Origin: Patescibacteria group bacterium
GTDB taxonomy: Bacteria > Patescibacteriota > Gracilibacteria > Absconditabacterales > Absconditicoccaceae
Assembly: GCA_017992195.1 (NCBI GenBank)
Contig: JAGOPC010000003.1
Coordinates: 5,127-69,126 of the forward strand
Length of the DNA stretch: 64,000 nucleotides
Direction of reading: 5' to 3'
Within the stretch, counting starts at the first letter, position 1, and every line of letters starts with the position of its first letter. Below, in pieces: positions 1 through 64,000 of the stretch. The position numbers were made by a program, and so were the translations under genes. Below the pieces are notes generated by a model that did not search any database, was not told the origin of the DNA, and was given only the letters and a program-made list of their open reading frames with translations.

Positions 1-805
1 GATTAATTATATTCTCTTGGAAGTGCTTGCAATGAAGACAGAAGAGGTGAAAGCTCTCAAGCAGAAAAATAATATGCTGAATGAGAAGAATGCTGGGTTA
101 CAGCAGACACTTAATATTATAAGTCATGATCTAAAAACTCCATTTAACAATATCATCGCTACTCTGGGACTTATTAACTCTCCTAACTTTTCAGACACCG
201 ATCTGAAAGAATGTCTGGGGATGTTAAGTACTACTGCTGTGAACGCATCGGAGTTGTTGAAACATCTGGCAGAATGGGCTAACAGCAACAGTCAACTGAC
301 TCCTGCGCCAAAGAAATTTAATATGGCAGATCATGTAGATCAAGAGATTGGTTTATTGAATACTGGTGCTTTGGAGAAGCATATCAAACTGGAGAATGCT
401 ATAGAAAAAAATATAGAAATCACTGCTGACCCAAACATGGTGGACCTTATCGTGAGAAATCTTATCAACAACGCGATAAAATTTACCCCTAATGATGGTA
501 AAGAGAGCAAGAGAAAGATCATCGTATCTTCTCAGTATGCCGAAGGTGGTGAAAAAGACTTTCTTGAGATATCTGTTTCTGATAATGGCGTAGGAATGAG
601 TCCAGACGTTCAGCAAAAAATATTTGCCGGTACTCACTTCACCAGCAAAGGGACCAAAGGAGAAAAAGGGACAGGACTATGACTAGCTATGTGTAAGAAA
701 TTCGTAGAAAAACACGGATGAAAGATCTGGGTAGAAAGCGAGCCAGGAAAGTGAACTACGTTTACGTTTACACTGCCTTTGTCTTTGGCGGAGACTCACG
801 CATAA
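1..805 (+). CDS. Sensor histidine kinase, C-terminal part (5' end lies outside the window)
   Basis: H-box SHDLKTPF, N-box NLINNAIKF, G1 DNGVGM. ORF 17..682 continues in frame through TGA at 680, 719 and 752. These fall on conserved Gly (GTGL-G-LAM, KHG-G-KIWVES, PGK-G-TTFTF). The frame ends at TAA 803-805 and is open back to base 2. Confidence 0.85.
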
Positions 806-930
806 TGTTTATTATAAACAGGGGGCGCTTCAGAGAGTAGCAGAGCAGATTTTCAAATAATAATTTCTTTATGTTAATTTAACCCAAAATCGCTACACTG
901 GTGATAACTATTTTACCAGTTTTCTTTTGC

Positions 931-1503
931 ATGAAGAAATTAATTGTGACTGCTCATCCTAACTCGCATGGTTTCACCCACCAGATCGCACGCAGATTCA
1001 TCGAGGTTTCAGAAGAGAAAGGTCATGAGACCTTTCTGATGAATCTCTACGACCCTGAACGAAAGCAGGATTACTTAATGCTTGATGATCATGGCAAGCA
1101 AATGGGCGACGATAAGAGAGAGGCGATTCATGCAAAAATTACTCGAGCAGACGAACTCGTATTTGTCTTCCCGTTACGATGGTTCGATGCACCGGCAATC
1201 ATGAAAAATTGGTTTGACGTGAATGTTTCAACGGGCTTTGCATACCGTTTTAAAAAGGACTCCCTGCTTCCGCACAGATATCTGAAAGGAAAGAGTGCAA
1301 GAATTATTTTCACTGCATGATCACCGTGGTTTGTTATCCGGACGGCGGGCATCGGTATTTTGATTAATTGGGCTATTGCAAGATTGTATTACGTTGGCAT
1401 CATCTTAAAATCGTATACTGTTTTTGGCAAGGTGCCTCAAAAGAAAACACCGGAGGAGAGAGAAAAAATGCTTGCAAAAGTCGCAAATATAGCTAGAAGA
1501 TAG
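931..1503 (+). CDS. NAD(P)H-dependent oxidoreductase, flavodoxin-like fold (Flavodoxin_2 / KefF-YwrO-like)
   Basis: ATG at 931. MKKLIVTAHPNSHGFTH... is a typical N-terminus for this family. ORF 901..1320 reads through TGA 1318-1320 (IIFTA-G-SPW) to TAG 1501-1503. Confidence 0.6.
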
Positions 1504-1531
1504 GAGTTTTATCACTTATCTTTCTCTATCA

Positions 1532-1942
1532 ATGTTTAGATTTCATAAAGGGTGTTTCGGTACACTTATTTTACGTCTCGTTGTTGGCGCTATCTTCCTT
1601 CAGTGGGGGCTCGTCAAACTCATGATGAATGGCGACGCGATCAATGCGCTTATTAGCGGTACAGCGATCACACCTACATGGTTTTGGATCGCAGCAGTTG
1701 TTCAAACAGTAGGTGGAGTGCTTCTTATTCTCGGTCTCGCAACCCGCTTTGCGGCAGTTATCCTGGGGCTTCTTATGCTTATGATCCTCAACTCACAGGG
1801 GCGAACATTCGGACCAAGCCAGCTCGAATACCTTATGCTCGGTACTCTCGTTTCTCTCGTTTTCATGGGCGGCAAAAGATATAGCTTCGATCGTCTCATT
1901 TGCGGAAGTCGCTGTGAAACTGATCACAAACATACTCACTAA
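1532..1942 (+). CDS. DoxX-family membrane protein
   Basis: 136 aa with four hydrophobic helices and a DoxX-like pattern (RLVVGAIFLQWGLVKL ... GGVLLILGLATRFAA). Ends at TAA. Confidence 0.65.
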   Translation: MFRFHKGCFGTLILRLVVGAIFLQWGLVKLMMNGDAINALISGTAITPTWFWIAAVVQTVGGVLLILGLATRFAAVILGLLMLMILNSQGRTFGPSQLEYLMLGTLVSLVFMGGKRYSFDRLICGSRCETDHKHTH

Positions 1943-1971
1943 AAATTATTCATCCAATATTTTCATTCATT

Positions 1972-1998
1972 TCCCGTTCTCCCGAGCGGGATTTTTTT
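1972..1998 (+). terminator. Intrinsic terminator after the DoxX gene
   Basis: 8-bp stem TCCCGTTC/GAGCGGGA (one G.U), 4-nt loop, then T7. Confidence 0.7.
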
Positions 1999-2073
1999 CA
2001 TATGGACAAAGAGTCTGCTACGACTATATTATAAATACACAACAATGAATTTTATTACCCTTACAAGTAACTC

Positions 2074-2340
2074 ATGAAAAAGCTTCGATTTAAAAATAAA
2101 ACATATGGCTACGGTCGGATTCCTGCAACCTGGCAGGGCCGGGTGATTATAGCTGTGTATGTTATCGTCCTTGCTGCATTAGGATTGTCTCTGGATGAAA
2201 ACTCACCTATGCGCGAAGTAGCTTTCATGTTTATACTCCCATGCATCCTACTCACTATCGCGCTTCTTCGTATTGCCTACAAGACAGGAGAGAAACCGGA
2301 GCGGAGATGGGGAAAGAAAGATGTGAACAATAAGAATTAA
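2074..2340 (+). CDS. Hypothetical small membrane protein
   Basis: 88-aa ORF with two hydrophobic segments and a TAA stop. I recognise no family. Confidence 0.4.
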   Translation: MKKLRFKNKTYGYGRIPATWQGRVIIAVYVIVLAALGLSLDENSPMREVAFMFILPCILLTIALLRIAYKTGEKPERRWGKKDVNNKN

Positions 2341-2353
2341 CTATTTGGCATAT

Positions 2354-2380
2354 AAAAAAACCGGCAGTGTAATACTGCCG
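2354..2380 (-). terminator. Intrinsic terminator of the minus-strand gene 2409..2993
   Basis: Stem CGGCAGT/ACTGCCG with loop GTAAT. The A7 run on the plus strand gives a U-run on the minus transcript. Confidence 0.65.
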
Positions 2381-2408
2381 ATCAATTGTAGAAGATTGTT
2401 CTGTTATG

Positions 2409-2993
2409 CTATCTTTGTCACGCGGTAATCCGTGGACGATAGGTGCTGTTGGCCGCTATAGGCTGGCCATTGCTACTCCAGATAGAAGGTACTATAAGGT
2501 TCATCAGGCTAGGAGTCTTGACTTTCGAACTCTCTTCCTTTTTCTCATACAGCGCCAGGATGAAGGCACGTATGCTGTGACTATTGAGCTCTGTGCGGGG
2601 AATTTCTTCCCTCCACCTTTGCAGCTCATTGCCGCTTTCAGCAGTGATGAATATCAGACGCAGCGAGATAGTTTCTGCTGATTCATCATCTATGCTCACA
2701 ACGATATAGCAGTCGTTAGGCTGGCGCTTTGCTCTTATTATCTCTTTGCGGTTTGCTACCGCTAGCCCCATAAACAATTTGAGCTCATTTGAGAACGGTT
2801 GTTTGATAAGCTCCCTCTTCCCCCAGGAGATGCGTGTGAAGACACGGTGCTGGTGCGAAGCATATAAACCATAGTAGATATAGAGGTCGTCTCCTTCAAT
2901 ATCTACATTGTTCTCATAAGCCTCCTTGAAGTTGAGGCTGGTGAACAAGAGAGCCAATAGCCCTCCTGCGGCACTAATGTGTTTTGTGTACAT
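2409..2993 (-). CDS. Hypothetical protein
   Basis: ORF 2418..2993 ends at TGA 2418-2420. Under TGA=Gly it gains three residues (G-Q-R) and stops at TAG 2409-2411. No family recognised. Confidence 0.5.
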
Positions 2994-3160
2994 AATCGTT
3001 AATGTTAGTTTTAGTGTTTATGATGTTTTTAACCTCTTTATTTTAGAGAATAGCTGAAATAAGTCAACACCTACGCTGACAAGATGTTCAAGCCAATTAA
3101 GGATTGTAAAAGAGATAAGAATCGTTTAAATGAAGCCATTATTTCTTGATATTATATGCT

Positions 3161-3496
3161 ATGGAGCAGATTCAATATGCTGATTTTGAAAAAGTGGAGC
3201 TGAGAGTTGGAACTATTCTTGAGGCTTATGAATTTCCGGAGGCGAGAAAGCCCGCGTACAAGCTCGTGATTGACTTTGGGCCGGAGATTGGTATAAAAAA
3301 ATCGTCGGCACAGATTACGTATTATTACAAGCCGGCAGATTTGGTTGGTAAGCAGGTCGTGGGTGTGGTGAATTTTCCGCCGAAGCAGATCGGACCGTGG
3401 ATCTCGGAGTGTTTAGTAACGGGGTTTCCGGAAGATGGACAGGTGGTGTTGATTAGTCTCGATAGACCAGTACAAAATGGAGTGAAATTATTTTAA
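3161..3496 (+). CDS. csaA: tRNA-binding OB-fold protein (CsaA/Trbp111-type)
   Basis: [22 protein letters not shown]...[11 protein letters not shown]...KKSSAQIT...[18 protein letters not shown] matches the CsaA/EMAP-type tRNA-binding domain. It lies directly upstream of proS. Confidence 0.75.
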
Positions 3497-3505
3497 ATGA
3501 TATAG

Positions 3506-5020
3506 ATGAAAATGGTGTTAACGAAGAGAGAGGAAGATTTTTCAGCGTGGTATAATGAGCTCGTAGAGCAGGCGCAGCTTGCGCAAGGTTCTGCCGTGCG
3601 TGGATGTATGGTGATCAGGCCGTATGGGTACGCGATTCGGGAGAACATGCAACAGACATTGGATAAGATGTTTAAGAAGACCGGCCATGTGAATGCGTAC
3701 TTTCCGTTGTTTATTCCGAAGTCGTTTTTCGCGAAAGAGGCGAAGCATGTCGATGGATTTGCGAAGGAGGCTGCGGTTGTGACTCATTACCGTTTGCGTA
3801 ATGACGGCAAAGGTGGGATCGAAGTTGATCCAGAAGCAAAGTTGGAAGAGGAGCTGATCATTCGCCCGACCTCAGAGACGATCATATGGAATACCTATAA
3901 GGATCGGATTCAGTCGTATCGCGATCTGCCATTGCTGATAAATCAGCGGGCAAATGTGGTCAGATGGGAGATGAGAACTCGTTTGTTTTTACGTACTGCA
4001 GAGTTTTTGTGGCAGGAAGGACATACGGCGCATGCGAGTGCTGAGGAGGCTATCGTTGAAGCGAAGAAGATGCGAAATGTCTATAAGGATTTCTTTGAAA
4101 ATTTCTTAGCACTCTCAGGAGTGCCTGGTGAAAAATCGGAAAATGAACGCTTTGCCGGAGCTGAAGTTACTTATACGATCGAGTGTTTTATGCAGGATGG
4201 AAAAGCGTTGCAGAATTGTACGTCGCACTATTTAGGACAGAATTTTGCTAAGGCGTTCGATGTTACATTTATGAATAAAGAAAATCAGTCGGAGTATGTC
4301 TATGCAACTTCGCGAGGAGTAAGTACACGTATGATGGGAGGTTTGATCATGTCACACTCAGACGATAAAGGATTGGTGTTGCCTCCTGCGATAGCTCCGA
4401 TCCATGTCGTTATCGTTCCTATCCGGAAGACAGAGGATGAGAAAGCGAGCGTACAGACATTTATTGACAAGAAAATTATGCCCCAGATACAGGCGGCGCA
4501 GTTCGTTGTGCATTCTGAATACCTTGGGGATGTGCAGATACCATTGAATGTGAAAATAGATCGGGACGATCAGAAAAGTCCAGGCTGGAAGTATAATCAG
4601 TATGAACTTCAGGGTGTACCGTTGCGCATCGCCGTCGGTCCAAGAGACGTTGCAAATGGCAGTGTCGAACTCGTTCGCAGAGATACCGGCGTGAAACATA
4701 GCATGACTATTATCGAGCTGCAGAAACATATCGACATCATGCTGCCGTCTATCCAGCAGGCGCTTCTCGAAAAAAACAAAGCGCTCAGAGAGCAAAATAC
4801 AGTCGTGCTCGACACGTATGATGAGTTTAAAAAAGCGCTTGATGAGGGCAAATTCGTTATGGCTCACCGAGATGGAACCGTCGCGACGGAGGAGCTTATC
4901 AAAGAGGAGACGAAAGGAACAATAAGATGTATACCAGTTGATGGCAAAGAGGAGAAAGGCGTTTGTATTCGTACAGGCGCACCGAGTAAGATGAGAGTGC
5001 TGTTTGCGAGAGCGTATTAA
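3506..5020 (+). CDS. proS: Prolyl-tRNA synthetase (archaeal/eukaryote-like class IIa type)
   Basis: 504-aa uninterrupted ORF with class II motifs, the block ...[27 protein letters not shown], and the C-terminal ...RCIP zinc-domain region. Five CGG/CGA codons fall on family-invariant Trp (see findings). Confidence 0.93.
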
Positions 5021-5060
5021 TGAACTTACAGAACTTATAAAATAGTTTACATAGAAGAAG

Positions 5061-5085
5061 CCCGCGCCGTGTGCCGGGTTTTTCT
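5061..5085 (+). terminator. Intrinsic terminator after proS
   Basis: GC-rich stem CCCG(C)GC/GCCGGG followed by TTTTTC. Confidence 0.6.
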
Positions 5086-5207
5086 TTATGTAAAACTTTT
5101 GAATATTGGAATATTCTCCTAAGATGAGATTATATGGACGTTTTTAAAATTATGATTGAAAGATTTGGAGAAGGAGGTATATAGTGAAAATTCGCCCTTC
5201 TAAAAAG

Positions 5208-5277
5208 GTATTACTATTCTCGAAAAAGTATTACCATTTGGTGTTTAAGAGTATTACTTATTGGTCTATGGTATTAC
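5208..5277 (+). repeat. Four direct repeats GTATTAC(T/C) with 20-23 bp periodicity (iteron/operator-like)
   Basis: Copies at 5208-5214, 5228-5234, 5251-5257 and 5271-5277. The array ends about 30 nt upstream of the RHH gene start. Confidence 0.6.
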
Positions 5278-5307
5278 CTTTTTTATCCCCCTTTTCCCTG
5301 GACATAT

Positions 5308-5652
5308 ATGACTCCCAAGCCTCACGCAAAAAAAACATGTGTTTCCATCAAATCATGCTATCGAGAAAGAATGCAAAACCTTGAACTCAAAAGTAAGTCT
5401 GCACTCATAAATCAAGCACTTAAACTCTATTTCGAAAGACTTGATTATATAGAGATGGCAGAAGAAAATCGGGTTGTTGAGCAACTTGCTGAGCTGCGTA
5501 AAAAAGAGTCGAAAAAAGAACCTGCGGAAATAGCAAAAGAAATTAAAGAAATTACTGAGAATTCGCCATCTAAAAACGTAGAACTGCCTACCGAAGATTA
5601 TTCTGAATACTTCCAGGATGACTGGCTTGAAAAACACCTATCTAGCCTTTAA
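5308..5652 (+). CDS. Ribbon-helix-helix (CopG/Arc-like) DNA-binding protein with an acidic C-terminal tail
   Basis: KKTCVSIKSCYRERMQNLELKSKSALINQALKLYFERL fits a beta-strand/helix/helix RHH pattern. Alternative starts exist at 5338 and 5371. Confidence 0.45.
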   Translation: MTPKPHAKKTCVSIKSCYRERMQNLELKSKSALINQALKLYFERLDYIEMAEENRVVEQLAELRKKESKKEPAEIAKEIKEITENSPSKNVELPTEDYSEYFQDDWLEKHLSSL

Positions 5653-5671
5653 AAAATTCATCTAACCTCTT

Positions 5672-7294
5672 TTACTCGCCTTCGGCTATTATATAATTTT
5701 CTCCGCTCGCCTGATCAACGACACCATCATGCGTGATTCCTCTCATCACCTTTTTCAAAGGTTTATAACTAACCAATAATATCAAACCATTCATCACAAC
5801 TAACCAGATCGCTAACCATAGATAGTCGTTATAGGCAAATGGTCTTACATAATTTGTATACCACCATGCAGTTCCGGCAATTACGATCACCGATCCGATA
5901 AGGAGAGTGAAATACTTCCGTGAAAAAACGAGTGAAACGCGCTTCCACTTGGCAACAATTATTCAGCCAAGGAGATAGAGGAGCTCCATGAGCATCTGGG
6001 TCGCGATACCTCCGACGATGCCATATGTGGGGATCATGTAGATACCGACCGCCATGCCTATGATGACACCGATGGCGTTTACTTTGAGTAGGTGATTATT
6101 GAGACCAGTCGAGACGAACATGAAATTGTAGACCTGTTTGGCGAAGCTGAGGAGCATCGTTACGGCGAGCCGGGGCAGAATGAAATCCGAGCCAAACCCT
6201 CACGCGACAAACTGCGATAGGAACTCTTTTCAACTGACGAGATAGATGATGTTGCTATCGAATACCCGGAAGTTCGCTACAAAAACCATTCCTATTCGCA
6301 GGACAAAGAGTAGAAGACTTCCGTAGCTCTTACGTTTCAAGAGGTCTGAATATGCAGTCACCTTGTGGACGATACTGTTTCCTAGTGATGACGGAACTAT
6401 CAGTAATATCTCCATCAGTGCTGAGGCGACAGCCCGCATACCAACGTAGGCGAAGCCCGTGGCAGTGGGAAAGAAGATACCGAGCAGGATCATCACACCT
6501 AGTGTGTGCAAACTACTCAGACAATACGCCAGTCCATACTGCCGGTTATCTTTGATGATCTGCCAGGTAAATCACCAGTCGGGCTTCAAGCGCAGCTTAA
6601 TATATTTGTTACTTACTCTTCGGACATACCATCATTGCACGGCGGCGCTGGCCAATACAGAGCCAATCATTAGGAGAAACGCTCAAATAGAGTGGTTCGA
6701 TGCGACGCTGAAATCAGGATTCTTATAGAGCCAGACGATTCCGACTAATACAATAATTTGCATAATTCTTGCGAGCGACAAGCCGATGCTCACATGTTTC
6801 ATTCCCCGGAAAAGTTGAAGAGGAAGTTGTAGTATACCCGCGGCCATGAAGCTTGCCGAGAAGAGCATACCGAGCGGGAGTCCCCGGATAAGATATGGAT
6901 TGTTTGTATATGCAGGTATTAAGTACGCGATGATCAATGCTACGGCGTATACAATGGTGATAGTGACATACCTCGACATGACGAACTTGCCGTAGTAGCT
7001 TTCCATCTCGGTTTTGGCCGGTCCTTCAGGTGGCATCTCATGTTTATCGAGATTGAGTTTCATCTTATCCTTGAGGCTACCGAGTTTTTTGAGCGCGATC
7101 ACGTACAATCCGAAGTCCGCAAATGCAGACCGGATCGCAAAGTATTTCAAAATCGTCGAATAATCTCCGAATCTGAGAGGTCACAGGTATGGCGTCATTA
7201 ATTTAACAACGAGAAAACCTCCGATGGCGGAGATGATTCTTCCCAGGATCTGCCGAAAGGCGTCTTTGACTACGAGTTTATATGAGGATGTCAT
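5672..7294 (-). CDS. MOP-superfamily flippase (MurJ/Wzx-like polysaccharide/lipid II flippase)
   Basis: ORF pieces 6683..7150, 6230..6511, 5963..6157 and 5672..5890 are all in one frame and joined by TGA codons. ATG at 7294, TAA at 5672. About 540 aa, polytopic, with an N-terminus MTSSYKLVVKDAFRQILGRIISAIGGFLVVKLMT typical of this family. Confidence 0.6.
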
Positions 7295-7860
7295 AATCTT
7301 TTTTTACGGGTATAGTAGAGAATGCCTGCGAACGAGAGCGATGCCGCGACTATCATCATATAGATTAGTACGTGAAATCATAGATAGATAACTGCTAATC
7401 CTCCGATGATCGCTGCGAGTCCATTGACGATATCCTGGCTTCATTCATAAAGACCCCGCTTAAATACTTCGCTTTCTTTTGCGGTGTTCTCTTCAAGTTC
7501 TTCGTCAAATACAGGGTTTGCCATAGCATTACCTAGGCCAATAACGATCTGCGTGATTAAGAGCATTCCTACCGATGCTACGGCTAGATACATGGCAATA
7601 CCTATGAGCCGAATGAGCCGGCCACCGATCAGCAAGGCTTTCTTATGTTTCGCTGATCGCTGCATGCGGTGAATCAAGATCGTCGCCAGCCCACAGGTTA
7701 TCAGGAATATTCCCATCGCTCCTGAAGCATCAAGGATGTCGCCACCGATATTCTGTACGAAGATCGCATAGATGGGAAGTAGAATTCCTTCCGCAAAACA
7801 TGAGCAGCTATACGCATAGATCAGCAGCTTATACATTCTCATGGGACGACGTGTTTTCAT
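7270..7860 (-). CDS. Hypothetical polytopic membrane protein (MFS-half-like)
   Basis: ORF 7441..7884 reads through TGA 7441-7443, a second TGA in the SQDIV...IYL-G-FHV tail (7378-7380) and a third at 7288-7290 (RL-G-HP), ending at TAG 7270-7272. ATG at 7860 (alternative GTG at 7884). Its 3' end overlaps the flippase start by 25 nt. Confidence 0.45.
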
Positions 7861-7908
7861 GGAGATCAAATCGGAAATAAACACTAACTCAGAATAGAGA
7901 AATGCGAA

Positions 7909-7940
7909 TAAAAAAAAAGAGCTTTACGCAGCTCTTTTTT
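7909..7940. terminator. Bidirectional hairpin terminator
   Basis: A-run, stem AAGAGC/GCTCTT, then T-run. The TAA stop (7924-7926) of the upstream minus-strand gene sits in the loop. Confidence 0.55.
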
Positions 7941-9135
7941 CAGACAGTTCCTCTTCTGTGGATAAGAGTGGCCCCCCTCCATATCATTTTACTTTTTTCT
8001 TTTTTCAGGCAAGCGTTTCATAGGTCTCAGGAGGTGTGATTTCCTTGATAAGATCATTATATTCATGAGGGAAAAGAATTGTTTTGTTCAGTGAGCTTGC
8101 TTCGATTCTCTTAACTAGTTGTCTTATAGGATGATTATCGGAGGTTGCAATTCGTGATCTCTCATCCGGTGTCATAAGACTATACAGATAGACTCATAAC
8201 TCTCTCATTTCTTTCTTCCTCGATCTCTCTTTTATAAGTCTATCTTCGCCATAGAATCTTTCGCCATACTGCCAACAAATACGGTCGAATAATCCACGCT
8301 TATCCTGAAAACGACGCAGTGCTTTTTTCTTTTCTACGAGGGGAGTTTTCTCGCTCAGTATACGACGAGCTACGATGTTCTCGGTGAAAATAGTCTCAGG
8401 ATCTCTTGGGTCGATCTCATCGTGGACGTGATCTAACTTCCCAAGCATTTGTCCTACGTCTTTCATCATCCATTCCAGGATGTTATCTTTTGATTCTCAG
8501 TTTTCATAACTTTTTATCCTATTGCCGACGCTGTCATGGCCATTCTTGCGATACTTTAACTTGGTATTAAGTTTCTGCATTTGAAGCTCCGCTTTTAGTT
8601 TTGCATCTTCCGCCTGATACAATGCAGACCAATTTGCATCCTGCTTCATCTTCTCATAGACAGGATACAACAGCTCATAAAGCTCCTTCTTGCTTTCGTC
8701 TCCTGCAAGATTATCAAATGCACCCGCCAATATCCAGGTAGCCACTGTCTTTGCCTTCTTCCGCGTTGCAAAAATAGTTTTTCCTGCCTGATCGTTTCCA
8801 TATTTCGCTTCCAGTTCCTCAAGCGCTTTTCTAATCGTTCCATTGGCTGCTGTTATTTTCTCTTTTTCGGCACTTATTTGTTGTTCCAGTTTTCTCTTTT
8901 CCTCGTAAAGTTTCACAAGCTCTGCTTTGATATATGAGTCCAGATCAGCGTGCTTATAACGGTCTTGTGTAACCTTAGAAAGACACTCTGCGATGAATTG
9001 CTTAAAAGCGGAGTTGATTTTTCCTGCCTGTGAAAAATTGCCCTCCAGAAACTCATTCATTGGTAGATGAGTATTCTGAAAATTGCTTATAGCATTATAC
9101 TCATGATATCTGAGCTGAACATATTCGTCGAACAT
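7924..9135 (-). CDS. Hypothetical coiled-coil protein (about 403 aa)
   Basis: ORFs 8497..9135 and 8194..8469 plus a tail are one frame joined by TGA at 8497, 8194, 8005 and 7984. Ends at TAA 7924-7926. No family recognised. Confidence 0.55.
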
Positions 9136-9206
9136 GATTTTCTCATGAAAAAGTAAGTGTCAGTGATTATATATAGATAGGGAGAGATAGCAATAGTTGG
9201 TTGTGG

Positions 9207-9683
9207 TTACTTAATAAGCTCATGACTCTTGATTTTACCCTCTTCTGAGAAGTGAAAGATGTATTCAAAGTACTCGCCAGCAAGCATCCTCGGCATCCGG
9301 TAGATGTCGTCATCCCGCATGTTTTCGTAGGGGATGTCTTTGATGTCGAACCACTTTAGGATCAATTCATCACTATCTTGAGGATCTCACACGAAATCCT
9401 TCGTTACAAAAACGTGAGCTTCCTGATCTCGATCAGGCTTATTTTCGTAATATAATTTATTGATCCCTAAGTGCGTGAAAGCTTCTTCAGGCAGTTTAAT
9501 GCCTGTCTCTTCTTCAAGCTCTCTTACAACACTTTGTAGAAGTGTTTCACCCTCATTAATCTTTCCTCCAGCTCCGTTTCGTTTGCCAATCGCTGCAGTA
9601 AATTGTCGATTCGTTTTCTTTTTTGCGCCGAGGAGGACCTGTCCTTGCGGATTGAAAAGATAGATGAGTGAGGTTGTCTTCAT
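9207..9683 (-). CDS. Nudix hydrolase, MutT/MTH1-like
   Basis: Perfect Nudix box GGKINEGETLLQSVVRELEEETGI. ORF 9387..9683 reads through TGA 9387-9389 to TAA 9207-9209. Confidence 0.8.
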
Positions 9684-9698
9684 GTTAGATGGATATTT

Positions 9699-10280
9699 TT
9701 AATGTTTGTTAAAGTATTCGTGATCTACTTCATCGAAGCTTTGTACCGGTATATATTCAATAAGCTTGCCATCATCTTCATGGTAAACTACTGCAAGAAT
9801 ATTGCCGCCTTCAATAATTTTAGGAACTCGGATTTTATCGCTCGGTCGCATCTCGTCTTCTGGTAACTTGTCACTATCGTACCACTTTGGATCTCTCATC
9901 TCGTCGCTTTCGCCATATGGCCTTGTATAATTTGTAACGAAATAGATATCGCATTCTTGGTTGTGTTTTGTCTTAGTTCTGAAGTAGAAGCGAATAGTTC
10001 ATACCTTTTGCAGATCATCTGTTGTTATGTCGACTTTTCATTCATCTTGGGATTCTCTTACTGCCGATTCTTCATTCGTTCTATCTTTTGCCGGATCTAA
10101 CTTGCCACCGAGGCCATTACGCCTTTGGAGTGAAGCATCAAATTGGTTCTGAGTAGTGACTTTCTTGTAGAGCAGTACCTGTCACTGTGGATTGAAAATA
10201 AAGACAAGATTGCTTTTCCTGAACGGGAGTTCCTCTACGCGTTTTTCCAATGATGAATAGTCGCTGCCGGGTGTGTTCAT
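9699..10280 (-). CDS. Nudix-fold paralogue with a degenerate Nudix box
   Basis: ATG at 10280. Three in-frame TGA. It shares IFNPQGQVLL and RRNGLGGK with the neighbouring Nudix gene, but the box reads GGKLDPAKDRTNEESAVRESQDEG. TAA at 9699. Confidence 0.6.
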
Positions 10281-10302
10281 AAGCGTCACGTTACTAGATA
10301 AA

Positions 10303-10569
10303 CTACTTATGACTCTTTATCCATATATTTTTTATTCGTCTGAGTCACATTGATCCTATGACAAAGCCGACCGTAGGAACGATTGCATTAAGATATCGTC
10401 TCTGGTCTCCGATGGCATACATATAGAGCCCGAGAAGTATATAGGTAATAACAGCTATTCGAAGTTTTCTTGCCAGACTAATCTCCCGAGTTTTCTCAAG
10501 TTCAACGCGGTGATTTCTGGCTTTGATAGCTTCTACATCTTTGATGAGAGAGTCGAGGTCATGGGTCAT
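10303..10569 (-). CDS. Hypothetical small membrane protein
   Basis: ORF 10345..10569 reads through TGA 10345-10347 to TAG 10303-10305. It has an N-terminal amphipathic region followed by two TM segments. Confidence 0.4.
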
Positions 10570-10593
10570 TATGTGCCTGTAGATTATAAACTA

Positions 10594-12543
10594 TTAGTTA
10601 GTAACTTTTGCTTCCACCTTCTTCAGCTCCTCATGATACTCATCAAGTAATTTCTTCATGAAGATCTCTGCATCGTGTGGCTCTTTCATGAAGCTTTCGA
10701 ACTCTTCTCTGGTGAGGTACTCTTTTTCGCTGAGTACCTTCGCCATCTTCTCCATCAGCTCTTTAGAGTCGAGGAGGATCGCTTTTGATTTTTGGTAAGC
10801 TGCGTTGATGAGTTCTTTTACTTTGAGATCGATCAGCTCAGCAGTCTTTTCTGAATATGGTTTAAACATCTCATACTCTCACATATTCTTGTTAATGTAG
10901 ACAACCTGTCCGAGCTCTTCGTCCATTCCATATTTGATGATCATATCAGTAGCGATCTTTGTCACTCTTTCAAAGTCGTTCGACGCTCCGGTTGTAATAT
11001 GTTTTTCTCCGAAGAAGATCTCTTCAGCAGCGCGTCCGCCGAGGAGTGAAACCATCTGGTCGAGGAATTTCGCCTTGCTGTATAAGTAGCTGTCTACTTC
11101 TGGCATCATCCAGGTAACACCAAGCGCCATACCACGTGATACGATAGAGATCTTTTCCACCGGATCAGACTCAGGCGTATGAAATGCAGTAACCGCATGT
11201 CCAAGTTCGTGGAACGCTATGATCTCTTTTTCTCTTCCCTGCAATGACTTGATCTTCTTCTCCGGTCACATGACCATCTTTTCGAGACCATAGTCGAGAT
11301 CTCTGTTCGTCATCACTATTCTATTTTCTTTCGCTGCTTTGAGAGCGGCTTCATTTAAAATATTTTCTATATCTGCTCCGACAAAACCACTTGTCTTACG
11401 AGCAAGGGCATCAAGATTAACACTCTTATCTATCTTCTTGTTCTTCAAGTGATACTTGATGATCAACACTCTCTCTTCGAGCGTCGGACGGTTTACCATC
11501 ACCTTACGGTCAAATCTTCCTGAACGGAGGAGCGCTGGATCTAAGGTATCAGGCCTATTTGTTGCTGCGATAACAATCAGACGAGTGCCTTGTTCAAATC
11601 CGTCCATTTCTGTCAATATCTGGTTGAGCGTCTGCTCCTGCTCCTGATGTCCGCCAGTGAAACCTGAGCCACGTCTCTTACCGATCGCATCGATCTCATC
11701 GATGAAGATGATCGCAGGAGCAGCAGCTTTTGCCTTATTGAAAAGCTCTCTGACCTTCGCAGCACCCATACCTACGAGCATTTCCATAAATTCAGAACCG
11801 CTCGCTGAGAAGAACGGCACATTCGCTTCGCCGGCAACAGCTCTCGCGAGTAATGTCTTTCCGCTTCCTGGCTCTCCGAAGAGGAGTACGCCTTTCGGTA
11901 CACGCGCACCGGCTTTTGAAAATTTATCAGGATTTTTCAGGAACTCAACAATCTCTACGAGCTCTTCTTTCACCTCGTCCATACCTGCAACATCTGAAAA
12001 TCTTGTCGTAATATCTTTCTTTGTCTTAAGTTTTCCTGCCTGGATGTTGAATGGCATACCACCTCATTTTGGTCCAAAGAATCTCAATAGGAAAAATGCG
12101 GCGATCAGGAAAAAGAGCAGCGGAAGAATATCTTCCATGAATATTTTTGATAATGTATTGCCTTCTTCTGTAGTCGCCGTAATAGGCGTACTTCCTGTAA
12201 GAGAAACACCGAGATCCTTCAGCGTCGTATTTTCCGGCTTCTCTGAGGTGAACACATTATAGTAGACTACGGGATAGTCGGCAGGAAAAAAGCTCCCTCC
12301 AGTCTTCTCCGACTTCTGGTAGCCTTCGATCAGGGTATCATTGATCACCGTCACCTTCTCGAACGTTCCGCTCTGATAGAGTGCAAGCCGCGCCGTCAGA
12401 TCACTAGCGCGAGTATTGTCGACCTTTGCGATAATTTTCTCTCCTTTCTCATCGGTGCTTATATCATAATTACTATTCACAAAATACAAAAGTGCTGTAA
12501 CAACTACGGCAAATATAATAAACCAACGTACTCCCTTTTTCAT
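10594..12543 (-). CDS. ftsH: ATP-dependent zinc metalloprotease FtsH
   Basis: Pieces 12064..12543, 11266..12057, 10879..11244 and 10594..10869 share one frame. The TGA at 12064-12066 gives ...FGPK-G-GGMPF. Walker A GEPGSGKT, SRH ...DPALLRSGRFDR, zinc motif HELGHA. TAA at 10594. Confidence 0.95.
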
Positions 12544-12593
12544 CCTTGATCGAGCAAAACAACTAAAATCTCACGATATTATCGTAGGAGCAT

Positions 12594-12621
12594 AATATAG
12601 GCAAATAGTAGATCATTGCAA
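12594..12621 (-). promoter_or_regulatory. Predicted promoter TTGCAA-N16-TATATT upstream of ftsH
   Basis: -35 at 12616-12621 and -10 at 12594-12599 (minus strand), about 50 nt upstream of the ftsH ATG. Confidence 0.5.
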
Positions 12622-12640
12622 GGGAGTGAAACCCATACTG

Positions 12641-13579
12641 TTATTGGAATCGTGCCTTCTTTGCCTTATCAAGAAGATATCTTGTAGATCTTCACAATCC
12701 TGCTGAGCGATATCCTTTCAATGATTGACCTACACTGGCATCTTTCACTATAGATGTAATAGCTTTTTTTATCTGTTCCTGCATGATCGTTCTATCGTTA
12801 AATCTCGTTACTTCTCATGCTACCTCACGAAGATGGCTAGGAAGACTATAATAAAGATTCGCGGTCTCTCTTGGCTCAAATGTTTGTTGTATCTTATCGC
12901 CATTAAGTGCTTGAAGAATATCTTTTTTTGAGTTAATAATAGGTGCATAGATATTCTCAAATCCTTCCCGGCTCCCTTTCACGATTCTTCCTACTTTGTC
13001 TTTAGGTTCCCCTCTCAGCATTTTTCTGGAATCTCCCATATACGACAGGTTAGCAATCTTCATATAAAGATCCATCTTTGAGAACTCTTCTGGCAGGAAC
13101 AAGAGAGCAGTATTGACTGCACTATTTCGGTTATTTCTCATAGCCTCATCGATCTTTTCATTTTCCAGAATGGTCGCCATTGGCTTATGCGCTCTTCCTG
13201 CTACGTATAGATGCGATCGCTCATTGAGATCTCTGATCATATCATCTACTGAAATGACGCCATACTTTATCGTCTGTCCCTCGAATGGAACATAGGGATG
13301 ATAGTAGATCTTCGCACACGTTTCTTGTAATGCGTCGATGATCTCAAGCCCATGCTTCCTCGCATATTTTGAGTAATCATTCGCATTGTTTTCGAGATTT
13401 GCCTTATGCCACTCGTGCGTATTCTCTACCGGAAAAATTAAGTCTATCATATTCTTCTTACTGACATTTCACTCTTGAGTAAAAAGTCCTGAACCATATC
13501 CGTAAACTCCGTCCTTCCCTTTTTGCAAATTATACTTTGTCGTCAATATGTCCGGATCGAAAGATAGTTGTTTATTCAT
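12641..13579 (-). CDS. Tam41/Mmp37-type phosphatidate cytidylyltransferase (CDP-diacylglycerol synthase)
   Basis: ATG at 13579. Joined through TGA at 13469, 12815 and 12692. Tam41 hallmarks: GVYGYGSGLFTQ, DLIF.V....WH..NL, KYGVISVDDM, (W)SHLYVAGRAHKP, LSYMGDSR, EPKDKVGRIV. TAA at 12641. Confidence 0.75.
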
Positions 13580-13685
13580 TATTCTAGCTTTTATCCTATA
13601 TAAAAACACCAATGTCGATACTTTACCCAATACGATATAAGAGTCAATGGTTGATTTTTGCCGCTTAATCCCTATAGTTTGCTCT

Positions 13686-14288
13686 ATGACCTACAATCCT
13701 TACGACCATTACTTTAAACAAGCGAAAAAATCCTGATATAAAGCCAGGAGTGCTTTCAAGTTGGAGGAGATTGATAAAAAGTACAAGATTTTTGATAGAA
13801 ATGTGAAGACAGTGATGGACATCGGTTGTTCGCCCGGCTCACGAATGCAGTATGTTAATGAAAACATGAAGAAAAATTCTATTAAAAATCCCGTTATCAT
13901 CGGTTTGGATATTAAACCCTCGACGGTTGAGATTCCCGGCGTTCATCGATATGTGCAGGATATTCAGGATACAGCAGCGGTTGGTAAGATAATTGGAAAA
14001 CATGGAGTGGAGAAATTTGATGCGATTATTTCTGATATGGCGCCGAATACGATCGGATTTAAGGATGTGGACGCTATAAGGAGTATCGAGCTTTTACGTA
14101 CGACATTGCCGTTGTATGCGCAGTTTCTGAAAGCCGGAGGCAAGGCTGTCATTAAAATTTTCATGGGTCCAGGCTTCGAAGAGTTTGTGAAAGAGTTTAA
14201 AGCGATCGTCGGTGACAAAAATGTGAAGGTCTTTAAGCCGAGCGCGTGCAGAAAGGAGAGTAAGGAGACGTATATTGTGAAGTTTTAA
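13686..14288 (+). CDS. rlmE: 23S rRNA (uridine-2'-O)-methyltransferase RlmE/FtsJ
   Basis: MTYNPYDHYFKQAKKS-G-YKARSAFKLEEID (TGA at 13734-13736). SAM motif DIGCSPGS(CGA)MQY, where the family has PGGW. ISDMAPN... Confidence 0.88.
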
Positions 14289-14315
14289 AAAAAGATCCCG
14301 AGGGATCTTTTTTAG
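14287..14315. terminator. Bidirectional terminator between the convergent genes rlmE and 14312..15055
   Basis: A6, stem GATCC/GGATC, then T6. Confidence 0.6.
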
Positions 14316-15055
14316 TAGTCGTCTTCTTGCTGAGTAGCAAATTTATTTCGGACCTCCTGATCAGTCGCATCCCATACGGCTTCTACTGTTTCTGGGTAGT
14401 ACTTTGCTGTACCCGCATGAAAGTACTGATGCATAAGAAAGTCAAACTTTCTTCTTGGTCGTCCTTTGATGACTATCATTATTGCGTTTGGCCTTTTCTT
14501 GTGAAGATCTTCAGTCGCGTTAACCATAGCAAATTTTCCTGAGTTTGGATCACCAAACGCCCCCGGAAAATCTATATAGTCTTCTATTCAACCATTGCCT
14601 TCGTCATCTCGCATATCGATATTATTTTCCGCATTGATTTTGTCTCCAAAGTCTGGATTCATGCCTATCCCGTGAAGATCTTTATTGTAGAAAAAGAGAA
14701 CTCTATCTACTGGCAAACCTCATCTCGACGTCGCATTCTCTTTCCCATTTTTAATAAACGCAAGAAGTTTTTTCTTTACATGTTTTCTGTGAGGCTCGCC
14801 TCCAGAAAAGAGAGGTAATAGATTGTCGAAGTAGTCAGAAAGTCATTGCTCATCATCTATCGCAATAGTATGAAATGGCTTCGCATGATTTTCGCTATAG
14901 ATGCCTTCATATACCTGCTGAAGCGTAGCTTTTAAAGCTGCTTTTTGTGCTGGCGTATATGATTCTAGGGCAAAGAGGAGTCATTGCTTAATATCATTTG
15001 TATCAGCAGTAGTAATGTCTGCTGGCGACTCTCAGGGTTTATTAGTAAGTGACAT
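14312..15055 (-). CDS. Hypothetical protein (247 aa)
   Basis: ATG at 15055. One frame through five TGA codons down to ORF 14312..14527. TAA at 14312. No family recognised. Confidence 0.5.
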
Positions 15056-15149
15056 GACTATAATATGGTATATAAATATCCCGGATATGATATCCTTTCC
15101 GTAAACTAAGTCAATAGTGCTTTAAGTCTAGCTCTATGCTAAAACCTAT

Positions 15150-15177
15150 TTGCAAATATTGTATAATTGCATATACT
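15150..15177 (+). promoter_or_regulatory. Predicted promoter TTGCAA-N16-TATACT; the -10 ends 6 nt before the ATG (leaderless candidate)
   Basis: -35 at 15150-15155, -10 at 15172-15177, ATG at 15184. Confidence 0.45.
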
Positions 15178-15183
15178 TTAACT

Positions 15184-15954
15184 ATGCCGTCAACTAACGA
15201 CAAACTTTTTCAAGAGACACTTCCACACTTTCTCACGCTTGGTTATAATGAGCTTGATTGTTTGGTGTATATGACAACATTGCCATATGGATCTGTCTCT
15301 ATGGTGACTATTGCGAGATTGACCAATAAGGCCAGATCGACGATCTATGAGTCGGTGAAGAGGCTTGTTGCTAAAGGAATCTTGGTGGAGGAGCCACAGG
15401 CAAAGACGACTCATTATAGAGCGATTAGTATAGAACAATTCTTGGTGCTTATTCAGGAACAGTCGAAAGAGCTCCACTCAGTCCAAGAGTTTTTTGCCCA
15501 GTATAAGGACCAATTTGATACACTTAAATCAGGAGTCACTGCCGCTCCATTAGTGAAATTCTATGGTACAGCTGAGATTACGAGCGTGATGTGGAAACAG
15601 ATCAAAAAATCAGAGTTCGTTCGCAGCATCCGGGATATAGATCGATGTATGGAATACTTTGCGCTTAATATAGAGCAGACGACTGAACTAGCTAATACTT
15701 CGCTCTGAATTACACATCGTATACTCTACGATTCTCCCGCTGCCAGAGCCTATAAGAAGAAGCATCAGTCGAAGACGTATCGCATTAAACTCTGTAAGGA
15801 ACCGTCTATCAAAAAGGCGGACGTGATGATCATGGATGGAAGCTATTTTCATACATCTTATGATAAACAGCTGGTAGGCATGCAGATCAATGATAAGCAG
15901 ATCTTCGATCTTCAAGCTATGCTTTTTGATCAATTACGATCTAATTTATCATAA
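15184..15954 (+). CDS. TrmB-family transcriptional regulator
   Basis: N-terminal wHTH FLTLGYNELDCLVYMTTLPYGSVSMVTIARLTNKARSTIYESVKRLVAKGILVEE. Reads through TGA 15706-15708 to TAA 15952-15954. Confidence 0.65.
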
Positions 15955-16052
15955 TTGCCGTCGAATAACGGCGCCATGAAACGCAGGTAAGAACTTGTGT
16001 TTTTTCTTTTTCGTTTTATAATATTGACATGTTTATATTCTGATCTAAAAAA

Positions 16053-17006
16053 ATGAAGCAATCAATTAATGCCTCATGGCGTCAAAAAATCACCTCTACT
16101 ATTATGTCATTTTTCGGAAAATCTAACGATGAAACAGTGAAAGCGCTTGTAACTGAAATGACGTACGAAGACCTTTTGGAGGCTTATATTAGTAGATGAT
16201 TTGATATAACTGTAGCTGAGTCTTTTGCTAAAAGAGATGTTTTGAAGCAGCGCTTGCAAAGTAAGCAGGGAAAAGAAGAGCTGATCGCATCAAAGAGAAA
16301 AGAAGAAAAGAGGAAACAAGAAGAAGAACAAAAAATGCTTGAAGATAAAGAAAGATATAATTCTCATGTGCTTTCCAAGGAGAAGAGTGATGAGTACATG
16401 CAGCAATTCTTACAGATACATGAGCTTTTACAAAACGCTTATCTTATTGATAATCGTACTAGTGGACAGAGGTCTTACGATAAGATTATTTTTGAGACGA
16501 TGATAAGAGACAAGAATATACAGGTGGATATACTATTTGATGCCAACTTCTCCACGTTCGAAGGAAATCAAGTATATAAACGTAGAAAATGAATCAATTA
16601 TGGTATTGATGCTCAAAACTATTCTGTCAAGAATTATATTGATATTGAACATTCTTTGATGAATAAGGTTTATGAGAACGTTGGACTTTTCGCTATAGGT
16701 AGTCTCCCTAGCTCGGGTGAAATTATTCTCGATCGTGTATGTCTGGAACAGGATGGAAGAGGAGATGTCTATGGAAGAGTGAATAAAATGAAGTATGTGA
16801 ATGCAAACGGTAACAATAGACAGGAGCAGTATAGATGACTCTATCCTGAAGAGCTTGTGATGCTACTGATTATGGATGGAACGTTGACGCTTGAAAATGT
16901 GAAAAAGAAATTAGAAGAGCTGATGCAAAAGCAGTTAGATGATTTACAGAGAACCCTTGACGAGACCGATGAAAAAATAAAAAAGCTCTCAGGAGAGATC
17001 TCATAA
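16053..17006 (+). CDS. Hypothetical coiled-coil protein (317 aa)
   Basis: ATG at 16053. ORFs 16242..16592 and 16656..16838 share one frame, joined via TGA at 16197-16199, 16590 and 16836. TAA at 17004-17006. Confidence 0.5.
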
Positions 17007-17008
17007 AT

Positions 17009-17034
17009 AAAAAAAGCCCCGGTAAGCCGGGGCT
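17009..17034. terminator. Hairpin terminator between convergent genes (the U-run is good only on the minus transcript)
   Basis: 8-bp stem AGCCCCGG/CCGGGGCT with loop TAAG. A7 on the plus side gives U7 for the minus-strand gene 17060..17602. Confidence 0.65.
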
Positions 17035-17059
17035 TATATGCATTCACTGAAGACGACCA

Positions 17060-17602
17060 TCAGTCATCAAGCTCTTCGAACCTACACTTCAATACGTGTA
17101 AGAAATAGTAATTATGTATTATCCAAATGTTGCGTAGGCGATTGGTATCCCAGTAGCCATCTTTCGTTATGCAGTCTGTTAGCTGTGACTTAACAACTGT
17201 GAGAAAACGATCCATGTGATCTTCTCCCCCAAGTAGCCGCCCGCATAATGCGAAGATAACGATAGCTCCTAACAACATGGGTATCGCCTGGTCGTTGATG
17301 TTATCAACGATGGCGTACACATCGCCCAAATCAATCCCACCCCTATGCTCTGGGTGTTTATATAAAAAGGGGACATATTCCTCGCCTTTTGCCACAAACA
17401 GCTCGTTGAATGTCTTGCAGCCGTCTTCTCCTAATGAGATCGACCAGCGATAGGATTTTTTTGTAAGAACATCTTCATTGTATCGCCCTGCGTATGCTTT
17501 TGTTAATACCAAAATATCGGTATCATCCAGTGGCACTCTACGAGACGAAAAGGAGCAAATAATTACTGTGCCGTCGGGAAGTGTTATTTTCAGTTTTTTC
17601 AT
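17060..17602 (-). CDS. Hypothetical protein (180 aa) whose ORF ends at TGA
   Basis: Uninterrupted ORF. Its only nearby stop is TGA 17060-17062, 25 nt before the terminator. Under TGA=Gly the frame runs on to TAG 16841 through the terminator and antisense to the neighbouring gene (see findings). Confidence 0.45.
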   Translation of the reverse strand: MKKLKITLPDGTVIICSFSSRRVPLDDTDILVLTKAYAGRYNEDVLTKKSYRWSISLGEDGCKTFNELFVAKGEEYVPFLYKHPEHRGGIDLGDVYAIVDNINDQAIPMLLGAIVIFALCGRLLGGEDHMDRFLTVVKSQLTDCITKDGYWDTNRLRNIWIIHNYYFLHVLKCRFEELDD

Positions 17603-17679
17603 AAGTATGTCTTTTAATGATCCGTGAATAGTTTTGTTTGAAAATATATTGTATGCTTATTGGTTATTAAGTCAATCCC

Positions 17680-17707
17680 TTGAAAATCACTAGGTAATAA
17701 CTATACT
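17680..17707 (+). promoter_or_regulatory. Predicted promoter TTGAAA-N16-TATACT upstream of der
   Basis: -35 at 17680-17685, -10 at 17702-17707, ATG at 17743. Confidence 0.5.
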
Positions 17708-17742
17708 CTAGCTCTATTATCTCCTGAAATAAGCATTTTTCT

Positions 17743-19212
17743 ATGAAAATTTGATTTATCTGAGCTACCAATGTCGGCAAGTCGACTCTGTTTAACCGTT
17801 TACTCGGGAGTTTTCGTGCGATCGTAACCGACATTCACGGAACGACAAGAGAGCTTCTCAGGGATCGTTCGATCTTGCGTGAACTTGAGGGTGTTGAACT
17901 CATCGACAGTCCGGGACTTGATAATTTCGACCAGGAGTTACCATATATTCAGACGATTATTGACGATGCTGATATTCTTCTGTTCATTGTCGACGGCAAG
18001 AAAGGAATGACTGCAAAAGAGGAGAAGATCCATGACATGATTATGTCGAGCGGCAAAAAAGAGAGAACCATCTTTGTCGTGAATAAACTTGAAGGACATC
18101 TTTTCGACAAAAAATACACACTTGCTCTTTCTGACTACTACACGTTAGGCTATAAGGAGGTGGTGGGAATCGCTGCAAAACACGGTGAAAACCTTGATGT
18201 TCTTATGGAAGAGGTGCATACGCTTGCAAAGAAATACTCACTCAGGGAGAAAAAATCTTCAGATAATCTCGAAGAGAGTGTTATCAATATCGCTATCGTG
18301 GGAAAACCAAATGCAGGAAAATCTTCATTACTTAACTATCTTGCTAAGGCAGAACTTGCACACGTGGACGAAAAACCGGGAACGACGCTCGACTATATTG
18401 TTACCGATCTGACGATCGGAAACCAACTTTTCAGGATGTACGATACCGCAGGTATCCGTCGTGGAGCGAGAGCCGTCCAGTTAGAGAAGATCGCATGGGA
18501 AAAGACTTTCAAGATGATTCAGTTTATGAAACCGATGATCATCATGATGATCGATATCACTGAATCTATCACCCATATGGACATGAAAATCATCGGTGAT
18601 ATGATCCGTTTTCATGTGCCGATTATCATCGTTCTCAACAAGGTCGATCTCGTAACAGCAAAAGAGCTTGAGCAGAAACAGGCACTGATCGTGAAATTTC
18701 TCGAGATGGCAAAGTGGATTCCTATCATCCCGATCTCAGCACAGAACGGTAAAGGAGTGACACAGCTCTTCAAATTCATTACAAAGATTCACAGTGAGAT
18801 GGGTCAGCGTATCACGACCTCACAGCTCAATAAAGTGCTTGGAGAAGCTATGGTCAAAAACCCTCCACGTTTCCCCAAAAACAAAATCTGTAGAATGTAC
18901 TACGCGTCACAAGTTTCAGCCCACCCGCCGCGCTTTGTGCTATTCATCAATTCGATGGCCAAGACCAACTTTGCTTACACGAGATGGGTCGACAACGTAC
19001 TCCGTCGTGCTTTCTGATTTGTCGGAGTGCCACTCGTTATTGAGTTCAAAGAGAAAGGTGACAGACATGCGTGGGACGATAAGTCACACAGAAGTGACAG
19101 AAGTGCTCACAATAAAGAGGAAGATACTGAGGCTTGAAATGTTACGCCGAATGTACGTCCTGTTAACGATGCAGACGCAGACGAGGGCGACGATGAAAGT
19201 CCATATGCGTAA
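17743..19212 (+). CDS. der: Ribosome-associated GTPase Der/EngA (tandem G domains plus KH-like domain)
   Basis: MKI-G-FI-G-ATNVGKSTLFN (TGA at 17752 and 17761). Second P-loop GKPNAGKSS, then NKVD. The tail RRAF-G-FVGVPLVIEF follows TGA 19015-19017. TAA at 19210-19212. Confidence 0.9.
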
Positions 19213-19243
19213 GAACGTTATTAATAAATAGATAATAGAAAAA

Positions 19244-19267
19244 AGCTCCCGAAATCGGGGGCTTTTG
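19244..19267 (+). terminator. Intrinsic terminator after der
   Basis: Stem AGCTCCCG/CGGGGGCT with loop AAAT, followed by TTTTG. Confidence 0.6.
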
Positions 19268-19293
19268 TGTTATATGTTCTGTCGTATAAGAGA

Positions 19294-19321
19294 TTGCAAT
19301 TTGTATCGGAGCTCATATATT
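19294..19321 (+). promoter_or_regulatory. Predicted promoter TTGCAA-N16-TATATT
   Basis: -35 at 19294-19299, -10 at 19316-19321, next ATG at 19354. Confidence 0.5.
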
Positions 19322-19353
19322 GCAGGTATTTATTTGTTTTTTTTATAGCCAAA

Positions 19354-20001
19354 ATGGATAAGCAGCAAAGTTTTTATGGCATCTTTAGACACGAGGGATT
19401 GAAGTTTGGATGGAAACATGCGAAGAAGGATTTTTGGTTTTTCTTTCAGATGTTCGTCCTGATCGCAGTAGTGAGCTATATTCCTGCGCTTGTTCAGCTG
19501 ATCGTGTGAGATAGTCAAGAAGTGTTGGTTATTGCGATTTCTTTCGTATGTCAGGTGCTGGCGATTATCTTCACCTTTGGTATGATCAAGATCTTTTTGC
19601 ATTTTGTGCATGAAAAAGCACACAAGCTTTCTGATCTCTGGGATCATAAATGGGTTCGTGTCGGACGATGGATCGTGACGAAATTCCTCGCAGGTATTCT
19701 TATCGCTATAGGATTCGTGCTGTTGATCATCCCTGGTATCTATGTCGCTGCAAGACTCTATCTCGCAGAGTACTTCGTTGTGGACCAAAATATGAATGCC
19801 ATCGAAGCTATTAGTGCAAGCCGGGAGATCACAAAGTGACACGTTCGGGAGATTATTGGTATCTGGCTGCTTACACTCGGTATCACCATCTTAGGTGTCA
19901 TCCCAGCTTTCATTGGACTTCTCTGGACTGTTCCAACTGTCAAACTTGCACAGGCAACACTCTATAAAAAACTTACTGCTCATGCAAAACATATTGAATA
20001 A
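19354..20001 (+). CDS. Hypothetical integral membrane protein
   Basis: MDKQQSFYG... The pieces 19267..19509 and 19522..19839 plus a tail share one frame via TGA at 19507 and 19837. TAA at 19999-20001. Several TM helices. Confidence 0.5.
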
Positions 20002-20428
20002 CATTACAACAACTAACATCCGCGCATTGAGTCGAAAAGAGCCTTTCGGCTCTCTCATGCTGTACGGCAAAATAGAAACAAGGACCTGGTCGACGAACTA
20101 TCGTTGACTGGTCCTTTTATGTTGTAGCCAAAAATGATACTCAGAAGCGGAGCTTTTGCGCGGGGCAAGAGAGAAACAATTTCAGCGCATAAAAAAGCTC
20201 CTTGCAGGAAAGGAGCTCCACCACTGACACGCTATCGCTGTGGGCCTATTAGTTGACTGTAGACCAATGAGGCCAGAGGACGCAGACGCATGCTTTGTAG
20301 CATTCGACCCGACGCTCCGATGCCACATCTACGAGGATGTCAGACCGATTAAACCATTTGCGTTTAAGTGAGCGCAGGGGTGGAAAAAATTAACTGTTCA
20401 GGAAATTTCTCAAATAAATAAGAAATAA
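19982..20428 (+). CDS. ASCH/PUA-like domain protein (tentative)
   Basis: KEPFGSLMLYGKIETRTWSTNYR-G-LVLL resembles the ASCH pattern (W/F.SLI..G.K..E.R.W.T.YRG). Four in-frame TGA. TAA at 20426-20428. The start overlaps the previous gene by 20 nt. Confidence 0.45.
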
Positions 20429-20456
20429 AAAAATCGGCGGGATGCCGATTTTTTTG
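20426..20456. terminator. Bidirectional terminator
   Basis: A7, stem ATCGGC/GCCGAT, then T7. It lies between convergent genes. Confidence 0.7.
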
Positions 20457-20467
20457 TCATAGACTCT

Positions 20468-21034
20468 CTAATGGCTTATTTGTAAAAGCTCAATTACCAT
20501 CTTCACTATCGGATCAGCTTCTGTTCCGTAGACCATCGCGCCGCCAAGTGCTCCTGTTATGGTCAGCGTGACGAGTCCTATTATTCACAGTATGATAGAT
20601 AATCAAAGTCTCCTATACAAAACAACAATGTTCTGTATTCGTGTATGGAGTATAGTGCTGATTACTTTTTTTCACCGACGGGTTGTGATTCCATCGTAGA
20701 GAAACCGTTGTAGCACATAGCCAATAGCAGATATCCCATACAGCCATACCGATATATTAGCAAAGTTCTCATGTCGTTCCATGATATCTCTTACGCCAAA
20801 CCCTGCATCTCCTGCCGCTTCACCAGTTGTGAGTGCTGCTTGTATTGAAATCAATCCTACGAGTAGCAGAAAGAGTTTGATATACCATACAGTTCTATTG
20901 TGGCGCACCTTGCGAAAAAGAGAGGCGATTTCAAGTAGGCTGTAGATTGTGAGTAGGGCGATAGGGAAGTGGACCATGATTGGATGAAGATTTTCAATAT
21001 TCATGTGAAAGAGTGAACTAATAAAATTATTCAT
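20468..21034 (-). CDS. DUF2231-like membrane protein
   Basis: The HPIMVHFPIALL motif is near the N-terminus. ORF 20672..21034 reads through TGA at 20672, 20602-20604 and 20587-20589 to TAG 20468-20470. Confidence 0.5.
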
Positions 21035-21091
21035 TCAATATAATTATTAAGGGTATATACATTCAATCTGTATTTACTATAAAATTTTTAC

Positions 21092-21129
21092 AAAAAAAAT
21101 AGTATGCCCGTTTGTGTGGAGACATACTA
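21092..21129 (-). terminator. Intrinsic terminator after ybaB
   Basis: Stem AGTATG/CATACT with a long loop. The A8 run on the plus strand gives a U-run on the minus transcript. Confidence 0.45.
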
Positions 21130-21181
21130 TTTCTGAGTGTTTAGTTTTGGGGTGTTTTATCCTTATGGAACGTATTCCATA

Positions 21182-21541
21182 CTAACTTAATCCAGGGATG
21201 TTTGGCATTCCACCACCTGATCCTCCAAGCATACTTCCCATTTGAGAGGGGTCAAAACCAAGGATCTCTTTCGTCTTTTCAGTCGCGATCTCCTGTGCTT
21301 TTGCTTGTCCTTTTTCAAAGGCTATTTGTATGGCTTGTTCGAGCTCTGATTTGCGCTCTACTGATAATACGCTTTCATCTACGATGTCTACTTTCTTGAT
21401 CTTCATCTCTCACGAAATCTCTACGATCACTTTCGGATTCTCCGTATTATCTTTTGCTCTGATTATGACACTTTTCAAAGCCTCTTGTAGCTTCTTATAT
21501 TTGTCATACATTTTCTTCATTTCTCCGAGCTGTCCAAACAT
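21182..21541 (-). CDS. ybaB: Nucleoid-associated protein YbaB/EbfC
   Basis: MFGQLGEMKKMYDKYKKLQEAL...VIVEIS-G-EMKIKKVDI (TGA at 21407-21409). C-terminal Gly-rich tail. Confidence 0.8.
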
Positions 21542-21603
21542 AGTAATCTGCGTAATAATGTAAAGGCTAATTTATTGCTTTGTGTTGACATATTGACACA
21601 ATA

Positions 21604-22947
21604 TTACTCTTCTTTTTTCTTTTTTGCTGCCGTCTTCTTCGGCTTCTCACCTGTGCTTTCGTCCTTTTTTGTTGATTTAGATGCGGGTTTTTTTGGAGCT
21701 TTTTCTGTGTTGTCGTGATCATGATGATCATGTGTTTTTGTGCCACCCGCACTCAACTTTTCATAGATCTTCTCTTCAGCATCGAGATTCTTGTTTCGGT
21801 CGATATTATCGATACCGAGGAGCTCCACGAGCTTTCTGAGGATGAAGAATTTCTCAAGAGATGTTCTTGCAGAGAGTTCTATATCATTATAGACTTTCGT
21901 TGTTCCTTCTTCACCGATCTGTTCAAAATACTGTTTCATGCCAGCCTCTCCGCCCATGCGGTCGCCAAGCTGTTTGATGCGGGCTCCCATCTCTTCTCTG
22001 AGGATAGTCTGCGGGATGCTGACGCTCATTGATGCGCTTGCCTGTTCAACTACGTGCTCAACTGCCTGATGTAACTCATTTTCACGCTTCTGTTGTCCCA
22101 GCACCTCGTGGATCTTATTTTTCAGTGACTCTTCTGACGTGATCTCTTCGCTCTGGAAGAGCTTCTTCAATACCTCAACATCACTGAGATCAGGCAGGAT
22201 CACATTTTTGATATCAACGATCGTTGCCGAAACTGTTGCAGGCTTAAGATCTTTCTTCTCATCATCCTTGCGGATATGCAGCACATGAGGCAACTTCTTC
22301 TCATCATACGCGAGTTCAACAACCGCATCTTTCTTCTGTCCGACAAACTCCTTCTTTACGAGAGCGAACTCTTCGTATTCTTCCTTTCCGAGGAATGCAG
22401 ACCCTTTGTCGATCTCATTACCGTCTTTATCATTTATGACAAACTTCAGTTTTGAAACACTTTCTTCCGTAATGGTGTCCGTATCCTGATAGTCGGCATA
22501 CTGGCGGCGAAGATTATTGAGCGCGTTTGCCTCTTCCTCAGCCGTTGGAGTAGTTGTGATAGCGTGAACGTGAATTGTCTCCCGCTTTTTGTCCTTCACT
22601 TCAACCTCAGGATAGACATCAAGTTTAAATGTGATCGTTCGGTTATTTTCTTCCTTTTTATCCTGCAGATCGTATGGCTGTCCGATGAACTTGATCTTCT
22701 CGTTCTCTTCGACCACCTTTTGCAGCGCCTTATTCATAACCTCTTCGTACATAGCCATCTGCATATATTCGGGCTTAATGTTCTTTTCCACAATATCCAA
22801 AGGCACATGTCCCTGTCTAAATCCTGCAAACGAAAAATCTTTTTGTGCTAATTTCAACGCACCTTCTTTCATCTCTTCCTGGGTTTTCCCATCAACGCTC
22901 ACCTTTACCTCATAATTCCCGTTGCCTTTTGTTAATTCATATTTCAT
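21604..22947 (-). CDS. tig: Trigger factor with a His/Lys-rich C-terminal tail
   Basis: 447-aa uninterrupted ORF. N-terminal ribosome-binding region ...FAGFRQGHVP. The tail reads ...THDHHDHDNTEKAPKKPASKSTKK...KKKKEE. Confidence 0.85.
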   Translation of the reverse strand: MKYELTKGNGNYEVKVSVDGKTQEEMKEGALKLAQKDFSFAGFRQGHVPLDIVEKNIKPEYMQMAMYEEVMNKALQKVVEENEKIKFIGQPYDLQDKKEENNRTITFKLDVYPEVEVKDKKRETIHVHAITTTPTAEEEANALNNLRRQYADYQDTDTITEESVSKLKFVINDKDGNEIDKGSAFLGKEEYEEFALVKKEFVGQKKDAVVELAYDEKKLPHVLHIRKDDEKKDLKPATVSATIVDIKNVILPDLSDVEVLKKLFQSEEITSEESLKNKIHEVLGQQKRENELHQAVEHVVEQASASMSVSIPQTILREEMGARIKQLGDRMGGEAGMKQYFEQIGEEGTTKVYNDIELSARTSLEKFFILRKLVELLGIDNIDRNKNLDAEEKIYEKLSAGGTKTHDHHDHDNTEKAPKKPASKSTKKDESTGEKPKKTAAKKKKEE

Positions 22948-23027
22948 CTACGTTCCTTCATAATAAAATAAAGTAGTCCCTCGTTTATAGTGATCCGGAC
23001 TACTTTTTCAATTGCTGATATATCTCG

Positions 23028-23843
23028 TTATACAAAGGCTTTCCCTATCTTTTCTTTCATGGTTTTTGCGTGCTGAGGAGAGTGGATGAGCTTGAGCGTG
23101 CAGGGAGTCTTCATCTTGATCAGCTGATAGAAGAACTCTTTTTTATATCATTCTAGATTCAGGATCGTCTGAAAGAAGAGCGTGAAGTTTTCTGTGATAA
23201 TCTTCGGGAAACTGCATTCGATAATATAGTCGCCGATAATATCGACCATGTAACCTTCCTCAGGAAAGGGTGAGTTGTCGGTGCAGACGGTTGTATAGAG
23301 TTTGTTATTTAAAATTTGTGATCCATATCTATCCAGATAATGAGTATTGCCGATAAGCATATAGGCATGCTCAAGTCAGCGCGCGATCTCCTCCATCGTT
23401 GCTTGCTCTTTTTGCGGAGCGCTGAGCAGATAGTAAGGATGCGATGAGTAGTGGTAGCTCACAGAGCATGGGTATATTTTGACGAGCTGACCGAGAAGAT
23501 CACTACGAATAATATTCAGATCGTGCAGATTGGCCTCAGTCCAGCTTTCCTGCTGGCCGACGGCAAGCTTTGCAATCGGGCTGTCCTGGTTCTCATTGAG
23601 ATGTCTTTGTATCCCATCAACCAGTCCCGCTATGTAGCGACTGAAGATCGAATGGATCTGTAGCTTGCCGTGTGGTCTTATTAGTATCTGGTCGTCGACC
23701 ATGTGTGCCACTATTTTATAAAAATTCGGTAAAGATACCGAAATTCATTTTGTGCAGACCTGTTGGTACAGCTCTTGCACGGACAAATTTTTGTACTTTG
23801 CAACTACGTCAATAATGGCGTAATTCACGCTTGTGTGGAACAT
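23028..23843 (-). CDS. Hypothetical wHTH-like protein, paralogue A
   Basis: ATG at 23843. Pieces joined via TGA at 23748-23750, 23376 and 23148. TAA at 23028-23030. Colinear with paralogue B (shared LPNFYKIV, YNSHPY/YSSHPY, NMEEI/TMEEI, PFPEEGY, IIGDYIIEC, HSP.HAK.MK.KI). Confidence 0.6.
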
Positions 23844-23996
23844 TTTATTTTTGTTTTTAGAAGATAAATTTTTGTATTTTTTGTGTAACTCTATCAATTA
23901 CTCTTTAGAAATTAATTTGCAAGTGATAGATTTTTTTTGTGGAGATATTAGAAAAATATGAGAATGAATGATGTGTGTATATGATACGTCGTGCGC

Positions 23997-24815
23997 CTAA
24001 GAGAAGAACTTTTTGATTTTTTGTTTCATCTTTTTCGCGTGTTCAGGGGAGTGGATTACTTTGATACTGCACGTGTCTTTCATCTTGATAATATGTCCGA
24101 ACATCTGGACGTTGAAAGTATCAAGAGAGTTCACCGTATCAAAGAAGATCTGATAATGCTGGGCCACGCTTTGAGGTAGCGTACATTCGATAATATAATC
24201 TCCGATGATATTGATAAAGTAGCCTTCTTCCGGAAATGGAACATCATCGCTGCACTTTATCGTGTAGCCTTTCATGCTGTAGAGTGTGCTGCCGTACTGG
24301 TCCAGAAAGGTTGTATTTCCAAAGAGAAAGTATGATTTTTTTAGGCCGCTTCCTATCTCTTCCATGTTGGCCTTTTCTTTGTCGGTGATACTGAGAACAT
24401 GATACGGGTGAGAGTTATAGTAGAATCCTTCAGCATCAGGATATTTTTTTATCAGCTGCGTAAGAATATCCATCCAGATAACATCAAGATCGTACAAGCT
24501 TGACGCGCTAAAGGTTTGCTGGTCGCCCGCCTGCAGGGTCTCGACATTGTGTGTGGCGTTTGAAAAATAAGTCTTTTGCACATTCTCTGCGAGTTTGACG
24601 ATGAAGTGAAGATACATCGTGTGGATATGAAGTCTTCCTTTTGTTTTCACAAGTACCTGACTGTCAATCATACGTCCTACTATCTTATAGAAGTTAGGGA
24701 GGGAGACTTTCAGGTTTTTGCCGTTAGTGACGGAGGCATACAACTCCTGCACAGTGATGTCTTTTTGCTCGGCGAGCGCTGCGATAATGGCGTACTCAAT
24801 ACGGATACTAAACAT
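23997..24815 (-). CDS. Hypothetical wHTH-like protein, paralogue B
   Basis: Start placed at MFSIRIEYAIIAAL (24815) by homology with paralogue A; the ORF-track start at 24881 is probably too far upstream. TAG at 23997. Confidence 0.6.
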   Translation of the reverse strand: MFSIRIEYAIIAALAEQKDITVQELYASVTNGKNLKVSLPNFYKIVGRMIDSQVLVKTKGRLHIHTMYLHFIVKLAENVQKTYFSNATHNVETLQAGDQQTFSASSLYDLDVIWMDILTQLIKKYPDAEGFYYNSHPYHVLSITDKEKANMEEIGSGLKKSYFLFGNTTFLDQYGSTLYSMKGYTIKCSDDVPFPEEGYFINIIGDYIIECTLPQSVAQHYQIFFDTVNSLDTFNVQMFGHIIKMKDTCSIKVIHSPEHAKKMKQKIKKFFS

Positions 24816-24843
24816 AATGCATATTATACAGATAAAACGGGTA

Positions 24844-24881
24844 TTATCAAAACTTGATAAAAATATTATATTTTTTATCAA
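24844..24881. promoter_or_regulatory. Palindromic operator-like array TTATCAA-N3-TTGATAA-N14-TTATCAA
   Basis: Half-sites at 24844-24850, 24854-24860 and 24875-24881, in the divergent spacer between paralogue B and the AdoMetDC-like genes. TTGATAA recurs at 25354-25360. Confidence 0.45.
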
Positions 24882-24886
24882 ATCTG

Positions 24887-24914
24887 TTGCAAGGCGAAAT
24901 ATATTAGCTATAGT
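24887..24914 (+). promoter_or_regulatory. Predicted promoter TTGCAA-N16-TATAGT
   Basis: -35 at 24887-24892, -10 at 24909-24914, ATG at 24962. Confidence 0.5.
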
Positions 24915-24961
24915 ACTGATGGCCCAAATATAAATCTCAAAAACTTTACAAAAAAATTATC

Positions 24962-25336
24962 ATGGAGAAAGATAAACTGGTGCATCACCACTTTCTTTAC
25001 TATTGCGTCGTAGGACGTGACATGAATACGTGAGGAACAACAAGACAGCTATTGGAAGAATATCTTTCGAGTCTTGTTGTTTTTCTAAATATGAGAAAAA
25101 ACAAGAAGATAGCTCTCACACACAATACTCGCTCTCATATATGGACGGGGAAGATTTTCGATGGAGGAGTGCATGCGATCGTTCATTACTTTGCTGGCGA
25201 TAATACTGTGCAGGTTGATGTCTATAGTGCTTCTTCTTACTGCAAAGATCGTCTCAGACAGCTTTGCAATCTTTTCCGAAAGCCGCAGAAAGAAGATTTT
25301 TTTTCGTTATGCAAGCATACACCGGAAATTCTATAA
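24962..25336 (+). CDS. AdoMetDC-fold (SpeH/SpeD-like) protein, catalytically degenerate
   Basis: HHHFLYYCVVGRD... and ...DGGVHAIVHYFAGDNTVQVDVYSAS align to the SpeH block ..ESH.TIH.FPE.G...IDVYTC. The Glu-Ser pyruvoyl-forming site is replaced by Gly-Gly and the Cys is lost. One TGA at 25031-25033. Confidence 0.45.
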
Positions 25337-25387
25337 TACAGCTATTATCCATACTTGATAAAAAATGGCTATAGTTTGCTAAATAAA

Positions 25388-25415
25388 TTGCAAACCACTC
25401 ATGAAAACATAGACT
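25388..25415 (+). promoter_or_regulatory. Predicted promoter TTGCAA-N16-TAGACT
   Basis: -35 at 25388-25393, -10 at 25410-25415, ATG at 25440. Confidence 0.45.
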
Positions 25416-25439
25416 CGCTGAACAAACAAAAAGACTGTG

Positions 25440-25895
25440 ATGAAAACAAAAACACTATTTACGCACTATTATACTATCTTCTCGTCTATTGATATGGGGA
25501 GGAAGGATGTATTCCAGGACAATGAGTCCCCGGATGGTCAGCGTCGAAATTCTAAGATCCTGCAACAATTTGCGCGAGATCTTGTGGCAAGCATCGGCAT
25601 GACTGAATTTATGGCTCCCATCGCTGAGATTAGCACCGGCGTTAACGAAGCATGGACGGTATTTATCGGCCTCTATGAGTCGTGTATCACAATGCACGTC
25701 TACCCGTGGGGGCAGATCGAGATTAACATTTCATCGTGTAAAAACATGAGCCCCGATGAGATGAAGGCCACAAAAAAACTTGTAACAGAGTTTTGGCTCA
25801 TGAAAGAATATGATCTTATGACTTACTCTAAAACGCCCGGTAAACAATGTAATAACTTTAAAGAAGAACACGTCATTGTTCTCCAGGCAAACTAA
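25440..25895 (+). CDS. AdoMetDC-fold (SpeH-like, pyruvoyl-type) protein with an intact Glu-Ser site
   Basis: THYYTIFSSID... and ...FIGLYESCITMHVYPWGQIEINISSCKN match the SpeH core (.SESH.TIH.FPE.G...IDVYTCG). Confidence 0.5.
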   Translation: MKTKTLFTHYYTIFSSIDMGRKDVFQDNESPDGQRRNSKILQQFARDLVASIGMTEFMAPIAEISTGVNEAWTVFIGLYESCITMHVYPWGQIEINISSCKNMSPDEMKATKKLVTEFWLMKEYDLMTYSKTPGKQCNNFKEEHVIVLQAN

Positions 25896-25926
25896 TCCTA
25901 ACCCACCTTGAACTTACCTCCCTTAT

Positions 25927-25959
25927 CACCACATGTATCTCATATAGTGGTGTTTTTTT
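25927..25959 (+). terminator. Possible terminator
   Basis: Stem CACCAC/GTGGTG with a 14-nt loop, then T7. Confidence 0.4.
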
Positions 25960-25985
25960 ATGCAAAAATTGCGATCCAAAAGAAA

Positions 25986-26012
25986 TAAAAAAAGTCCCGG
26001 CATGCCGGGACT
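25986..26012 (-). terminator. Intrinsic terminator of the lipoprotein gene
   Basis: Stem GTCCCGG/CCGGGAC. A8 on the plus strand gives a U-run on the minus transcript. Confidence 0.7.
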
Positions 26013-26040
26013 GTAACTTTAATACAATGTTTGATTGTTC

Positions 26041-26424
26041 TTATTTAGCGATAGCAACGAGTTCGTAGATGTCTTCCTGTACTGCCTCATTGCTTATAGC
26101 GCCCAGCGGATCGATACGCACACTATCTACTGCCAAAATCAAAGAGTAGTTAGCGGCCTTACAAATAATGCTCCCGTCCTTAATAGAGAGCTCGTACTTG
26201 TCTCCATCTCCTAGTTTCACGTTTCTGCCTCCGGGGTTGTTGATTATGTAGTCTTGAATACTTTTGACATACACTTCCGGCATCAGTATGTCCCTTCTTT
26301 TTTTAGGCGGAGTAGTCTTTGCTGTTTCGCTGTCTTCTGCCCAAAGTTCTGGGTGTGACTTGGATGCATTGTCGCATGATATCATGCATATGCAGCCGAT
26401 GATTATTAATAATGTCTTTTTCAT
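26041..26424 (-). CDS. Hypothetical lipoprotein
   Basis: Signal peptide MKKTLLIIIGCICMISC with a lipobox Cys. 127 aa. Confidence 0.55.
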   Translation of the reverse strand: MKKTLLIIIGCICMISCDNASKSHPELWAEDSETAKTTPPKKRRDILMPEVYVKSIQDYIINNPGGRNVKLGDGDKYELSIKDGSIICKAANYSLILAVDSVRIDPLGAISNEAVQEDIYELVAIAK

Positions 26425-26490
26425 AGATTATTGTGTCAGTTTTTTGTGTTCAGACATTATAGTGTCGTTGCTTTATAAGTCAATGGTTTT

Positions 26491-26934
26491 CTAATAATGA
26501 TACTCCTTCCCTTCAATAATACTCTTACTCCTATAGACTTGCTCTAGCAGCGTGAGTTTTGCCAACCCATGCGGGAGGGTGATGTTTCAGAAAGCGATCT
26601 TGTTGTTTATGACGTTGTCGAGTTTTTCTTCATTAAGACCATAAGGTCAGCCGATGATGAAGGTGACAGTGTTTTCGTCCTGGACGATCTTGGTCATGTC
26701 TGGCGTGTCGCATTGTTTGCCGTCCTTGGATAGCAGGACTTTATAGTTTTGATCTTTTTGAAGCTTTTCGATGAGTTTATCGGTCTCTTTGTCGATGATC
26801 TGGTCGCGATTTCCGTTCTTTTCTGGTTTTACGGAAATAATCTCGAGATCTCTCCCCAGTCTTTTGACGTATTCTTCGATAGCTGTCGAGAAATGTTTGT
26901 CGCTATCGGAAATGCATAAAATCTTTATTTTCAT
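26491..26934 (-). CDS. rlmH: 23S rRNA (pseudouridine1915-N3)-methyltransferase RlmH (SPOUT)
   Basis: MKIKILCISDSDKHF..EEYVKRL. TFIIG-G-PYGL (TGA at 26647-26649). ...AF-G-NITLPHGLAKLTLLEQVYRS...YH. TAG at 26491. Confidence 0.85.
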
Positions 26935-26983
26935 AAGGAGATAACTATACTCTGATAAATATCTTCATTATATAGTTTGTGCC

Positions 26984-28489
26984 ATGAAATTCTACGACAA
27001 AGTAAAAGTGACATTCCAGTCTGGTAAATGAGGAGACGGAGTAGTTTCCGCGCGCCGCGAATCAGGCGTGCCATTCGGTGGGCCATCAGGTGGAAACTGA
27101 GGAACAGGAGGTTCCGTTGTTTTGCGTTGATCAAAAGATGTGAACACATTGATAGATTTCAGGTACCTGAAAACCTTTGCTGCCGATAAGGGAGAGCCGG
27201 GCAGAACGAAGGATCAGTATGGAAAAAATGCCGAAAATCTCGTGCTTTTACTACCGGTGGGAACTATCGTTCGTGATGTCCAGAGTGGACACGTACTGTA
27301 CCAGTTTTTGAAAGACGGCGATGAGTTTGAGGTCTGCCATGGTGGACAGTGAGGTATCGGTAACATGCATTTTAAGAATGCCTCAAATCAGTATCCCCAA
27401 TTTGCCCTCGTCGGTGAGCCGGGCGAAGCCAGAGAAGTTGAGCTTGAACTACAGCTCCTTGGAGACGTTGCGCTGATCGGAACGCCAAGCGTCGGAAAGT
27501 CCTCGCTCATCAACGCTATCAGCAATGTAAAGGCGAAAGTCGCTGACTATCCGTTTACGACGCTGATCCCAAATTTAGGGTCTGTAAAACATCGTGACTT
27601 TACGTTTAACGTCGTCGATGTGCCGGGTCTGATCGAAGGAGCGAGCGAATGAAAAGGTCTTGGTAACGACTTTCTGCGCCACATATTAAAAGCGTCCGTT
27701 TTCGCATTCGTGATCGATGCATCACGTTACGAACAGGGAATAGAGGAGTTCGGCAAGCTATGCGATGAGATCACTCACTATATGCGTGAGACGTTTATGC
27801 AAAGCCGCGACTTCGGTAGCGAGATCACAGGTGTCAAATTTCAACTGAAGAAAGAGAACGGAAAATTATTCCTACAGGTTCACGCAACGATAGGCGGGGA
27901 GCAGAAGATACTGATGGAAAAGATGATGATGGTCTTGCTCAATAAGGCCGACATTCTTGATGATGCTGAGGTGATTGCTGAATACACAACTCACTTTATG
28001 AAACATGCTCAGGAGTATCTCAAGGGAGCTTTCGGTGTCAAGATCGATAAAGATGAGATGCCCATATTCATCGTCTCTGCCATCGCGCAAACAGGGCTTA
28101 CAGAGTGGCTAGATTTGATCCAGCACTACTTACAATACGACAGAGATCATACATCTCTGCTTCTTTTCGATATCGTTCCCATCGCGGATAAACCGGTTGG
28201 CCACATTCGCGAGGTGACCGCTGAAACACTCCCATGGCTGGTTGAAAACCTCTATGTAGAGCAGCTCGATGTCAAATATGCCAAGGTCCGAGAGGTCGCA
28301 GATGCAGAGTTCTGCCGCTTAGCGTACATGCTGCCATGGGGAAATGACGAGGCCGAACTTCGGTTCCGAAATGTCATGTCGAAAAAACGTTTTGTCGCAA
28401 AGCTCGAGACAGCCGGCCTCGTCAAAGGCGACATCATCAAGATTAAGTCGTTGTATAATGGCTTGCCTGACAGATTTATTAGATATTAA
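26984..28489 (+). CDS. obg: GTPase Obg/CgtA
   Basis: MKFYDKVKVTFQSGK-G-GDGVVSARRE..GGPSGGN-G-GTGGSVVLR-G-S.. ..HGGQ-G-GIGN, P-loop GTPSVGKSS, DVPGLIEGASE-G-KGLGN, NKAD. Pieces 27140.., 27365.. and 27710..28489 share one frame. Confidence 0.92.
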
Positions 28490-28528
28490 GAAACAATTAA
28501 TCTTGTATTCTCAGAATATTTTTATAGA

Positions 28529-29074
28529 ATGACGGTTCTCAAACAAAACACATCACTACAACAAAAAAGTATACCACTCATGGAAGAACTAAAGAATGTA
28601 GTCTACATTGTTATAGATCAAGGAATACCTTGCGACGTGAATTATGAAGAACTCTACTGGGATTCTGAAATAATATACGTTTATTGCAGGGATGTCTCTG
28701 TAACAATTAAATCATTTAGCGGAGATACAAAACAGTGCCAACTGTTTTCCTTCACAAAGTTGCCTCAAGCGATTACTAGTGGTAAAAACTATCACAGTAA
28801 GATCAAAAAGATGAGCGCTATGATGTCTAAAGTGCTGGCGAATCTACGCAATAAGTTCATTATTTGGACTTTTGCAATTAAAGTAGATCATATCGGTACC
28901 TACATACAATTCATGCACTCTCTTGAGACGCGAGGTAAAAAACTTATTTTTCATCTTTCGGCAGCTGATGTGGAAACACTCACTAACGATGCGCTCTTCG
29001 CTTCTATCAGTCGGCGGTATGTGAATGAAGGTACAGTAAAATTTCAACAACTGGAAGCACCTTCCGTTAATTAG
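28529..29074 (+). CDS. Hypothetical protein
   Basis: 181-aa uninterrupted ORF followed by a strong terminator. No family recognised. Confidence 0.5.
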   Translation: MTVLKQNTSLQQKSIPLMEELKNVVYIVIDQGIPCDVNYEELYWDSEIIYVYCRDVSVTIKSFSGDTKQCQLFSFTKLPQAITSGKNYHSKIKKMSAMMSKVLANLRNKFIIWTFAIKVDHIGTYIQFMHSLETRGKKLIFHLSAADVETLTNDALFASISRRYVNEGTVKFQQLEAPSVN

Positions 29075-29113
29075 ATTTGGCAAATTTGGTAAAATTTATT
29101 ACTAACATCAACC

Positions 29114-29140
29114 GGAAGCAGAATCTGCTTCCTTTTTTTT
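29114..29140 (+). terminator. Intrinsic terminator
   Basis: Perfect 8-bp stem GGAAGCAG/CTGCTTCC with loop AAT, then T8. Confidence 0.8.
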
Positions 29141-29144
29141 ACGC

Positions 29145-29560
29145 AAAAAAAATCCTCAGCAGACGCCGAGGAGCTTTTTAAGGGAAAGAGGTATACATCG
29201 TCAACATACATGGACAATAACGTTCATATATCTTCATATAATCATCGTGTATTGTTGTGATATATCGCTTGTGTGGTCTGATTGCTCAGAGCAACTTGCA
29301 GATATAATATCTGTGGTTTAGACAGATATAACGTTGTGGTGCATATCCTTCTCCCTAGGAGAGACACTGTCACACAGAGCCAAGCTCGCAGATCTGAATG
29401 AGGGGTTTGATCCTCAGGGTCAAAAGTGGTTTGATAGAGGGCTTAACACGGCCTATAGACAACTCTATGGCTTAATGTATTAAGTTTTTCTTTATCATAT
29501 ATGTGGCAATGTCTGTCTTAGGCAGAAAGACGCTAACTCCTTTTAATGACCTTATTGTAT
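29145..29560 (-). ncRNA. Candidate structured non-coding RNA (about 415 nt), family unknown
   Basis: Bounded by a consensus promoter (29566-29594) and an intrinsic terminator (stem CCUCGGC/GCUGAGG, loop GUCU, U8; 29145-29172). All frames are dense in TAA/TAG. There are several local hairpins, for example ATATCTGT/ACAGATAT. Confidence 0.5.
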
Positions 29561-29565
29561 GTCTT

Positions 29566-29594
29566 ATTATATCTCATCTCTCGCTTTTTGTCAA
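29566..29594 (-). promoter_or_regulatory. Consensus sigma70 promoter TTGACA-N17-TATAAT
   Basis: -35 at 29589-29594 and -10 at 29566-29571 on the minus strand. Both hexamers are perfect with a 17-nt spacer. Confidence 0.65.
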
Positions 29595-29664
29595 ATTTTC
29601 ACCCCAAAATCATTCATTTAACGTCAAATGACATCAAAACGGCTTAAAATCAATATTTTTTTAC

Positions 29665-29692
29665 AAAAAATTCCCCCTTATTTGGGGGAATT
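29665..29692 (-). terminator. Intrinsic terminator of gene 29715..30143
   Basis: Stem TTCCCCC/GGGGGAA with loop TTATTT. A6 on the plus strand gives a U-run on the minus transcript. Confidence 0.7.
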
Positions 29693-29714
29693 ACAAAAAC
29701 AAGAACATTGCTAA

Positions 29715-30143
29715 TTAGGGGCTGGTGGACTTGTGAGTCATCTTATAAGTGCCCGGAATTTCCGAATGCTTATCAAGGTGTCTGAGGAAAAGTCCTCCAC
29801 CCAAACCCACAATGAGCATACCGCATGTACAGCTTGTAAACTGATGGGAGCCTATAAGGTTGAAGAGCCATAGTAATACTATGCTTGCCATCATTGATGA
29901 GAAGGCGCTCAGCCAGATAATCTGCCAGGTCTTCTTGCCTATGCCAGTAAGGCAGAGGGCGGCAAGGCAAAATGCTCCGATGATTGAGCCGCCGCTCGTC
30001 CATTTCTCGGCTGGAGTGTAAAGAGTTGGGTGTTGACCATACATGTGAGCGTTAGTCTGGGTCCACCATGGGCCGGCTGCGTAGCTGATGTTGCTAATGA
30101 TCGTGAGCATTATAATGCTCGTGAATGAGATAAGTTTTTTCAT
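29715..30143 (-). CDS. Hypothetical membrane protein with signal peptide
   Basis: 142 aa. MKKLISFTSIIMLTIISNISYAAG, followed by three TM segments. TAA at 29715. Confidence 0.5.
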   Translation of the reverse strand: MKKLISFTSIIMLTIISNISYAAGPWWTQTNAHMYGQHPTLYTPAEKWTSGGSIIGAFCLAALCLTGIGKKTWQIIWLSAFSSMMASIVLLWLFNLIGSHQFTSCTCGMLIVGLGGGLFLRHLDKHSEIPGTYKMTHKSTSP

Positions 30144-30204
30144 ATTTTTTTCTTTTAGTAGTCAGATTGTAGTGGGAAGAAGGGGAAAGTCAATATTTAA
30201 CCAA

Positions 30205-30237
30205 TAAAAAAAGAGTGCTTATTTCTTCAGCACTCTC
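30205..30237 (-). terminator. Intrinsic terminator overlapping the rlmN stop codon
   Basis: Stem AGAGTGCT/AGCACTCT. A-run on the plus side. Confidence 0.55.
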
Positions 30238-31400
30238 AAATTTTTCCCTGTCGACTTGATCTCTTCGCGATGCTCGTAGACCTTTTCGTAGCCCAGTTGA
30301 CCGCAGGCTCATTTGACGCCGCGACCGAGAGTGTCTCTGACGGTGACGGTGACGCCACCTGCTTCGAGGATGTCTTTAAATCTCATGATTTGATTGCGGC
30401 TTGGTTCTTCGAGGTCGATGGCAGGATTTTCGTTGTAGGGGATGAGGTTTATATGTGAATGGGCTGGTCTTGCCTTCAATAGATCTATTAATTCATATGC
30501 TAGTTCTGGCTTATCTGTCTTCCCTTTGATCATGATATACTCGTAGAAAACTGTCTTGCCGGTCTTGGTAGTATACTCATCTATCTGGGCCATAAGTTTG
30601 TCGAGCGTATACATTTTGGTGATGGTTGGAATGAGTTCAGCACGGAGCTCCTGGTTTGGTGCGTGAAGTGATAATGCGAGCATGACGTCGAGGTTGTCAT
30701 CAATCATCTTTTGGATTCATGGAATAATTCCACTTGTAGAGATAGTAACGTGGCGGCGTGAAAGTGAGAAGCCGTTTTGGTCGAGGAGGTAGTGGACGGT
30801 TTTTTTGACGTTATCGTAGTTGAGAAGTGGCTCACCCATACCCATGAAGACGATATTACGGATAGAGTATCGTGAGTTGTCTTCTTTTTTGCCGAGTTTT
30901 TTCTTGAGGTAGGCGTTTGCGTAGAGGACCTGGCCGACGATCGTTTGGACGTCGAGGTTTTTGAGAAGTCATAATTTGCCCGTAACGCAGAAGATACATC
31001 CGACGGAACACCCGACTTGTGACGAGATACATAAGGTGAGACGGTTCAATTTTTTGCCGTCAACGAGGGTAGTGAATCATTTCTTATATTCCTCAGAGTC
31101 TTCGATAATTTCGTGATAATGGAACATTATTACAGACTCAATAACGTTGCCATCCGGGAGTTCAAAAAGGAACTTTGTGGTGTCCTCAGACTCCTGCATC
31201 TCTTTGAGGGCGAATGGGATGATAGAAAAATTATCCTCAAGCGACTGCCTGAGGTCTTTGCTGAGCGCTGTCATCTCCTGAAAGTCGACCACTGCGTTTT
31301 TGAAGATCTCATGAAAGATCTGCTTAATACGGAATGGTTGGACCTTGTTGGCTGCTCTTCGCTCTTCGAGTTTCTCTGTATCAAAAATAGAGGCTTTCAT
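30219..31400 (-). CDS. rlmN: Dual-specificity RNA methyltransferase RlmN (radical SAM)
   Basis: Pieces 31077..31400 and 30309..30707 plus the segments between them share one frame via five TGA codons. Cluster motif [20 protein letters not shown], then GMGEPLLN, then ...LGRGVK-G-ACGQL. TAA at 30219. Confidence 0.88.
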
Positions 31401-31441
31401 TAGCCTCTACTATAGTGATTGAATCGTCTAAATCAAGCTTG

Positions 31442-32455
31442 TTACAGCTGTTTTTCTATCTCTGTATTGATCTCAGCGGCGAGCTTTGGGAGTTGTGCGA
31501 TGAAGTCTGCTTCGAGATTTGTCTTGCAGCCGGCTGCAAACATATGTCCGCCGCCGCCAAAATGTAGCGCCAGCTTTTGGACGTCGATTCTTTTGCCGTT
31601 TGACATGAAGCCTGATCTGAGAGAGATACCTATTTTGTCATCAGTTCATTTTCTGAGGATCGCTATCACGGGGATAGCTTTTAGGGGTCTCAGATATGAG
31701 AGGAGAATGATATCAGCCTCGTCTTTATCAAATCATAATTTCTCTATCTCTTCGACAGTATACCGAGCGTAGCATACATGCTTATCACGAGTTATCCTCG
31801 GTATCATCATCTTCGAAAGTTCTATCGACGATCGTTCGCTGTTGTTGAAAATGTTCTGTATGATCCATGGCTTATTTGCACCGAGTTTGATCATGCCCAT
31901 GGCATTGCTCATCGTTCTGATAGAGTCTTTTTCATACTGAAAGTTTCCTGTATCTGTCGTAAGACCGAGATACCAGTAGGTCGCTATTTCAGCATCGATC
32001 AGCTCTGGCCGGATCTCTTTCGAGATCTCATAAAGAAGTTCTGCACAACTTGCTGCGTCTGCGTCCTTGAGCATAAGAGTATTAACGGGTGTTTCATCAC
32101 CTAGATGATGATCGATCGTCAGCTTGTCCTTTGCATTGAAATACTCCTCATGTCATGATGTAATCTTTCCTATGCGATGATAGCCAGTGAAGTCGACAAA
32201 GATGATGAGATCCCAGCTGTCAGCATAGTCAAAATCAATTCTGATCTTTCCGATTTCCGGTAAAAACTGATACGATCTGCCTGGTGTAGACGTGGTAAAC
32301 AGTCCAACATTCTTCCCAAGTTTCTCGCATATTTTTCCCCATCAGAGCAGGCATCCTACCGCATCGCCGTCGACGCTTTCATGGCTGAAGATAGCAATGT
32401 TCTTTGCTCCATTCATCTTTTCTTTACATGCGTTGAGTAGTTCGTTTGAAAACAT
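31442..32455 (-). CDS. nrnA: DHH/DHHA1 phosphoesterase (NrnA-type oligoribonuclease/pAp phosphatase)
   Basis: ATG at 32455. SHESVDGDAVGC, TIDHHLG, GGGGHMFAAG. One frame through TGA at 32342-32344, 32153-32155, 31733 and 31646-31648. TAA at 31442. Confidence 0.8.
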
Positions 32456-32478
32456 GAGATGAATATTTTTTGATAAAA

Positions 32479-34956
32479 TTATTTTGTGATGAGTCCTTTT
32501 TCGATGAGGAATTTTGCCAAGTCTCCAAAGAGTCTTCCTGCTGTATACTCACCGTACTGGCTTGATCTTGGTCTGCGGACGTGGATAACGACGATGTATT
32601 TGAGATCGTCTCTGGTGACCATGCCGACGAATGAGCCGTCTGTCCAGCCTGGTCCGCTCATATATTTTCCTTTGAAGGCGATCTGCGATGTTCCTGTTTT
32701 TCCTCATAATGTATAACCTGGCACTCCGTATTTTTTTGTCAGCCCTCTGTACACAACCTGGAAGAGGAGATCTCTGATCTTGTCGCTTGTCTCGGGTTTG
32801 ATGATCTGGCTGCCGATCTTTGGCTGATTGATCACGAACTCTTTGGTCGCAGGGTCGTAAATTTTGTCGATGATGGTTGGTTTCACCATGTGACCGCCAT
32901 TGACCAGAGCGCTGTATCCGGCCGCGACCTGAACCGGTGTTGCAAGCATACCCTGACCGAACGCATTATTATAGAACTGTGCAACAGGGATATTGTTTGG
33001 TCATTCGATCCTTCCTTTTTCTTCGCCGGCAAGCTCGATGCCTGTTGGTTTTCCAAATCAAAATTTATCCATATAATTATAGAAGATTTCCTTTCCTATT
33101 TTTTTCGCGATACCAACCATACCTACGTTACATGAAAATATTACGGCATTTATCAGCGGGTGGGTGCCGCCGCAGTTTTTCTTGTCGGCGTTGTTGATAA
33201 GCTGAATAAGGCCATTTCCGATGTCTAGTTTGAGCTGGTTATTGTCTGTATAATAATCGTATAAACTGACTTCATCACTATCGAGTCCCATTGCCATGGT
33301 GAATGGTTTGATGATCGATCCCGGTTCGTATGACTGCGCGATATTCTTATCGATAAATACCTGTGCCCCCATTTTATTGACAGCAATATACTTTTCGAGT
33401 GATGCGTCTTTCCTCTGTTCGTAGGTCGTGGGAACGATCTTTTCACCGGAAAGATAAAAGACAGGCACGTCTCTATAGGTGTCGTTGTCGACGATGATAC
33501 TTTCCGTAAGACTTAAGGGTTTGAGCTGATATGCGGTCTGGTAGTTGTTCGGGTCGAATGACGGGTAGTTTGCTGAGGCGATGATCTTACCATTGTAGGG
33601 ATCCATAATCACTGCTGAGATGCCGTCTGCGTCGAACTCCTTCGTGTAGTACTCTTCGAGCTGTTCAAGCTTCTTTTGGATCATGGGGTCGATCGTCAGA
33701 TAGATGTCGCGACCATCCGTTGGCTGTGTTATAGCTATGTCATTCGATGCGATCTGACCGAGCAGAGGAGTCGAAAGCCCTCTGATCTCACCAGCTTTTC
33801 ATTTAAGAACCTGATCAAAGTACTGTTCAACGCCGTAGAGGGCGTAACCGTCTTTCGTATAAAAACCTAAGAGATTCGCTGCGAAATTTCAGTAGGGGTA
33901 ATATCTGGTCTCATTTTTTTCCAGACCTACGCCATGGAGTAGCGGAATACCTGCCACGCATCCATTTCCCTGTTTGTCACAGGTGCTCTTAATAGTATAG
34001 TTTGTATTGATCAGGTCGTTCACCTCTTTTGCCAGCGTCGCATTGAGTCCATCTCCCAGTTTTACGTATCTGTTCTCCTGTTGGGTGAACAGGTTGCTGA
34101 TCTGCTGCTCGGAGTATGCATATCCATATTTCATCAATATGTCTGAGATCTGCTGTCTCGCTGCGACGATATTTCAGACCCTCGCAGGGATAACATAGAC
34201 GTAATGCTTGTTTTCTATCGTCACATAAGGCAGATCAAGTCACGAGAATTCGCTGAGAAATGCATCGTTCTCAAAGTATCCTATATAATTCTTTTCTTTG
34301 ATTCCGATCGAGATCTTATTGTCTAATGTGCTTTTGATCAGGTTCATCGCTTGCTCACCTGAGAAGGCCTGCATGATCTTGATCCTTTCCTGATCAATCT
34401 CGCTGTTCTGGACAATGATCTGCTGTTGCATCAGATTGATGCCAGTAGTCGATCCGTAGTTATCGCCGAGAGTTTCTCTGGTATAGAAGACCATCTTGGG
34501 TTTCGGTAATATCTGCATTTGTGCAAAACGTTCTATATTTTCAACACAGCCGAGTTTATCAACATGATTCAGGCCGTTTGTTTCACAAAGGTGTTTATAG
34601 AGGATAGGGGCGAGGATGTCGATCACTCTGGGTTTATCTCGGACAAATTTCGGATCGACGAAGAGGTTGTAGACCTCGACATTTTGCGTCAGTGCGATCG
34701 GTTTGTTGCTCTGGTCGGTCACATACACGTTTCCTCTTTTTGCTTTGATGTTCACCGCATTGAAATGCTGGGCGGTTAGTACGTCACTATATGTTCTGGC
34801 TTGCAGAACCTGTAAGTAGAAAAGTCTGACCACCACGATCACGAATAACGCAGAAAGAACCCAAAGGAGCTGTGCTTCTCTGGTTACTTTTCTTTTGCCG
34901 AGGCCAAACTTTTCGCGTATTTTCTGAGTGAGTGCGTGTCTTTTCTTGAGGATCAT
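32479..34956 (-). CDS. Class B penicillin-binding protein (PBP2/FtsI-type transpeptidase)
   Basis: Five ORF pieces (34240..35037, 33889..34137, 33058..33684, 32704..32949, 32479..32661) share one frame. N-terminal TM anchor. SxxK = SIIK, SxN = SCN, KTG = -G-KTGTS. Start chosen at MILKKRH (34956). Confidence 0.85.
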
Positions 34957-35051
34957 ATTTACTAGAGGGGTTGCAAAGACGAAATGAGGAAAACCTATAA
35001 TTCTCTTTATATGAAAACCTCCATCCAGTGCAACCAAACATTGCTCACTTA

Positions 35052-35086
35052 TAAAAAAATCCCCTCCCGATTTTAGCGAGAAAGGA
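35052..35086 (-). terminator. Possible terminator (G.U-rich stem) after the pilin-like gene
   Basis: A7 on the plus strand. On the minus transcript the stem CCUUUCUCG/CGGGAGGGG is followed by a U-run. Confidence 0.4.
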
Positions 35087-35133
35087 TTTTATATTGAGAG
35101 TGTCGACTCGTAAGGATATTCATACGAATATAA

Positions 35134-35532
35134 TTACGGAGCGATAGACTGGATAACGAAGAAGATAAGACTTACGAACAACCACGCAAGACCGATGAAC
35201 AATAGTCCAACTCCTGCCTGCTTGAGGATCTTGAAACCTGCTTTGTATTTTCCATCGTCACCTGCGGCAGTAACCATCTGGAAACCTCCCCAGAGAAGAA
35301 CGATAAGAGCGATAAGACCAAGTAATCCGAGAAGCCAGTTGATACCATTCTTTATAGTAAGGATCAAACTATCTCCTTGAAGACCTGCCTGTGCACCTGG
35401 AACGTCAGGGTTGTATGTCGAATTTTGTGAACCAAATCCACCCGGAGTAGTACTTACGGCAAATGCACTTCCTACCATTAGCAACATTCCTCCGACACCT
35501 GCAACGATAGCATAACCTGCTTTTTTCAGCAT
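35134..35532 (-). CDS. TrbC/VirB2-like type IV secretion pilin-family protein
   Basis: Signal peptide, then INWLLGLLGLIALIVLLWGGFQMVTAAGDDGKYKAGFKILKQAGVGLLFIGLAW. This is the two-helix pattern of the T4SS-pilin family that is common in Patescibacteria. Confidence 0.5.
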   Translation of the reverse strand: MLKKAGYAIVAGVGGMLLMVGSAFAVSTTPGGFGSQNSTYNPDVPGAQAGLQGDSLILTIKNGINWLLGLLGLIALIVLLWGGFQMVTAAGDDGKYKAGFKILKQAGVGLLFIGLAWLFVSLIFFVIQSIAP

Positions 35533-35652
35533 AGTAATCTCATGATTTAAAATATAAATTTAACGATATAGTTAGAGAAAATAGCGCTGAATGCAAGGGG
35601 AAAATGAAATGAACTCTCTGATATCACTTTACTTTTTTGTAAAACATTACAG

Positions 35653-35680
35653 TTGCAACGTAAAGCATAATGCATATACA
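35653..35680 (+). promoter_or_regulatory. Predicted promoter TTGCAA-N16-TATACA, 7 nt before the ATG (leaderless candidate)
   Basis: -35 at 35653-35658, -10 at 35675-35680, ATG at 35688. Confidence 0.4.
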
Positions 35681-35687
35681 CGATAGT

Positions 35688-36089
35688 ATGAAAGAAAAAT
35701 TCCGTTTACGATGTGATCTCAATGCCATAACTGATATCGCTGATATGGACCAGGTTGCAGAGCTCATAGAAAAATTTCCACGCATAGCGCCTCATCATAG
35801 GTATAGCTATCTTTTTTCATGATATCATGATCTTACTCACGGAAAGCTAGACGAGGAAGTATTCTTTACTCTCGGTGACATCTCGTCGACCACACAACTA
35901 TTTTCTTCGCATACCAACAAGGCATGACTCGAAACGCTCTTCGCGATAGAGGATTCGATAACAGACAACACATTATACTTAGTCGAACAGAGCGCTCGGG
36001 CATACTATCTTGGAAAGGTCTGACATGACAGAAGCGGAGCATTCCGTAACGACGTTACTAACCATTGATCACATCTACTCGTTATATAA
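35688..36089 (+). CDS. Hypothetical protein (133 aa)
   Basis: The frame is open only if four TGA codons are read as sense. TAA at 36087-36089. No family recognised. Confidence 0.35.
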
Positions 36090-36135
36090 TTTTTACTACT
36101 ATTTTTTCGTTTTTAATTTGTAATCTTTGATTGTA

Positions 36136-37764
36136 ATGTATCGTCCGTGATGATTTCCGGAGTTTAATCCGAAACAACAAAAAGTATTTGATGGAATATT
36201 AGCAGTTATTACAAAAGTTTTTGAACAACAGAACTTTTCACATATCTGGACGCCAGCCGTGGAACCGGTAGAGATCTTGAAGAAAGGAGGAGATATCAAC
36301 GATAAACAAGTATTTGGTCTGTATGGTCTTGCTCAGTGAGTTGAAGATGTAAAGGACTACGCACTACATTTCGATCTCACCATTCCTCTCGCAAGATATA
36401 TTCTCGATCACAGGAACGATCTGACCTTCCCATTTAAGCGCTATCAGATGCAGCCGGTATGGCGTGGCGAAAGAACAAAGCGTGGAAGATTTAAAGAGTT
36501 CCGGCAGTTCGACGCCGATGTAACCCGGCCGTCCGACTCAAACGTAGGAGTTCGGTACGATGTCGAAACAGTAGCAGTGATGTCAAAGGTGATGGCTGCG
36601 GTCTGTCGTGAGTTCAACGTTACTATTAACACCGTATTGAAGATCTCGCATATTGGTTTGACGAAATCTTTTCTTGCAAGTTTCAAACTTGATGAGGAAA
36701 CAATAAACCAAGTATTAAATCTGCTTGATAATTACTATAAGGCAGACCATGCAACATTCGTTGAAAAGCTTTCAGCCGTTGTCCCAAATAATGTGTGCGA
36801 TGCAATCTACAAACTTATTGAGACCAAGGATATTGATCTTATGAAGGGCTATGAGCGTTATGAAGATATGAACGCTATATTAAATGGTTTGAAAGGCCTC
36901 AACGTGCCATACGAGTACGATATCTGTATCGTCAGAGGACATAACTACTATAGAGGAATGGTCTGCGAGTGGTTCGAAAAAGAGGACGTCTCATTCGGGT
37001 CACTTGCTGCAGGAGGAAGATATGACAATATCACTGACTTCATAGACAAGAAACAATCATTCAGCGGAGTAGGAACGAGCCTCGGAAGATTTATGTACCT
37101 CGCGATCGAAAAGATCGGAGAACTTCTGCCTCAAGAGTCATATATGTTCGTCAACTTTGAAGACACACTGCCTGATGTGTTGGCTCTTTATAATAGATTT
37201 CTCTCTGCAGGAAAGATCGTCGATCTCTACCCAACCGCCGCAAAGATCGGAAAGCAGTTTGAGTATGCCGATAAGAAGGGGGTGACTCATGTAGTTGTAT
37301 TATGAGCGGGAGAGAAAGAGAAATGAGAGTTTAAGATGAAGAATTTAAAGACATGAGATGAAAGAGTTTATACAATAGTTGATTGTTATGGAGCTATTGT
37401 ATTTCATGATCATAAAGTGCTCTTAGTCCAAAATCATCCTGGAGGCTGGGGATTTCCAAAGTGAAAGTGAGAGAAAGGAGAAAGCATTGATGATGCGCTT
37501 CATAGGGAACTCGAAGAGGAGACTGGTATCAAGAAAGTAAAAGCGCTTTCGGATATGACCTACCAGACAAGTTACTTCTATGATAATGGAGAACCAATAT
37601 TCAAAACTATTCAATATAAAGTATTTAACATAGAGAGTGACAAAGTGAAACTACAAACGGAGGAGCTTGCTAAATACGCGTGGGCAACACAAGAGGAGGC
37701 ACTGAGGCTGCTACCTCGTGATATGCATCACCTCATAGCTTCAGTCAAAGAATATTTCAAATAA
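36136..37764 (+). CDS. hisS: Histidyl-tRNA synthetase fused to a C-terminal Nudix hydrolase domain
   Basis: ATG at 36136. MYRP-GG-FPEF..., motif 2 region YQMQPVWRGERTKRGRFKEF(CGG)QFDAD, anticodon-binding end VVL-G-AGEKEK-G-EFKMKNLKT-G-DE. The same frame then continues into GGWGFPK-G-K-G-EKGESIDDALHRELEEETGI, a perfect Nudix box. There is no TAA/TAG before 37762-37764. Confidence 0.85.
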
Positions 37765-37800
37765 AAAAAAGGCCCCGGAGATTCCGGGGCTTCTTGTTTG
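37763..37800. terminator. Bidirectional terminator
   Basis: A8, stem GCCCCGG/CCGGGGC, then a T-rich stretch. It serves hisS and the convergent lipoprotein gene. Confidence 0.7.
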
Positions 37801-37815
37801 ATGTTAGTTGAGTAG

Positions 37816-38307
37816 TTAGCGTTTTAGTATGGCGGTAAGTGTTACCGCTTTTTTACCGCTGCCGCTTAGCGGTACAACAGTGGCGGTGAGCCATGCGGGA
37901 TGCGTATCGTTGAAGCGATAATCGTTGGTTAATAGGAGATAGGTGTATGAATTCCCGGTTTGAGTTTCGGAGTGCTTTGTCGTTAATAACGTAGAATGGT
38001 TTGCACCATCATATAAAGCTATCTCTATCGCTACCTCTTTATATCCGGTCGGCAATGTCCCCCAATTGAGGACAATAGTAGTGCTGCCTGCGATACCTGT
38101 GTAATTTGTCGCATCTATCCAGGTCTTCCCATTAATGCTTCCGGTTAGATTCAGAAACGAACTTGTTCCTGTCGTATTGCCAGTAGTGTCGTTGGGATCG
38201 GTCCCTGGTGGATTGGTGATAACTGTGGTTGTCTGGGTCTGCTTTATGCAGCCGCTGTAGGTGGCAAGTGTGCCAGCGATTAATAATGCTGAGATTAGTT
38301 TTTTCAT
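37816..38307 (-). CDS. Hypothetical Thr/Asn-rich lipoprotein
   Basis: MKKLISALLIAGTLATYSGC lipobox. 163 aa. Confidence 0.55.
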   Translation of the reverse strand: MKKLISALLIAGTLATYSGCIKQTQTTTVITNPPGTDPNDTTGNTTGTSSFLNLTGSINGKTWIDATNYTGIAGSTTIVLNWGTLPTGYKEVAIEIALYDGANHSTLLTTKHSETQTGNSYTYLLLTNDYRFNDTHPAWLTATVVPLSGSGKKAVTLTAILKR

Positions 38308-38332
38308 AATTCTTCGTTTTAGCTTTTGTTTT

Positions 38333-38707
38333 TTAATTTAGATTCAAGATTTTAGATATTTCGAATTGCATTGAGGTGAAAATGCTTTGACATACTACTG
38401 CTTGTGTATATCTCACTGTTGTCGATTTAAGATGTGGTTCAAGCATACCGTCTACGTTTACAACAATAAATTTATCATGAGGGATGTGTGTAAGATGCTC
38501 CTCAATGTTAGGAGATAGCATGTCGCGATCCGCAATGTATAAATCGTATTGTGTCGTACCATAGGCTGAAGCGAACTCTTCTTTGGTCCTACAGAGAGTA
38601 CATATATGAGTGGGCAGATCTAGTTTTCTTAACCACTCCTGTACTTTTGATGCGTTGTCGGTCATCTCGTCTTTGAGAAATCCGAGTAATATATTTTTTT
38701 GTGTCAT
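38333..38707 (-). CDS. Hypothetical protein, possibly a CheY-like receiver fold
   Basis: 124 aa. ILLGFLKDE...YDLYIADRDM...KFIVVN loosely resembles a receiver domain. Confidence 0.35.
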   Translation of the reverse strand: MTQKNILLGFLKDEMTDNASKVQEWLRKLDLPTHICTLCRTKEEFASAYGTTQYDLYIADRDMLSPNIEEHLTHIPHDKFIVVNVDGMLEPHLKSTTVRYTQAVVCQSIFTSMQFEISKILNLN

Positions 38708-38825
38708 AAGTTTTATTTTTGTGCCACAACTATAGGTATTTCTTCGCCCTAAGTCAACCTTTTCATCCTCGACTCTTTTGGGGAAAACTGTAGGGAATGT
38801 GTTGAGAAAGTGTTGGAAGAACGGC

Positions 38826-38853
38826 TTGCAAAAGCGCTGTCTCTTTCTATTAT
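38826..38853 (+). promoter_or_regulatory. Predicted promoter TTGCAA-N16-TATTAT upstream of dnaB
   Basis: -35 at 38826-38831, -10 at 38848-38853, ATG at 38890. Confidence 0.5.
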
Positions 38854-38889
38854 GATAGTTCGATTTATTCCGTGAAAAGATCAGTAGAT

Positions 38890-40236
38890 ATGGTTTCTCT
38901 CGATGATATTAAGTTGCCGCCGCACAATATAGACGCGGAAAAGTGATTCCTGTGTTGTATTCTCCTCGATAATGAGGTGATGTTTATTTGAGATGGATTA
39001 TTTTTGTCGCCGGAGGATTACTATCAGAAGGAGCATCAGATGATCTTTGATGCGATGAAGGAGCTATGGATCAACCGTAAGACGATCGACGTGGTGACTT
39101 TGGCGGATATGCTGGTGAAGAAGCAGACGTTTGATCTGATCGGAGGAAATGATTACTTATACGAGCTTTCGACTGCTGTGTTGACGACGTCGGTGGCTGG
39201 TGAGTATGCGAAGCTGGTGAAGGAGAAGTCTATTTTGAGGAGTATCCTGAAGGCGTCGCAGGCGATTATTGGTGATGTCTATGAGCAGAGAGATACGGTC
39301 GAGATTGTGGATACTATCCAGAAGCGTATTTTCGACCTGACACAGTACGATATGTCAGACTCGACCAAGCATATTAAGGAGATCCTGGAGCAGCGTGTGG
39401 AGGAGCATATGGAGTTGGTGGACAATCCGGAAAAGATCAATGAGCATAAGATTATGTCTGGATATGCGAAATTGGACGATCTGACAGGTGGATTTAAGCC
39501 GGGTGAGCTTATTGTGCTCGGAGCCCGTCCTTCGATGGGTAAGACGGCTTTTGCGCTGAATTTGCTGCTCAATGCGGCTTTGAAGCATGGTAAGTCGGTG
39601 GCATTCTTTTCGCTGGAAATGGGTGGCGAGCAGATCGTGGACAGACTTTTGTCTGCCGTTTCGGAGATCCATATGAGCAGGATGCAGAGAGGACAGCTCA
39701 ATGAGTCCGACTTTGCCGAGCTCGGAGAGGCTATGGAAAAGCTAGGTGATACCAGTATTTACATCGATGATCAGGGTGGTGCGACTATTCCAACCCTCAA
39801 GTCAAAGCTCAGAAAAGTGAAAATAGAGCGCGGAAGTCTCGATATGGTCATTATTGACTACCTACAGCTGATGAGCGGGGCAGGAAGTAAGTTCGCCGGG
39901 AACAGAGTGCAAGAGATTTCGGAGATCTCTCGTGGGCTAAAAGAGCTTGCAAGGGAGCTAAAAATACCTATTATTGCACTCTCGCAACTTGCGCGTAATG
40001 TAGAAGCTCGTGTCGACAAAAAGCCCCAACTTGCTGACCTCAGAGAGTCGGGAGCGATCGAGCAGGACGCAGACAGTGTGATCATGCTTTACAGAGATGA
40101 GTATTACGACCCGGATACTGATAGAAAAGGTACTGCGGACGTGCTTGTCAGGAAGAACAGAAATGGCCAGGTTGGCGATGTAGAGCTGGTTTTCAAAGGA
40201 GAAATACAAAAATTTTACGATATTGCCAAATCTTAA
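38890..40236 (+). CDS. dnaB: Replicative DNA helicase DnaB
   Basis: MVSLDDIKLPPHNIDAEK-G-FLCCILLDNEVMFI-G-DG... (TGA at 38944 and 38989). Walker A GARPSMGKTAF, then DYLQLM and ESGAIEQDAD. Confidence 0.92.
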
Positions 40237-41048
40237 TGAGGAGGTGAAATGTAACAATAGTCGTTTTGCTTCTTATGGTAGCTTCGGGGCTCTTAGCCTT
40301 GTTGACCTTACAGTTTGTGAAGCACTTTCTTACTAGCAGTAGTGTGCTAGATAACTACTATAAGGCCTACTATATGGCTCGCGGAGGGATGGAAGCTCTG
40401 TTGACCGAGGCAAATGCCCGTGGCTATGGGTTTGAACACGACCTGGCGGTCACCCCGTCAGTTGGTGGTAACTATTACAATGATTGCCAGGGCAAGGCCC
40501 TGTGCAAGCTCCAGGGACGTATCCACTCTCATGGGGTGGCTATCTATAATAGCCCGGACAGTCTGACAAACCCGTCATGCTGATCAGGCGCTATGATCAC
40601 TCTTGCTCCCGGAGCGAGCAGTGCATATCCGCTATTCTACGACAAATGAGTGGGTGCTAACCTTTCGTTTGCACCCGTGCAAACTGCTGATTATATGAAA
40701 CTCGGCGACTTTGGATTCGATGTGACCCTGAAAGGGGGAAACCTCGAATCCTATCTGTATGATGCCGGCGGCGGCTCATTCGGACGTATCACCGCGACGA
40801 ACACCCTGACACCACCCAGTGTCTCAAATCTCTTCAGTACGCAGCCTCTGGTTTATACCCACCGGCTCATACTGAGTAATCCAACCAGTTCTACCACTGC
40901 TGTATCATATTGCCTCAAAAGCGATGAGACGGCACAGTTACTTGTGGGTAACTACACGTTAATAAGCTCGCAAGCAACCTACAACGATAAAACCGTGGGT
41001 GTGACAGCAATAAAGAAATTTGTCTTCCCTAGTGCGTTTATCCAGTAG
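40236..41048 (+). CDS. PilX/ComGG-like pilus minor-pilin-type protein (tentative)
   Basis: The ATG overlaps the dnaB stop (TAATG). MRR-G-NVTIVVLLLMVASGLLALLTLQFVKHFLTSSSVLDNYYKAYYMARGGMEALL resembles a PilX N-terminal domain. ORFs 40266..40583 and 40650..41048 are joined through TGA at 40581 and 40647. Confidence 0.45.
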
Positions 41049-41071
41049 CATTTTATTACTGTTACGGTTAC

Positions 41072-41923
41072 ATGTATAACTCCCGGAAAATTGTCTTAAC
41101 AACATGATTACTATTTACTGCTTTTTGCTCGTATGCTATCGGCTACGACATGACATCACACGATACCAATCTCGTCTGGCAGCTTAACGGTCAGGTAGAT
41201 AAAGCTATCGCTGATACCAACAGATCTCCTGAATTCTTGGAGAAAGCAGCAACAAGATTTAGTACCCTGGTGGATAGCCTTCAATCCGATCCTAGAAAAC
41301 AGGCAATTATGAAGAATGTCTTTGAACACGCACACAATCAACTCGCATTGCTTACAGATACAGCAACTCGCAGCTTCAAGCAGCAGTTTGTCTCTACCTA
41401 TATTAATGATCTGCAAGGTGATTCATTTGAGCTGAGATTACAACGGTGTGTCCAGAAATTTGACATGGTCAATACCATTGCAAAGAAACATAATGTTCCA
41501 ACAGCCCTTATCCTTGCTACATGGTTTATGGAGTCGAGCTGTAGGATGGCTAATCCGGACAACGGAGATGGACTCTTCCAGATCGTTTCAAGCCACTATG
41601 AGCCGGGACCGATCAACGATGCTCAGCTTGAGCAAGAAATCATTGATTTCATCATGTTCTCTCGCAAAAAATGGGACCGATATCATAAAAGTAACCCAGA
41701 CCGCAGAATAACTCTTACATATAAAAAATGGGATCTTGAAAGTCTCGAATCCCAGGGTGCGCTCTATAACAGCGTCGGCAGTACTATCAACGCATGGCCT
41801 CTAAGAGCAACCAACGAATATTACAACCGGTGAAACTTCAATCCTGAACGAAAATCAAGTGTCAAAGACGGGTTGATCACTGCGTTTGTTAGACTTGCCA
41901 ACCGAGAACTACAAAATAGATAA
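41072..41923 (+). CDS. Membrane-anchored lytic transglycosylase (SLT domain)
   Basis: The extension upstream of ORF 41150 gives a signal/anchor KIVLTT-G-LLFTAFCSYAIG. Catalytic region ATWFMESSC...GDGLFQI. Reads through TGA 41831-41833 to TAA 41921-41923. Confidence 0.6.
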
Positions 41924-41935
41924 CATATGCACGAT

Positions 41936-41966
41936 AAGAAAAACTCCCACGTAGGGAGTTTTTTTG
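41936..41966. terminator. Bidirectional terminator (SLT gene / murD)
   Basis: Stem ACTCCC/GGGAGT with loop ACGTA, T7 downstream and an A-rich stretch upstream. Confidence 0.65.
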
Positions 41967-41967
41967 T

Positions 41968-43221
41968 TTACAATGCTTTGACTGCATCGACGAAATGGTG
42001 GGCACGGTCGAGGTAGTCTTTGAACATGTCGAAGCTGGCACAGCCGGGACTCATGAGGATGATGTTGATTCAGTTTGCTTTTGCATAATCGTAGGCAAGT
42101 TGAACCGCCTGTTCGAGGGTCTCTCATTTAGCATGCTCGATTCCCATCTGTTCTGCGATGGTCGTAAACTGTGGACCGGTAGTTCCGATGAAGACTCAGT
42201 AGCCTATTTTTTGCTTCATTAATTCAGCGAGTGAACTGAAGTTGTCGCCTTTGTCTGATCCACCAGCTATTAAGACAATCGGGCCAGGGAAAGCTTCTAA
42301 GGCGACCCTCAGAGCCTGTGAGCTGGTCGCTTTGTTATCATCATAAAACCTGATGCCTTGTTTCTCAGCGATAAACTCGATCCTATGTGAGAGTGGTTTG
42401 ATGCTCTTCATAACGGCATGAATTGTCTCATCTGCAATGTCGATTCCATAATCAGCAAGCATCGCTTGTACGACGAGGTAGCAGACTTGTAGATTTCACG
42501 AATTATGTCCTCCGACAAACTGTGTCCCCTCGAGAGGATAATCGTTCCCATAAACAGTTAATGGGGCAGTATGATCGAGGGGTAGTCCAAGTTCCTCCAT
42601 CGCATCCAAAACGCCCTTCGTTGTAAAAACATGCATGGTGGTATGCGTGAAAAGTCTGTATTTTGTTGAAGTATAATCTTTCATATCAGTATGTCGATTG
42701 AGATGATCCGGAGAAATATTTGTCCAAACGCTATAATCAAAGAGGAGGTCATTCAATCCGTAGAGGAGGAACGACGAAAGCTCAGTGACGATGATATGCT
42801 TCTCATCGGTCAGGCCGCCATCAATAATATGATTCAAAGTCGTCGCGATAGACTCGTCAAAATTGCCGCTCAGCCGGATGTGATGGCTTGTATTCAACCC
42901 CTTGAGCAGCTCATACAGTACGTAGCAGGTCGTAGACTTCCCATCTGTCCCGGTAACTCCAACGAAATGGAGGTTGCTTCCCCGAGCTTGATTCTTCAGA
43001 AGCTGACCAATGAAATTGAGCTCTGAGATACATTTCGGGCCATATTTCATATAGATCTCGCTATCCGGTTTCATCGCCTGATGAACGATGATCTGTTCTG
43101 CGTTGCTGAATAACTCTTCGTCCCGTTCCTTATAGTCGATCGACTTTGCCTCGACACCAAAATGAGCGAGCAGTTTCTCGAGCGGTTCTCCGATCTTTCA
43201 CTTTCCGAATATAGCGATCAT
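41968..43221 (-). CDS. murD: UDP-N-acetylmuramoylalanine--D-glutamate ligase MurD
   Basis: MIAIFGK-G-KIGEP..., GVTGTDGKSTT, ...ILMSPGCASFDMFKDYLDRAHHF. Pieces 42496..43074 and 42196..42462 plus tails share one frame via five TGA codons (43198-43200, 42496, 42196, 42124-42126, 42070-42072). TAA at 41968. Confidence 0.85.
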
Positions 43222-43350
43222 GGCTTATTTATTAAGCGTGCTAAATATATAAACAGTATAAAAAAACACTCCTACGAGGCAAGCAATAAATAAGGTTGCA
43301 TGCTCCCTCCAGATCAGTACATAGAACTCGTTTAGTATTTATCAAAGCAG

Positions 43351-44016
43351 ATGTGTTTTTCAGCAGAGGCGAGTTTTACAGCAGGAGCAGTCCTGTCGGT
43401 GGTTGGGGTCTATTCACTTATAGTTAATAAAAAACCGAAATATATTCCGCTTGCGATCATACCGTTGTTCTTCGGTGTTCAGCAGCTGGCAGAGGGAGGA
43501 GTGTGGCTTTCTTTGACTCATCAGTGGGAGGTTCGGGCAAAAACGTTCACGTATATTTTTCTATTCTTTTCGCAAATATTCCGGGAGACCCGGGTTCCTT
43601 TTGCATTCCGGCGTGCGGAGGCCCCATGATTGCGTAAGAAATTGCTTTGAGCGCTGACGATCATAGGATCGATAGCCTCTATCTATCTCATATTTAGTGT
43701 GATCGTCTTCGGAGGAGCAGCAACGATAGTTGACCATCATATCGTCTATGATGTGTATCTGGATCCTTCTACTACAGCTATTAAACCGCTTATGACTGTC
43801 TGTTATTTACTCTCTATCCTCGGTGCGCCGTTTATATCGAGTCTCCGTAGGATAAAGATGCTCTGAGTCATCCTTGTCGCGACTGCGATCGTTGCGTATG
43901 TGTCGTACGCCTACTATTTCATCTCTGTCCGGTGCTTCTTTGCAGCTTTGGTGAGTATTTTCCTGGTACATATTCTCTTGTACAATAAGAAAAAAGACGC
44001 AGCGCTCATCAAGTAG
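43351..44016 (+). CDS. Hypothetical polytopic membrane protein
   Basis: ORF 43351..43629 continues through TGA at 43627, 43648 and 43864 to TAG 44014-44016. Four CGG codons lie in hydrophobic context (IF-W-ET-W-VPFAF-W-, ISV-W-CFFAA if CGG=Trp). Confidence 0.5.
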
Positions 44017-44031
44017 CTATTTCATATCTAT

Positions 44032-44061
44032 AAAAAAAGACCCGCCAGACGGGTCTTTTTC
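44032..44061. terminator. Bidirectional terminator
   Basis: A7, stem GACCCG/CGGGTC, then T5. Confidence 0.7.
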
Positions 44062-44074
44062 TTATTATAATCTT

Positions 44075-46585
44075 TTACTCATCATCACTCTCATCTTCTT
44101 TGTCTGCTTTCTTCTCGGCCTTCGTTGCTTCTTTTCTTTCTTCTTTCCACGCTGTGTTTTCTGACTTTTCTTCCCATGGTCTGTAGATGCGTTCGATCGT
44201 TCCGGTAACGATCTTCTCCATCGGAGTGTCCGGCATATCGAGAAGAACCTTATCTGAGTGAACAGTCTTGAGTTCTCCGGTAGTGAGTTTGATCCTGATA
44301 GATCCTTCTACCATCGCGATAGCTCCGGTGATCTTATCTTTTCCGTCAACCTCAGCGACCTGTACCACCTTACCACCGCGCTTACCGAACTGTGACTTAC
44401 CAAATCTCAGATCTTCGAGCGCTACCATCTTTGCAGCGTTCGTACCATTGAGAAGGATGAACGGCTCTGTCTTGTAGATGAACATAGCAGCTGGTGCATC
44501 TGTCGCATCTTCCAATGTGATAGCTTTCACACCTGCAGCAGTCTTACCCATAGGGCGGCATTGCTCTTCAGGGAAGAGCGAGATGTATCCTTTCTGTGAA
44601 AGCACTCCGATCTTATCCTGATCTCTGACTGCTTCTACAGCGATGATCTTTTCTTTGTCGGCAAGTGCCATCACGGTCGTAGGGAACTTCTTGAATGAGA
44701 GGAGTACGTCTTTCTTGATCTTCTTTAAGTTGTTTTGATTTGAAAGGAATACGAGCTCTTTGTAATCGTGGAGCATAGAGCTACAGAATACGATGTTCCC
44801 CTTGAGATTCCGCTGTTCTTTCGGATCGATAGCAGGGGATTTCATATTGTGAGAACCGATATCTTTGAGTCTCTGGATGACGAGCTCTCCCTTGTCGGTG
44901 ATGACAATGAGTTTGTCCTGATTGTGCGTGTAGACGAGCTCGATCGTGTCCTCAGGCAGTACATTCACTCTTGACTGGTAGAGGATTCTAAATGAGTGAT
45001 CCGCTCCGATCCAGAGGATTACGTCCTCCTTCTTTGCATCTTCCTGCTTGAGAAGCTCTTTCATGCTTCCCGCAAGGTTTGCTGAATCGCCACCACCTAC
45101 GAGTTCTGTTCTTCTAGCATCACCGTATGTCTTCTTGATATATTTCATCTCATCAGTAACTACCTTGTCGAGTTTTTTCTTGTCGTTGATGATTCCTTCA
45201 AGGTACTCGATAAGCTCTTTCTTTTCTTTCATTTCATCGATAATCTTCTGGATCTCGAGACCAACCAACGACTGAAGTCTCATCTGGAGGATATACTCAG
45301 CCTGTACATCGGTGAAATCAAACTTCTTACCCATCAATTTCTCCTTTGCCTGTTGCTTATCATCCGAATGTCTAATAGCATAGATTACATCATCAAGGAT
45401 GTCGATCGCGCGCTTCAAACCTTCGAGGATGTGCATTCTATCCTTTGCTTTCCCGAGTTGGAATACTGATCTTCTGTACACTACCTGTCTTCTAAACTCT
45501 ACGAACTCAACGAGCAGATCCTTGATATTCAGCAATCTTGGCTGCATACCTTTCTCCACGAGAGTCACGTTGTTGATGTTGAAGTTTGACTGGAGCTCTG
45601 TGTACTTGAAGATCTTCGTCAGGATCGCATTTGCTTCCACACCTTTTCTGAGCGTGATAGCAACTCTCATCCTTACTCTGTTCGACTCGTCACGGATATC
45701 GGTCACGCCTTCCAGTTTCTTATCAACAGTGAGCTCTCCGATCTTTGCTACGAGCGTAGACTTATTTACCTGATAAGGTATCTCATCGATAACAATAATC
45801 TTTCCATTTTTCCCGTCTTCAATGTGCGTCTTTCCTCTCACGGTAATACCACCTTTCCCGGTTTCATATACTTTCTTAATATTTTCTTTATCATACATCA
45901 AGCCTCCAGTAGGGAAGTCAGGTCCCTGGATGATCTCCATGATCTCATCGATCGTTGCTTCAGCATTTCCCATGAGGAGAAGTGACGCGTCTATAACTTC
46001 AGTAAGATTATGTGGAGCCATATTTGTCGCCATACCGACGGCGATACCCATCGTACCATTACACAAATGGTTTGGAAATTTCGTTGGCATCATGATAGGT
46101 TCCTGGCGCGACTGATCGTAATTTTCTCTTCGGTCAACAGTATCCTGGTCGATATCCTCGAGCATCTCTTCAGCGATCTTTGTCAGTCTTGCTTCCGTAT
46201 ATCTCATCGCAGCAGCCCCGTCTCCATCGATAGAACCGAAGTTACCCTGTCCATCAACAAGCGGATATCTGAGTGAAAATGGCTGAGCAAGTCTTACCAT
46301 AGCGTCGTACACAGACGAGTCTCCATGTGGATGGTACTTTGCAAGCACCTCTCAGACTACAGCCGCAGACTTTCTATATTTGGCATTATGCAAGAGTCCG
46401 ATGTCGTACATAGCATAGAGGATACGTCTGATAACCGGTTTCATACCGTCTCTTGTGTCCGGAAGAGCGCGTGAAACGATCACCGACATCGCATAGTCGA
46501 TATATGATTGAGTGATCTCTTTTTCTATCGAATGAGGAGTTGTCTGATCGAAAATTTCCTTTTGTTCTGGGTTCTTTTCTGCCAT
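44075..46585 (-). CDS. gyrA: DNA gyrase subunit A
   Basis: ORFs 46352..46585 and 44075..46348 share one frame. TGA 46352-46354 gives [18 protein letters not shown] (E. coli: KSARVVGDVIGKYHPHGD). RYTE is the active-site Tyr region. Acidic/Lys-rich tail. Confidence 0.95.
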
Positions 46586-46634
46586 TTGTGCGTATATGAC
46601 CTAATAACTAAAAAACCTGTTGCATAGTCTCTTC

Positions 46635-46662
46635 ACTATAGAGATTTGAGAGGTGTTTGCAA
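46635..46662 (-). promoter_or_regulatory. Predicted promoter TTGCAA-N16-TATAGT upstream of gyrA
   Basis: -35 at 46657-46662 and -10 at 46635-46640 (minus strand). Confidence 0.5.
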
Positions 46663-46783
46663 GTGAGTATAAAGCTGGAAAGTCTCTCATTGGACGGTCA
46701 TTATAAATTGACTTCTACTCGGCATTCTTGTATAGTGCGAGCTAGATATCTCGAGAAAATTTTATCATTTTTTCTCATTAAAA

Positions 46784-47416
46784 ATGGAAGCAAACACACC
46801 CGAGTTTTTTGCTGAGTTATATGCGAAAGGGTCGTACGATGAGCTGATAGAAAAAGGTGAACTCTTTCTGGAAAAGAGTGATTCGGCTGATGTTCGTCAG
46901 TATCTCGTTTTGGCCTATCAGACGAAAGGAGATTTTCTCAAAGCGTTAAAACATAGTCAACTGATCGCTGAACAATCGACAGATGAGATAGACTGGTTTT
47001 CATATGCGGTCAATGCGATCAAAACAAAGCAGATCGACCTTGGTCTGGAGGCATTCGAAAAAGCGCTACGTCTCAATAAAGAACACGCTCCTCAGAAGGA
47101 GAAGGCAGATGTGTGGCGATCGGAAGCCTGGATGTGCTATCGTATCGTGGGAGCCTTATTTGTGGAGGGGGCCTACGAGAAAGCATTTCAGTGGCTGACG
47201 GTTTTGAAGAACGTCTATGCGCAATACAAGATTACTGATACAACCTTTTTGATCATCAGATGAGTGCCGAACTTTGAGCAGTTTATAGAAGCTGCGAGCA
47301 AGATTCTGCCTCATCAAACGAAAGCAGATGCGCTTAAACGGCTTGATGATCTCTATCCGGAGGTCGACGAAGAGGGGCAAAAGGCTATAAAGGAGTTACA
47401 GAAACTCTTCTACTAA
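46784..47416 (+). CDS. Hypothetical helical-repeat (TPR-like) protein
   Basis: ORF 46784..47263 reads through TGA 47261-47263 to TAA 47414-47416. Confidence 0.45.
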
Positions 47417-47442
47417 AAAACTCTCCAACAGGAGAGCTTTTC
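47415..47442. terminator. Bidirectional terminator
   Basis: A6, stem CTCTCC/GGAGAG with loop AACA, then CTTTTC. Confidence 0.6.
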
Positions 47443-47467
47443 TTATCTTATGAAATGAGTATTCTTC

Positions 47468-48031
47468 TTAGAGCTGATTGTATAAGTCGCCAAGTTTTTC
47501 TTCTTTCTCAGCCTCCGCTTTTTGAGAAGCGACGTGAGTTTCTTCTTGTGTGACGACGAGTTTTCGTCTGTTCATTCTGGCTTCGCGCTGAGAGAGGATG
47601 GCTTCTTTTTCTTTCTCGTCCTCGTGGATGAGGATCTGGAGGTTCATCTGTTCTTCGATGTAGATCTCGAAGAGTCTGAGGATCTGGAAGCCCCGGAGTT
47701 CTGAGACTTTCTTGACTACCACCTGGTCTCCGCTTTGTACAGAGATGACGAAGTCAGGAAGCTCTTTTTCGTTTTGCGGATCGAAGACACCATCCGAGCT
47801 GAACGAAGCGGCAACTAACTGGATCAGGACATCCCGATCAAAATCTTCCTTGATCTCTTCAGGAACGAGGTAGGGCATAGGAGGAAACTTATTGACGTAC
47901 TCCTCATACCGGCTCTGATCTTTGATATCTCACTGGATAGGACCGAAAAGTTTTTCGTACTTTTCCACTGTCTCTTTCTTCTCGTCCTTTTCCCTGAGTT
48001 CAGCGACGTATGATTGAAAATCAAAAAGCAT
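47468..48031 (-). CDS. Hypothetical protein (187 aa)
   Basis: ATG at 48031. Joined to ORF 47468..47878 through TGA 47930-47932. Acidic C-terminal coiled coil. Confidence 0.45.
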
Positions 48032-48061
48032 GGTAGTTATTTACGCGATGACAATATAAAA

Positions 48062-48544
48062 TTATTTTACTAACTGTTTTTTCAACTGTTCATAATGCTT
48101 GTGGAGTGCTTTCACTTTTTCTTCAACCTGATATTTCTCATTTACATCGTTCCACTTGCCGGTTAATTTCTCCTGTACGTCACTGAAGCGATCGTGGAGC
48201 ATAGTGCTGAGTTCTTCGGCTTTCTGATGAGCCATATCGTTCGCTTTCTCTTTCCACTCAGCTACTTTCTCTTCGAACTCTGCCAACTTATCTTCGATCA
48301 TCTTTACCTCTTTCTGGAAAAACGATTTTACATCTTCCCGAGTTCCCTCATAGTCGAAACTTTTTACGTCATCTATCATTTCTTTATTCGTATCGAGCCA
48401 GCTATCAAAAAAAGTCTTTACTTTTTTCCCAAAGGTAGGAGCTTTCGCTACACTTTTTTGTAAGTTCTTGTCCTTATACCAAAGAACTGCAGCCTGTCCG
48501 AGCGCAAATCCTACAATTCCCCATTTTAATTTTCTGAGCGTCAT
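48062..48544 (-). CDS. Hypothetical membrane-anchored coiled-coil protein (YtxH-like)
   Basis: N-terminal TM WGIVGFALGQAAVLW followed by long amphipathic helices. 160 aa. Confidence 0.45.
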   Translation of the reverse strand: MTLRKLKWGIVGFALGQAAVLWYKDKNLQKSVAKAPTFGKKVKTFFDSWLDTNKEMIDDVKSFDYEGTREDVKSFFQKEVKMIEDKLAEFEEKVAEWKEKANDMAHQKAEELSTMLHDRFSDVQEKLTGKWNDVNEKYQVEEKVKALHKHYEQLKKQLVK

Positions 48545-48584
48545 GTTCGTTGGGTAAGAAAATAAATCTACCGCTTACAGTAAA

Positions 48585-48612
48585 ATACTATTCAATATAT
48601 CACTATTTGCAA
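48585..48612 (-). promoter_or_regulatory. Predicted promoter TTGCAA-N16-TAGTAT
   Basis: -35 at 48607-48612 and -10 at 48585-48590 (minus strand), upstream of gene 48062..48544. Confidence 0.45.
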
Positions 48613-48617
48613 GTGGA

Positions 48618-49760
48618 TTACAAGACGAACTGTTTGAAGCACTCGTAGAGGATTCCTAAGGAGAAAACGATGATTATGAGGTATGAGAAAAATGTGTTAT
48701 AGGGCAAAATATGTACTTCAGTCTTGCCGTGTTTTCTGTGTAGAATAAGATTCATGGCACCAACAGTGATGCAGATGAAGCCGGTAAAAACGGCTCACGA
48801 AAAGCCAATGGTGCCAATGAAGTTGGTTTGGAGGTAGATATAAGCGATCAGGGGAAGAAGGGTGACCGTCATTCGCGCGTCGAATGTGTGAAAACGGAAC
48901 GATTGTTTTAATGTGTCGATAAAGTGTTCGCCTATAAGTAGGTGAGGAGAGATGATAGCAAGGATCCCTATGAGTCCGCTGAGTTTCATGAGTCGGCCGG
49001 GGAGAAAATGTGTAAGGCCAGAGAGAGCATCTTCTGAGGTTGCGATGCCTGAAACGCCGACCACCGATCGTCATCGCAGTAATACTAAAGACATACAGAT
49101 GATTCCACCGATGATGATAATATAGGGCATATCTTTTTTCTCTCTGTTGAGTACCTCTTCGAGAACAGGAATAACGGTAACGCTATTGAGTGCGTAGATG
49201 AGTACGCCGTAGGGAAGAAATCGTTGCGCTTTATCGCCGAGCAGAAAGTGTTCGGGCGTTCCGACGCCAAATCCGTAACAGATTAAGAAGACCAGCGCGC
49301 CGATAAAAATTGTCACTACTGTTCTTTGGTATTTTTCTATGCCAAGATTTCACTTATAGAGGATCCGGCTTATGACGGCTGTATATATTGCTGCACCGAT
49401 CATGGGATCTAAGGTAAGATGCGGGGCAAGAAAGGTATTGATAAATGCGCCCACGAGCGACGTATAGGCAAAAATAGCGATGAAAAACTGCATACAGGTG
49501 ATGAAGATCCCTAAGAATCCCAGGCGTTTCGGAAAGAGTTTCTGGATCTGACCGGCAAGGCGCAGATGCGGCGGCATGCTGAGTGAGACCTCCGCCTGGA
49601 GCAGATTCAATATGATCAAAATCGCGCCTATAATCACCGTCCAAATCGTTCACTGTAGTACGCCAGCTTGTGCAAACACATAGGGGACCCCAAAAAGTCC
49701 GGCGCCGATGGTGCCTCCGATAACAGTCGTTAAACCAAGTCGACCTCTTTTTGTTACCAT
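48618..49760 (-). CDS. Amino-acid transporter-family membrane protein
   Basis: ATG at 49760. Pieces 49350..49637, 49071..49316 and 48795..49064 plus a tail share one frame through four TGA codons. N-terminus ...TTVIGGTIGAGLFGVPYVFAQAG is typical of amino-acid permeases. TAA at 48618. Confidence 0.55.
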
Positions 49761-49781
49761 ACCTTATATTTCAAATGGGAT

Positions 49782-52700
49782 TTAATACGACAGTAAGCTG
49801 CGAAGTCTTTCTATTCACATGGGATTCAACTGTCTTTCGATGTTTCCGATCTTCACCGTGTGTTCTCCTGGGTGATCTTTGATAACCTGTGCGATCGACT
49901 GAAACAGTCATGGGTTGTCGGGCAGCGCAAAGTGGAGCGGTCCGCCGATCTCTTCGTTGTTCATGTCGCTTGTTCCAATATTGCTTCATGAGGATTTCTC
50001 ATTATTTCAGCCTGTATCTGTATCTGAATCCTCATCTTCTTCGCTCAGTCCATCCGGGATCTTTTCAGTAAGCTCGATCTTGATCACCTCACCGGTTTCA
50101 GTATCGACAAGTTCGTCTTCGATGTCGGTTCCCATACTCAAAATATTCATTCAAAGTCTTGTCACCTTCACTTCACTTACTGACTCATCATTGTACTTAT
50201 TGGCTTTCTTCGCGTCTTCAACAACTTTCTCCAGAGAGGTCTTGACGATCTTGCTGACTTTAAGGGACTTATTTTTCCATCCTTCTATAATCAAAATATC
50301 AAACTTCTGAATATCCAGGGTCTCCTTCATAAATATTTCTATCTCGTCCGAGATATCTTCCACCGCCATAAAAAATCATTTCTTTTTTGCTCTCTGGATG
50401 TTCTTCACGTAGCAGAGGATTTTCACATTTCCAAATGGTTGCTCTTTATCGTAGTTCTTGAACATGCTGATCAATGAGAACGATCACTTGATGAACGGAT
50501 AGAGACCGTCAAATGGGTGACCTGAGACGAAGGTCTTGAAGACCTCGTATTCAGTCAGCAATCTTTCCATCTTAGAACTCTCTTCTGTTTTGTCCAGAGT
50601 GAGCGCGGGCTTGACCGCAGCCATGGCGAACAGGCTGTTTGCTGAGCTTTCCGCATTCGACATTTTGGTCCGGTCGATGATGCGGGACACATTATGCAAG
50701 ATCGTTTTACGATCCATGAAACCGTTGAATGCTCACGCTTTGGCAAGAGACTCGAGGGTCTTTTTGTTGATGATAGTTTGGCATCTTGTAAGAAAATCTT
50801 CGAGTGAAGTGTATGGTCAGTTTTTGCTTCTTTCGGTTTCGATGAGTTCGCTCACATCAGCACCGACTCCTTTAATACACTGGAAGCCGAGTCTGATAGT
50901 ATCGTCGACCGCGGCCACGTGCGAAAATGATTCGTTCACATGGGGAGGAAGAACCTTGTATCACTGGAGTTTTAATTCGTTAATGAATTTACTGAGTTTC
51001 TCAGTGTCTTCTTCCACAGACCTTAACAGCGCCGCATTAAACTCGATAGGGTAGTTCGCTTTGAGGTACGCTGTCTGATACGAGAGCATTCCATAGGTGA
51101 CTGAATGGGATTTGTTGAACGAGTAGAACGCTGCAGGTTCGATCATCTTCTCGTAGACCCACGTTGAGGTCTCCGCCTTGTACTCTCTGAAGGTAGCAGC
51201 CTTTTCGATGAACTGTCATTTGATCTGTTCGATGACCTCTTTAATTTTCTTTCCGATACCACGTCTGAGATTGTCCGCTTCGGCGAGCGAGAATCCGGCC
51301 ATCGCCTGTACGAGGAACATCAGCTGCTCCTGGTAGACGGCGATACCATACGTCAGTCCCAGGATCGGATCGAGATCCTCTCTGAGTTTTCTTTTTTCAT
51401 CTTCCGCTGTCGCCTCATCGTACTTCGCAACTAATATTTGATAGAGCTCCGGCAGCATATATTCGATCGCCTCCTTGCCGTGCTTTCTGTCGATATATCT
51501 CGGAATGAACTCCATCGGTCCTGGACGGTAGAGCGCACCCATCGCTATGATATCGTTCACATTATTCGGTTTCAGTTTTACCAAGAAATTTCTAATACCA
51601 TCTCCTTCAAACTGAAATACTCCTGATGTATCTCCCTTCTGTAAAACTCTTTCAAAAGTGTTCTTGTCGTCGAGCGCTGGTTCAAACACCATCGTCGCAA
51701 AATAGTCGGCAAACAGTTTTGGCAATTTCTTTCCTGACTTGGCATATTTTGCTCTCACGATCTTCATCGTGTTCTTGATGAGCGTTAGCGTCCTAAGTCC
51801 CAGAAAGTCCATCTTCAGAAGACCGATATCTTCGAGATCGTGTCATTCATATTGCGTCACCAGCTCCTTATGCACTTCTTCAGCGCCGGCTTTCCCTTGC
51901 GGCTTAGGCGGATGCTGCACAGGAGTATAGTGTGTAATTACTTCAGGAGCGATGATGATTCCACACGCATGGACGCCAGTTCCTCTCACTGTTCCTTCAA
52001 GCTTGATCGCCTCATCAAATGTCTTTTTGAGGATCGGATCGTTCTCATAAAGGTTGCGTAAATCTTCAGTCGCCTTCATAGACTCTTCGATACTTTTTTC
52101 GTTGATGAGCGAAGCGATAAAGTTCGACCTGTCGAACGGTATACCCATGGTTCTCGCAACGTCCTTGAATGCAGCACGCGCAGCCATGGTCATATAAGTC
52201 CCTACGTGGGCAACTTTATCTTTTCCATATTTCAGCGATACATATTCAACTACTTTATCTCTCTGTACATCTTCAAAGTCGACGTCGATATCGGGCATCG
52301 ATACACGGGCAGGATTCAAGAATCTTTCAAATAGCAGGCCGTATGGAAACGGATCCACATCCGTAATGCGCACAAAATACGCCATCAGCGAACCAGCAAC
52401 CGAACCACGTCCTGGCCCCACCGCGATATTGTTCGCTTTCGACCGGTTGATGAAATCCTGTACGATCAGGAAGTAGGTATTATAACCCATCTCTTTCACC
52501 ACCTTCAACTCGTACTCCAGACGCTCAATATAGTCAGCCACAGAGATCTCACCGTGCATCACATTCTTGTTATTTTCAATCAATTTCTTCTTGGTATCTG
52601 TATATGTTAATGTCGTGATCTCCTTCAACTCTGCAGGCGTCGTCTCCGTCAACTTTTTCGTCAATTGCCCCTGATCCGTAATCTGCACCATCCTCAAAAT

Positions 52701-52787
52701 ATCCTCGTCGGACCATCTATCCAGATCGAGTCTTCTCTTCATTCCTGTATACGACAAATAGCGCAGCTCAAACTCAAAAATATCCAT
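49782..52787 (-). CDS. dnaE: DNA polymerase III alpha subunit, C-terminal fragment (palm/thumb/fingers, HhH, OB; about 1001 aa)
   Basis: Starts MDIFEFELRYLSYTGMKRRL. An in-frame TAA at 52818-52820 lies upstream. Pieces 51843..52787, 51216..51812, 50961..51146, 50484..50717 and 50151..50369 plus a tail share one frame. AVGPGRGSVAGS, SMPDIDVDF, FDFLGLRTLT-type block, NKSHS. TAA at 49782. Confidence 0.9.
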
Positions 52788-52820
52788 TCAACGTTTCCAA
52801 ATTACATTAAACAAAAATTA

Positions 52821-52853
52821 TGACGGACTTAACTAGGATTTATTGACGGACTT
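52821..52853 (-). repeat. Two perfect 10-bp direct repeats TGACGGACTT (23-bp period) upstream of dnaE-C
   Basis: Copies at 52821-52830 and 52844-52853, 34-66 nt upstream of the dnaE-C ATG. Confidence 0.5.
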
Positions 52854-52907
52854 TGTTTTGGTTTGGCCCCTTTATAAAAAAATGATAATGGAAGTCTATG
52901 GATAAAT

Positions 52908-52932
52908 AAAAAAATCTCCCGAAAAGAGAGAT
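52908..52932 (-). terminator. Intrinsic terminator of gene 52952..53734
   Basis: On the minus transcript: stem AUCUCUC/GGGAGAU, loop UUUUC, then U7. Confidence 0.65.
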
Positions 52933-52951
52933 TTGTTATGAGAGAGGTTGG

Positions 52952-53734
52952 TTATTTCGTTTGTAGTTCACTTTCTTTAATATCTATCTCGCTGTAGTCA
53001 TGAGTAGATTGTACTCTCTGTCCGTTAGTCGCTGATCGTGTTGCTCGTGTGCTCAATCCATTGTTTATTTTAAGATACAGAGATCCGTCTGAAGAAATCC
53101 CTCATCTTGAATAGAGAAGAAGGTTAATCTGCTGTTGTTCATTAGTAGGAAGTGTTTCAATGTGATCTATATATACATATGCTCTTTTTCAGCTCTCTTT
53201 GAGTATCTTTCCCATGACGCGTACAGCGACATCTATTTCAAATTTCTTAACAGTCTTTTTTTGATCATCATTCTCATACTTTTGAAGTAACTGATCAAAC
53301 ATCGCATAATAATGAGGTAGTATATCTCCTGATATCGTTTTAAGTTGAGCTTTCTGGTCGTCATCAAGCATGCTTGATTGCGCAATAACTTTCCTCACTA
53401 TCTCATCAGCGTTCTCAGGTTTCTGTCTTCCTAGAAGTTGCTCCATAAGGAAGAACATGATTTCTTTCTCTCCTTTGATAGAACAGTCAGCGTAGACGAT
53501 AGGCGATATATCTGTTAATGCGCCTTGAAGTTGTTGCTGATAATTATTCACCATCACTTTAGAGATTGTTTTTTCGAGGATATCTAAATTGCCTGGCTGT
53601 CGAGGCACTTTGCTATTATCAATGCTTCCTCCGGTATACTTGCCGTATTCATATCTTGGGCCAATCATCGTACACGTCTGATAGGGCAGTACGAGTCATA
53701 CGTGAATTTCAGCGGCTGAGGGTTTATTGTTCAT
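52952..53734 (-). CDS. Hypothetical protein (260 aa)
   Basis: ATG at 53734. ORF 53189..53668 is extended on both sides through TGA at 53696, 53189 and 53102. TAA at 52952-52954. Confidence 0.45.
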
Positions 53735-53841
53735 AAGAAAGGAGGGAATAATATAAGGCAATCAATAAAGGATTTTATACTTATTCCAGATGAGAAGTCA
53801 ATTAAGTATTGTGGTTCCGGAGAATGGCTAGTGTCATCATC

Positions 53842-53869
53842 TTGAAATCACATCTCCGTTTCCTATAGT
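53842..53869 (+). promoter_or_regulatory. Predicted promoter TTGAAA-N16-TATAGT upstream of gyrB
   Basis: -35 at 53842-53847, -10 at 53864-53869, ATG at 53910. Confidence 0.5.
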
Positions 53870-53909
53870 GGGGCATAAACGACTTTATTTTTGAAATAGA
53901 ATACGACAT

Positions 53910-55835
53910 ATGGCAGACAAAAAACCGCAGGAGTATGACGCATCCCAGATTAAGGTTCTCGAAGGTTTGGAGCCGGTGAGACAGAGACCTGGTATGTATA
54001 TCGGTTCAACGGATATCAGAGGATTGCATCACTTAGTATATGAAATTGTTGATAATGGTGTTGACGAGGCTCTCGGTGGACACTGTAAAAATATTTCTCT
54101 TGTCCTCAAAAAAAATGGATGGGTCGTCGTAAAAGATGACGGACGTGGTATCCCAGTCGGTATTGTAGGAAAGACAGGGAAGTCAGGTGTTGAAACTATT
54201 CTTACAGTATTGCATGCCGGAGGTAAGTTTGAAAAAGGTGCATATAAAGTTTCGGGAGGTCTTCACGGTGTGGGTGCTTCAGTAGTGAACGCGCTTTCAA
54301 AAGATCTCAAGGCAACAGTCTATAAAGACGGGCAAGAACATGTTATCACCTTCAAACGCGGTGTTGCAACGGGACCACTTGCAGTCGTTGGTAAGACAGA
54401 CGTTCGTGGAACAACTATCGAGTTTCTTGCTGATGATACGATTTTCGAGACAACAAAATACGTCTATGAAACCCTCGCAACGAGAATGAAATACGCAGCG
54501 TATCTTACGCCAGGTGTGACATTCACTATTACTGAAGAAGCAACTGGTAGAGCAGAAAGATTCTACTATGAAGGCGGTATCAAGACATGGCTGAGAAATC
54601 TTGTTGATGATCAAAAGCCACTTTCAGCACTTCACTACATCAACAAAGAAGGAAATGACGCTCTCGTAGAGATCTCATTCCAGTATGTGAACTCAAGCAA
54701 CGATAATGTCTTATCGTTCGTTAACAATATTAATACGACAGACGCTGGTACGCACGTTGTTGGTTTCAAGAATGCGCTCGTCAGTGTGATCAATGAGATT
54801 GCAAAAGCGAAAGGAAAGATCGACGGTAAGATCGGTGAGTTCCAGCCTTCTGATATTATCGAAGGTCTCTATGCGATCGTGACAGTGAAGATCCCTGAGC
54901 CTCAGTTTGAAGGACAGACAAAGGGTAGACTTGGTAACAGTTATGTAAGAAAAGAAGTTGAAGATATCGTGACCGCCTACCTCAAGAAAAATTTTGCAGA
55001 GAACGAAGAGGAGTTCAATTCGATCCTTGAAAGAATTACTCTTTCAGCGAGAGCAAGACTTGCTGCTAAGTTCGCGCGTGAAACGGTTCTGAGAAAAAAT
55101 GTACTTGCCGGAGGAGTTCTCCCAGGTAAACTTTCTGACTGTTCAAGACGTGGAAAGAACGGTACGGAGATGTATATTGTCGAGGGAGATTCAGCGGGTG
55201 GTACAGCGAAACAAGGTCGTGATAGTGAATTCCAGGCGATCCTTCCACTCAAAGGTAAGATCCTCAATACTGAGCAGGCGATGGTACAGCGTATCATGGC
55301 AAACGATGAAGTGAAGGCGCTTATCACTGCTATCGGAGCTGGACTTAAGGATATGTACGATGAGGAAAAATTACGTTACGATAAGATCGTGATCATGACG
55401 GATGCCGACGTTGACGGTGCGCATATTAGAACATTGCTCTTAACATTCTTCTTCAGATATATGAGACCGCTCATCGAGAATGGTCACCTGTTCATCGCTG
55501 TGTCTCCTCTCTATAAGATAAAGCAAGGAAAGAAAGAGGAGTATATTTATCCGATGGATGTTGAAGGTGGTGAGCTTACACATGCGCTGAAGAAGGCGGG
55601 TTTCAAGACAGAAGAAAAATATGAGATCCAACGTTATAAGGGTCTTGGAGAAATGAATGCAGAACAGCTCTGGGATACGACAATGGATCCTGCTAAGAGA
55701 AAAATGCTTCAGGTTACTGTAGACGATGCAGAGGAGGCTGATAAATTATTCAGAATTCTTATGGGCGAAGATGTGATGAGTAGAAAGCATTTCATCCTCA
55801 CACATGCGAAGAATGTAAAAGATCTCGATATCTAA
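53910..55835 (+). CDS. gyrB: DNA gyrase subunit B
   Basis: 641-aa uninterrupted ORF. YDASQIKVLEGLEPVRQRPGMYIGST, ..GGLHGVGASVVNALS.., EGDSAGG, PLKGKILN, DADVDGAHI. I found no in-frame TGA, CGA or CGG. Confidence 0.96.
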   Translation: MADKKPQEYDASQIKVLEGLEPVRQRPGMYIGSTDIRGLHHLVYEIVDNGVDEALGGHCKNISLVLKKNGWVVVKDDGRGIPVGIVGKTGKSGVETILTVLHAGGKFEKGAYKVSGGLHGVGASVVNALSKDLKATVYKDGQEHVITFKRGVATGPLAVVGKTDVRGTTIEFLADDTIFETTKYVYETLATRMKYAAYLTPGVTFTITEEATGRAERFYYEGGIKTWLRNLVDDQKPLSALHYINKEGNDALVEISFQYVNSSNDNVLSFVNNINTTDAGTHVVGFKNALVSVINEIAKAKGKIDGKIGEFQPSDIIEGLYAIVTVKIPEPQFEGQTKGRLGNSYVRKEVEDIVTAYLKKNFAENEEEFNSILERITLSARARLAAKFARETVLRKNVLAGGVLPGKLSDCSRRGKNGTEMYIVEGDSAGGTAKQGRDSEFQAILPLKGKILNTEQAMVQRIMANDEVKALITAIGAGLKDMYDEEKLRYDKIVIMTDADVDGAHIRTLLLTFFFRYMRPLIENGHLFIAVSPLYKIKQGKKEEYIYPMDVEGGELTHALKKAGFKTEEKYEIQRYKGLGEMNAEQLWDTTMDPAKRKMLQVTVDDAEEADKLFRILMGEDVMSRKHFILTHAKNVKDLDI

Positions 55836-55862
55836 AACCATATTTAACTTTCCCACTATTCG

Positions 55863-56441
55863 ATGTTTCATATATTCAAAGGGCAGTTAGAGGTACACGG
55901 AGGCAGAAACTTCCTTACCAATGAGCTTTTTGGTATAGACGTTCAATATAATGGGACCCCTGCCTCAATGGCGGGGAAAAACGAAAAAGGAAAAGGAACC
56001 TGGTTCCTTTTTCCGTATATGGATGAAAATAATAAGACCATCCACTACTTTGCATTTGATACGATCGAGCAGAAGCAGGTCTTCGAGCAGATGATGAAGA
56101 TCTCTGGGATCGGACCAAAGACGGCATTTGCTATTGCCGCGATCGACAAAAAAGAGCTTCAGAATGCAATTGATACCTTTGATGTGAAGGCTGTACAGAA
56201 GATTCCTGGTGTCGGACCGAAAACTGCCAAGAGACTCCTTGTTGAGCTTAAGGCGACGCTTCGTACGTCTGACATCAAAAAACTTGATATTGATGATAAG
56301 CTCTTCAAAAGCATCGTCGCTACCATGAAAAACATGGGTCGGAATGCTAATACCGTCAGAAAGAAACTTTCAGAGTGTCCTATCCAGTTGGACAAAGAGC
56401 ATGTGCAGGAGATCGTCAAGTGGCTGATCGGGCAGGTCTAA
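55863..56441 (+). CDS. ruvA: Holliday junction DNA helicase RuvA
   Basis: OB-like N-terminus. HhH pairs ISGIGPKTAFAI and IPGVGPKTAKRL. 192 aa. Confidence 0.85.
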   Translation: MFHIFKGQLEVHGGRNFLTNELFGIDVQYNGTPASMAGKNEKGKGTWFLFPYMDENNKTIHYFAFDTIEQKQVFEQMMKISGIGPKTAFAIAAIDKKELQNAIDTFDVKAVQKIPGVGPKTAKRLLVELKATLRTSDIKKLDIDDKLFKSIVATMKNMGRNANTVRKKLSECPIQLDKEHVQEIVKWLIGQV

Positions 56442-56477
56442 GCTACTATCCATATCATACATTAATTAATTATATAC

Positions 56478-56508
56478 AAAAAACACGCTCGGAAGAGCGT
56501 GTTTTTTA
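56478..56508. terminator. Bidirectional terminator
   Basis: A5, perfect 8-bp stem ACACGCTC/GAGCGTGT with loop GGAA, then T6. Confidence 0.75.
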
Positions 56509-56527
56509 TCTATTCGTAAGCGGATGA

Positions 56528-56668
56528 TTACTCACCAGCTTCTTCAGTAGTTTCTTCAGCGGCAACGTCAGCGTCAGTCGCGTCAGTACCTGTAGTTTCT
56601 TCAGCGTTAACTTCAGTTGCAGAAACCTCTGCATTCTCGTCAACTACTACCTCTTCTGTATTATTCAT
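56528..56668 (-). CDS. Tiny hyper-acidic ORF (46 aa), speculative
   Basis: MNNTEEVVVDENAEVSATEVNAEETTGTDATDADVAAEETTEEAGE. Same strand as dnaE-N and downstream of it; it ends just before the terminator. Confidence 0.3.
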   Translation of the reverse strand: MNNTEEVVVDENAEVSATEVNAEETTGTDATDADVAAEETTEEAGE

Positions 56669-56776
56669 GGTAGACGGGGGTAAGGGGATAAAAAAGCTAC
56701 TACCCAGTAGTAACAGGGAAAGGGTACAAAAACTCTCCTTTAAGTCAAGGGAATTGTCCGGAGCCGCAAAAGTAGA

Positions 56777-56908
56777 CTATGCCCGGCTTTTATTGTCCTC
56801 ATTTTCCTCGCTGTTGTCCTCTTCGTCTGCATACATTTGTTCTACCTCGTCGGTACCTGGTTGCAACGGATGAAAACCATTTCTTTCGAGTTCTTTATTT
56901 GTGTACAT
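56777..56908 (-). CDS. Tiny acidic ORF (43 aa), speculative
   Basis: MYTNKELERNGFHPLQPGTDEVEQMYADEEDNSEENEDNKS.A. Same strand, between dnaE-N and the other acidic ORF. Confidence 0.25.
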   Translation of the reverse strand: MYTNKELERNGFHPLQPGTDEVEQMYADEEDNSEENEDNKSRA

Positions 56909-57001
56909 TTTGAGCCATTCTTACAAATCTAAAACACATCATACTGTAAACTCATGCTCTATTGATACTCAAGATATACTACAATTTCAACAAAAGGTAC
57001 A

Positions 57002-57922
57002 TTATTTTATCTGCTGGAAGGTCTCATAGAGCTGGGTGATCTCTTCAGGGCTTTCGTAGGCTGGGAAGAGAAGCTGATGTAATGGGATCTGAACGTCGAT
57101 CATATCAATCAGTTGCTGATTGTTGCTTATCCATTCATCGATCATTTTCCCCTCGTAGCCATTCTTTTCAAGTGTTTTCATGACCTCTTCCTCACTCATA
57201 ATATGCCACGCGCCTTCTTTCTTCTTTCTGCCATGCTCGTAGTATTGCTTGCCGTCTTTGATACAGGTCGCAATATCAAAGGCGTCTTTGTCATCCGGCG
57301 CTATATAGTGAAAGTTGTTGTCGACAAGACATGGGATGGATAATGTTTGAGAAAGAGAGAGAATACAGCTGTCGATTTTTTTGATGAGGGGAAGTTCAAT
57401 GTGGGATTGTGCGGTGATCTCAAAGAAAAATTGGCCGGTGGGGAAGTAGGTCGCATACATTCACATGAGTTCTTCGACTTTTTTAGGGTTTTCGCCCTGT
57501 TGGATGAGTCGCGAAAGGTAGCTGCAGTCGCCTCCCACTATGCCGATGAGGTTCTCCGATCTGTCTTTGATCTTTTCCAATGGGAGCGAGGCGATCGTCG
57601 TGGTCGAGAGCGTATGAGCTTCTGAAACTATCTCCAATAAGGCACGGTATCAATCGTAGTTCTTCGCGAGAAGGGTCATATAAAACCCCCTGTCTGTTTT
57701 GCCATCCTTGACGACGTGGGTGCAGAGATCGACGCCAATCAAAGGTTTCAAGCCTTCTTTCTTTGCTATTTCGTACTGCTGTATGCTGCCGTACATACCA
57801 TTGTAGTCGCAGATCGGCATAGTTTCCTGACCAAGTGATTTGATCTTTTTGGCAATTGCCTTCAGATTGCCGATCGCCTGTAAGAGCGAATAATGACTAT
57901 GTCAGTGGATGTGGTTGAACAT
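57002..57922 (-). CDS. dnaE: DNA polymerase III alpha subunit, N-terminal fragment (PHP domain; 306 aa)
   Basis: MFNHIH-G-HSHYSLLQAIG (TGA at 57902-57904), CDYNGMYG, LIGVDL, MTLLAKNYD-G-YRALL, ...NNFHYIAPDD.... Ends at a genuine TAA at 57002-57004. An in-frame TAG lies upstream of the ATG. Confidence 0.88.
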
Positions 57923-58009
57923 TTCGCGAGCGACAAATGACTAAAGAGATAAGTGGTTAATTCGTGTATATTTATTTTGTGCTCATGTTCAATGTCAATG
58001 ATGACTGAT

Positions 58010-58037
58010 TTGCAATGAGTTAATATTTTATTAGTAT
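58010..58037 (+). promoter_or_regulatory. Predicted promoter TTGCAA-N16-TAGTAT upstream of the amidase-SpoIID gene
   Basis: -35 at 58010-58015, -10 at 58032-58037, ATG at 58084. Confidence 0.5.
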
Positions 58038-58083
58038 AGAAAAAGGAAAGCCGGAATTTTATTCCTTCCTGAATTCTAGAGAT

Positions 58084-60399
58084 ATGAGAACTTCTAAGAT
58101 AGCCTTGATAGGCTCTATTGTGCTGATGGCATGCGGCCTTGGTTTTGCGCATGCCGACTGACGAAATCTTCCGGGTGTGCCGATCGTGACGCGTGCTCAG
58201 CGGTGAGCTGATGAGACGATGAAATATGCGGATCATTACGAATATGCGAAGCTGCAGGAGAGCTGGGAAGAGGCGAGAAAATATATAACTGCAGCTCAAA
58301 AGGAGCAACAGGAAGCCGAATCTGAGAAAAGTAGCATAGCACGCGACTATGCGTTGAAGAATTTTCCGAGTGATATTTTGCTTGACACGACCGTTGCTAC
58401 TGAAGACGGTAAGGCACTTCGGTGGAAACACGAGTATCAGCATCAGAAGACAAAAATTATCGTCCATCACACAGTAAATGATATGGATAAATTTCTGACG
58501 GAAAATAAGGTGGAGTGACTGCTGCAGTCGATCTATAAGCTCCACGCATTCGGTAATGGTCGGTGAGATGTCGGCTACAATTTCATTATCTCTCCCGGTG
58601 GCATTATTTACGAAGGAAGAAGTGGTGGTGAATGAGTTGTGGGTGCACACGCAACCCGGAATAATCAGCCAAGTATCGGTATAGCATTAATTTGAAATTT
58701 TAATAATGATAAGCCGACTGATGCGCAGATAAAGGCACTTACAAATCTCATTACAGCGTTAGCGGCAAAGTATAATATTGATCCGGAAAGTAAGGCTGAT
58801 TGGCACAAAAAAACTGCTGTCTATCCCTATGTCTCAACATTTCAAAACTATACAGTGGTTGGTCATAGAGATGTCGGTGCTACGGCCTGTCCGGGTGAAA
58901 ATCTCTATAAACTCTTGCCTGCGATCCGTGATCGTGTCGACATGAATCTGAAGTCGGGTTCATATATAGCGACAGCGAATGCCTCAACTCCTTCAAAAAA
59001 TTCCTCGAACCAGTCAACGAGCAACATGTCTTCAAGTTCTCCCTCTTTGCCTGTAACAAAACCAAATAACATTATCACGCTACCGACGGTCTACAATACG
59101 GTGAAGGATAGTTATGCAATCCGCGTGCGTACTAGTGATATAACTACGGCGCTACCGAGATGCGAGATCATCAAGTGAGAGGTCGCTCTGGCGGGGTGTG
59201 TGTACCGTTCAGGAGAGCTTATTATGTGAATTAGAAAAAAGAACAGCGTTGTCGTGCCATGAACCGTGCGAATTAAAGTAACCTCTCGTGGTAAGCAGAT
59301 TACCTATGCGATGGAGGTTTCATGGGATGGAGCAGCGAGAAGTCAAGGATCGACAACTTCGACTAAGCCTGCCGCCCTCAGTTCTCCATCGACTATTGGT
59401 ACAACGCAAGGTTTACCTTCTCTGCCTGTTGGTAATAATCCTGTACTTGAGGATCTCAAAAGGAAATTTTCCATCACTATCCCGGGTAACACTATCAAGA
59501 TAGCATTGCCGACAAGTAGTTCTGATGCGCCGATGCTCATGAAGAAAAACATGAGTGTGCTACTGTATAATGCTTCTATGCAATCGTCATCGCGGACGAT
59601 CGCCTGTAATGGAGGATGTTCTCTTTCTAATGCGCCGTTCTCTCGTGTGACAGTCAGCTTTTCAGACGGGTTGTTAAAGGTTCAGAAAAATGGTTTGGTC
59701 TGGAATGAATCTATGCTGACATTGATCGCAAGCTCAGGTTCAACTTTTACTATCACTGATGCGTTAACGCAAAAACAGTATGGCGTCTACAGAGGAAAAC
59801 TCGACATTCTGACGCAGCAGATCAAGAAGATTGATGGCAACTATGTGACCCAATACGCTCTGGTGAATACGCTGCCACTCGAGCAATATTTAGCAGGTAT
59901 TGCTGAGGCTTCTGATAGTCAGCCGATAGAGAAGACGAAAGTGCTCGCATTGCTGACGAAAGCCTACGCGCTTTACTATGCAGGAGGAAGTAGTTCACAC
60001 CCTTCTATCCCGAAGTGAGTTGTCTATAACTCGATCGATGATCCTCGTTTCTTCCAAAAATATGTAGGTGTCACGCGAGAGCAGAGATCAAAGAACCGAC
60101 CCGTTGCACTTGAAGCGACTAAAGACAAGTATGTCGTCTATAATGGTATTCTTCCTATATTGCCTTATTTCCACTGTTCTCCTGGATTTACTCGGTCTGC
60201 TCGTGAAAAACGGGGTTGGAACGATACTCCGTATCTACAATCTATCCTCGATGAAACCGCTTCTGCGTGTACCAATTTTGAATGACATGGTGTAGGCTTG
60301 AGCGGTGAGGGCGCCAACAAAAAAGCAGAAAAAGGTGAAAGCGCAGAGGCGATAATTGCCTACTACTATCCCGGGACAGTAGTGCAGACGATTAGATAG
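58084..60399 (+). CDS. Secreted/lipid-anchored fusion protein: N-acetylmuramoyl-L-alanine amidase (Amidase_2/PGRP) plus SpoIID-type lytic transglycosylase domain
   Basis: Signal sequence MRTSKIALIGSIVLMACG. Amidase_2 region: RAQ(CGG)GA, IIVHHT, GNG(CGG)GDVGYNFIISPGGIIYEGRSGG, VGHRDVGATACPG. A Ser/Thr-rich linker follows. SpoIID region: EQYLAGIAEA, YVVYNG..LPYFHCSPGFT.SA.EK.GWNDTPYLQS, GHGVGLS. Pieces 58219.., 58855.. and 59266..60018 plus a tail share one frame through about 11 TGA codons. TAG at 60397-60399. Confidence 0.75.
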
Positions 60400-60449
60400 G
60401 CGTTTAGAAAGCTAGAATTATCCAAGGAGTTCATTATACTTATCGGACA

Positions 60450-62276
60450 ATGAAAGATCTTAAAGAACTTCTAGAACAAATAGATCTTATATGAGGATCT
60501 GATACTCTTAATGCGGTGAAGCGCGCTAAGAGAGATTTTTCGAAGAAGCATAATATTGCTGATATACCGAGTAATGTAGATCTGTTGAAGTATTATCGTC
60601 AACTTGTGTCGAGTGGTGTCTACTCTCAGAGTAAGCATCTGGAGACGCTTTTGAAGAAAAGAGGGATTCGCTCCGATTCGTGAATAGTACCTATCCAGGT
60701 TTTGACAAAGCCATTCCGGTGTCCGGGCAAGTGTATTTTCTGCCCGAACGATGCAACGATGCCAAAGAGTTATATCAACACAGAACCTGGCGCTATGCGT
60801 GCATTGCTCAATCAGTTCGATCCATACAAACAAGCATATAACAGATTGCTCTCATTGCATCTGACCGGTCATGCAACCGATAAGATCGAAATGATTGTAT
60901 TAGGCGGTACGTGGGATGTTTATCCGAATGATTATAAGAGAGATTTCTTAAAGGGTTTATATGATGCATGTAATACGTTTGATCAGTTTCTAGAAAAGTA
61001 CGAGCAGTTCAACGTGCGTGGTGGAAGCTATGATCTTGCTGCATTAGAAATATCTTATCCTGCGACGATCGAAGAGTCGATGGAGATCAATGAGACTGCT
61101 GAGCATCGTGTGATCGGATTAACGATCGAGACGAGACCTGAATACATGACTGATGAGAACTGTCAGATGCGACGTAGTCGATGAGTGACGCGTCTGGAGA
61201 TGGGCTTACAGTCTATGTTTGACGATGTGCTCGATGCTAATAAACGCTGACATTCTGTCCAGCAAGCAAGAGAGGCGATGCATAAGATGCGTCAGTATGG
61301 TTTCAAATTTTCTGTCCACTTCATGCCGGGACTGTATGGTTCTACGGTCGAAAAAGATATTGAGTCATTCAAACTTGCCTATGCAGATCCATATATTAAG
61401 CCGGACGAAATAAAGTTCTATCCGACGTCGGTTATTCCAAATACGGAGCTTTACGAGCTCTATCGCAAAGGAGAGTATGAGCCACTGAAAACAGAGGATA
61501 TCGTCGATATCATTCGCAAGGTGCAACTTGAGATCATTCCGCCATATACGAGGATCAAACGTCTGATCCGTGATATCCCATCAACGGAGATCGCCGCAGG
61601 AAGCAGCGTGACAAATCTGAGACAGCTGACAGAGATAGACTTACTGAGCGATCTTGCAAAGAGCGAAGCGATGAGAAAAGAGCTCTACGGAAGACTCTAT
61701 GAGAACGAACAGGTCTACTTATCATTAGACCAGTGGCTCGCAAATGATACGAAGAGAGCCGATATCCATGGCATGGAGACGATCATCGTCTGAACAGAGC
61801 CTCTTATTGGTCATGAGAGAAACTTTGTATCCCTCGACACCAGAGCTCGTGAAATCCGTAACAGAAAGAACAGACCGGAAGACGAGACAGTAAATCTCGT
61901 CATCAGAAAGTACGACTCATCTGTTGGTACAGAGTATTTCATCTCCTATGAAGATGAGCTTGGATATCTGTACGGATTCACAAGATTACTGCTGCCAAAA
62001 GAGGAGCACATTATGAATCGGGACGGATTATGAATCGGAACGGCGCTCATCAGAGAGCTTCACGTCTACGGCCAGGTAGCTAAGATTAACTCAACCGATG
62101 AGACGAAGACACAGCATAAGGGCTTCGGTTCAAGGCTGATGGAGACGGCTGAAAAGATCGCCACACATTACGGCTATAAGAAAGTGTCGGTTATTTCTTG
62201 AATATGAGTCAAAGAGTACTATAAGAAGATTGGTTATCACAAAGAGTGAACCTATATGCTTAAAAACCTTTCATAA
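60450..62276 (+). CDS. elp3: Elp3-type radical-SAM/GNAT tRNA-modification enzyme
   Basis: Pieces 60702..61184 and 61278..61793 plus flanks share one frame through about 11 TGA codons. FRCPGKCIFCPN cluster region, GVTRLEMGLQS, HFMPGLYGST, IKFYPTSVIPNTELY, C-terminal GNAT ...HKGFGSRLMETAEKIA. TAA at 62274-62276. Confidence 0.8.
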
Positions 62277-62479
62277 TGCTCACATTCTTCAAAGATTTTT
62301 TCGTCTATCCATTCACTTCGGCAAAAGAATCAAATAGATTCGGACAATTTCTTCAATTTATTGCTAAGGACTATCCGGCGTATTTCCGGGCGAAACCTAC
62401 GCTTCGACGCATATTGGTTATGCCTTTTTTGGCGATGCGTGTGATGATAAGAGGAAGCGTGGAAGAAATAAAGAGGTAA
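62276..62479 (+). CDS. Hypothetical small protein (67 aa)
   Basis: The ATG overlaps the elp3 stop (TAATG). No family recognised. Confidence 0.3.
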   Translation: MLTFFKDFFVYPFTSAKESNRFGQFLQFIAKDYPAYFRAKPTLRRILVMPFLAMRVMIRGSVEEIKR

Positions 62480-62541
62480 AGAGAGCAATAAGTAAAAGAT
62501 AATGAGCTTTTTTTTGATGAAGATTTTTCTATAATCAAGGT

Positions 62542-63444
62542 ATGATCTTAGGTAACAACAGCGTGCAGGAGACGATGCACGGATATATTCAAACGGTGAA
62601 GGCGGCAGGAGTAGTGTCTGCTCCTTTTATTATTTTTCATGGGCCGGATCATATTGGAAAGAGTTCGTTTGCGCAGGCATTGGCTCAGGAGCTCGTCGGA
62701 CCTTTTGGTTATAGAGATATTTTACTGGTGAGAGATATGTCCCAAATCATAGGGAAGAAGCACGCATTGAAAGTGGAAGCTGGTGAAAATATAGAGTATG
62801 ACGGTCAGATTTATGAAGATGTCGGCGCGAGAGAGATTCGTGAATGGATGTCAAAGACATCTGCCGGAGAGTATAAGGTCCTCATACTGGAAAATATTGA
62901 ACGCATGACAGTGAGTGCTGCGAACTCATTTCTGAAATATTTTGAAGAGCCCTTTGCGAAGACACAAATCATTGCGACAACGAGAAATAAGAGTGAGATC
63001 ATGGATACTATTTTGTCGCGCGCGTTGCTGATCGCGTTTAACTATGTTGGCGACGGAGAGGTGAAACGTCTGCTGCAGGAGACTTATCCTGACCTGGTAG
63101 ATGCGAAGCTCCATGCGTTGGTTGATCTGGCTGCGTGAAGACCATGATTTGTGCTGACGCTGATGGGAAGAGATAAGGAGATGATCGGTGATCTGCAGGA
63201 TAGCATCATGCGCTTTGTGGCGTTGCACAAGCAGGGAGCGCGCTTGTCGAGCGTATTCCGTTTGTTGGTTGAAATGCAAAAGAAAGGCTATATTGAAGTT
63301 TTTCTCGACACGCTTTTGTATCACTATGAACGTGAGGGAAACTATAAGATGATTAATGAGCTGATACAGACAAGAAAAAAACTTGACTATAATATCTCGG
63401 CAGAGAATGTCCTTTTTAGCTTCGCGCTCCATGACGTAGAGTAA
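62542..63444 (+). CDS. holB: DNA polymerase III delta' subunit (HolB)
   Basis: FHGPDHIGKSSFAQALAQEL, ILENIERMTVSAANSFLKYFEEP, TILSRA. Reads through TGA at 63136 and 63145 (LAA-G-RP-G-FVL) to TAA 63442-63444. Confidence 0.8.
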
Positions 63445-63445
63445 G

Positions 63446-63922
63446 ATGTTGGCAAAAAAATTGAAACTGACAGGTAAGGATGTACGCTTTTTGTTGCGTA
63501 AGAAACAGACCATCTACGGCAAGTGAATGGTTTTTCTTGTTTATCCGCAATATCCTGATAGAGCATATAATCAGCGAAGTTTACAGGTGACTACAAAGAT
63601 CGCAAAGTCGTCGGTGAAAAGAAATATGATAAAAAGACTCTTTTATCAGCAATTGGAAAAGGACCTTCCGGTAGAAAAAACATTGAATGAAAATTTTTAT
63701 AAGATCTTTGTCTACTTCCATAAGGCGATGCCGGAAGAACTGGCAAAGCTGCTTGCAAATACTGACAAAAATACTATAAAGAACCAAATAATCGCTCAGT
63801 TTCACGAGCACTTTATATCATTTCCTGATCTTGTATGTCGCTTTTCGGATTTTTCAAAAACGTCAGTACAGCCATCCAGAAGAAAACCCATCGCTTGAAA
63901 GTCGCTAAGAAAAAAGAGTTAG
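63446..63922 (+). CDS. rnpA: Ribonuclease P protein component
   Basis: MLAKKLKLTGKDVRFLLRKK..., ...VTTKIAKSSVKRNMIKRLFY (the RNR/KR motif region). TGA at 63524 and 63896 read as Gly. TAG at 63920-63922. The 3' end is uncertain. Confidence 0.7.
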
Positions 63923-64000
63923 AAGAGATCGATCGTTTATATAGCGAGCTTGAAAAGAAAGATGCAGCACTTGCTCATGCGGAAGAGCACGCTTCGAAGC
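63835..64000 (+). CDS. Hypothetical protein, 5' part (continues beyond the window)
   Basis: ATG at 63835. MSLFGFFKNVSTAIQKKTHRLKVAKKKELEEIDRLYSELEKKD... is open to the window end and overlaps the rnpA tail. The identity is not assignable. Confidence 0.35.
   Translation, partial: MSLFGFFKNVSTAIQKKTHRLKVAKKKELEEIDRLYSELEKKDAALAHAEEHASK

Follow-up and report, generated by a model that had tools for sequence, protein, structure and literature searches.

The window, i.e., the whole analysed stretch of 64,000 nucleotides from a Patescibacteria group bacterium, is gene-dense, with a coding density of 80–93%, a GC content of 0.428 and a GC3 of 0.49. A conservative map comprises 50 genes with 17,090 codons. 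The genes needed for the argument are given below with their in-frame TGA, CGA and CGG codons (CGA and CGG are together written CGR).

2..805, plus strand: C-terminal part of a histidine kinase (HATPase_c, Pfam positions 2-110/111); 3 TGA in the G2-box region, at 680, 719 and 752
931..1503, plus strand: NAD(P)H oxidoreductase of flavodoxin-like fold (Flavodoxin_2, 1-195/198); 1 TGA, 3 CGA, 1 CGG
3506..5020, plus strand: proS, archaeal-type prolyl-tRNA synthetase; 504 codons, no TGA; CGG 3638, 3905, 3947 and CGA 4313, 4868 at Trp-conserved columns; CGG 4424, 4562 and CGA 4073 at variable columns
5672..7294, minus strand: polysaccharide-biosynthesis or flippase-like membrane protein; 7 TGA, 2 CGA, 9 CGG
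10594..12543, minus strand: ftsH (Pfam AAA, Peptidase_M41); the ORF read from its ATG has 3 TGA, 12064-12066 among them
12641..13579, minus strand: Tam41/Mmp37-type phosphatidate cytidylyltransferase (Pfam PF09139, E = 2.9e-81, 15-322/322); 3 TGA, 3 CGA, 1 CGG
13686..14288, plus strand: rlmE/ftsJ rRNA methyltransferase (Pfam FtsJ); 1 TGA, 2 CGA
17743..19212, plus strand: der (EngA); 4 TGA, at 17752, 17761, 19015 and 19135
21604..22947, minus strand: tig, trigger factor (Pfam Trigger_N); 447 codons, no TGA, no TGG
26491..26934, minus strand: rlmH; TGA at 26647 and 26587; TAG end
26984..28489, plus strand: obg; 5 TGA, at 27029, 27098, 27128, 27350 and 27650
30219..31400, minus strand: rlmN (Pfam Radical_SAM, RlmN_N); 4 TGA, 2 CGA
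31442..32455, minus strand: DHH/DHHA1 phosphoesterase, NrnA-like (Pfam DHH, DHHA1); 4 TGA, 1 CGA, 2 CGG
32479..34956, minus strand: class B penicillin-binding protein (Pfam Transpeptidase, PBP_dimer); 7 TGA
36136..37764, plus strand: hisS with a C-terminal NUDIX fusion (Pfam tRNA-synt_His, HGTP_anticodon, NUDIX; NCBIfam hisS, 256.8 bits); 8 TGA, 3 CGG
38872..40236, plus strand: dnaB, replicative helicase (Pfam DnaB, DnaB_C 2-254/255); 2-3 TGA
41968..43221, minus strand: murD-like Mur ligase (Pfam Mur_ligase_M, Mur_ligase_C); 5 TGA, 1 CGA, 3 CGG
44075..46585, minus strand: gyrA; 1 TGA at 46352-46354, CGA 46130, CGG 44810
48618..49760, minus strand: Trp/Tyr-permease-family transporter (Pfam Trp_Tyr_perm); 4 TGA, 6 CGA, 1 CGG
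49782..52787, minus strand: dnaE, C-terminal gene with the polymerase core (NTPase/palm, fingers, HhH; Pfam) and without PHP; 12 TGA, CGG 52443 and 50670
53910..55835, plus strand: gyrB; 641 codons, no TGA among 61 Gly codons
57002..57922, minus strand: dnaE, N-terminal gene of 306 aa, confined to the PHP domain; 3 TGA including 57902-57904, 1 CGA
58126..60399, plus strand: Amidase_2/SpoIID cell-wall hydrolase (Pfam); 11 TGA, 4 CGA, 7 CGG; TAG end
60450..62276, plus strand: Elp3, radical-SAM/GNAT protein predicted to modify tRNA uridine-34; 9 TGA, 2 CGA, 2 CGG
62542..63444, plus strand: holB, DNA polymerase III delta' (Pfam DNA_pol3_delta2); 2 TGA
63446..63922, plus strand: rnpA, RNase P protein (Pfam Ribonuclease_P, weak match); 2 TGA, 1 CGA; TAG end

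Reading TGA as a sense codon changes the gene content of the window considerably. Stop-to-stop ORFs with 300 aa or more increase in number from 9 to 30, while the control read-through of TAG leaves 9 and that of TAA gives 15, and the residues summed over ORFs of at least 100 aa rise from 19,606 to 45,105. The conservative map holds 138 in-frame TGA sites in 39 of its 50 genes, and no in-frame TAA or TAG occurs in these 39. An earlier note on this DNA had stated that at least 25 conserved genes are cut by TGA and that the rejoined frames, with one exception, end at TAA or TAG. The first statement agrees with the map, in which about 31 TGA-carrying genes are backed by Pfam, NCBIfam or the comparison with E. 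coli, and the terminators of the map are all of these two kinds, 41 TAA and 9 TAG. The Pfam profiles are covered almost end to end across the TGAs, and the alignments with orthologues from two other genomes hold the frame across all of them, to the C-termini. The note's view that the gene fragmentation is an artefact of the genetic code is supported. The alternative that TGA is a real stop, with pseudogenes, assembly or sequencing errors, selenocysteine or programmed read-through behind the interrupted frames, has the standard-code reading alone in its favor and is contradicted by these gene counts, the Pfam coverage, the orthologues and the lack of any match to SECIS or another Rfam element in the window, where selenocysteine or read-through would be expected at a few sites rather than 138, so that its probability is vanishingly small.

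The use of TGA among glycine codons is uneven between genes, as the note had claimed, although the effect is modest (chi2 68.8, df 48, p about 0.03). The three genes named as free of TGA are so indeed: gyrB carries none among its 61 glycine codons (P = 6e-4), and gyrB, proS and tig pooled carry none among 114 (P = 9e-7). The claim that hairpin terminators usually follow the frames holds in part. Hairpins of the terminator type are in excess between 1 and 20 kb (28 vs 14.7 +/- 4.5 expected); however, strong ones lie 3′ of several stop codons, a minority of the stops.

The meaning of UGA was assessed from homologues that use the standard code, from codon exchange with sister genomes and from profile-HMM scores. 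The eight codons cited earlier (680, 719, 752, 12064, 17752, 17761, 46352 and 57902, the last on the minus strand) are TGA in the frame assigned to them. Opposite 40 TGA sites, in orthologues of 14 genes, E. coli has G 21 times, A 6 times, S 3 times and W never. Such a profile matches that of the GGN codons, as E. coli has G opposite GGA at 98/158 sites and opposite GGT at 98/143. In ftsH, the sites 12064 and 11266 are G in E. coli FtsH, as are the sites of gyrA and rlmE, four of five aligned in HisS, and three of five each in FtsI (for the class B penicillin-binding protein) and in the C-terminal part of DnaE. The two rlmH sites are G and S, and the three aligned der sites are A, G and D; the der codon at 17761 supplies the leading Gly of GxxxxGKS, the Walker A motif. 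The statement that each TGA falls on a family-conserved glycine was therefore too strong, with G at 21 of the 40 sites, even though this is the rate of an ordinary glycine codon, and it fails in E. coli at three of the cited sites, where V (dnaE), A (the first der site) and H (obg 27350) are found. At the last of these, both B. subtilis and T. thermophilus have G, and in the PDB alignments with 1LNZ (B. subtilis) and 1UDX (T. thermophilus) four of the five obg sites are G.

In the BLOSUM likelihood test, G is ahead of the runner-up residue for TGA by 10^12, in line with the enrichment for glycine that was predicted, and the standard meaning is returned for 58/58 other testable sense codons. 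Codons were paired with the syntenic loci of two sister genomes, L001 and L011. TGA is paired with GGN 51 times and with TGA 9 times in L001, and 42 and 13 times in L011, so the exchange is almost wholly with GGN and not with TGG. When TGA is translated as W, the Pfam scores are 8–14 bits lower than with G (109.6 to 95.8 for HATPase_c, 154.2 to 145.7 for MMR_HSR1 of der, 176.3 to 162.8 for GTP1_OBG of obg). A code of the table 4 type, in which UGA is Trp as in Mycoplasmatales and several endosymbionts, shares with the window a UGA that is plainly sense and an expected loss of RF2. Public homologues also often have W at the TGA columns (e.g., W 72 vs G 48), and those of the C-terminal dnaE gene show a mix of G and W; this is, however, what table-4 gene calling applied to these genomes would produce and is not independent evidence. 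Since the E. coli alignments, the codon exchange and the HMM scores all contradict it, this code has a negligible chance of being correct, and the comparisons support UGA as a glycine codon in the window.

The same approaches point to a second change, which concerns CGA and CGG. The proS columns were scored over 76 distant homologues. At five of the eight CGR sites, W is found in 74/76, 62/76, 76/76, 70/76 and 35/76 homologues; the remaining three lie in variable columns, and no site is at an Arg column. The codons CGT, CGC, AGA and AGG, by contrast, are mostly at Arg/Lys columns. The CGR codons are paired with TGG 22 times, with CGR 11 times and with Arg codons once in L001, and 32, 13 and 2 times in L011. 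In 44 of 48 in-gene CGR sites, each relative covering the site has TGG, CGA or CGG, and at none of the 48 do both relatives have an Arg codon. Examples of this behavior are the murD-like gene (4/4 sites are TGG or CGA in L011), gyrA (both sites are TGG in both relatives) and the Amidase_2/SpoIID gene (the relatives have TGG, CGA or CGG at 10/11 sites). In tig, all three Trp-type codons are CGA or CGG. Changing CGR from R to W raises the Pfam scores of Polysacc_synt in the gene at 5672..7294 (28.1, under the 28.2 cutoff, to 42.7), ProRS-C_1 (72.0 to 81.3), Trp_Tyr_perm (59.0 to 66.3) and DUF6629 (79.0 to 84.5). The 125 CGA/CGG codons (35.7 and 37.4 per 10,000, respectively) make up 53% of the Trp codons; without them the Trp content is 0.64%, and with them it reaches 1.38%, a normal value.

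Under plain NCBI table 25, UGA is Gly, CGA and CGG are Arg, and the W-to-R differences are true substitutions. This is the catalogued code of SR1 and Gracilibacteria, and E. coli does have R opposite 3 of 13 CGR sites, against W at 2 and F at 2, a test that is underpowered alone; the two W are opposite CGG 52443 in dnaE and a CGA of rlmE, the other rlmE CGA being opposite F. The public homologues of the C-terminal dnaE gene show a mix of W and R at the CGG columns. Plain table 25 is nevertheless contradicted by CGR in columns where as many as 76/76 distant ProRS homologues have W, by exchanges in the two relatives with TGG (54) rather than Arg codons (3), by the HMM scores and by the abnormal Trp content it implies. 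The exchange of CGT, CGC, AGA and AGG with CGA or CGG in the relatives is almost nil, and these four codons are still arginine in the E. coli, proS, relative and BLOSUM comparisons. This reading is accordingly considered very unlikely, and CGA and CGG have moved from Arg to Trp in the window, as judged from sequence comparison.

Another possibility is an ambiguous or transitional decoding, in which UGA is Gly and CGA/CGG are decoded in part as Trp and in part as Arg, through tRNA competition or mischarging. Some CGR sites do lie in variable columns, pure and mixed decoding are not separable from sequence, and experiments alone can decide between them (PMC8629427). On the other hand, CGR occupies invariant, structurally critical Trp sites of the essential proS, dnaE, gyrA and rlmE and no conserved Arg column of proS, and with 53% of the Trp codons affected, much misincorporation of Arg would be costly. 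Such mixed decoding is therefore regarded as unlikely.

The reading preferred here, with a probability of roughly 0.9, is that the window is a piece of a three-codon-recoded chromosome from an uncultured member of Absconditabacterales (candidate division SR1; GTDB class JAEDAM01), in which UGA is Gly, CGA and CGG are Trp, and termination occurs at UAA and UAG only. The meanings of the three codons follow from the conservation in standard-code homologues, the exchange with the two sister genomes and the profile-HMM scores, and all other testable sense codons keep the standard meaning. This code is already known. It was published for the Absconditabacteria clade by Shulgina & Eddy 2021 (PMC8629427), with the same three reassignments, Arg kept at CGU, CGC, AGA and AGG, and stops at UAA/UAG, and the Absconditabacteria code is the right label for the window rather than plain table 25. 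The assignment to table 25 in the earlier note was correct for UGA and incomplete for CGA/CGG. Table 25, described in PMC8629427 as the SR1 and Gracilibacteria code of Campbell et al. 2013 and Rinke et al. 2013, shares UGA as Gly and the stops with the window, but has CGA/CGG as Arg. The weight of the finding is mainly for annotation, as a table 25 translation still places Arg at 125/17,090 codons (0.73%), i.e., at 53% of the Trp positions.

The window differs from the reassigned clades in its composition, a point against the preferred reading. Its GC is 0.43 vs 0.26–0.38, and it has 37 CGG and 36 CGA per 10,000 codons vs CGG <7, with one species as the exception, and CGA <37 (PMC8629427). Low GC and rare CGA/CGG are a published correlate of the reassignment rather than its definition, and the window shows neither. 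In this respect, its one counterpart is GCA_002791215.1, the furthest advanced of the published cases, at 30 CGG and 24 CGA vs UGG 35 (PMC8629427). Anaerococcus and RFN20 Bacilli also use CGG as Trp; unlike the window, they belong to an unrelated phylum, keep CGA as Arg and UGA as stop, are missing tRNA(UCG) and have extremely rare CGG (PMC8629427).

The 64-kb window contains no tRNA genes, nor do the loci L001 and L011, and no release factor is present among the Pfam/NCBIfam matches obtained for the genes of the window. A tRNA-Gly(UCA) of table 25 is expected to carry G1:C72, C2:G71, G3:C70 and U73. By analogy with the literature on the clade, UGA would be decoded by a tRNA-Gly whose anticodon is UCA, and release factor 2 would have been lost. 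CGA and CGG would be read by UCG and CCG tRNAs with the Trp identity elements G73 and no A20, and tRNA-Arg(GCG) would keep CGU and CGC. The reassigned codons already hold about half of the Trp positions in the lineage, with CGA/CGG displacing UGG while the third-position GC goes up.

The recoded clade corresponds to GTDB class JAEDAM01, with Absconditabacterales and BD1-5, and the placement is by homologue matches. Among the best 120 DnaE homologues, every named one is Absconditabacterales, Absconditicoccaceae or SR1, and gyrB is 87% identical to OZ246420.1. The membership in the SR1/Gracilibacteria recoded group that the earlier note proposed is supported by the named DnaE homologues and by the code itself. 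The NCBI label of the nearest genome, 'Candidatus Peribacteria', counts against it. We know of no report of table-25 use for class Peribacteria.

Two further observations concern single genes. The dnaE gene is split. The ORF previously cited as dnaE is its N-terminal gene, which covers the PHP domain (Pfam PHP 1-162/164) and aligns to residues about 6-291 of E. coli DnaE, while the remainder is encoded separately by the C-terminal gene. The window also encodes a bacterial Elp3 (NCBIfam TIGR01211, 503 bits vs the cutoff of 350), with an orthologue in L001 that is 78% identical; the L001 orthologue of rnpA is 72% identical.

As judged by sequence comparison, the window is written in the three-codon code of the Absconditabacterales, with UGA as glycine and both CGA and CGG as tryptophan, and not in plain translation table 25. 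The table 25 assignment made in the earlier note was correct for UGA, but it was incomplete, as a second REASSIGNMENT was overlooked: that of CGA and CGG to tryptophan.

The window has a GC content of 42.8%. When TGA is read as sense, the number of stop-to-stop open reading frames (ORFs) of at least 300 aa increases from 9 to 30, and the ORFs of 100 aa or more hold 45,105 residues instead of 19,606, while read-through of TAG or TAA yields only 9 and 15 ORFs of at least 300 aa, respectively. A conservative map of genes, built with a codon-usage score, comprises 50 genes with 17,090 codons and covers 80% of the window; a looser map of 70 ORFs covers 93%. The 138 in-frame TGA codons of the conservative map are spread over 39 of its 50 genes, which terminate at TAA (41) or TAG (9), no gene having another stop. 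With TGA as glycine, near end-to-end Pfam/NCBIfam matches are obtained for the histidine kinase, FtsH, Der, Obg, RlmN, class B PBP, HisRS-NUDIX, DnaB, MurD, GyrA, DnaE, HolB, Elp3, Tam41 and others. The ORF read-through and the domain coverage across the TGAs thus confirm that UGA is a sense codon and that the apparent gene fragmentation is an artefact. Each of the eight TGA codons cited previously is a TGA in the frame described (8/8), the one assigned to dnaE (57902-57904) being located on the minus strand. The estimate of at least 25 conserved genes cut by TGA is also correct, because about 31 TGA-containing genes have Pfam/NCBIfam-type homology support.

The use of TGA was said to be uneven, with none in gyrB, proS and tig. 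These three genes are indeed free of TGA, and the unevenness is real but only modest (chi2 68.8, df 48, p about 0.03). TGA accounts for 11.5% of Gly codons overall, and gyrB is the clear outlier, with TGA at 0/61 Gly codons (P = 6e-4). A higher codon-bias score goes with a lower TGA share (rho = -0.43, p = 0.002), a relation which is slightly circular, as the score counts TGA itself. Terminator-like hairpins within 1-20 kb are about twice as frequent as expected (28 observed vs 14.7 +/- 4.5 after shuffling). Strong hairpins are found behind several stops (17006, 19212, 1942, 2409, 15954), but not "usually", as had been proposed.

The meaning of TGA was assessed with 14 aligned orthologues from E. 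coli K-12. Close public homologues were avoided, having themselves been predicted with table 4 or 25; such translation yields a G/W dimorphism, and they were rejected as evidence on this codon. At 40 TGA sites of the window, the E. coli residue is G in 21 cases, A in 6, S in 3 and W in none, a profile like that of the ordinary Gly codons (G at 98/158 GGA, 98/143 GGT and 42/74 GGC sites). In a BLOSUM62 likelihood calculated for all codons against these orthologues, TGA is assigned to G by a factor of 10^12 over the runner-up, and the 58 other testable sense codons all receive their standard meaning. The statement that every TGA aligns with a family-conserved glycine is therefore overstated: glycine is common at these sites, but at the rate of ordinary Gly codons, and the E. 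coli residue is V at the cited dnaE TGA and A at the first der TGA.

Independent evidence was drawn from syntenic loci of two sister genomes, L001 from OZ246420.1 (gyrB 87% identical) and L011 from GCA_030429145.1 (DnaE core 79% identical, BLASTP). In the orthologue alignments, which cross every TGA and reach the C-termini, TGA is paired with GGN 51 times and with TGA 9 times in L001, and 42 and 13 times in L011. Such TGA/GGN pairings have the character of synonymous exchanges. Reading TGA as Trp lowers the Pfam scores of GTP1_OBG (176.3 to 162.8), HATPase_c (109.6 to 95.8) and MMR_HSR1 in Der (154.2 to 145.7). Alignment with PDB sequences places a Gly of both the B. subtilis and the T. thermophilus Obg at four of the five obg TGAs; the column of the remaining one is variable. 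UGA as glycine can be regarded as established, as firmly as sequence data permit.

The comparison restricted to E. coli settles TGA, yet it has too little power for CGA/CGG and, with W at 2/18 sites, for TGG as well; therefore, distant ProRS sequences and the codon exchanges with the two relatives were relied upon. In proS, Arg written by CGG or CGA occurs at invariant ProRS Trp positions, e.g., YAI-W-EN and NQ-W-ANVVRWE. An exhaustive HMMER search provided 150 ProRS representatives, of which the 76 full-length sequences no more than 52% identical to that of the window were used; with such low identity, most presumably come from standard-code organisms.

CGA and CGG codons of proS (position, codon, residue in the 76 ProRS homologues)
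3638, CGG: W in 74/76
3905, CGG: W in 62/76
3947, CGG: W in 76/76
4313, CGA: W in 70/76
4868, CGA: W in 35/76, plus F in 14

The remaining three CGA/CGG codons of proS fall in variable columns and none in an Arg column, and its CGT, CGC, AGA and AGG codons fall mainly in Arg/Lys columns. The exchanges with the relatives follow the same division. CGA/CGG is paired in L001 with TGG (22), CGA/CGG (11) and Arg codons (1), and in L011 with TGG (32), CGA/CGG (13) and Arg codons (2), and CGT, CGC, AGA and AGG swap with one another and with Lys codons. At 44 of 48 in-gene CGA/CGG sites, TGG, CGA or CGG is present in every relative covering the site, and at no site among the other four do both relatives have an Arg codon. 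Two CGA-to-AGA exchanges (53880, 53904) were discounted, as both lie outside gyrB, upstream of its actual ATG. Reading CGA/CGG as Trp raises the Pfam scores of Polysacc_synt (28.1 to 42.7), ProRS-C_1 (72.0 to 81.3), tRNA-synt_2b (72.1 to 76.5), Trp_Tyr_perm (59.0 to 66.3) and DUF6629 (79.0 to 84.5). The Trp content, abnormal at 0.64%, reaches 1.38% when these codons are counted. Per 10,000 codons of the conservative map there are 64 TGG, 36 CGA and 37 CGG, and CGA/CGG make up 53% of Trp codons. Ambiguous decoding, in which CGA and CGG would be read as both Arg and Trp, is unlikely, as these codons are placed freely at invariant Trp positions in essential enzymes.

The three-codon code is already known, with UGA published since 2013 and CGA/CGG since 2021. 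In Absconditabacteria, UGA was assigned to Gly and CGA and CGG to Trp, and consistent tRNAs were found (Shulgina & Eddy, eLife 2021, PMC8629427). CPR bacteria have no tRNA-Arg(ACG) and depend on tRNA(UCG) and tRNA(CCG) (PMC8629427), which would account for the joint change of CGA and CGG. Later work regards the code as established, and in GTDB the table-25 users are class JAEDAM01, with Absconditabacterales and BD1-5. The differences from PMC8629427 are of degree only: GC content is 0.43 in the window and 0.26-0.38 in the reassigned clades, and CGG frequency is 37 per 10,000 in the window and less than 7 in every published species but one. The window resembles GCA_002791215.1, the most advanced genome of that study (30 and 24 against UGG 35).

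The nearest public genome is OZ246420.1, in which L001 (292807-314723) is fully syntenic with 44-64 kb of the window. It is titled "uncultured Candidatus Peribacteria bacterium" and shares the in-frame TGA and the CGA/CGG-to-TGG behaviour. Recoding outside the known clade, as this label would imply, was rejected: the named proteins among the 120 best public homologues of the DnaE core all belong to Candidatus Absconditabacterales, Absconditicoccaceae or candidate division SR1, their sources including the complete genome RAAC1_SR1_1, and the label is for this reason probably a taxonomic mislabel. A look-up of the proS product in public assemblies gave no exact match.

The same 120 homologues (P0151-P0270) carry the traces of gene calling. 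At the two dnaE CGG columns, W 61 stands against R 59 and R 62 against W 53, a split of about 1:1 that arises from CGA/CGG written as Arg. The columns of window TGAs are divided between G and W (e.g., G 82 vs W 38, W 72 vs G 48), which reflects table-25 vs table-4 gene calling. Annotation with table 11 breaks 39 of the 50 window genes, and with table 25 more than half of the Trp positions continue to appear as Arg. That table 25 itself mistranslates these genomes, visibly so in public protein sets, is worth flagging, as such errors distort alignments, HMMs, structure predictions and selection analyses for Absconditabacterales.

These comparisons show what the codons mean; the machinery that decodes them is inferred from what has been published on the clade. 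UGA would be read by tRNA-Gly(UCA), with RF2 (the prfB product) lost, and CGA/CGG by Trp-type tRNA(UCG) and tRNA(CCG). The tRNA scans found no tRNA gene in the window or in the L001 and L011 loci, and an Rfam scan of the window gave no match. One gene of the window may act on such tRNAs:

60450-62276, plus strand: full-length bacterial Elp3 (TIGR01211, 503 bits, cutoff 350)

Elp3 is predicted by its family match to be a radical-SAM/GNAT enzyme modifying tRNA uridine-34, and it is kept in L001 at 78% identity. Elp3 is uncommon among bacteria. Speculatively, U34 modification might keep tRNA-Gly(UCA) off UGG and bear on the reading of CGA/CGG by tRNA(UCG); the top-ranked papers of a literature search combining Elp3 with these clades make no mention of the enzyme.

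The direction of replacement was compared between 38.8-64 kb of the window and the two relatives. Replacement of TGG by CGA/CGG in the window outnumbers the reverse by 20:2 against L001 and 26:6 against L011, and exchanges between TGA and GGN run about equally both ways (28:23 and 19:23). Third-position GC is 0.49 in the window and 0.40-0.41 in the relatives. The TGG pattern is such as synonymous drift under GC pressure would yield. It is possible, though doubtful, that the lineage is in a "rebound" phase after codon capture, in which the reassigned codons have come to fill 53-58% of Trp positions, with Elp3 perhaps guarding UGG from tRNA-Gly(UCA) and tuning tRNA(UCG); if true, the fixation and spread of a sense-codon reassignment could be studied in this clade as in a natural system. 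With the window, the clade gains a comparatively GC-rich representative whose shift of these codons from Arg to Trp has gone far, which is relevant to codon-capture models.

The DNA polymerase III alpha subunit is encoded by two separate genes:

57002-57922, minus strand: PHP-domain protein of 306 aa, matching E. coli DnaE residues about 6-291
49782-52787, minus strand: polymerase core of roughly 1000 aa, without PHP

The halves are on the same strand with 4.2 kb between them, an interval that contains ruvA and gyrB (both on the opposite strand) and one unknown gene; L001 and L011 show the same arrangement. The split looks clade-wide because PHP is missing from all 120 best public homologues, including that of RAAC1_SR1_1 (942 aa). 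A split intein was rejected: the N-part ends and the C-part starts at adjoining E. coli positions, which leaves no room for intein halves. A literature search found no description of a split dnaE in this clade.

Several further genes were observed:

36136-37764, plus strand: histidyl-tRNA synthetase with a C-terminal NUDIX hydrolase domain (residues about 414-531); hisS NCBIfam score 256.8, under the equivalog cutoff of 286.75
12641-13579, minus strand: full-length Tam41/Mmp37 match (E = 2.9e-81), described in Pfam as mitochondrial phosphatidate cytidylyltransferase and unexpected in a bacterium
23028-23897 and 23997-24881, minus strand: adjacent similar genes of about 270-290 aa
35134-35532, minus strand: small membrane protein with a match (E = 4.6e-12) to PF18895, a family of type IV secretion system pilins

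Neither of the two adjacent genes has a Pfam match. Their sequences are clearly alike, with common motifs such as SLPNFYKIV and IIGDYIIEC, and they look like unknown paralogues in tandem, one with 2-3 TGA codons and the other with 0.

Follow-up and report, generated by a model that had tools for sequence, protein, structure and literature searches.

CGA and CGG very probably encode tryptophan in an Absconditabacteria-type lineage with a GC content of 0.43

Introduction

Which amino acid do the codons CGA and CGG encode in this stretch of DNA (64 kb, referred to as a whole as the window)? The initial annotation placed these codons at tryptophan positions of prolyl-tRNA synthetase (ProRS) and of several other proteins, and it proposed that both had been reassigned from arginine to tryptophan, on top of a reassignment of UGA to glycine. 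It also pointed to the Codetta screen as having inferred such a code in an Absconditabacterales clade. This attribution matches the published study (PMC8629427), in which Shulgina & Eddy 2021 (eLife 10:e71402) predicted UGA as glycine and CGA/CGG as tryptophan in the Absconditabacteria (SR1). The KACI k-mer screen has since arrived at the same code (bioRxiv 10.64898/2026.04.02.715157), and another 2026 preprint still terms such reassignments computationally predicted. Our literature search found no experimental or proteomic validation of the code.

The code is thus already known, and because it was predicted for Absconditabacteria in 2021, the novelty of finding it again is low. Knowledge of the code itself is unchanged by the window; what differs here is the degree to which the codons are used. 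We conclude that CGA and CGG are very probably sense codons for tryptophan in this lineage, synonymous with UGG. By the same sequence comparisons, arginine is limited to CGU, CGC, AGA, and AGG, and UGA is read as glycine, a meaning that it shares with candidate division SR1 and Gracilibacteria.

The window and its recoded relatives

The window, which derives from an uncultured bacterium of the SR1/Absconditabacteria type, has a GC content of 0.43 (0.40-0.45). If only TAA and TAG are taken as stop codons, then 91% of the window is made up of non-overlapping open reading frames (ORFs). Among these we recognised proS, ftsH, rlmE, der, tig, obg, rlmN, a PBP gene, hisS, dnaB, murD, gyrA, a split dnaE, gyrB, ruvA, an amidase_2/SpoIID gene, an ELP3-like radical-SAM gene, and holB. 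The named homologues that score best are from Absconditabacterales, Absconditabacteria, or SR1. (Absconditabacterales is an order in the GTDB class JAEDAM01.)

A scan of the GTDB species representatives with ProRS identified six relatives in which UGA is recoded. The nearest is OZ246420.1, whose ProRS is 82% identical at the amino acid level, followed by JAUIDC010000001.1 (80% identity) and an Absconditabacterales metagenome-assembled genome (70% identity). The remaining recoded relatives are three contigs, and Bacteroidota rank next, with ProRS identities of about 63%. The window is collinear with both JAUIDC010000001.1 and OZ246420.1 across essentially its full length. With its closest ProRS at 82% identity, the lineage is without a species-level counterpart among the GTDB r232 representatives. 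The NCBI label on one of the two closest genomes is 'Candidatus Peribacteria'. Trigger factor, the product of tig, matched only short Logan contigs from SRR11088379, a data set in which the organism is present.

In-frame TGA codons are found in most of the genes. The ORFs have 166 of them in total, of which dnaE accounts for 12 and the amidase gene for 11. Opposite these codons, E. coli orthologues have glycine at 17 of 38 aligned sites, and the related recoded genomes have GGN or TGA at 149 of 189 aligned sites, which bears out the proposal that UGA is read as glycine.

Across all ORFs of the window, CGA and CGG are used about 39 and about 40 times per 10,000 codons, and TGG 72 times. Read as tryptophan, CGA and CGG would account for 53% of the window's tryptophan codons, and the tryptophan content of the proteins would be 1.5%, rather than 0.7% otherwise. 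AGA is the chief arginine codon. UGG is retained, as the initial annotation had noted, and its observation that gyrB is free of both CGA and CGG also holds.

CGA and CGG at tryptophan positions of ProRS

All 11 of the CGA and CGG codons that the initial annotation had cited lie in frame within long ORFs and are the codons that it named. Five of them are in proS. This gene contains eight CGA/CGG codons and five TGG codons, and since no TGA interrupts it, there is no doubt about its reading frame. Its product has the Pfam domains tRNA-synt_2b, HGTP_anticodon, and ProRS-C_1. We aligned the protein to 150 diverse representatives of the family that were drawn from a library of 1.8 billion proteins. 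The gene and its eight codons are listed here, with the residues in homologues and the codons in recoded relatives:

3506..5020, + strand: proS, an archaeal/Bacteroidota-type prolyl-tRNA synthetase of 504 amino acids (match to PDB 1H4Q with E = 8e-142)
3638..3640, + strand: CGG at amino acid 45 (YAI-x-EN); W in 128 of 134 homologues; TGG, CGA, or CGG in relatives
3905..3907, + strand: CGG at amino acid 134 (KD-x-IQSYRDLP); W in 116 of 142; TGG or CGA in relatives
3947..3949, + strand: CGG at amino acid 148 (INQ-x-ANVVRWE); W in 142 of 145; TGG or CGA in relatives
4073..4075, + strand: CGA at amino acid 190; L or I in distant homologues; CGA in most recoded relatives and TGG in one; CTG in the outgroup
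4313..4315, + strand: CGA at amino acid 270 (TS-x-GVSTR); W in 119 of 133; TGG or CGA in relatives
4424..4426, + strand: CGG at amino acid 307, an aromatic position; TGG in three relatives; TAT or TAC in Bacteroidota
4562..4564, + strand: CGG at amino acid 353; CGA or CGG in five of six recoded relatives and GAT in one; GAY (Asp) in Bacteroidota
4868..4870, + strand: CGA at amino acid 455 (MAH-x-DG); W in 71 of 110 and F in 19; TGG or CGA in relatives

Tryptophan is the majority residue in just 9 of the 504 columns of the family alignment, and five of the eight CGA/CGG codons fall on these columns. If eight positions were chosen at random, the chance of hitting at least five would be 2.6e-8. 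These five are the codons that had been cited as lying at invariant tryptophans, and the column counts above agree with that claim. None of the eight codons is on a column where arginine or lysine is in the majority, as compared to 19 of the 22 CGT, CGC, AGA, or AGG codons in the gene. The initial annotation had also pointed out that invariant arginines use these other codons, which we confirmed for RDLP in ProRS (CGC), for LLRSGRFDR in FtsH (CGT/AGA/CGT), and for AGRAHKP in the Tam41-like protein (AGA).

In the ProRS of T. thermophilus (1H4Q), all but one of the five cited codons are matched by a tryptophan, and an apicomplexan ProRS has tryptophan at the fifth. Furthermore, at every tryptophan column of ProRS, the six recoded relatives swap TGG, CGA, and CGG; the Bacteroidota outgroups use TGG only.

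As for the three codons outside of the conserved columns, amino acid 190 is probably a tryptophan position that is specific to this clade, with leucine or isoleucine in other phyla. The site at amino acid 307 is aromatic in the Bacteroidota as well. At amino acid 353, none of the six recoded relatives has TGG, so there is no independent witness for tryptophan at that site.

Sites in other proteins

The remaining cited codons, and one codon in murD that was absent from the earlier list of sites, are as follows:

13217..13219, - strand: CGA in the Tam41-like gene (NE-x-SHLYVAGR); scored with Pfam at the level of the gene, with its four CGA/CGG codons together
13842..13844, + strand: CGA in rlmE (SPGS-x-MQ); W in E. 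coli RlmE; FtsJ domain score higher by 9.4 bits
36502..36504, + strand: CGG in hisS, amino acid 123 (KEF-x-QFD); R (3NET), Y (6NHI), and Y (3HRI) in PDB homologues
42694..42696, - strand: CGA in murD, amino acid 176 (DHLN-x-H); W in 98 of 119 homologues
52443..52445, - strand: CGG in the core of dnaE (FIN-x-SKAN); FIQWSKDN in E. coli DnaE
58201..58203, + strand: CGG in the amidase/SpoIID gene, amino acid 40 (RAQ-x-GA); W in 103 of 117 homologues
58561..58563, + strand: CGG in the amidase/SpoIID gene, amino acid 160 (GNG-x-GDVGYNF); W in 94, R in 17, F in 6, and Y in 3 of 120 homologues

The codons in rlmE and dnaE and both of the codons in the amidase gene lie at tryptophan positions, as had been claimed. 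For the Tam41-like gene, the claim stands at the level of the family, whose profile gains 8.0 bits when all four CGA/CGG codons of the gene are read as tryptophan together. The codon in hisS had been offered as evidence for tryptophan and does not hold up: besides the residues in the PDB homologues, E. coli HisRS has what we take to be histidine at this position, and the column is not one of conserved tryptophan. The hisS site is not diagnostic for tryptophan.

In MurD, the 21 homologues with arginine at amino acid 176 are all within the 54 best-scoring of 120 hits, and none is found further out. In the amidase, the arginines at amino acids 40 and 160 are confined to the closest 32 hits. A mix of arginine and tryptophan that occurs only among the nearest homologues is expected if CGA and CGG are mistranslated in the public databases, and the closest entries that bear arginine presumably come from recoded relatives. 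At amino acid 704 of the amidase, Peregrinibacteria-type homologues have arginine or lysine, and the closest relatives have tryptophan, tyrosine, or leucine.

We also compared the window to 12 regions of E. coli K-12. Only 15 CGA/CGG codons could be aligned, too few to carry the argument alone; these have arginine opposite them at 2 sites and an aromatic residue at 6, and TGG codons are rarely opposite tryptophan in this comparison either. E. coli has arginine at amino acid 176 of MurD, and we considered this site as a counter-example. Given tryptophan in 98 of the 119 homologues, we rejected it as an idiosyncrasy of E. coli.

Scores against protein family profiles

We translated ten proteins twice, with CGA and CGG as either arginine or tryptophan, and scored each version against Pfam. 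Summed over non-overlapping domains of the ten proteins, the tryptophan translation gains about 48 bits. Besides FtsJ and Tam41 (Tam41_Mmp37), whose gains were given above, the domains that score higher with tryptophan include these:

ProRS-C_1: 9.2 bits
Flavodoxin_2: 9.0 bits
NUDIX: 5.3 bits
tRNA-synt_2b: 4.4 bits
Radical_SAM: 3.5 bits
DUF1967: 3.3 bits

Four Pfam domains lose 0.5 to 2.1 bits with tryptophan. The change for tRNA-synt_His is a loss of 1.0 bit.

Codon exchange with recoded relatives

We aligned 37 genes of the window to their orthologues in the related UGA-recoded genomes. TGG, CGA, and CGG were all masked to X before the alignment so as to avoid bias, and the pairs of codons were tabulated afterwards. 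For each type of codon in the window, the codons opposite it in relatives were:

CGA (98 pairs): TGG 52, CGA 29, CGG 5, CGY/AGR 2, Lys 0
CGG (121 pairs): TGG 67, CGA 33, CGG 9, CGY/AGR 0, Lys 0
TGG (177 pairs): TGG 115, CGA 28, CGG 9, CGY/AGR 1, Lys 1
CGY/AGR (899 pairs): TGG 1, CGA 0, CGG 0, CGY/AGR 674, Lys 107

Taken together, the 219 pairs with CGA or CGG in the window have TGG in 119 cases, CGA or CGG in 76, another arginine codon in 2, and a lysine codon in none. The table thus sorts these codons into two synonymous classes, one of CGA, CGG, and TGG and the other of CGY and AGR, with hardly any exchange between the two (Fisher's test, p ~ 3e-139, with pairs that are not independent of each other). 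The column statistics, the profile scores, and the comparison of codons with recoded relatives all agree with the proposal that CGA and CGG are read as tryptophan.

Might the decoding be ambiguous instead, with chiefly tryptophan but also a substantial fraction of arginine, or with CGA read differently from CGG? In principle, wobble of a tRNA(UCG) onto CGU and CGC is conceivable, misacylation is possible, and a few CGA/CGG sites show arginine or lysine in distant homologues. Also, for some Absconditabacterales assemblies, Codetta inferred tryptophan for CGA but arginine or '?' for CGG (PMC8629427). In the window, however, each codon independently occupies invariant tryptophan columns (in ProRS, CGG at amino acids 45, 134, and 148, and CGA at 270 and 455), and the fraction of pairs that have TGG opposite is nearly equal for the two (53% for CGA and 55% for CGG). 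Furthermore, CGA and CGG are found at about half of the tryptophan positions, where frequent misreading would be costly, and this makes a large arginine/tryptophan ambiguity unlikely. Overall, we consider decoding with a substantial arginine fraction, or with different readings of CGA and CGG, to be very unlikely, although a low level of ambiguity may occur.

If CGA and CGG had kept their standard meaning, then the lineage must truly have swapped many conserved tryptophans for arginines. Translation with table 11 or table 25 does give arginine at these sites, and the closest homologues in the databases likewise have arginine. But those arginines are limited to UGA-recoded relatives, and the codon beneath them is CGA or CGG and never CGY or AGR. 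True replacement of tryptophan by arginine is contradicted by the separation of CGA and CGG from the other arginine codons, along with their free exchange with TGG. Arginine would also be implausible at buried and nearly invariant tryptophan positions of ProRS, MurD, the amidase, and so on in several independent genes, and the preference of the profiles for tryptophan runs to about 48 bits. In our view, it is extremely improbable that these codons encode arginine.

Editing of the first C of CGG to U in the mRNA would suffice to give UGG, with the code unchanged, but it cannot account for CGA, which is equally common at tryptophan columns and would be edited to UGA, a glycine codon in this organism. 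Editing of this kind at about 0.8% of all codons is not known in bacteria. The probability of this explanation is close to nil. Transfer RNAs with UCG or CCG anticodons and tryptophan-type features, as reported for related genomes (PMC8629427), also speak against editing and for reassignment.

Transfer RNAs and a possible mechanism

The 64-kb window contains no tRNA genes. We also examined loci of related recoded genomes, about 200 kb in total, that were reached via homologues of ProRS, MurD, and the amidase. None of the tRNAs in these loci has a UCG or CCG anticodon; they are for Lys, Trp(CCA), Met, Gly, Phe, Ile, and Pro only. We also searched metagenome and viral contigs for the pattern GCTCAG-N(1,2)-GGTAGAGC-N6-YTYCGNA. 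The matches in metagenome contigs were mitochondrial or plastid tRNA-Arg(UCG/CCG), and those in viral contigs were phage tRNA arrays or tRNA-Arg, so we rejected both as candidates for the tryptophan-type tRNA. The text of the supplement of PMC13092985 does not contain a sequence for an Absconditabacterales tRNA(CCG). The relatives' tRNA-Trp(CCA) has A1:U72 and G73 and lies directly upstream of a flavodoxin-like gene. At the corresponding spot, the window holds a histidine-kinase gene.

The mechanism that we envision is carried over from the literature on Absconditabacteria. There, tRNA(GCG) is present in all of the listed assemblies and tRNA(ACG) in none, and most of the assemblies have tRNA(UCG) and tRNA(CCG) with features that fit charging with tryptophan (G73 and no A20; PMC8629427). 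By analogy, dedicated tRNAs with UCG and/or CCG anticodons and tryptophan identity (G73 as the discriminator and no A20) would be charged by TrpRS in this lineage as well. CCG would be just one base away from the normal CCA anticodon. A UCG anticodon would read both CGA and CGG, which would explain why the two codons changed together. A tRNA-Arg(GCG), being free of inosine, would decode CGU and CGC only. Once the codons had been captured, the change from TGG to CGG (one transition) and changes between CGG and CGA would be synonymous, and CGA and CGG might have built up with a rise in GC until they accounted for about half of the tryptophan codons.

Comparison with other genetic codes

The code that we propose for the window has the same three reassignments as the Absconditabacteria code and the same type of evidence (reassigned codons on conserved tryptophan columns). 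Arginine usage led by AGA and the retention of UGG are likewise shared.

In Anaerococcus and in the RFN20/Onthovivens Bacilli, which were described in the 2021 paper, an arginine codon (CGG) has also been captured by tryptophan, and the proposed route is a tRNA whose CCG anticodon is one base from CCA. In those Firmicutes, only CGG has changed, and CGA is still read as arginine by tRNA-Arg(ICG), whereas in the window CGA has very probably been reassigned as well and UGA encodes glycine. We rejected a CGG-only reassignment for the window, as CGA also lies on tryptophan columns and exchanges with TGG.

NCBI table 25 (SR1/Gracilibacteria) shares the read-through of UGA as glycine. However, that is its only change: table 25 keeps CGA and CGG as arginine, and for the window it would yield about 157 wrong codons.

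Codon usage, GC content, and consequences for annotation

The reassigned clades described so far have low GC (0.26-0.38 in the published Absconditabacteria assemblies) and rare CGA and CGG codons, and the window, at a GC of 0.43, departs from this pattern. For CGG, the usage per 10,000 is about 40 here (all ORFs) versus at most 24 in published assemblies (aligned Pfam domains); for CGA, it is about 39 (all ORFs) versus at most about 41 (aligned Pfam domains). Among the relatives and the window, CGG rises from 2% of tryptophan codons at a GC of 0.275 to 26% at a GC of 0.43, numbers that are on the scale of windows. This trend is consistent with a re-expansion of captured codons. We see an even chance that, in this lineage, the capture of CGA and CGG by tryptophan has gone further than in any other known case and that the captured codons are re-expanding as the pressure on GC content reverses. 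If so, it would be a good target for experimental proof, as ProRS alone has eight such codons. The data suggest that, after a reassignment, the captured codons can come to outnumber the original ones for the amino acid that they now encode.

Two side observations concern the same numbers. CGA and CGG are together ahead of UGG as the main tryptophan codons (53%), and the use of CGG is roughly double the published maximum. Also, a GC content of 0.43 is above the low range that is thought to have enabled the reassignment.

Few reassignments of sense codons are known in bacteria, and the window provides a clean and codon-rich case. Its use lies in annotation and in the choice of a test case for experiments. 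If CGA and CGG are indeed tryptophan codons, then about 0.8% of residues come out as arginine instead of tryptophan under table 11 or table 25, and these are often invariant tryptophans of the core or the active site. Such errors mean that annotation of this clade, structure prediction, and heterologous expression need a translation table that NCBI does not offer. Arginine in place of tryptophan at tryptophan columns is already visible in the public protein entries of the closest homologues.

Codon usage and public annotations of relatives

Across the window and the six UGA-recoded relatives (loci L014-L018 and L021), the share of Trp codons that are CGG climbs with GC content. The frequency of TGA declines along the same series, starting at about 390 per 10,000 codons and ending at about 95.

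CGG share of Trp codons by GC content
2%: GC 0.275
6-9%: GC 0.37-0.41
17%: GC 0.39
26%: GC 0.43 (window)

The closest homologues, as entered in public protein databases (P0151-P0390), show R at conserved Trp columns, which is consistent with mistranslation of CGA and CGG. OZ246420.1 (locus L218), which NCBI labels "Candidatus Peribacteria", has indexed gene calls that are broken up (gyrB, for instance, is in two pieces), as would be consistent with translation under table 11.

The pattern scan for tRNAs that could decode CGA or CGG returned tRNA(UCG) genes from marine metagenome contigs of mitochondrial type (L164, L157, L117, L168, L153, and L192). These tRNAs lack A20 and have a G1:U72 pair and U73; they are false positives that have no relation to the window.

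Gene arrangement in the window and its relatives

In the window, dnaE is made up of two separate genes, with gyrB and ruvA lying between them on the opposite strand:

49782-52787 (-), dnaE polymerase core, containing the CGG site at 52443
53910-55835 (strand opposite to the dnaE genes), gyrB
55863-56441 (strand opposite to the dnaE genes), ruvA
57002-57922 (-), dnaE PHP-domain gene

Both the split and the gene order are identical in JAUIDC010000001.1 (L217), and in JAPLUT010000002.1 (L221) a stand-alone PHP gene adjoins the amidase gene.

The histidyl-tRNA synthetase (HisRS) of the window is encoded by a single open reading frame with a C-terminal NUDIX domain:

36136-37764 (+), hisS

Its identity to the HisRS of JAUIDC010000001.1 (430 amino acids, no NUDIX domain) is just 43%. 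For most other orthologues the identity is 70-88%. Gene replacement or fusion could account for hisS in the window.

In OZ246420.1 and JAUIDC010000001.1, the genomes closest to the window, the flavodoxin-like gene is directly preceded by tRNA-Lys(CTT) and tRNA-Trp(CCA) (L014, 7864-8126; L015, 6198-6403). The equivalent position in the window (2-930) lacks any tRNA and is occupied by a histidine-kinase gene, of which the 3' end is present (2-805).

Affinities of ProRS and a gene pair

After the six recoded relatives, the next-ranking ProRS matches among GTDB representatives (L019-L093) are nearly all from Bacteroidota, at about 60-63% identity, and no non-recoded CPR lineage is among the 80 best ProRS loci. 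This suggests that the gene was transferred long ago between the recoded relatives' group and Bacteroidota.

Two adjacent genes are clearly alike in sequence and are thus tandem paralogues:

23028-23843 (-), about 272 amino acids
23997-24815 (-), about 272 amino acids

Follow-up and report, generated by a model that had tools for sequence, protein, structure and literature searches.

The minus strand at positions 29145..29560 of the 64-kb window (the whole stretch of DNA analyzed here) very probably carries a genuine and new structured-RNA gene. This assignment follows from the conservation of the locus in related organisms, the compensatory nature of its substitutions, the lack of a coding signature and the lack of a match in Rfam 15. 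The features that mark structured-RNA genes in general, namely a conserved promoter and terminator, conservation across species and compensatory changes above the level of controls, were all observed. The original prediction had offered two identities; that of a new structured RNA is retained, whereas that of a divergent housekeeping RNA is not.

The transcription unit is real, independent and cleanly bounded. It is preceded by a perfect TTGACA-N17-TATAAT promoter (29594..29566, minus strand), which had been called the best in the window; indeed, it is the sole 12/12 match in the 64 kb, where 0.02 such matches are expected from shuffled sequences. The intrinsic terminator that had been recognized from its stem-loop (CCUCGGC-GUCU-GCUGAGG) and U8 tract was confirmed at 29172..29145, about 415 nt downstream of the promoter. 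Judging from the −10 hexamer, the predicted RNA would start at 29558–29560, with its 3′ end within the U-tract. The flanking genes have terminators of their own: that of the upstream gene (29715..30143, minus strand) is at 29692..29669 and that of the convergent gene (28529..29074, plus strand) at 29114..29132, the latter standing back to back with that of the RNA. The features of the transcription unit and of the RNA are collected in Table 1.

Table 1. Features of the RNA gene in 5′ to 3′ order of the transcript (all on the minus strand; positions are those of the window)
Feature	Position	Strand	Sequence or remark	Basis or conservation
−35 hexamer	29589..29594	−	TTGACA	Identical in four close and two distant homologues
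−10 hexamer	29566..29571	−	TATAAT, 17-bp spacer	
Predicted RNA	29145..29560	−	~415 nt	Promoter and terminator geometry
G1	29537..29544	−	Purine tract AAAAGGAG in the 5′ leader	Pairs with T2 in the MFE fold
P1, 5′ strand	29500..29530	−	Basal 12 nt (29519..29530), UCUUUCUGCCUA, are T1	RNAalifold and pair counts
P2, 5′ strand	29490..29497	−		RNAalifold and pair counts
P2a hairpin	29456..29467	−	UAGA-GUUG-UCUA	Stem invariant in the five close copies; loop GUUG or GUAG
P2, 3′ strand	29432..29439	−		RNAalifold and pair counts
P3, 5′ strand	29420..29428	−		RNAalifold and pair counts
P3a hairpin	29399..29416	−	UGAGG...CCUCA	Stem invariant in the close copies, loop length variable
P3, 3′ strand	29389..29397	−		RNAalifold and pair counts
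P4 hairpin	29377..29387	−	GAGC-UUG-GCUC	Invariant in the five close copies; GAGU...ACUC in L103
P1, 3′ strand	29346..29376	−	Basal 12 nt (29346..29357), UAGGGAGAAGGA, are the "guide" G2	
H5 hairpin	29307..29329	−	AUAUCUGU...ACAGAUAU	RNAalifold and pair counts
GNRA domain	29267..29299	−	Outer helix and hairpin UCUGA-GCAA-UCAGA (29277..29290)	
H9 hairpin	29227..29240	−	UAUAU-GAAG-AUAUA, then conserved UGAAC	Block conserved in all copies
T2	29174..29191	−	Pyrimidine-rich CCUCUUUCCCUUAAAAAG, immediately 5′ of the terminator	T1 mimic, complementary to G2
Intrinsic terminator	29145..29173	−	Stem-loop TCCTCGGC-GTCT-GCTGAGGA (29172..29153), then T8 (U8, 29152..29145)	

Conservation at syntenic sites in relatives had been named as a check on the prediction, and six homologues of 478 to about 845 nt were found in related Absconditabacterales (TGA as sense), all of them downstream of obg and convergent with it. 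The resulting seven sequences belong to two clades, five close copies (the window, L088, L093, L105 and SRR24908177) and a distant clade (L103 and L101). The close homologues measure 478, 585, 606 and 670 nt and the distant ones about 745 and about 845 nt, and the window copy is the shortest of the seven. L088 (nhmmer, E = 1.7e-36) has the locus between rlmN and obg, L093 (blastn, E = 1e-28) adjoins obg, L105 came from an exact-pattern scan of JGI metagenomes, and the SRR24908177 copy was obtained by joining contigs L106 and L099 via a 28-nt overlap. A covariance model of the 5′ domain, D1, matched L103 with a modest score of 19.6 bits (E = 0.003 in 86 kb), again at an obg-convergent position; an identical copy is present on L102, the contig of the first covariance-model hit. 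The match of the same model to L101 is weak (10 bits, E = 0.79), and homology is assigned here because of the alignment with L103 and shared motifs. Both distant RNAs have the same elements in the same order, plus an extra 3′ extension.

Each of the six other loci has a promoter and either a terminator or a terminator-like hairpin. The length of the promoter spacer and both hexamers are constant in all five close copies, whereas the spacer sequence is different in every homologue, and the five perfect promoters of the close copies thus enclose unrelated sequences. At the other end, the close copies and L101 each have a different G+C-rich hairpin with a U-run at the same place; the hairpin of L103 is no more than terminator-like, and the U-run that follows it is poor. 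The perfect promoter in every close copy suggests that the RNA is abundant.

The distribution of the RNA is narrow. Two fairly close relatives, L096 and L097, lack it at the site next to obg, and it was not found in the rlmN neighborhoods L085, L090 and L092 or beside rlmN or obg in the other relatives searched. Searches of 80 rlmN loci from GTDB species representatives with nhmmer and blastn gave no homologue; the RlmN of the nearest species in this set is only 49%–57% identical. Of the neighboring proteins used as search anchors, the 181-aa protein returned no homologues besides itself and the 142-aa protein only the same organism, at identities of at least 99.8%. Judged by the loci at hand, the family is confined to a sub-clade of the Absconditabacterales (SR1). 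A neighbor protein of 156–168 aa, whose family has no Pfam hit, was considered as a partner of the RNA and rejected: it is encoded at four of the seven RNA loci and is absent from those of the window, L103 and L101.

Both flanking genes are swapped between relatives, and T1 and T2 are direct repeats that flank most of the RNA, with 14 of 17 nt identical in L101. Such an arrangement might point to the RNA of a mobile or defense element, or a remnant of one, in which T1 and T2 are insertion repeats (a target-site duplication or att-like) and the neighbors are cargo. This origin is highly improbable. No gene for a recombinase, reverse transcriptase or nuclease lies nearby in any of the loci, and the locus is constantly downstream of obg in relatives whose Obg is 53%–79% identical to that of the window. 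Phage, plasmid and IMG/VR collections yielded no match, the RNA occurs once per locus with no further copy elsewhere in the window, and no repeats of an IS-like kind, or of the template/variable-repeat kind known from diversity-generating retroelements, are shared between the locus and other parts of the window. Moreover, the repeats are complementary to the internal element G2 and co-vary with it, which indicates a constraint at the level of the RNA.

The gap between the two flanking genes had been described as devoid of open reading frames, whether TGA is taken as a stop or as a sense codon. This is incorrect, as reading TGA as sense leaves stop-to-stop frames of 123 codons (29071..29442, minus strand) and 114 codons (29093..29437, plus strand). 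The gap is nevertheless non-coding, which is evident from the unconserved frames and the sizes of the indels, not from an absence of frames. The 123-codon frame has no ATG until near its end and its coordinates span both terminators, and neither frame is conserved in the homologues. Indels between homologues are of 1, 2 and 4 nt, variable columns are distributed over the codon phases as 35/30/24 with no third-position bias, and the similarity between homologues is the same in all six frames and confined to short blocks. Short AUG-started peptides that follow the purine block differ between homologues or are missing, and substitutions in the helices are compensatory. With none of the marks of a protein-coding gene found (a conserved frame, indels in multiples of three, third-position bias), a small gene or decayed pseudogene that uses TGA as sense on either strand is an exceedingly improbable reading of the locus.

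The 5′ part of the RNA is a domain (D1) in which a helix of 22–28 bp, P1, closes a multi-helix junction composed of P2 with P2a, P3 with P3a, and P4. The 3′ strand of P1, which includes G2, is the most conserved block of the RNA, and in the distant clade the P1 helix is kept with five compensatory pairs. In P2 one pair is changed on both sides and 95% of the cells are paired. P3 has two pairs with changes on both sides and is wholly rewritten yet still paired in L103 and L101. The TGAGG/CCTCA hairpin of the original prediction is present as P3a, and in L103 and L101 it becomes UAAGG/CCUUA, a change from G-C to A-U. Among the five close copies, P2a, P3a, P4 and most of P1 show no variation.

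D1 is followed by H5, a domain with a GNRA tetraloop, and a 3′ domain with H9, and then by the pyrimidine-rich T2 and the terminator. H5 corresponds to the ATATCTGT/ACAGATAT hairpin noted earlier; the stem is as described, although it lies at 29307..29329 and not at 29313..29335. In L093, H5 carries two adjacent compensatory pairs (GU/AC to AC/GU). The tetraloop of the GNRA domain is GCAA, GCGA or GUGA in the close copies, with 2 of the 10 pairs of the domain compensatory, and in L101 the hairpin reads CUUGA-GCAA-UCAAG with two compensatory pairs. The UAUAUGAAG block of the H9 region is found in L101 too. Relatives carry the extra hairpins H6 and H7, which are supported by covariation, as well as lineage-specific inserts. 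The window copy is a minimal version without H6 and H7, and since it lacks them, it could be decaying. An 11-nt GAAA tetraloop receptor was also considered: CCUAAG is present, but its partner is not UAUGG and the loops are not GAAA, and the distant clade has lost the candidate motif or never had it.

The folding energy of the predicted RNA is far better than that of shuffled sequences (z = −6.2 at full length, and −5.1 when the terminator is left out). The covariation that was to be looked for in relatives is present above the level of controls. In the five sequences used for D1 and H5, 95.3% of the cells are paired and 10 of 68 pairs are changed on both sides, against 3.8 ± 1.4 in shuffles, none of 500 of which reached 10; because the five close copies are related, these shuffle-based statistics are inflated. 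Slid controls gave 0–3 such pairs. The 13 pairs of H6 and H7 include 6 compensatory ones, with 100% of the cells paired. L101 and L103 share the same architecture, with 12 compensatory pairs between them. Inside D1 the MAFFT alignment of distant with close copies is unreliable, and the distant comparison rests on the covariance-model alignment and the pairwise fold of L101 and L103. Thermodynamically, the opposite strand folds almost equally well (z = −5.6). The RNA was assigned to the minus strand because of the orientation of the promoter and terminator and the pattern of G·U pairs, 24 cells being G·U and 10 being A·C.

The search against Rfam that had been suggested was carried out and no known family was matched. 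At the gathering score, neither the whole window nor any of 12 related loci had a match in Rfam 15, and at E < 10 the copies from the window, L088, L093 and L101 returned chance-level matches to miRNA, snoRNA and leader models only. The models for OLE, ROOL, GOLLD, HEARO and raiA were silent at both levels. The RNA is not arranged as a riboswitch or cis-leader: its own terminator ends it, and the gene that follows (28529..29074) lies convergently on the other strand, as is also the case in L088 and L093.

A very divergent RNase P RNA, tmRNA, SRP RNA or 6S RNA that escapes the Rfam models would agree with several properties of the locus. RNase P RNA and tmRNA are of comparable size, the gene has a terminator and a strong promoter of its own, GNRA tetraloops and a multi-helix junction are present, and none of these housekeeping RNAs was found in the 64-kb window. 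It had already been noticed that diagnostic features of these RNAs are missing, and the motif search, Rfam and ARAGORN bear this out. Neither RNaseP_bact_a nor RNaseP_bact_b matched at the gathering score or at E < 10, and the motifs CR-I (GAGGAAAGUCC) and CR-V (ACAGAAnnnGGCUUA), which build the P4 pseudoknot of RNase P RNA, are absent from five homologues with 2–3 mismatches allowed. ARAGORN detected no standard or permuted tmRNA in the window and 13 related loci. For the T-arm motif GGUUCGAAUCC there is no conserved T-loop-like sequence, and the matches with two mismatches in three copies are not conserved. The SRP domain IV motif of the GGAAGCAGCC type, with its GNRA-capped helix 8, is absent, with no Rfam match to SRP RNA at E < 10. 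6S RNA is a rod of ~180 nt whose large central bubble resembles an open promoter. Its Rfam model gave no match, and the consensus fold here is a multi-helix junction with additional domains and no rod. The four copies searched at E < 10 differ in length, and lengths across the family vary twofold (415 to about 845 nt), the window copy lacking whole domains. At the syntenic position in L096 and L097 the RNA is not present, and its similarity fades within one order, whereas the cores of universal RNAs stay recognizable. A divergent housekeeping RNA is thus largely refuted and very unlikely.

The preferred reading, a new structured RNA, leaves the relation between the short elements G1, T1, G2 and T2 to be considered. 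In each of the seven RNAs, G2 has exactly two best complementary sites, T1 and T2, and the complementarity of T2 beats that of shuffled tails in 176–200 of 200 trials. In the L101/L103 clade, T2, T1 and G2 co-vary. The purine 12-mer G2 would thereby be able to pair alternately with T1, in the 5′ strand of P1, or with T2, near the terminator. State A is the MFE fold in six of the seven RNAs, and state B lies within 0–5 kcal/mol of it in five of the seven. A purine tract comparable to G1 is present in five of the seven leaders, where it permits two alternative folds, each fully nested, whose predicted energies are similar; state B is worse by 10–13 kcal/mol in the two copies that lack G1. On the strength of the three-way co-variation of G2, T1 and T2, the most specific clue to a mechanism, we tentatively propose that strand exchange switches the RNA between two nested folds, or that this pairing takes place between two molecules. 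Other roles for these elements were rejected or weakened. G1 is not followed by a start codon, as a ribosome-binding site would be. A pyrimidine-motif triple helix between T2 and P1 does not agree with L101 and L103, in which the strands are not homopurine and homopyrimidine, yet Watson-Crick complementarity is kept. Mimicry of Shine-Dalgarno or anti-Shine-Dalgarno sequences is made less likely by the scarcity of these sites, which are almost lacking ahead of genes.

Alternatively, T2 might act outside the molecule. The RNA could be a large base-pairing regulator resembling Staphylococcus RNAIII, with T2 as the seed for purine-rich sites in mRNAs and G2 as an internal mimic or competitor of those sites. 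T2 is located just 5′ of the terminator, as many sRNA seeds are, and several of the MFE folds leave it unpaired; G2 looks like a purine-rich ribosome-binding site, and the RNA has a terminator and a strong stand-alone promoter. However, GGAG, GAGG or AGGA occurs within 20 nt of the start codon in only 3 of 62 genes in the window, and Shine-Dalgarno sites are therefore no obvious class of targets. The joint change of T1, T2 and G2 between clades fits internal pairing better, and a 190-nt junction domain with GNRA hairpins exceeds the needs of a seed-carrying sRNA. We consider a regulator of this kind unlikely.

Large, intricately folded bacterial RNAs without an assigned function are rare, and earlier examples have opened up new biochemistry, among it RNA-only nanocages, ribozymes and membrane ribonucleoproteins. 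The genomes of Absconditabacteria are only ~1 Mb in size and use an altered genetic code, and the known lifestyle of the group is predatory or episymbiotic. If so small a genome keeps an RNA of 0.4–0.85 kb under a perfect promoter, that RNA is likely to be important for the cells. The folded RNA would act in trans, as a scaffold, a component of a ribonucleoprotein or an RNA-only assembly. That it represents a new, Absconditabacterales-specific class of large ornate RNA, whose activity depends on the exchange of G2 between T1 and T2 within or between molecules, is possible, though on balance doubtful. Were this the case, the RNA would be a self-assembling RNA, a new ribozyme or the core of a ribonucleoprotein, and not a simple regulator. 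The family offers a natural minimal version, the window copy, and a testable structural hypothesis, the pairing of G2 with T1 or T2.

Compared with RNase P RNA and tmRNA, the new RNA is of the same size class and is likewise a stand-alone promoter-terminator gene with a multi-domain fold and GNRA loops; unlike them, it is negative for the motifs and models and is not universal even in close relatives. It shares with RNAIII a length of ~0.5 kb, many hairpins, its own promoter and terminator, and pyrimidine-rich single-stranded elements. In contrast to RNAIII, it has no conserved peptide, shows no homology, and its pyrimidine elements co-vary with an internal partner, in a host that hardly uses Shine-Dalgarno sites. 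Analogous to two-state switches, G2 has two mutually exclusive conserved partners, one of which adjoins an intrinsic terminator. The RNA differs from riboswitch platforms and attenuators in that no gene follows on the same strand, T2 lies outside the terminator stem, its size far exceeds that of a leader and no aptamer family is matched. Relative to OLE, ROOL, GOLLD and raiA, it matches none of the models, its host is one of the Absconditabacterales and its known distribution is much narrower; an oapA-like protein gene and a link to prophages or tRNA clusters, as for large ornate RNAs, are absent here. Like these RNAs, it is a stand-alone gene of several hundred nucleotides with GNRA loops, inserts specific to lineages and numerous conserved helices for which covariation speaks, and high expression, which is implied here by the promoter alone, would be a further likeness. 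OLE, ROOL and GOLLD assemble into homo-oligomers made of RNA only, in which covariation gave the first sign of some of the base pairs between molecules (PMC12286853). By analogy, these oligomers provide a precedent for G2:T2 as an intermolecular contact, and the complementarity of the two elements is compatible with a homo-oligomeric, RNA-only assembly.

The gap between genes 28529..29074 and 29715..30143 holds a discrete transcription unit on the minus strand. The perfect promoter that the original prediction had ranked best in the window is the sole perfect match to TTGACA-N16-18-TATAAT in 64 kb, against 0.02 expected from shuffles, and the intrinsic terminator placed downstream of it is also present. 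Both neighboring genes have terminators of their own, which bound the RNA unit cleanly on either side. The TGAGG/CCTCA hairpin was found where it had been described (29399..29416); the ATATCTGT/ACAGATAT hairpin exists as well, at 29307..29329, about 6 nt from its predicted coordinates. A terminator module consisting of AAATAAAAAAA and then a G+C-rich palindrome (repeat family D1) recurs at 17005, 19234, 20423, 25983, 37761, and 52904, and these modules appear to act as bidirectional terminators between convergent genes.

Features of the RNA locus, its surroundings, and its homologs (window coordinates unless a contig, L-number, is named)
Feature	Position	Strand	Remark
rlmH	26491..26934		Intact only with TGA as sense
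obg	26984..28489		Intact only with TGA as sense
rlmN	30219..31400		Intact only with TGA as sense
DHH phosphoesterase gene	31445..32455		Intact only with TGA as sense
Penicillin-binding protein gene	32479..34956		Intact only with TGA as sense
Promoter	29594..29566	-	TTGACA-N17-TATAAT; read from sequence
RNA terminator	29172..29153	-	8-bp G+C-rich hairpin, then eight T
Terminator of upstream gene 29715..30143 (-)	29692..29669		Gene's own
Terminator of convergent gene 28529..29074 (+)	29114..29132		Back to back with RNA terminator
D1 (5' domain)	29343..29530	-	Consensus fold; long helix P1 closes junction of P2 (with hairpin P2a), P3 (with hairpin P3a), and P4
H5			Consensus fold; hairpin
H6, H7			Consensus fold; two extra hairpins, relatives only
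GNRA domain			Consensus fold; ends in GNRA hairpin
3' domain			Consensus fold; with hairpin H9
G1	29537..29544	-	AAAAGGAG in 5' leader; resembles ribosome-binding site, no start codon following
G2	29346..29357	-	Basal 12 nt of P1 3' strand; UAGGGAGAAGGA
T2	29174..29191	-	Pyrimidine-rich; immediately 5' of terminator
Homolog, L088		 	GCA_030429145.1, RlmN 88% identical; nhmmer E = 1.7e-36; same rlmN-obg gap; 585 nt
Homolog, L093			Complete genome OZ246420.1, RlmN 93%; blastn E = 1e-28; adjoins obg; 606 nt
Homolog, L105 (L104 partial)			JGI metagenome contigs; conserved-block scan; contig too short to place; 478 nt
Homolog, SRR24908177			L106 + L099 joined by 28-nt overlap; between rlmN and obg; 670 nt
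156–168-aa family genes	L088 8650..9120; L093 7296..7772; L099 6670..7140; L104 95..601

The original prediction had proposed conservation and covariation in relatives, together with an Rfam search, as checks. A direct search of the nearest GTDB species representatives (RlmN identity only 49%–57%) returned no homologs, and the two flanking small proteins were of no use as search anchors. Contigs of closer relatives were collected through graded RlmN and Obg relatives from a large protein collection, and L105 was retrieved from JGI metagenomes with the most conserved block, GCGAGCTTGGCTC-N4-8-GACAGTGTCTC. Homologs are present in L088, L093, L105, and SRR24908177 and, more distantly, in L103 and L101. 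In all five close copies, that of the window included, TTGACA and TATAAT stand 17 bp apart, although the spacers are unrelated in sequence; the G+C-rich hairpin with a U-run at the 3' end differs from copy to copy. The distant copies came from an unfiltered search with a covariance model built on the 5' domain. The match first reported in L102 scored 19.6 bits (E = 0.003 in 86 kb) and was examined in L103, a contig identical to it (Obg 53% identical); that in L101 is weaker (10 bits, E = 0.79; Obg 56%), and its homology is indicated by alignment with L103 and the motifs in common. Both have the promoter TTGACA-N16-TAATAT, a 15-nt block identical to L093, and UGAGCAAUCA, UAUAUGAAG, and GAUGUAUACC in an order that matches the window. 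Their order of elements is that of the close copies save for an extra 3' extension in both; they are ∼745 and ∼845 nt long. The window copy is the minimal version of the family. At the corresponding sites, L085, L090, L092, L096, L097, and L001–L004 showed no copy of the RNA. A gene call in the public record, L101 9870..10517 (+), overlaps the homolog in antisense and is probably false.

The claim that the gap lacks an ORF even with TGA as sense was mistaken: one stop-to-stop frame of 123 codons lies on its minus strand and one of 114 on its plus strand. The minus-strand frame, by its coordinates, crosses both terminators, and its first ATG lies only near its end. Within the best conserved 230 nt of the five close copies, indels are of 1, 2, and 4 nt, and variable columns by codon phase number 35/30/24. 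Six-frame translations of the homologs are equally similar in every frame, in short blocks only. Judged from these sequence comparisons, the window locus is RNA, not protein.

The window RNA has a folding z-score of -6.2 (-5.1 without the terminator). With -5.6, the opposite strand comes close to this stability, and folding energy therefore leaves the strand undecided; the minus strand was assigned because of the promoter, the terminator, and the predominance of G·U cells (24) over A·C cells (10). In D1 and H5 (five sequences), 95.3% of cells are paired and 10 of 68 pairs show changes on both sides, compared with 3.8 ± 1.4 in shuffles (0/500 as high) and 0–3 in slid controls. In H6 and H7 (four sequences), the corresponding values are 100% and 6 of 13 pairs, compared with 2.8 ± 1.0 (3/500 as high) and 0–2. 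As the sequences are few and related, these counts of compensatory pairs, although above both controls, support the fold but fall short of proof. The GNRA tetraloop varies between GCAA, GCGA, and GUGA, and its stem in L101 has two compensatory pairs. L101 and L103, which differ from each other by 12 compensatory pairs, give this D1 architecture too. Relative to the close clade, their P1 pairing is kept through five double changes, P3a of the distant clade has A-U for G-C, and P4 of L103 has U-A for C-G.

The small genes flanking the RNA on both sides are swapped between relatives. Between obg and the RNA, the gene has been exchanged: the 181-aa protein of the window (28529..29074, +) is 57% identical to the obg neighbor in L097 (7621..8100), a site without the RNA, and is not homologous to the 156–168-aa family that adjoins the RNA at four further loci. 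Pfam matched neither family. On the promoter side, the window has a 142-aa predicted membrane protein (29715..30143, -), and L088 a 209-aa N_methyl (pilin-like) protein on the other strand (7214..7843, -). At the site occupied by the RNA in relatives, L097 has two small, very acidic ORFs (∼42 and ∼51 aa; 8240..8640, -) and then a terminator. In OZ246420.1, rlmN-obg synteny is broken and the RNA is still beside obg. The sole constant of its context, found in L101 and L103 also, is its placement downstream of obg in convergent orientation (the L105 contig is too short to tell). No recombinase, reverse transcriptase, nuclease, or cas gene lies near any copy, the locus is not repeated elsewhere in the window, and phages, plasmids, and IMG/VR gave no match.

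Housekeeping genes around the locus are intact only when TGA is read through, and TGA is a sense codon in the window. The named relatives nearest to these genes are 'Candidatus Absconditabacterales' or candidate division SR1, which are known to read TGA as glycine (code 25). The same organism (≥99.8% identity) occurs in three Logan assemblies and GCA_020049695.1. Shine-Dalgarno-like motifs are almost absent from its gene leaders: of 62 window genes, only 3 have GGAG, GAGG, or AGGA in the 20 nt before the start codon. The leaders are instead A-rich, e.g., CTAAAAGAAAAAAATATG at 30144..30158. Adjacent genes 23028..23843 and 23997..24815 (-), of ∼270 aa each, are probably tandem paralogs, given a common 71-nt stretch of 75% identity (repeat D2). 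The upstream regions 24832..24892 and 25333..25393 are repeated as well.

Across the whole window (1..64000, 64 kb of a small genome), Rfam 15 gave no match at gathering score and ARAGORN no tRNA or tmRNA; at E < 10, only chance-level Rfam matches were seen across 28950..29800. The longer homologs were negative in both searches. Even with mismatches allowed, five homologs lack RNase P CR-I and CR-V, a conserved tRNA/tmRNA T-loop, and the SRP domain IV motif, in agreement with the failure of the original prediction to see RNase P, tmRNA, or SRP signatures. Of its two alternatives, a housekeeping RNA or a new structured RNA, the conserved gene, compensatory changes, and lack of an Rfam match favor the latter. 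Very probably, the window locus is a functional RNA gene whose family, one of large structured non-coding RNAs, is new.

The best-supported mechanistic lead is an exchange among purine segment G2 and two pyrimidine segments, T1 (the P1 5' strand) and T2. In 7/7 RNAs, T1 and T2 are exactly the two best complementary sites of G2, and T2 outperformed shuffled 3' halves in 176–200 of 200 trials per RNA. The three segments have changed in concert in the distant clade (G2, UUAAUCGAAAGA; T1, UCUUUCGAUUAA; T2, UCUUUCGACUAA). A second purine tract, G1, is found in the 5' leader of 5/7 RNAs, with T1 or T2 as its potential partner; in the window, it pairs with T2 in the MFE fold. Since G1 could pair with either, two nested folds are possible: state A would combine T1:G2 with G1:T2, and state B G1:T1 with G2:T2. 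The predicted energy gap between them is 0–5 kcal/mol in the five RNAs with G1 and 10–13 kcal/mol in the two without. Shine-Dalgarno mimicry by these segments is unlikely because such motifs precede so few window genes. Tentatively, G2/T1/T2 might form a strand-exchange switch, or the same contact might be made between molecules, in assembly. The RNA belongs with the orphan large structured bacterial RNAs, outside every known family there. Among these, OLE, ROOL, and GOLLD assemble into oligomers of RNA only, with intermolecular pairs of which some had initially been spotted as covariation (PMC12286853), a precedent for reading G2:T2 as a possible contact between molecules.

Follow-up and report, generated by a model that had tools for sequence, protein, structure and literature searches.

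A histidyl-tRNA synthetase frame that continues into a Nudix domain

The window (the whole 64,000-nucleotide stretch of DNA that was analysed) comes from an uncultured Absconditabacteria (SR1) bacterium, and two genetic code reassignments, TGA to glycine and CGA/CGG to tryptophan, are both visible in its codons. On the forward strand, positions 36136 to 37764 hold one open reading frame, hisS-nudix, which starts with ATG at 36136, stops with TAA at 37762–37764 and has 542 sense codons with no in-frame TAA or TAG. It encodes a complete histidyl-tRNA synthetase (HisRS; residues 4–410, 36145–37365), made up of a class II catalytic domain and an anticodon-binding domain as defined by TIGR00442 and Pfam, followed by a Nudix domain of the asymmetrical Ap4A-hydrolase type (residues 415–542, 37378–37761) as defined by Pfam, PDB profile and Foldseek searches. 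A GC-rich hairpin terminator (37770–37792) lies immediately 3' of the stop codon, and a terminator of the same type is found in L091, the closest relative.

HisRS homology extends to about residue 410, and the Nudix domain opens with a strand from about residue 415. The junction itself, RVYTIVDC (residues 410–417, 37363–37386, forward strand; TGDERVYTIVDCYGAIVFHDHK in wider context), contains no stop, linker or conserved internal start. In-frame ATG or GTG codons nearby are limited to M401, a residue that relatives do not conserve, and V428, inside a strand; promoter-like matches were fewer than expected by chance (4 observed versus 7.7 expected). The initial annotation had described a complete synthetase frame running into a Nudix domain without TAA, TAG or linker to give one 542-residue protein under TGA=Gly, and the frame is exactly as described. 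Structural information comes from AF2 models of relatives' proteins (the P0121 tail and P0287) rather than of the window's own protein. In the P0287 model the junction is predicted with pLDDT above 90, as a single continuous strand; the pTM is only 0.57, so the orientation of the two domains is not defined and proximity of their active sites is not predicted.

Two codon reassignments are needed to translate the gene

There are eight in-frame TGA codons in hisS-nudix (codons 5, 6, 68, 390, 397, 407, 443 and 445). Four TGAs had been placed between the two domains and read as sense codons. The reading as sense codons stands but the placement does not, as none lies between the domains: three belong to the final 21 codons of the anticodon-binding domain, and the Nudix box has two. 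When the window was aligned with syntenic relatives, its TGA codons faced TGA (30 cells) or GGN (24 cells) in 54 of the approximately 61 listed cells, and solved HisRS structures carry glycine opposite codons 6, 390 and 407. Across twelve confident genes of the window we counted 72 in-frame TGAs, and each of these genes terminates at TAA or TAG. Unless TGA is taken as a sense codon, the window cannot be read sensibly.

CGG codons of the window are opposite TGG of relatives in 18 of 27 cells and CGA codons in nine of ten, while none of the CGT, CGC, AGA or AGG codons was aligned to TGG. Three CGG codons occur in the HisRS part (codons 123, 131 and 140, starting at 36502, 36526 and 36553; span 36502–36555, forward strand), in columns where homologues have mixtures of tryptophan and arginine. 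By these alignments the three codons are read as tryptophan and not, as in the earlier translation, as arginine; the hisS-nudix protein thus has three tryptophans where the standard code gives arginine, with the catalytic arginines unaffected. Reassignment of CGA and CGG to tryptophan, beside UGA to glycine, has been predicted for Absconditabacteria (Shulgina and Eddy 2021, PMC8629427). The window agrees with that code in both reassignments and differs in neither, which is relevant to correct translation only. No tRNA genes that would decode the reassigned codons were found in the window.

Most database copies of the fused proteins have tryptophan at conserved glycine positions, which points to gene calls under code 4, and re-translation of one of them (L002) with code 25 regained a perfect Nudix box. 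Such genes are annotated correctly only under UGA=Gly together with CGR=Trp; standard pipelines shorten or mistranslate them.

The synthetase part has the features of a housekeeping HisRS

The HisRS part matches the NCBIfam hisS model TIGR00442 over residues 4–410 (profile positions 3–402 of 406, E = 4.2e-76). It scores 256.5 bits, short of the equivalog trusted cut-off (286.75), as other Absconditabacteria HisRS also do. One HisRS from this group is named 'HisS family protein' by PGAP. Under TGA=Gly translation, tRNA-synt_His (PF13393) covers residues 6–316 (6.9e-19) and HGTP_anticodon (PF03129) residues 345–410 (3.8e-9), both matches exceeding the gathering scores. The best PDB match is the Nostoc HisRS 3net (5e-53). 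Homologues share the N-terminus MYRPGGFPEF.

The motif 2 region, FKRYQMQPVWRGERTKRGRFKEF(W)QFDADV (36433–36522), has its catalytic arginines encoded by CGT and AGA, and the bracketed tryptophan is codon 123 (CGG). Further downstream, the HisA-type motif IVRGHNYYRGMVCEW and motif 3 GSLAAGGRYDNI (36928–37032) are intact when aligned to solved HisRS motifs: WRGERTKRGRF (motif 2), IVRGHNYY (HisA) and AAGGRYDNI (motif 3/HisB) all align to their counterparts in 3net and 6nhi. The anticodon-binding domain (residues 345–410, 37168–37365) was delimited by Pfam and by solved HisRS and ends in KNLKTGDER. With bacterial class IIa HisS (TIGR00442) the window protein shares motifs 1–3, the HisA and HisB motifs, the HGTP domain and the locus of unfused orthologues, and it differs in carrying approximately 130 extra C-terminal residues. 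We identify the HisRS part as the organism's housekeeping HisRS, because it occupies the same chromosomal locus as unfused orthologues, and predict that it charges tRNA-His. The histidine biosynthesis regulator HisZ was considered and ruled out, as the anticodon-binding domain is present and HisZ profiles score far below hisS.

The C-terminal domain resembles asymmetrical Ap4A hydrolases

A match to a Nudix HMM had been named beforehand as a test of the fusion, and Pfam NUDIX (PF00293) matches residues 419–526 of the TGA=Gly translation with an E-value of 3.3e-18. The Nudix box (G443–I465, 37462–37530, GKGEKGESIDDALHRELEEETGI), which had been called perfect, is an exact fit to the consensus GX5EX7REUXEEXGU, and both G443 and G445 are TGA codons. 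Searched alone against the PDB, the window's domain matches the Aquifex Ap4A hydrolase 3i7u (3.3e-11), Thermus Ndx1 (1.4e-9) and Chlamydia CT771 (4.2e-9). A profile of 25 fused domains ranks CT771 first (1.9e-27), followed by Aquifex 3i7u (7e-22), the C. elegans enzyme 1kt9 (1.8e-18) and NUDT2 (8.7e-17), with Ndx1 (8e-13), Dcp2 (1.7e-11) and MutT (7e-6) at lower ranks. The fused domains are only 19–37% identical to that of the window, except for P0121 (61%), whose AF2 model has the Nudix fold (pLDDT 96.4) and retrieves CT771 and the Aquifex, Plasmodium, C. elegans and human Ap4A hydrolases as top ranks in Foldseek. The nearest standalone homologues, where named, are bis(5'-nucleosyl)-tetraphosphatases. 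Both the PDB profile and Foldseek thus bear out the proposal that this is a Nudix domain of the Ap4A-hydrolase type.

Despite this divergence, the arginine and glutamates of the box (REx2EE), the lysine of FKT and the glutamate of QxxE are invariant in the 25 fused sequences, which argues for a conserved catalytic function. Outside the box, K490 (FKT) and E510 (TEE) align with CT771 and Aquifex; we take them to be the phosphate-binding lysine and the third metal-ligand glutamate, respectively, after the roles of these residues in the C. elegans and human structures. The Ap4A hydrolases CT771, Aquifex aq_158, C. elegans and NUDT2 share with the window's domain the fold, the Nudix box, the lysine after the box (FKT or LKT) and the downstream glutamate. 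At approximately 130–150 residues they are also about its size. They are free-standing, however, whereas the window's domain is C-terminal on an aminoacyl-tRNA synthetase. The window's subtype also differs from the CT771/NUDT2 type in reading PGGWGFPKG, without the histidine of the GH(W/R)xFPKG pattern found in most family members (GHWxFPKG in its common form), and its activity is predicted only. The sequence matches and structural models support membership of the asymmetrical Ap4A (Np4N) hydrolase family, well ahead of MutT, with the corresponding activity predicted.

Substrate specificity cannot be reliably read from the sequence of a Nudix enzyme. Ndx1, a close family member, also acts on Ap6A. 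Human NUDT2 also acts on RNA caps, removing Ap4A- and FAD-caps (PMC11253889). A separate MTH1/NUDT1-like Nudix gene is present in the window (9207–9683, minus strand), so generic nucleotide sanitising in the cell is not the task of the fused domain. A role like that of HisE, the PR-ATP pyrophosphatase, was ruled out, as HisE does not belong to the Nudix enzymes and the fused domain is an Ap4A-type one.

The fusion recurs at a conserved hisS locus

In public protein sets, at least 24 protein clusters of 496–567 residues carry the HisRS-Nudix fusion, plus two fragments. Among the best 120 HisRS matches, 23 clusters are full-length fusions with both PF13393 and PF00293; further members are the two fragments, P0121 and P0254, as well as P0287, whose gene call is truncated at the N-terminus. 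All fused proteins apparently come from TGA-recoded organisms, and the named relatives are Absconditabacterales/SR1. An exhaustive profile search of 1.84 billion representatives gave 149 proteins with E ≤ 1e-30; standalone proteins of 135–150 residues make up nearly all of them, and five are fused to HisRS (P0014, P0087, P0039, P0027 and P0287). Elsewhere this Nudix type is fused to a second Nudix domain, LigT/2H, GNAT or HAD, and a standalone copy (P0130) is present in another TGA-recoded organism. A scan of genome contigs with the full protein (tblastn under the standard code, which penalises recoded relatives) returned generic HisRS from other phyla only.

hisS-nudix is preceded by genes for an RlmN-like protein, DHH, PBP2, a T4SS-pilin-like protein and a conserved 139-residue ORF, and is followed by two small minus-strand ORFs, DnaB, two ORFs of unknown function and a Mur ligase. 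The same neighbours surround hisS in four independent assemblies, one with the fusion (L002) and three without it (L086, L087 and L091). Neither the window nor five related loci yielded a tRNA gene or an Rfam family. A general link between this Nudix type and aminoacyl-tRNA synthetase genes was not established: one copy (L084) lies beside IleRS and ArgRS, and three other contexts have no such gene.

The Nudix module is absent from the closest relatives

L091 has a HisRS that is 93% identical to that of the window in amino acids (82% in nucleotides) and the same flanks, yet lacks the Nudix module. P0002–P0004, with HisRS 69–72% identical, are also unfused. In all four the gene is at the same locus and ends 4–10 residues past the HisRS domain, with the terminator next. 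No Nudix remnant was seen at these unfused loci. L091 has a possible deletion scar that resembles the Nudix coding region at its 3' end, too weak a match to tell gain of the module from loss.

Homology between the window and L091 breaks at about position 37345 and picks up again at the terminator. The segment in between (37345–37764, forward strand), comprising the last eight or so HisRS codons and the Nudix domain, is absent from L091 and most similar to the fused locus L092. In a short stretch from about 37345 the window is 70% identical to L092 versus 57% to L091, whereas upstream of this point it is 79% identical to L091 versus 68% to L092. At the protein level, the tail and Nudix domain are 63% identical between the window and L092 (which is from another data set) and the adjacent HisRS part 54%. 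No other pair of the 300 compared has a Nudix part whose similarity clearly exceeds that of its HisRS part (mean difference −19 points, sd 8.7). The HisRS of the window is nearer to a fused group with a long Nudix type (61–71%), while its Nudix domain is of the short type, in the L092/P0039 clade. P0052 shows the opposite mismatch with P0039, P0050 and P0061 (HisRS 72–75% identical, Nudix 30–33%). Two trees, which are without support values, place the fused proteins in approximately nine groups amid unfused ones for the HisRS part (by neighbour joining), and the fused domains together, separate from 70 standalone homologues, for the Nudix part.

The simplest reading of these comparisons is that the tail and Nudix module would move between hisS alleles by recombination and be easily lost, and that it is a dispensable, probably mobile unit. 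For the window we favour gain of the module by replacement of the 3' end from another fused lineage over its recent loss in L091. Absence of the module from close relatives means that it is not required for aminoacylation and that any coupling to HisRS is dispensable.

Proposed function and alternative explanations

Full-text literature searches returned no description of a HisRS-Nudix fusion or of any other aminoacyl-tRNA synthetase fused to a Nudix domain, in line with the initial annotation, to which no description of the architecture was known. Its view that the arrangement is unusual can be qualified: the architecture is not unique to the window, given the 24 or more clusters, and the closest relatives do without it. 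Both domains belong to well-known families, and the combination has been present, unremarked, in public protein sets.

We consider that the protein is probably a bifunctional HisRS and Np4N hydrolase, with substrate, activity and kinetic coupling all being inferred. Ap4A arises when an aminoacyl-adenylate meets ATP in place of tRNA. In this proposal the HisRS domain would charge tRNA-His, and the Nudix domain would most likely split Ap4A and related Np4N into ATP (or NTP) and AMP. The main source of Ap4A is the aminoacyl-tRNA synthetases, which form Ap4A/Ap4N from the aminoacyl-adenylate plus ATP; its asymmetric cleavage by Nudix Ap4A hydrolases gives ATP and AMP (PMC13627108). Fusion would give one-to-one co-expression and place the hydrolase beside the source of its substrate, perhaps for local clearance, and Absconditabacteria hisS alleles would acquire, exchange and lose the module. 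The mammalian LysRS-Ap4A-NUDT2 axis likewise pairs a synthetase that makes Ap4A with a Nudix enzyme that degrades it; there the partners are separate proteins, whereas in the window HisRS takes the place of LysRS and is covalently linked to the hydrolase. To our knowledge, synthetase and Ap4A hydrolase have always been separate proteins in known pairings.

A covalent HisRS-Ap4A-hydrolase would provide 'Rosetta stone' evidence for a link between Ap4A synthesis and removal that has so far been seen only as separate proteins. Natural alleles without the domain, at 93% identity, offer a contrast with which to ask whether the Np4N by-product is something for clearance or a signal. The locus also illustrates how the 3' end of an essential gene may acquire, exchange and shed a catalytic domain in recoded bacteria with reduced genomes. 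Hydrolysis of a mis-activated aminoacyl-adenylate (His-AMP), the other activity that had been suggested, is unlikely: the substrates of Nudix enzymes are nucleoside diphosphates with a further moiety attached, and the acyl-monophosphate anhydride of His-AMP is not such a substrate.

Less probably, the fusion could be an accident of streamlined genomes, in which a housekeeping Ap4A/Np4N hydrolase became stuck to hisS and was kept or lost neutrally. Its patchy distribution over the HisRS tree and its absence from the closest relatives would fit an accident, as would the standalone copy P0130 in another recoded organism and the joining of the same Nudix type elsewhere to GNAT, HAD, LigT or itself, which makes fusion alone weak evidence of a functional link. 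On the other hand, the HisRS partner and the C-terminal position are constant in at least 24 diverged clusters, and short and long Nudix subtypes both occur on HisRS. Apparent passage of the module between hisS alleles also speaks against an accident, an argument weakened by the fact that homologous recombination targets hisS anyway. On balance we regard a neutral origin as unlikely, and prefer the bifunctional reading.

Bacterial tRNA-His normally has a genome-encoded G-1, and RNase P leaves a monophosphate on it. This weighs against another possibility, to which we give only a small chance, that the domain is an RNA 5'-end enzyme which, like RppH or NUDT2, removes pyrophosphate or an Np4 cap, perhaps from the 5' end of tRNA-His, where the G-1 monophosphate is a HisRS identity element; the synthetase would then mature its own substrate. 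Further against it, characterised Ap4A hydrolases outscore Dcp2 or RppH by 10–16 orders of magnitude in the profile search against the PDB, and close relatives with the same HisRS do without the module. In its favour, Dcp2 and RppH are the next-best neighbours in structure and sequence, and the Nudix domain directly follows the anticodon-binding domain, through a junction that is predicted to be ordered. NUDT2, the human member of the family, takes Ap4A and FAD caps off RNA, and the affinity of HisRS depends on the state of the tRNA-His 5'-phosphate (PMC11253889). Neither tRNA genes nor RNase P RNA, which would be relevant to this reading, were found in the window or related loci.

Aminoacyl-tRNA synthetases that carry an added catalytic or regulatory domain are known. 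The fusion could represent a new class of such domains, spreading between hisS alleles by recombination, in which the Nudix domain acts in cis on HisRS chemistry, either clearing Np4N at the active site or converting the 5'-triphosphate or Np4-capped G-1 of tRNA-His into a monophosphate; in this strong form we find the idea rather improbable.

That the domain is a non-catalytic sensor, binding Ap4A or another nucleotide and regulating HisRS without hydrolysis, is very hard to reconcile with metal-binding and catalytic Nudix-box residues that are invariant in 25 diverged fused sequences, as sensor-type Nudix proteins usually have degenerate boxes. Non-hydrolytic Nudix folds do exist, for example CF Im25, which binds Ap4A (PMC2425470). 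The least credible explanation is an artefact (a chimeric assembly, a sequencing error at about 37300–37400, or termination at a TGA, which would leave no fusion protein), to which a presumed metagenome assembly and the three TGA codons just ahead of the junction might have pointed, but which is contradicted by flanks syntenic with four relatives on both sides, by the same in-frame junction in L092, from an independent data set, and in 24 or more clusters, by the alignment of TGA to glycine codons genome-wide, and by the Nudix box, which itself requires TGA=Gly.

Genetic code and database copies of the fused protein

Throughout the window, CGG and CGA behave as tryptophan codons. When the window was aligned with syntenic relatives, TGG in the relatives was found opposite CGG in 18 of 27 cells and opposite CGA in 9 of 10, and arginine codons other than these two were never opposite a TGG of those relatives. 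This pattern agrees with the Codetta prediction for Absconditabacteria (PMC8629427). Three of the CGG codons (36502, 36526 and 36553, forward strand) lie within hisS-nudix itself. Translations of the window under code 25 consequently still hold incorrect arginine residues.

Most copies of the HisRS-Nudix fusion in public protein sets, P0007 and P0014 among them, come from gene calls in which TGA was translated as tryptophan. The tryptophan content of these copies is 3-6%, and some of these residues fall within the Nudix box (FPKWH, EETW), so that a pattern search misses the canonical motif.

Genomic neighbourhood of hisS

A conserved ORF of 139 aa (35670-36089, forward strand), with no Pfam family, is located 46 nt upstream of hisS and may share a transcript with it. 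L086, a related locus with an unfused hisS, has an ORF in the corresponding place that shares 74% identity with it, and there are counterparts in two further such loci, L087 and L091. Between PBP2 and the hisS operon lies a gene for a 132-aa membrane protein (35134-35532, reverse strand) matching T4SS_pilin (PF18895, 1e-12), whose position is kept in all three loci.

Other Nudix genes

The window also encodes a standalone 158-aa Nudix protein with a perfect Nudix box (9207-9683, reverse strand), whose top PDB matches are MTH1/NUDT1 8-oxo-dGTPases (about 4e-20).

Locus L084 (372-4432; GCA_039739935.1, JBCLIU010000002.1), from a standard-code organism, is a further aaRS-Nudix neighbourhood. There, the gene for a standalone Ap4A-hydrolase-type Nudix protein (P0127) overlaps the stop codon of an IleRS gene, itself directly downstream of ArgRS. 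This 1209-aa IleRS has an odd architecture, bearing a His_Phos_1 (phosphoglycerate-mutase-like) insertion. Nudix domains of this type also occur as tandem duplicates and joined to LigT/2H phosphoesterase, GNAT acetyltransferase or HAD hydrolase domains (P0298, P0357, P0387, P0253/P0256/P0278). In another TGA-recoded organism, a standalone 145-aa member (P0130; L088, 1966-2403) adjoins uvrB, and recoded lineages thus hold free as well as fused forms.
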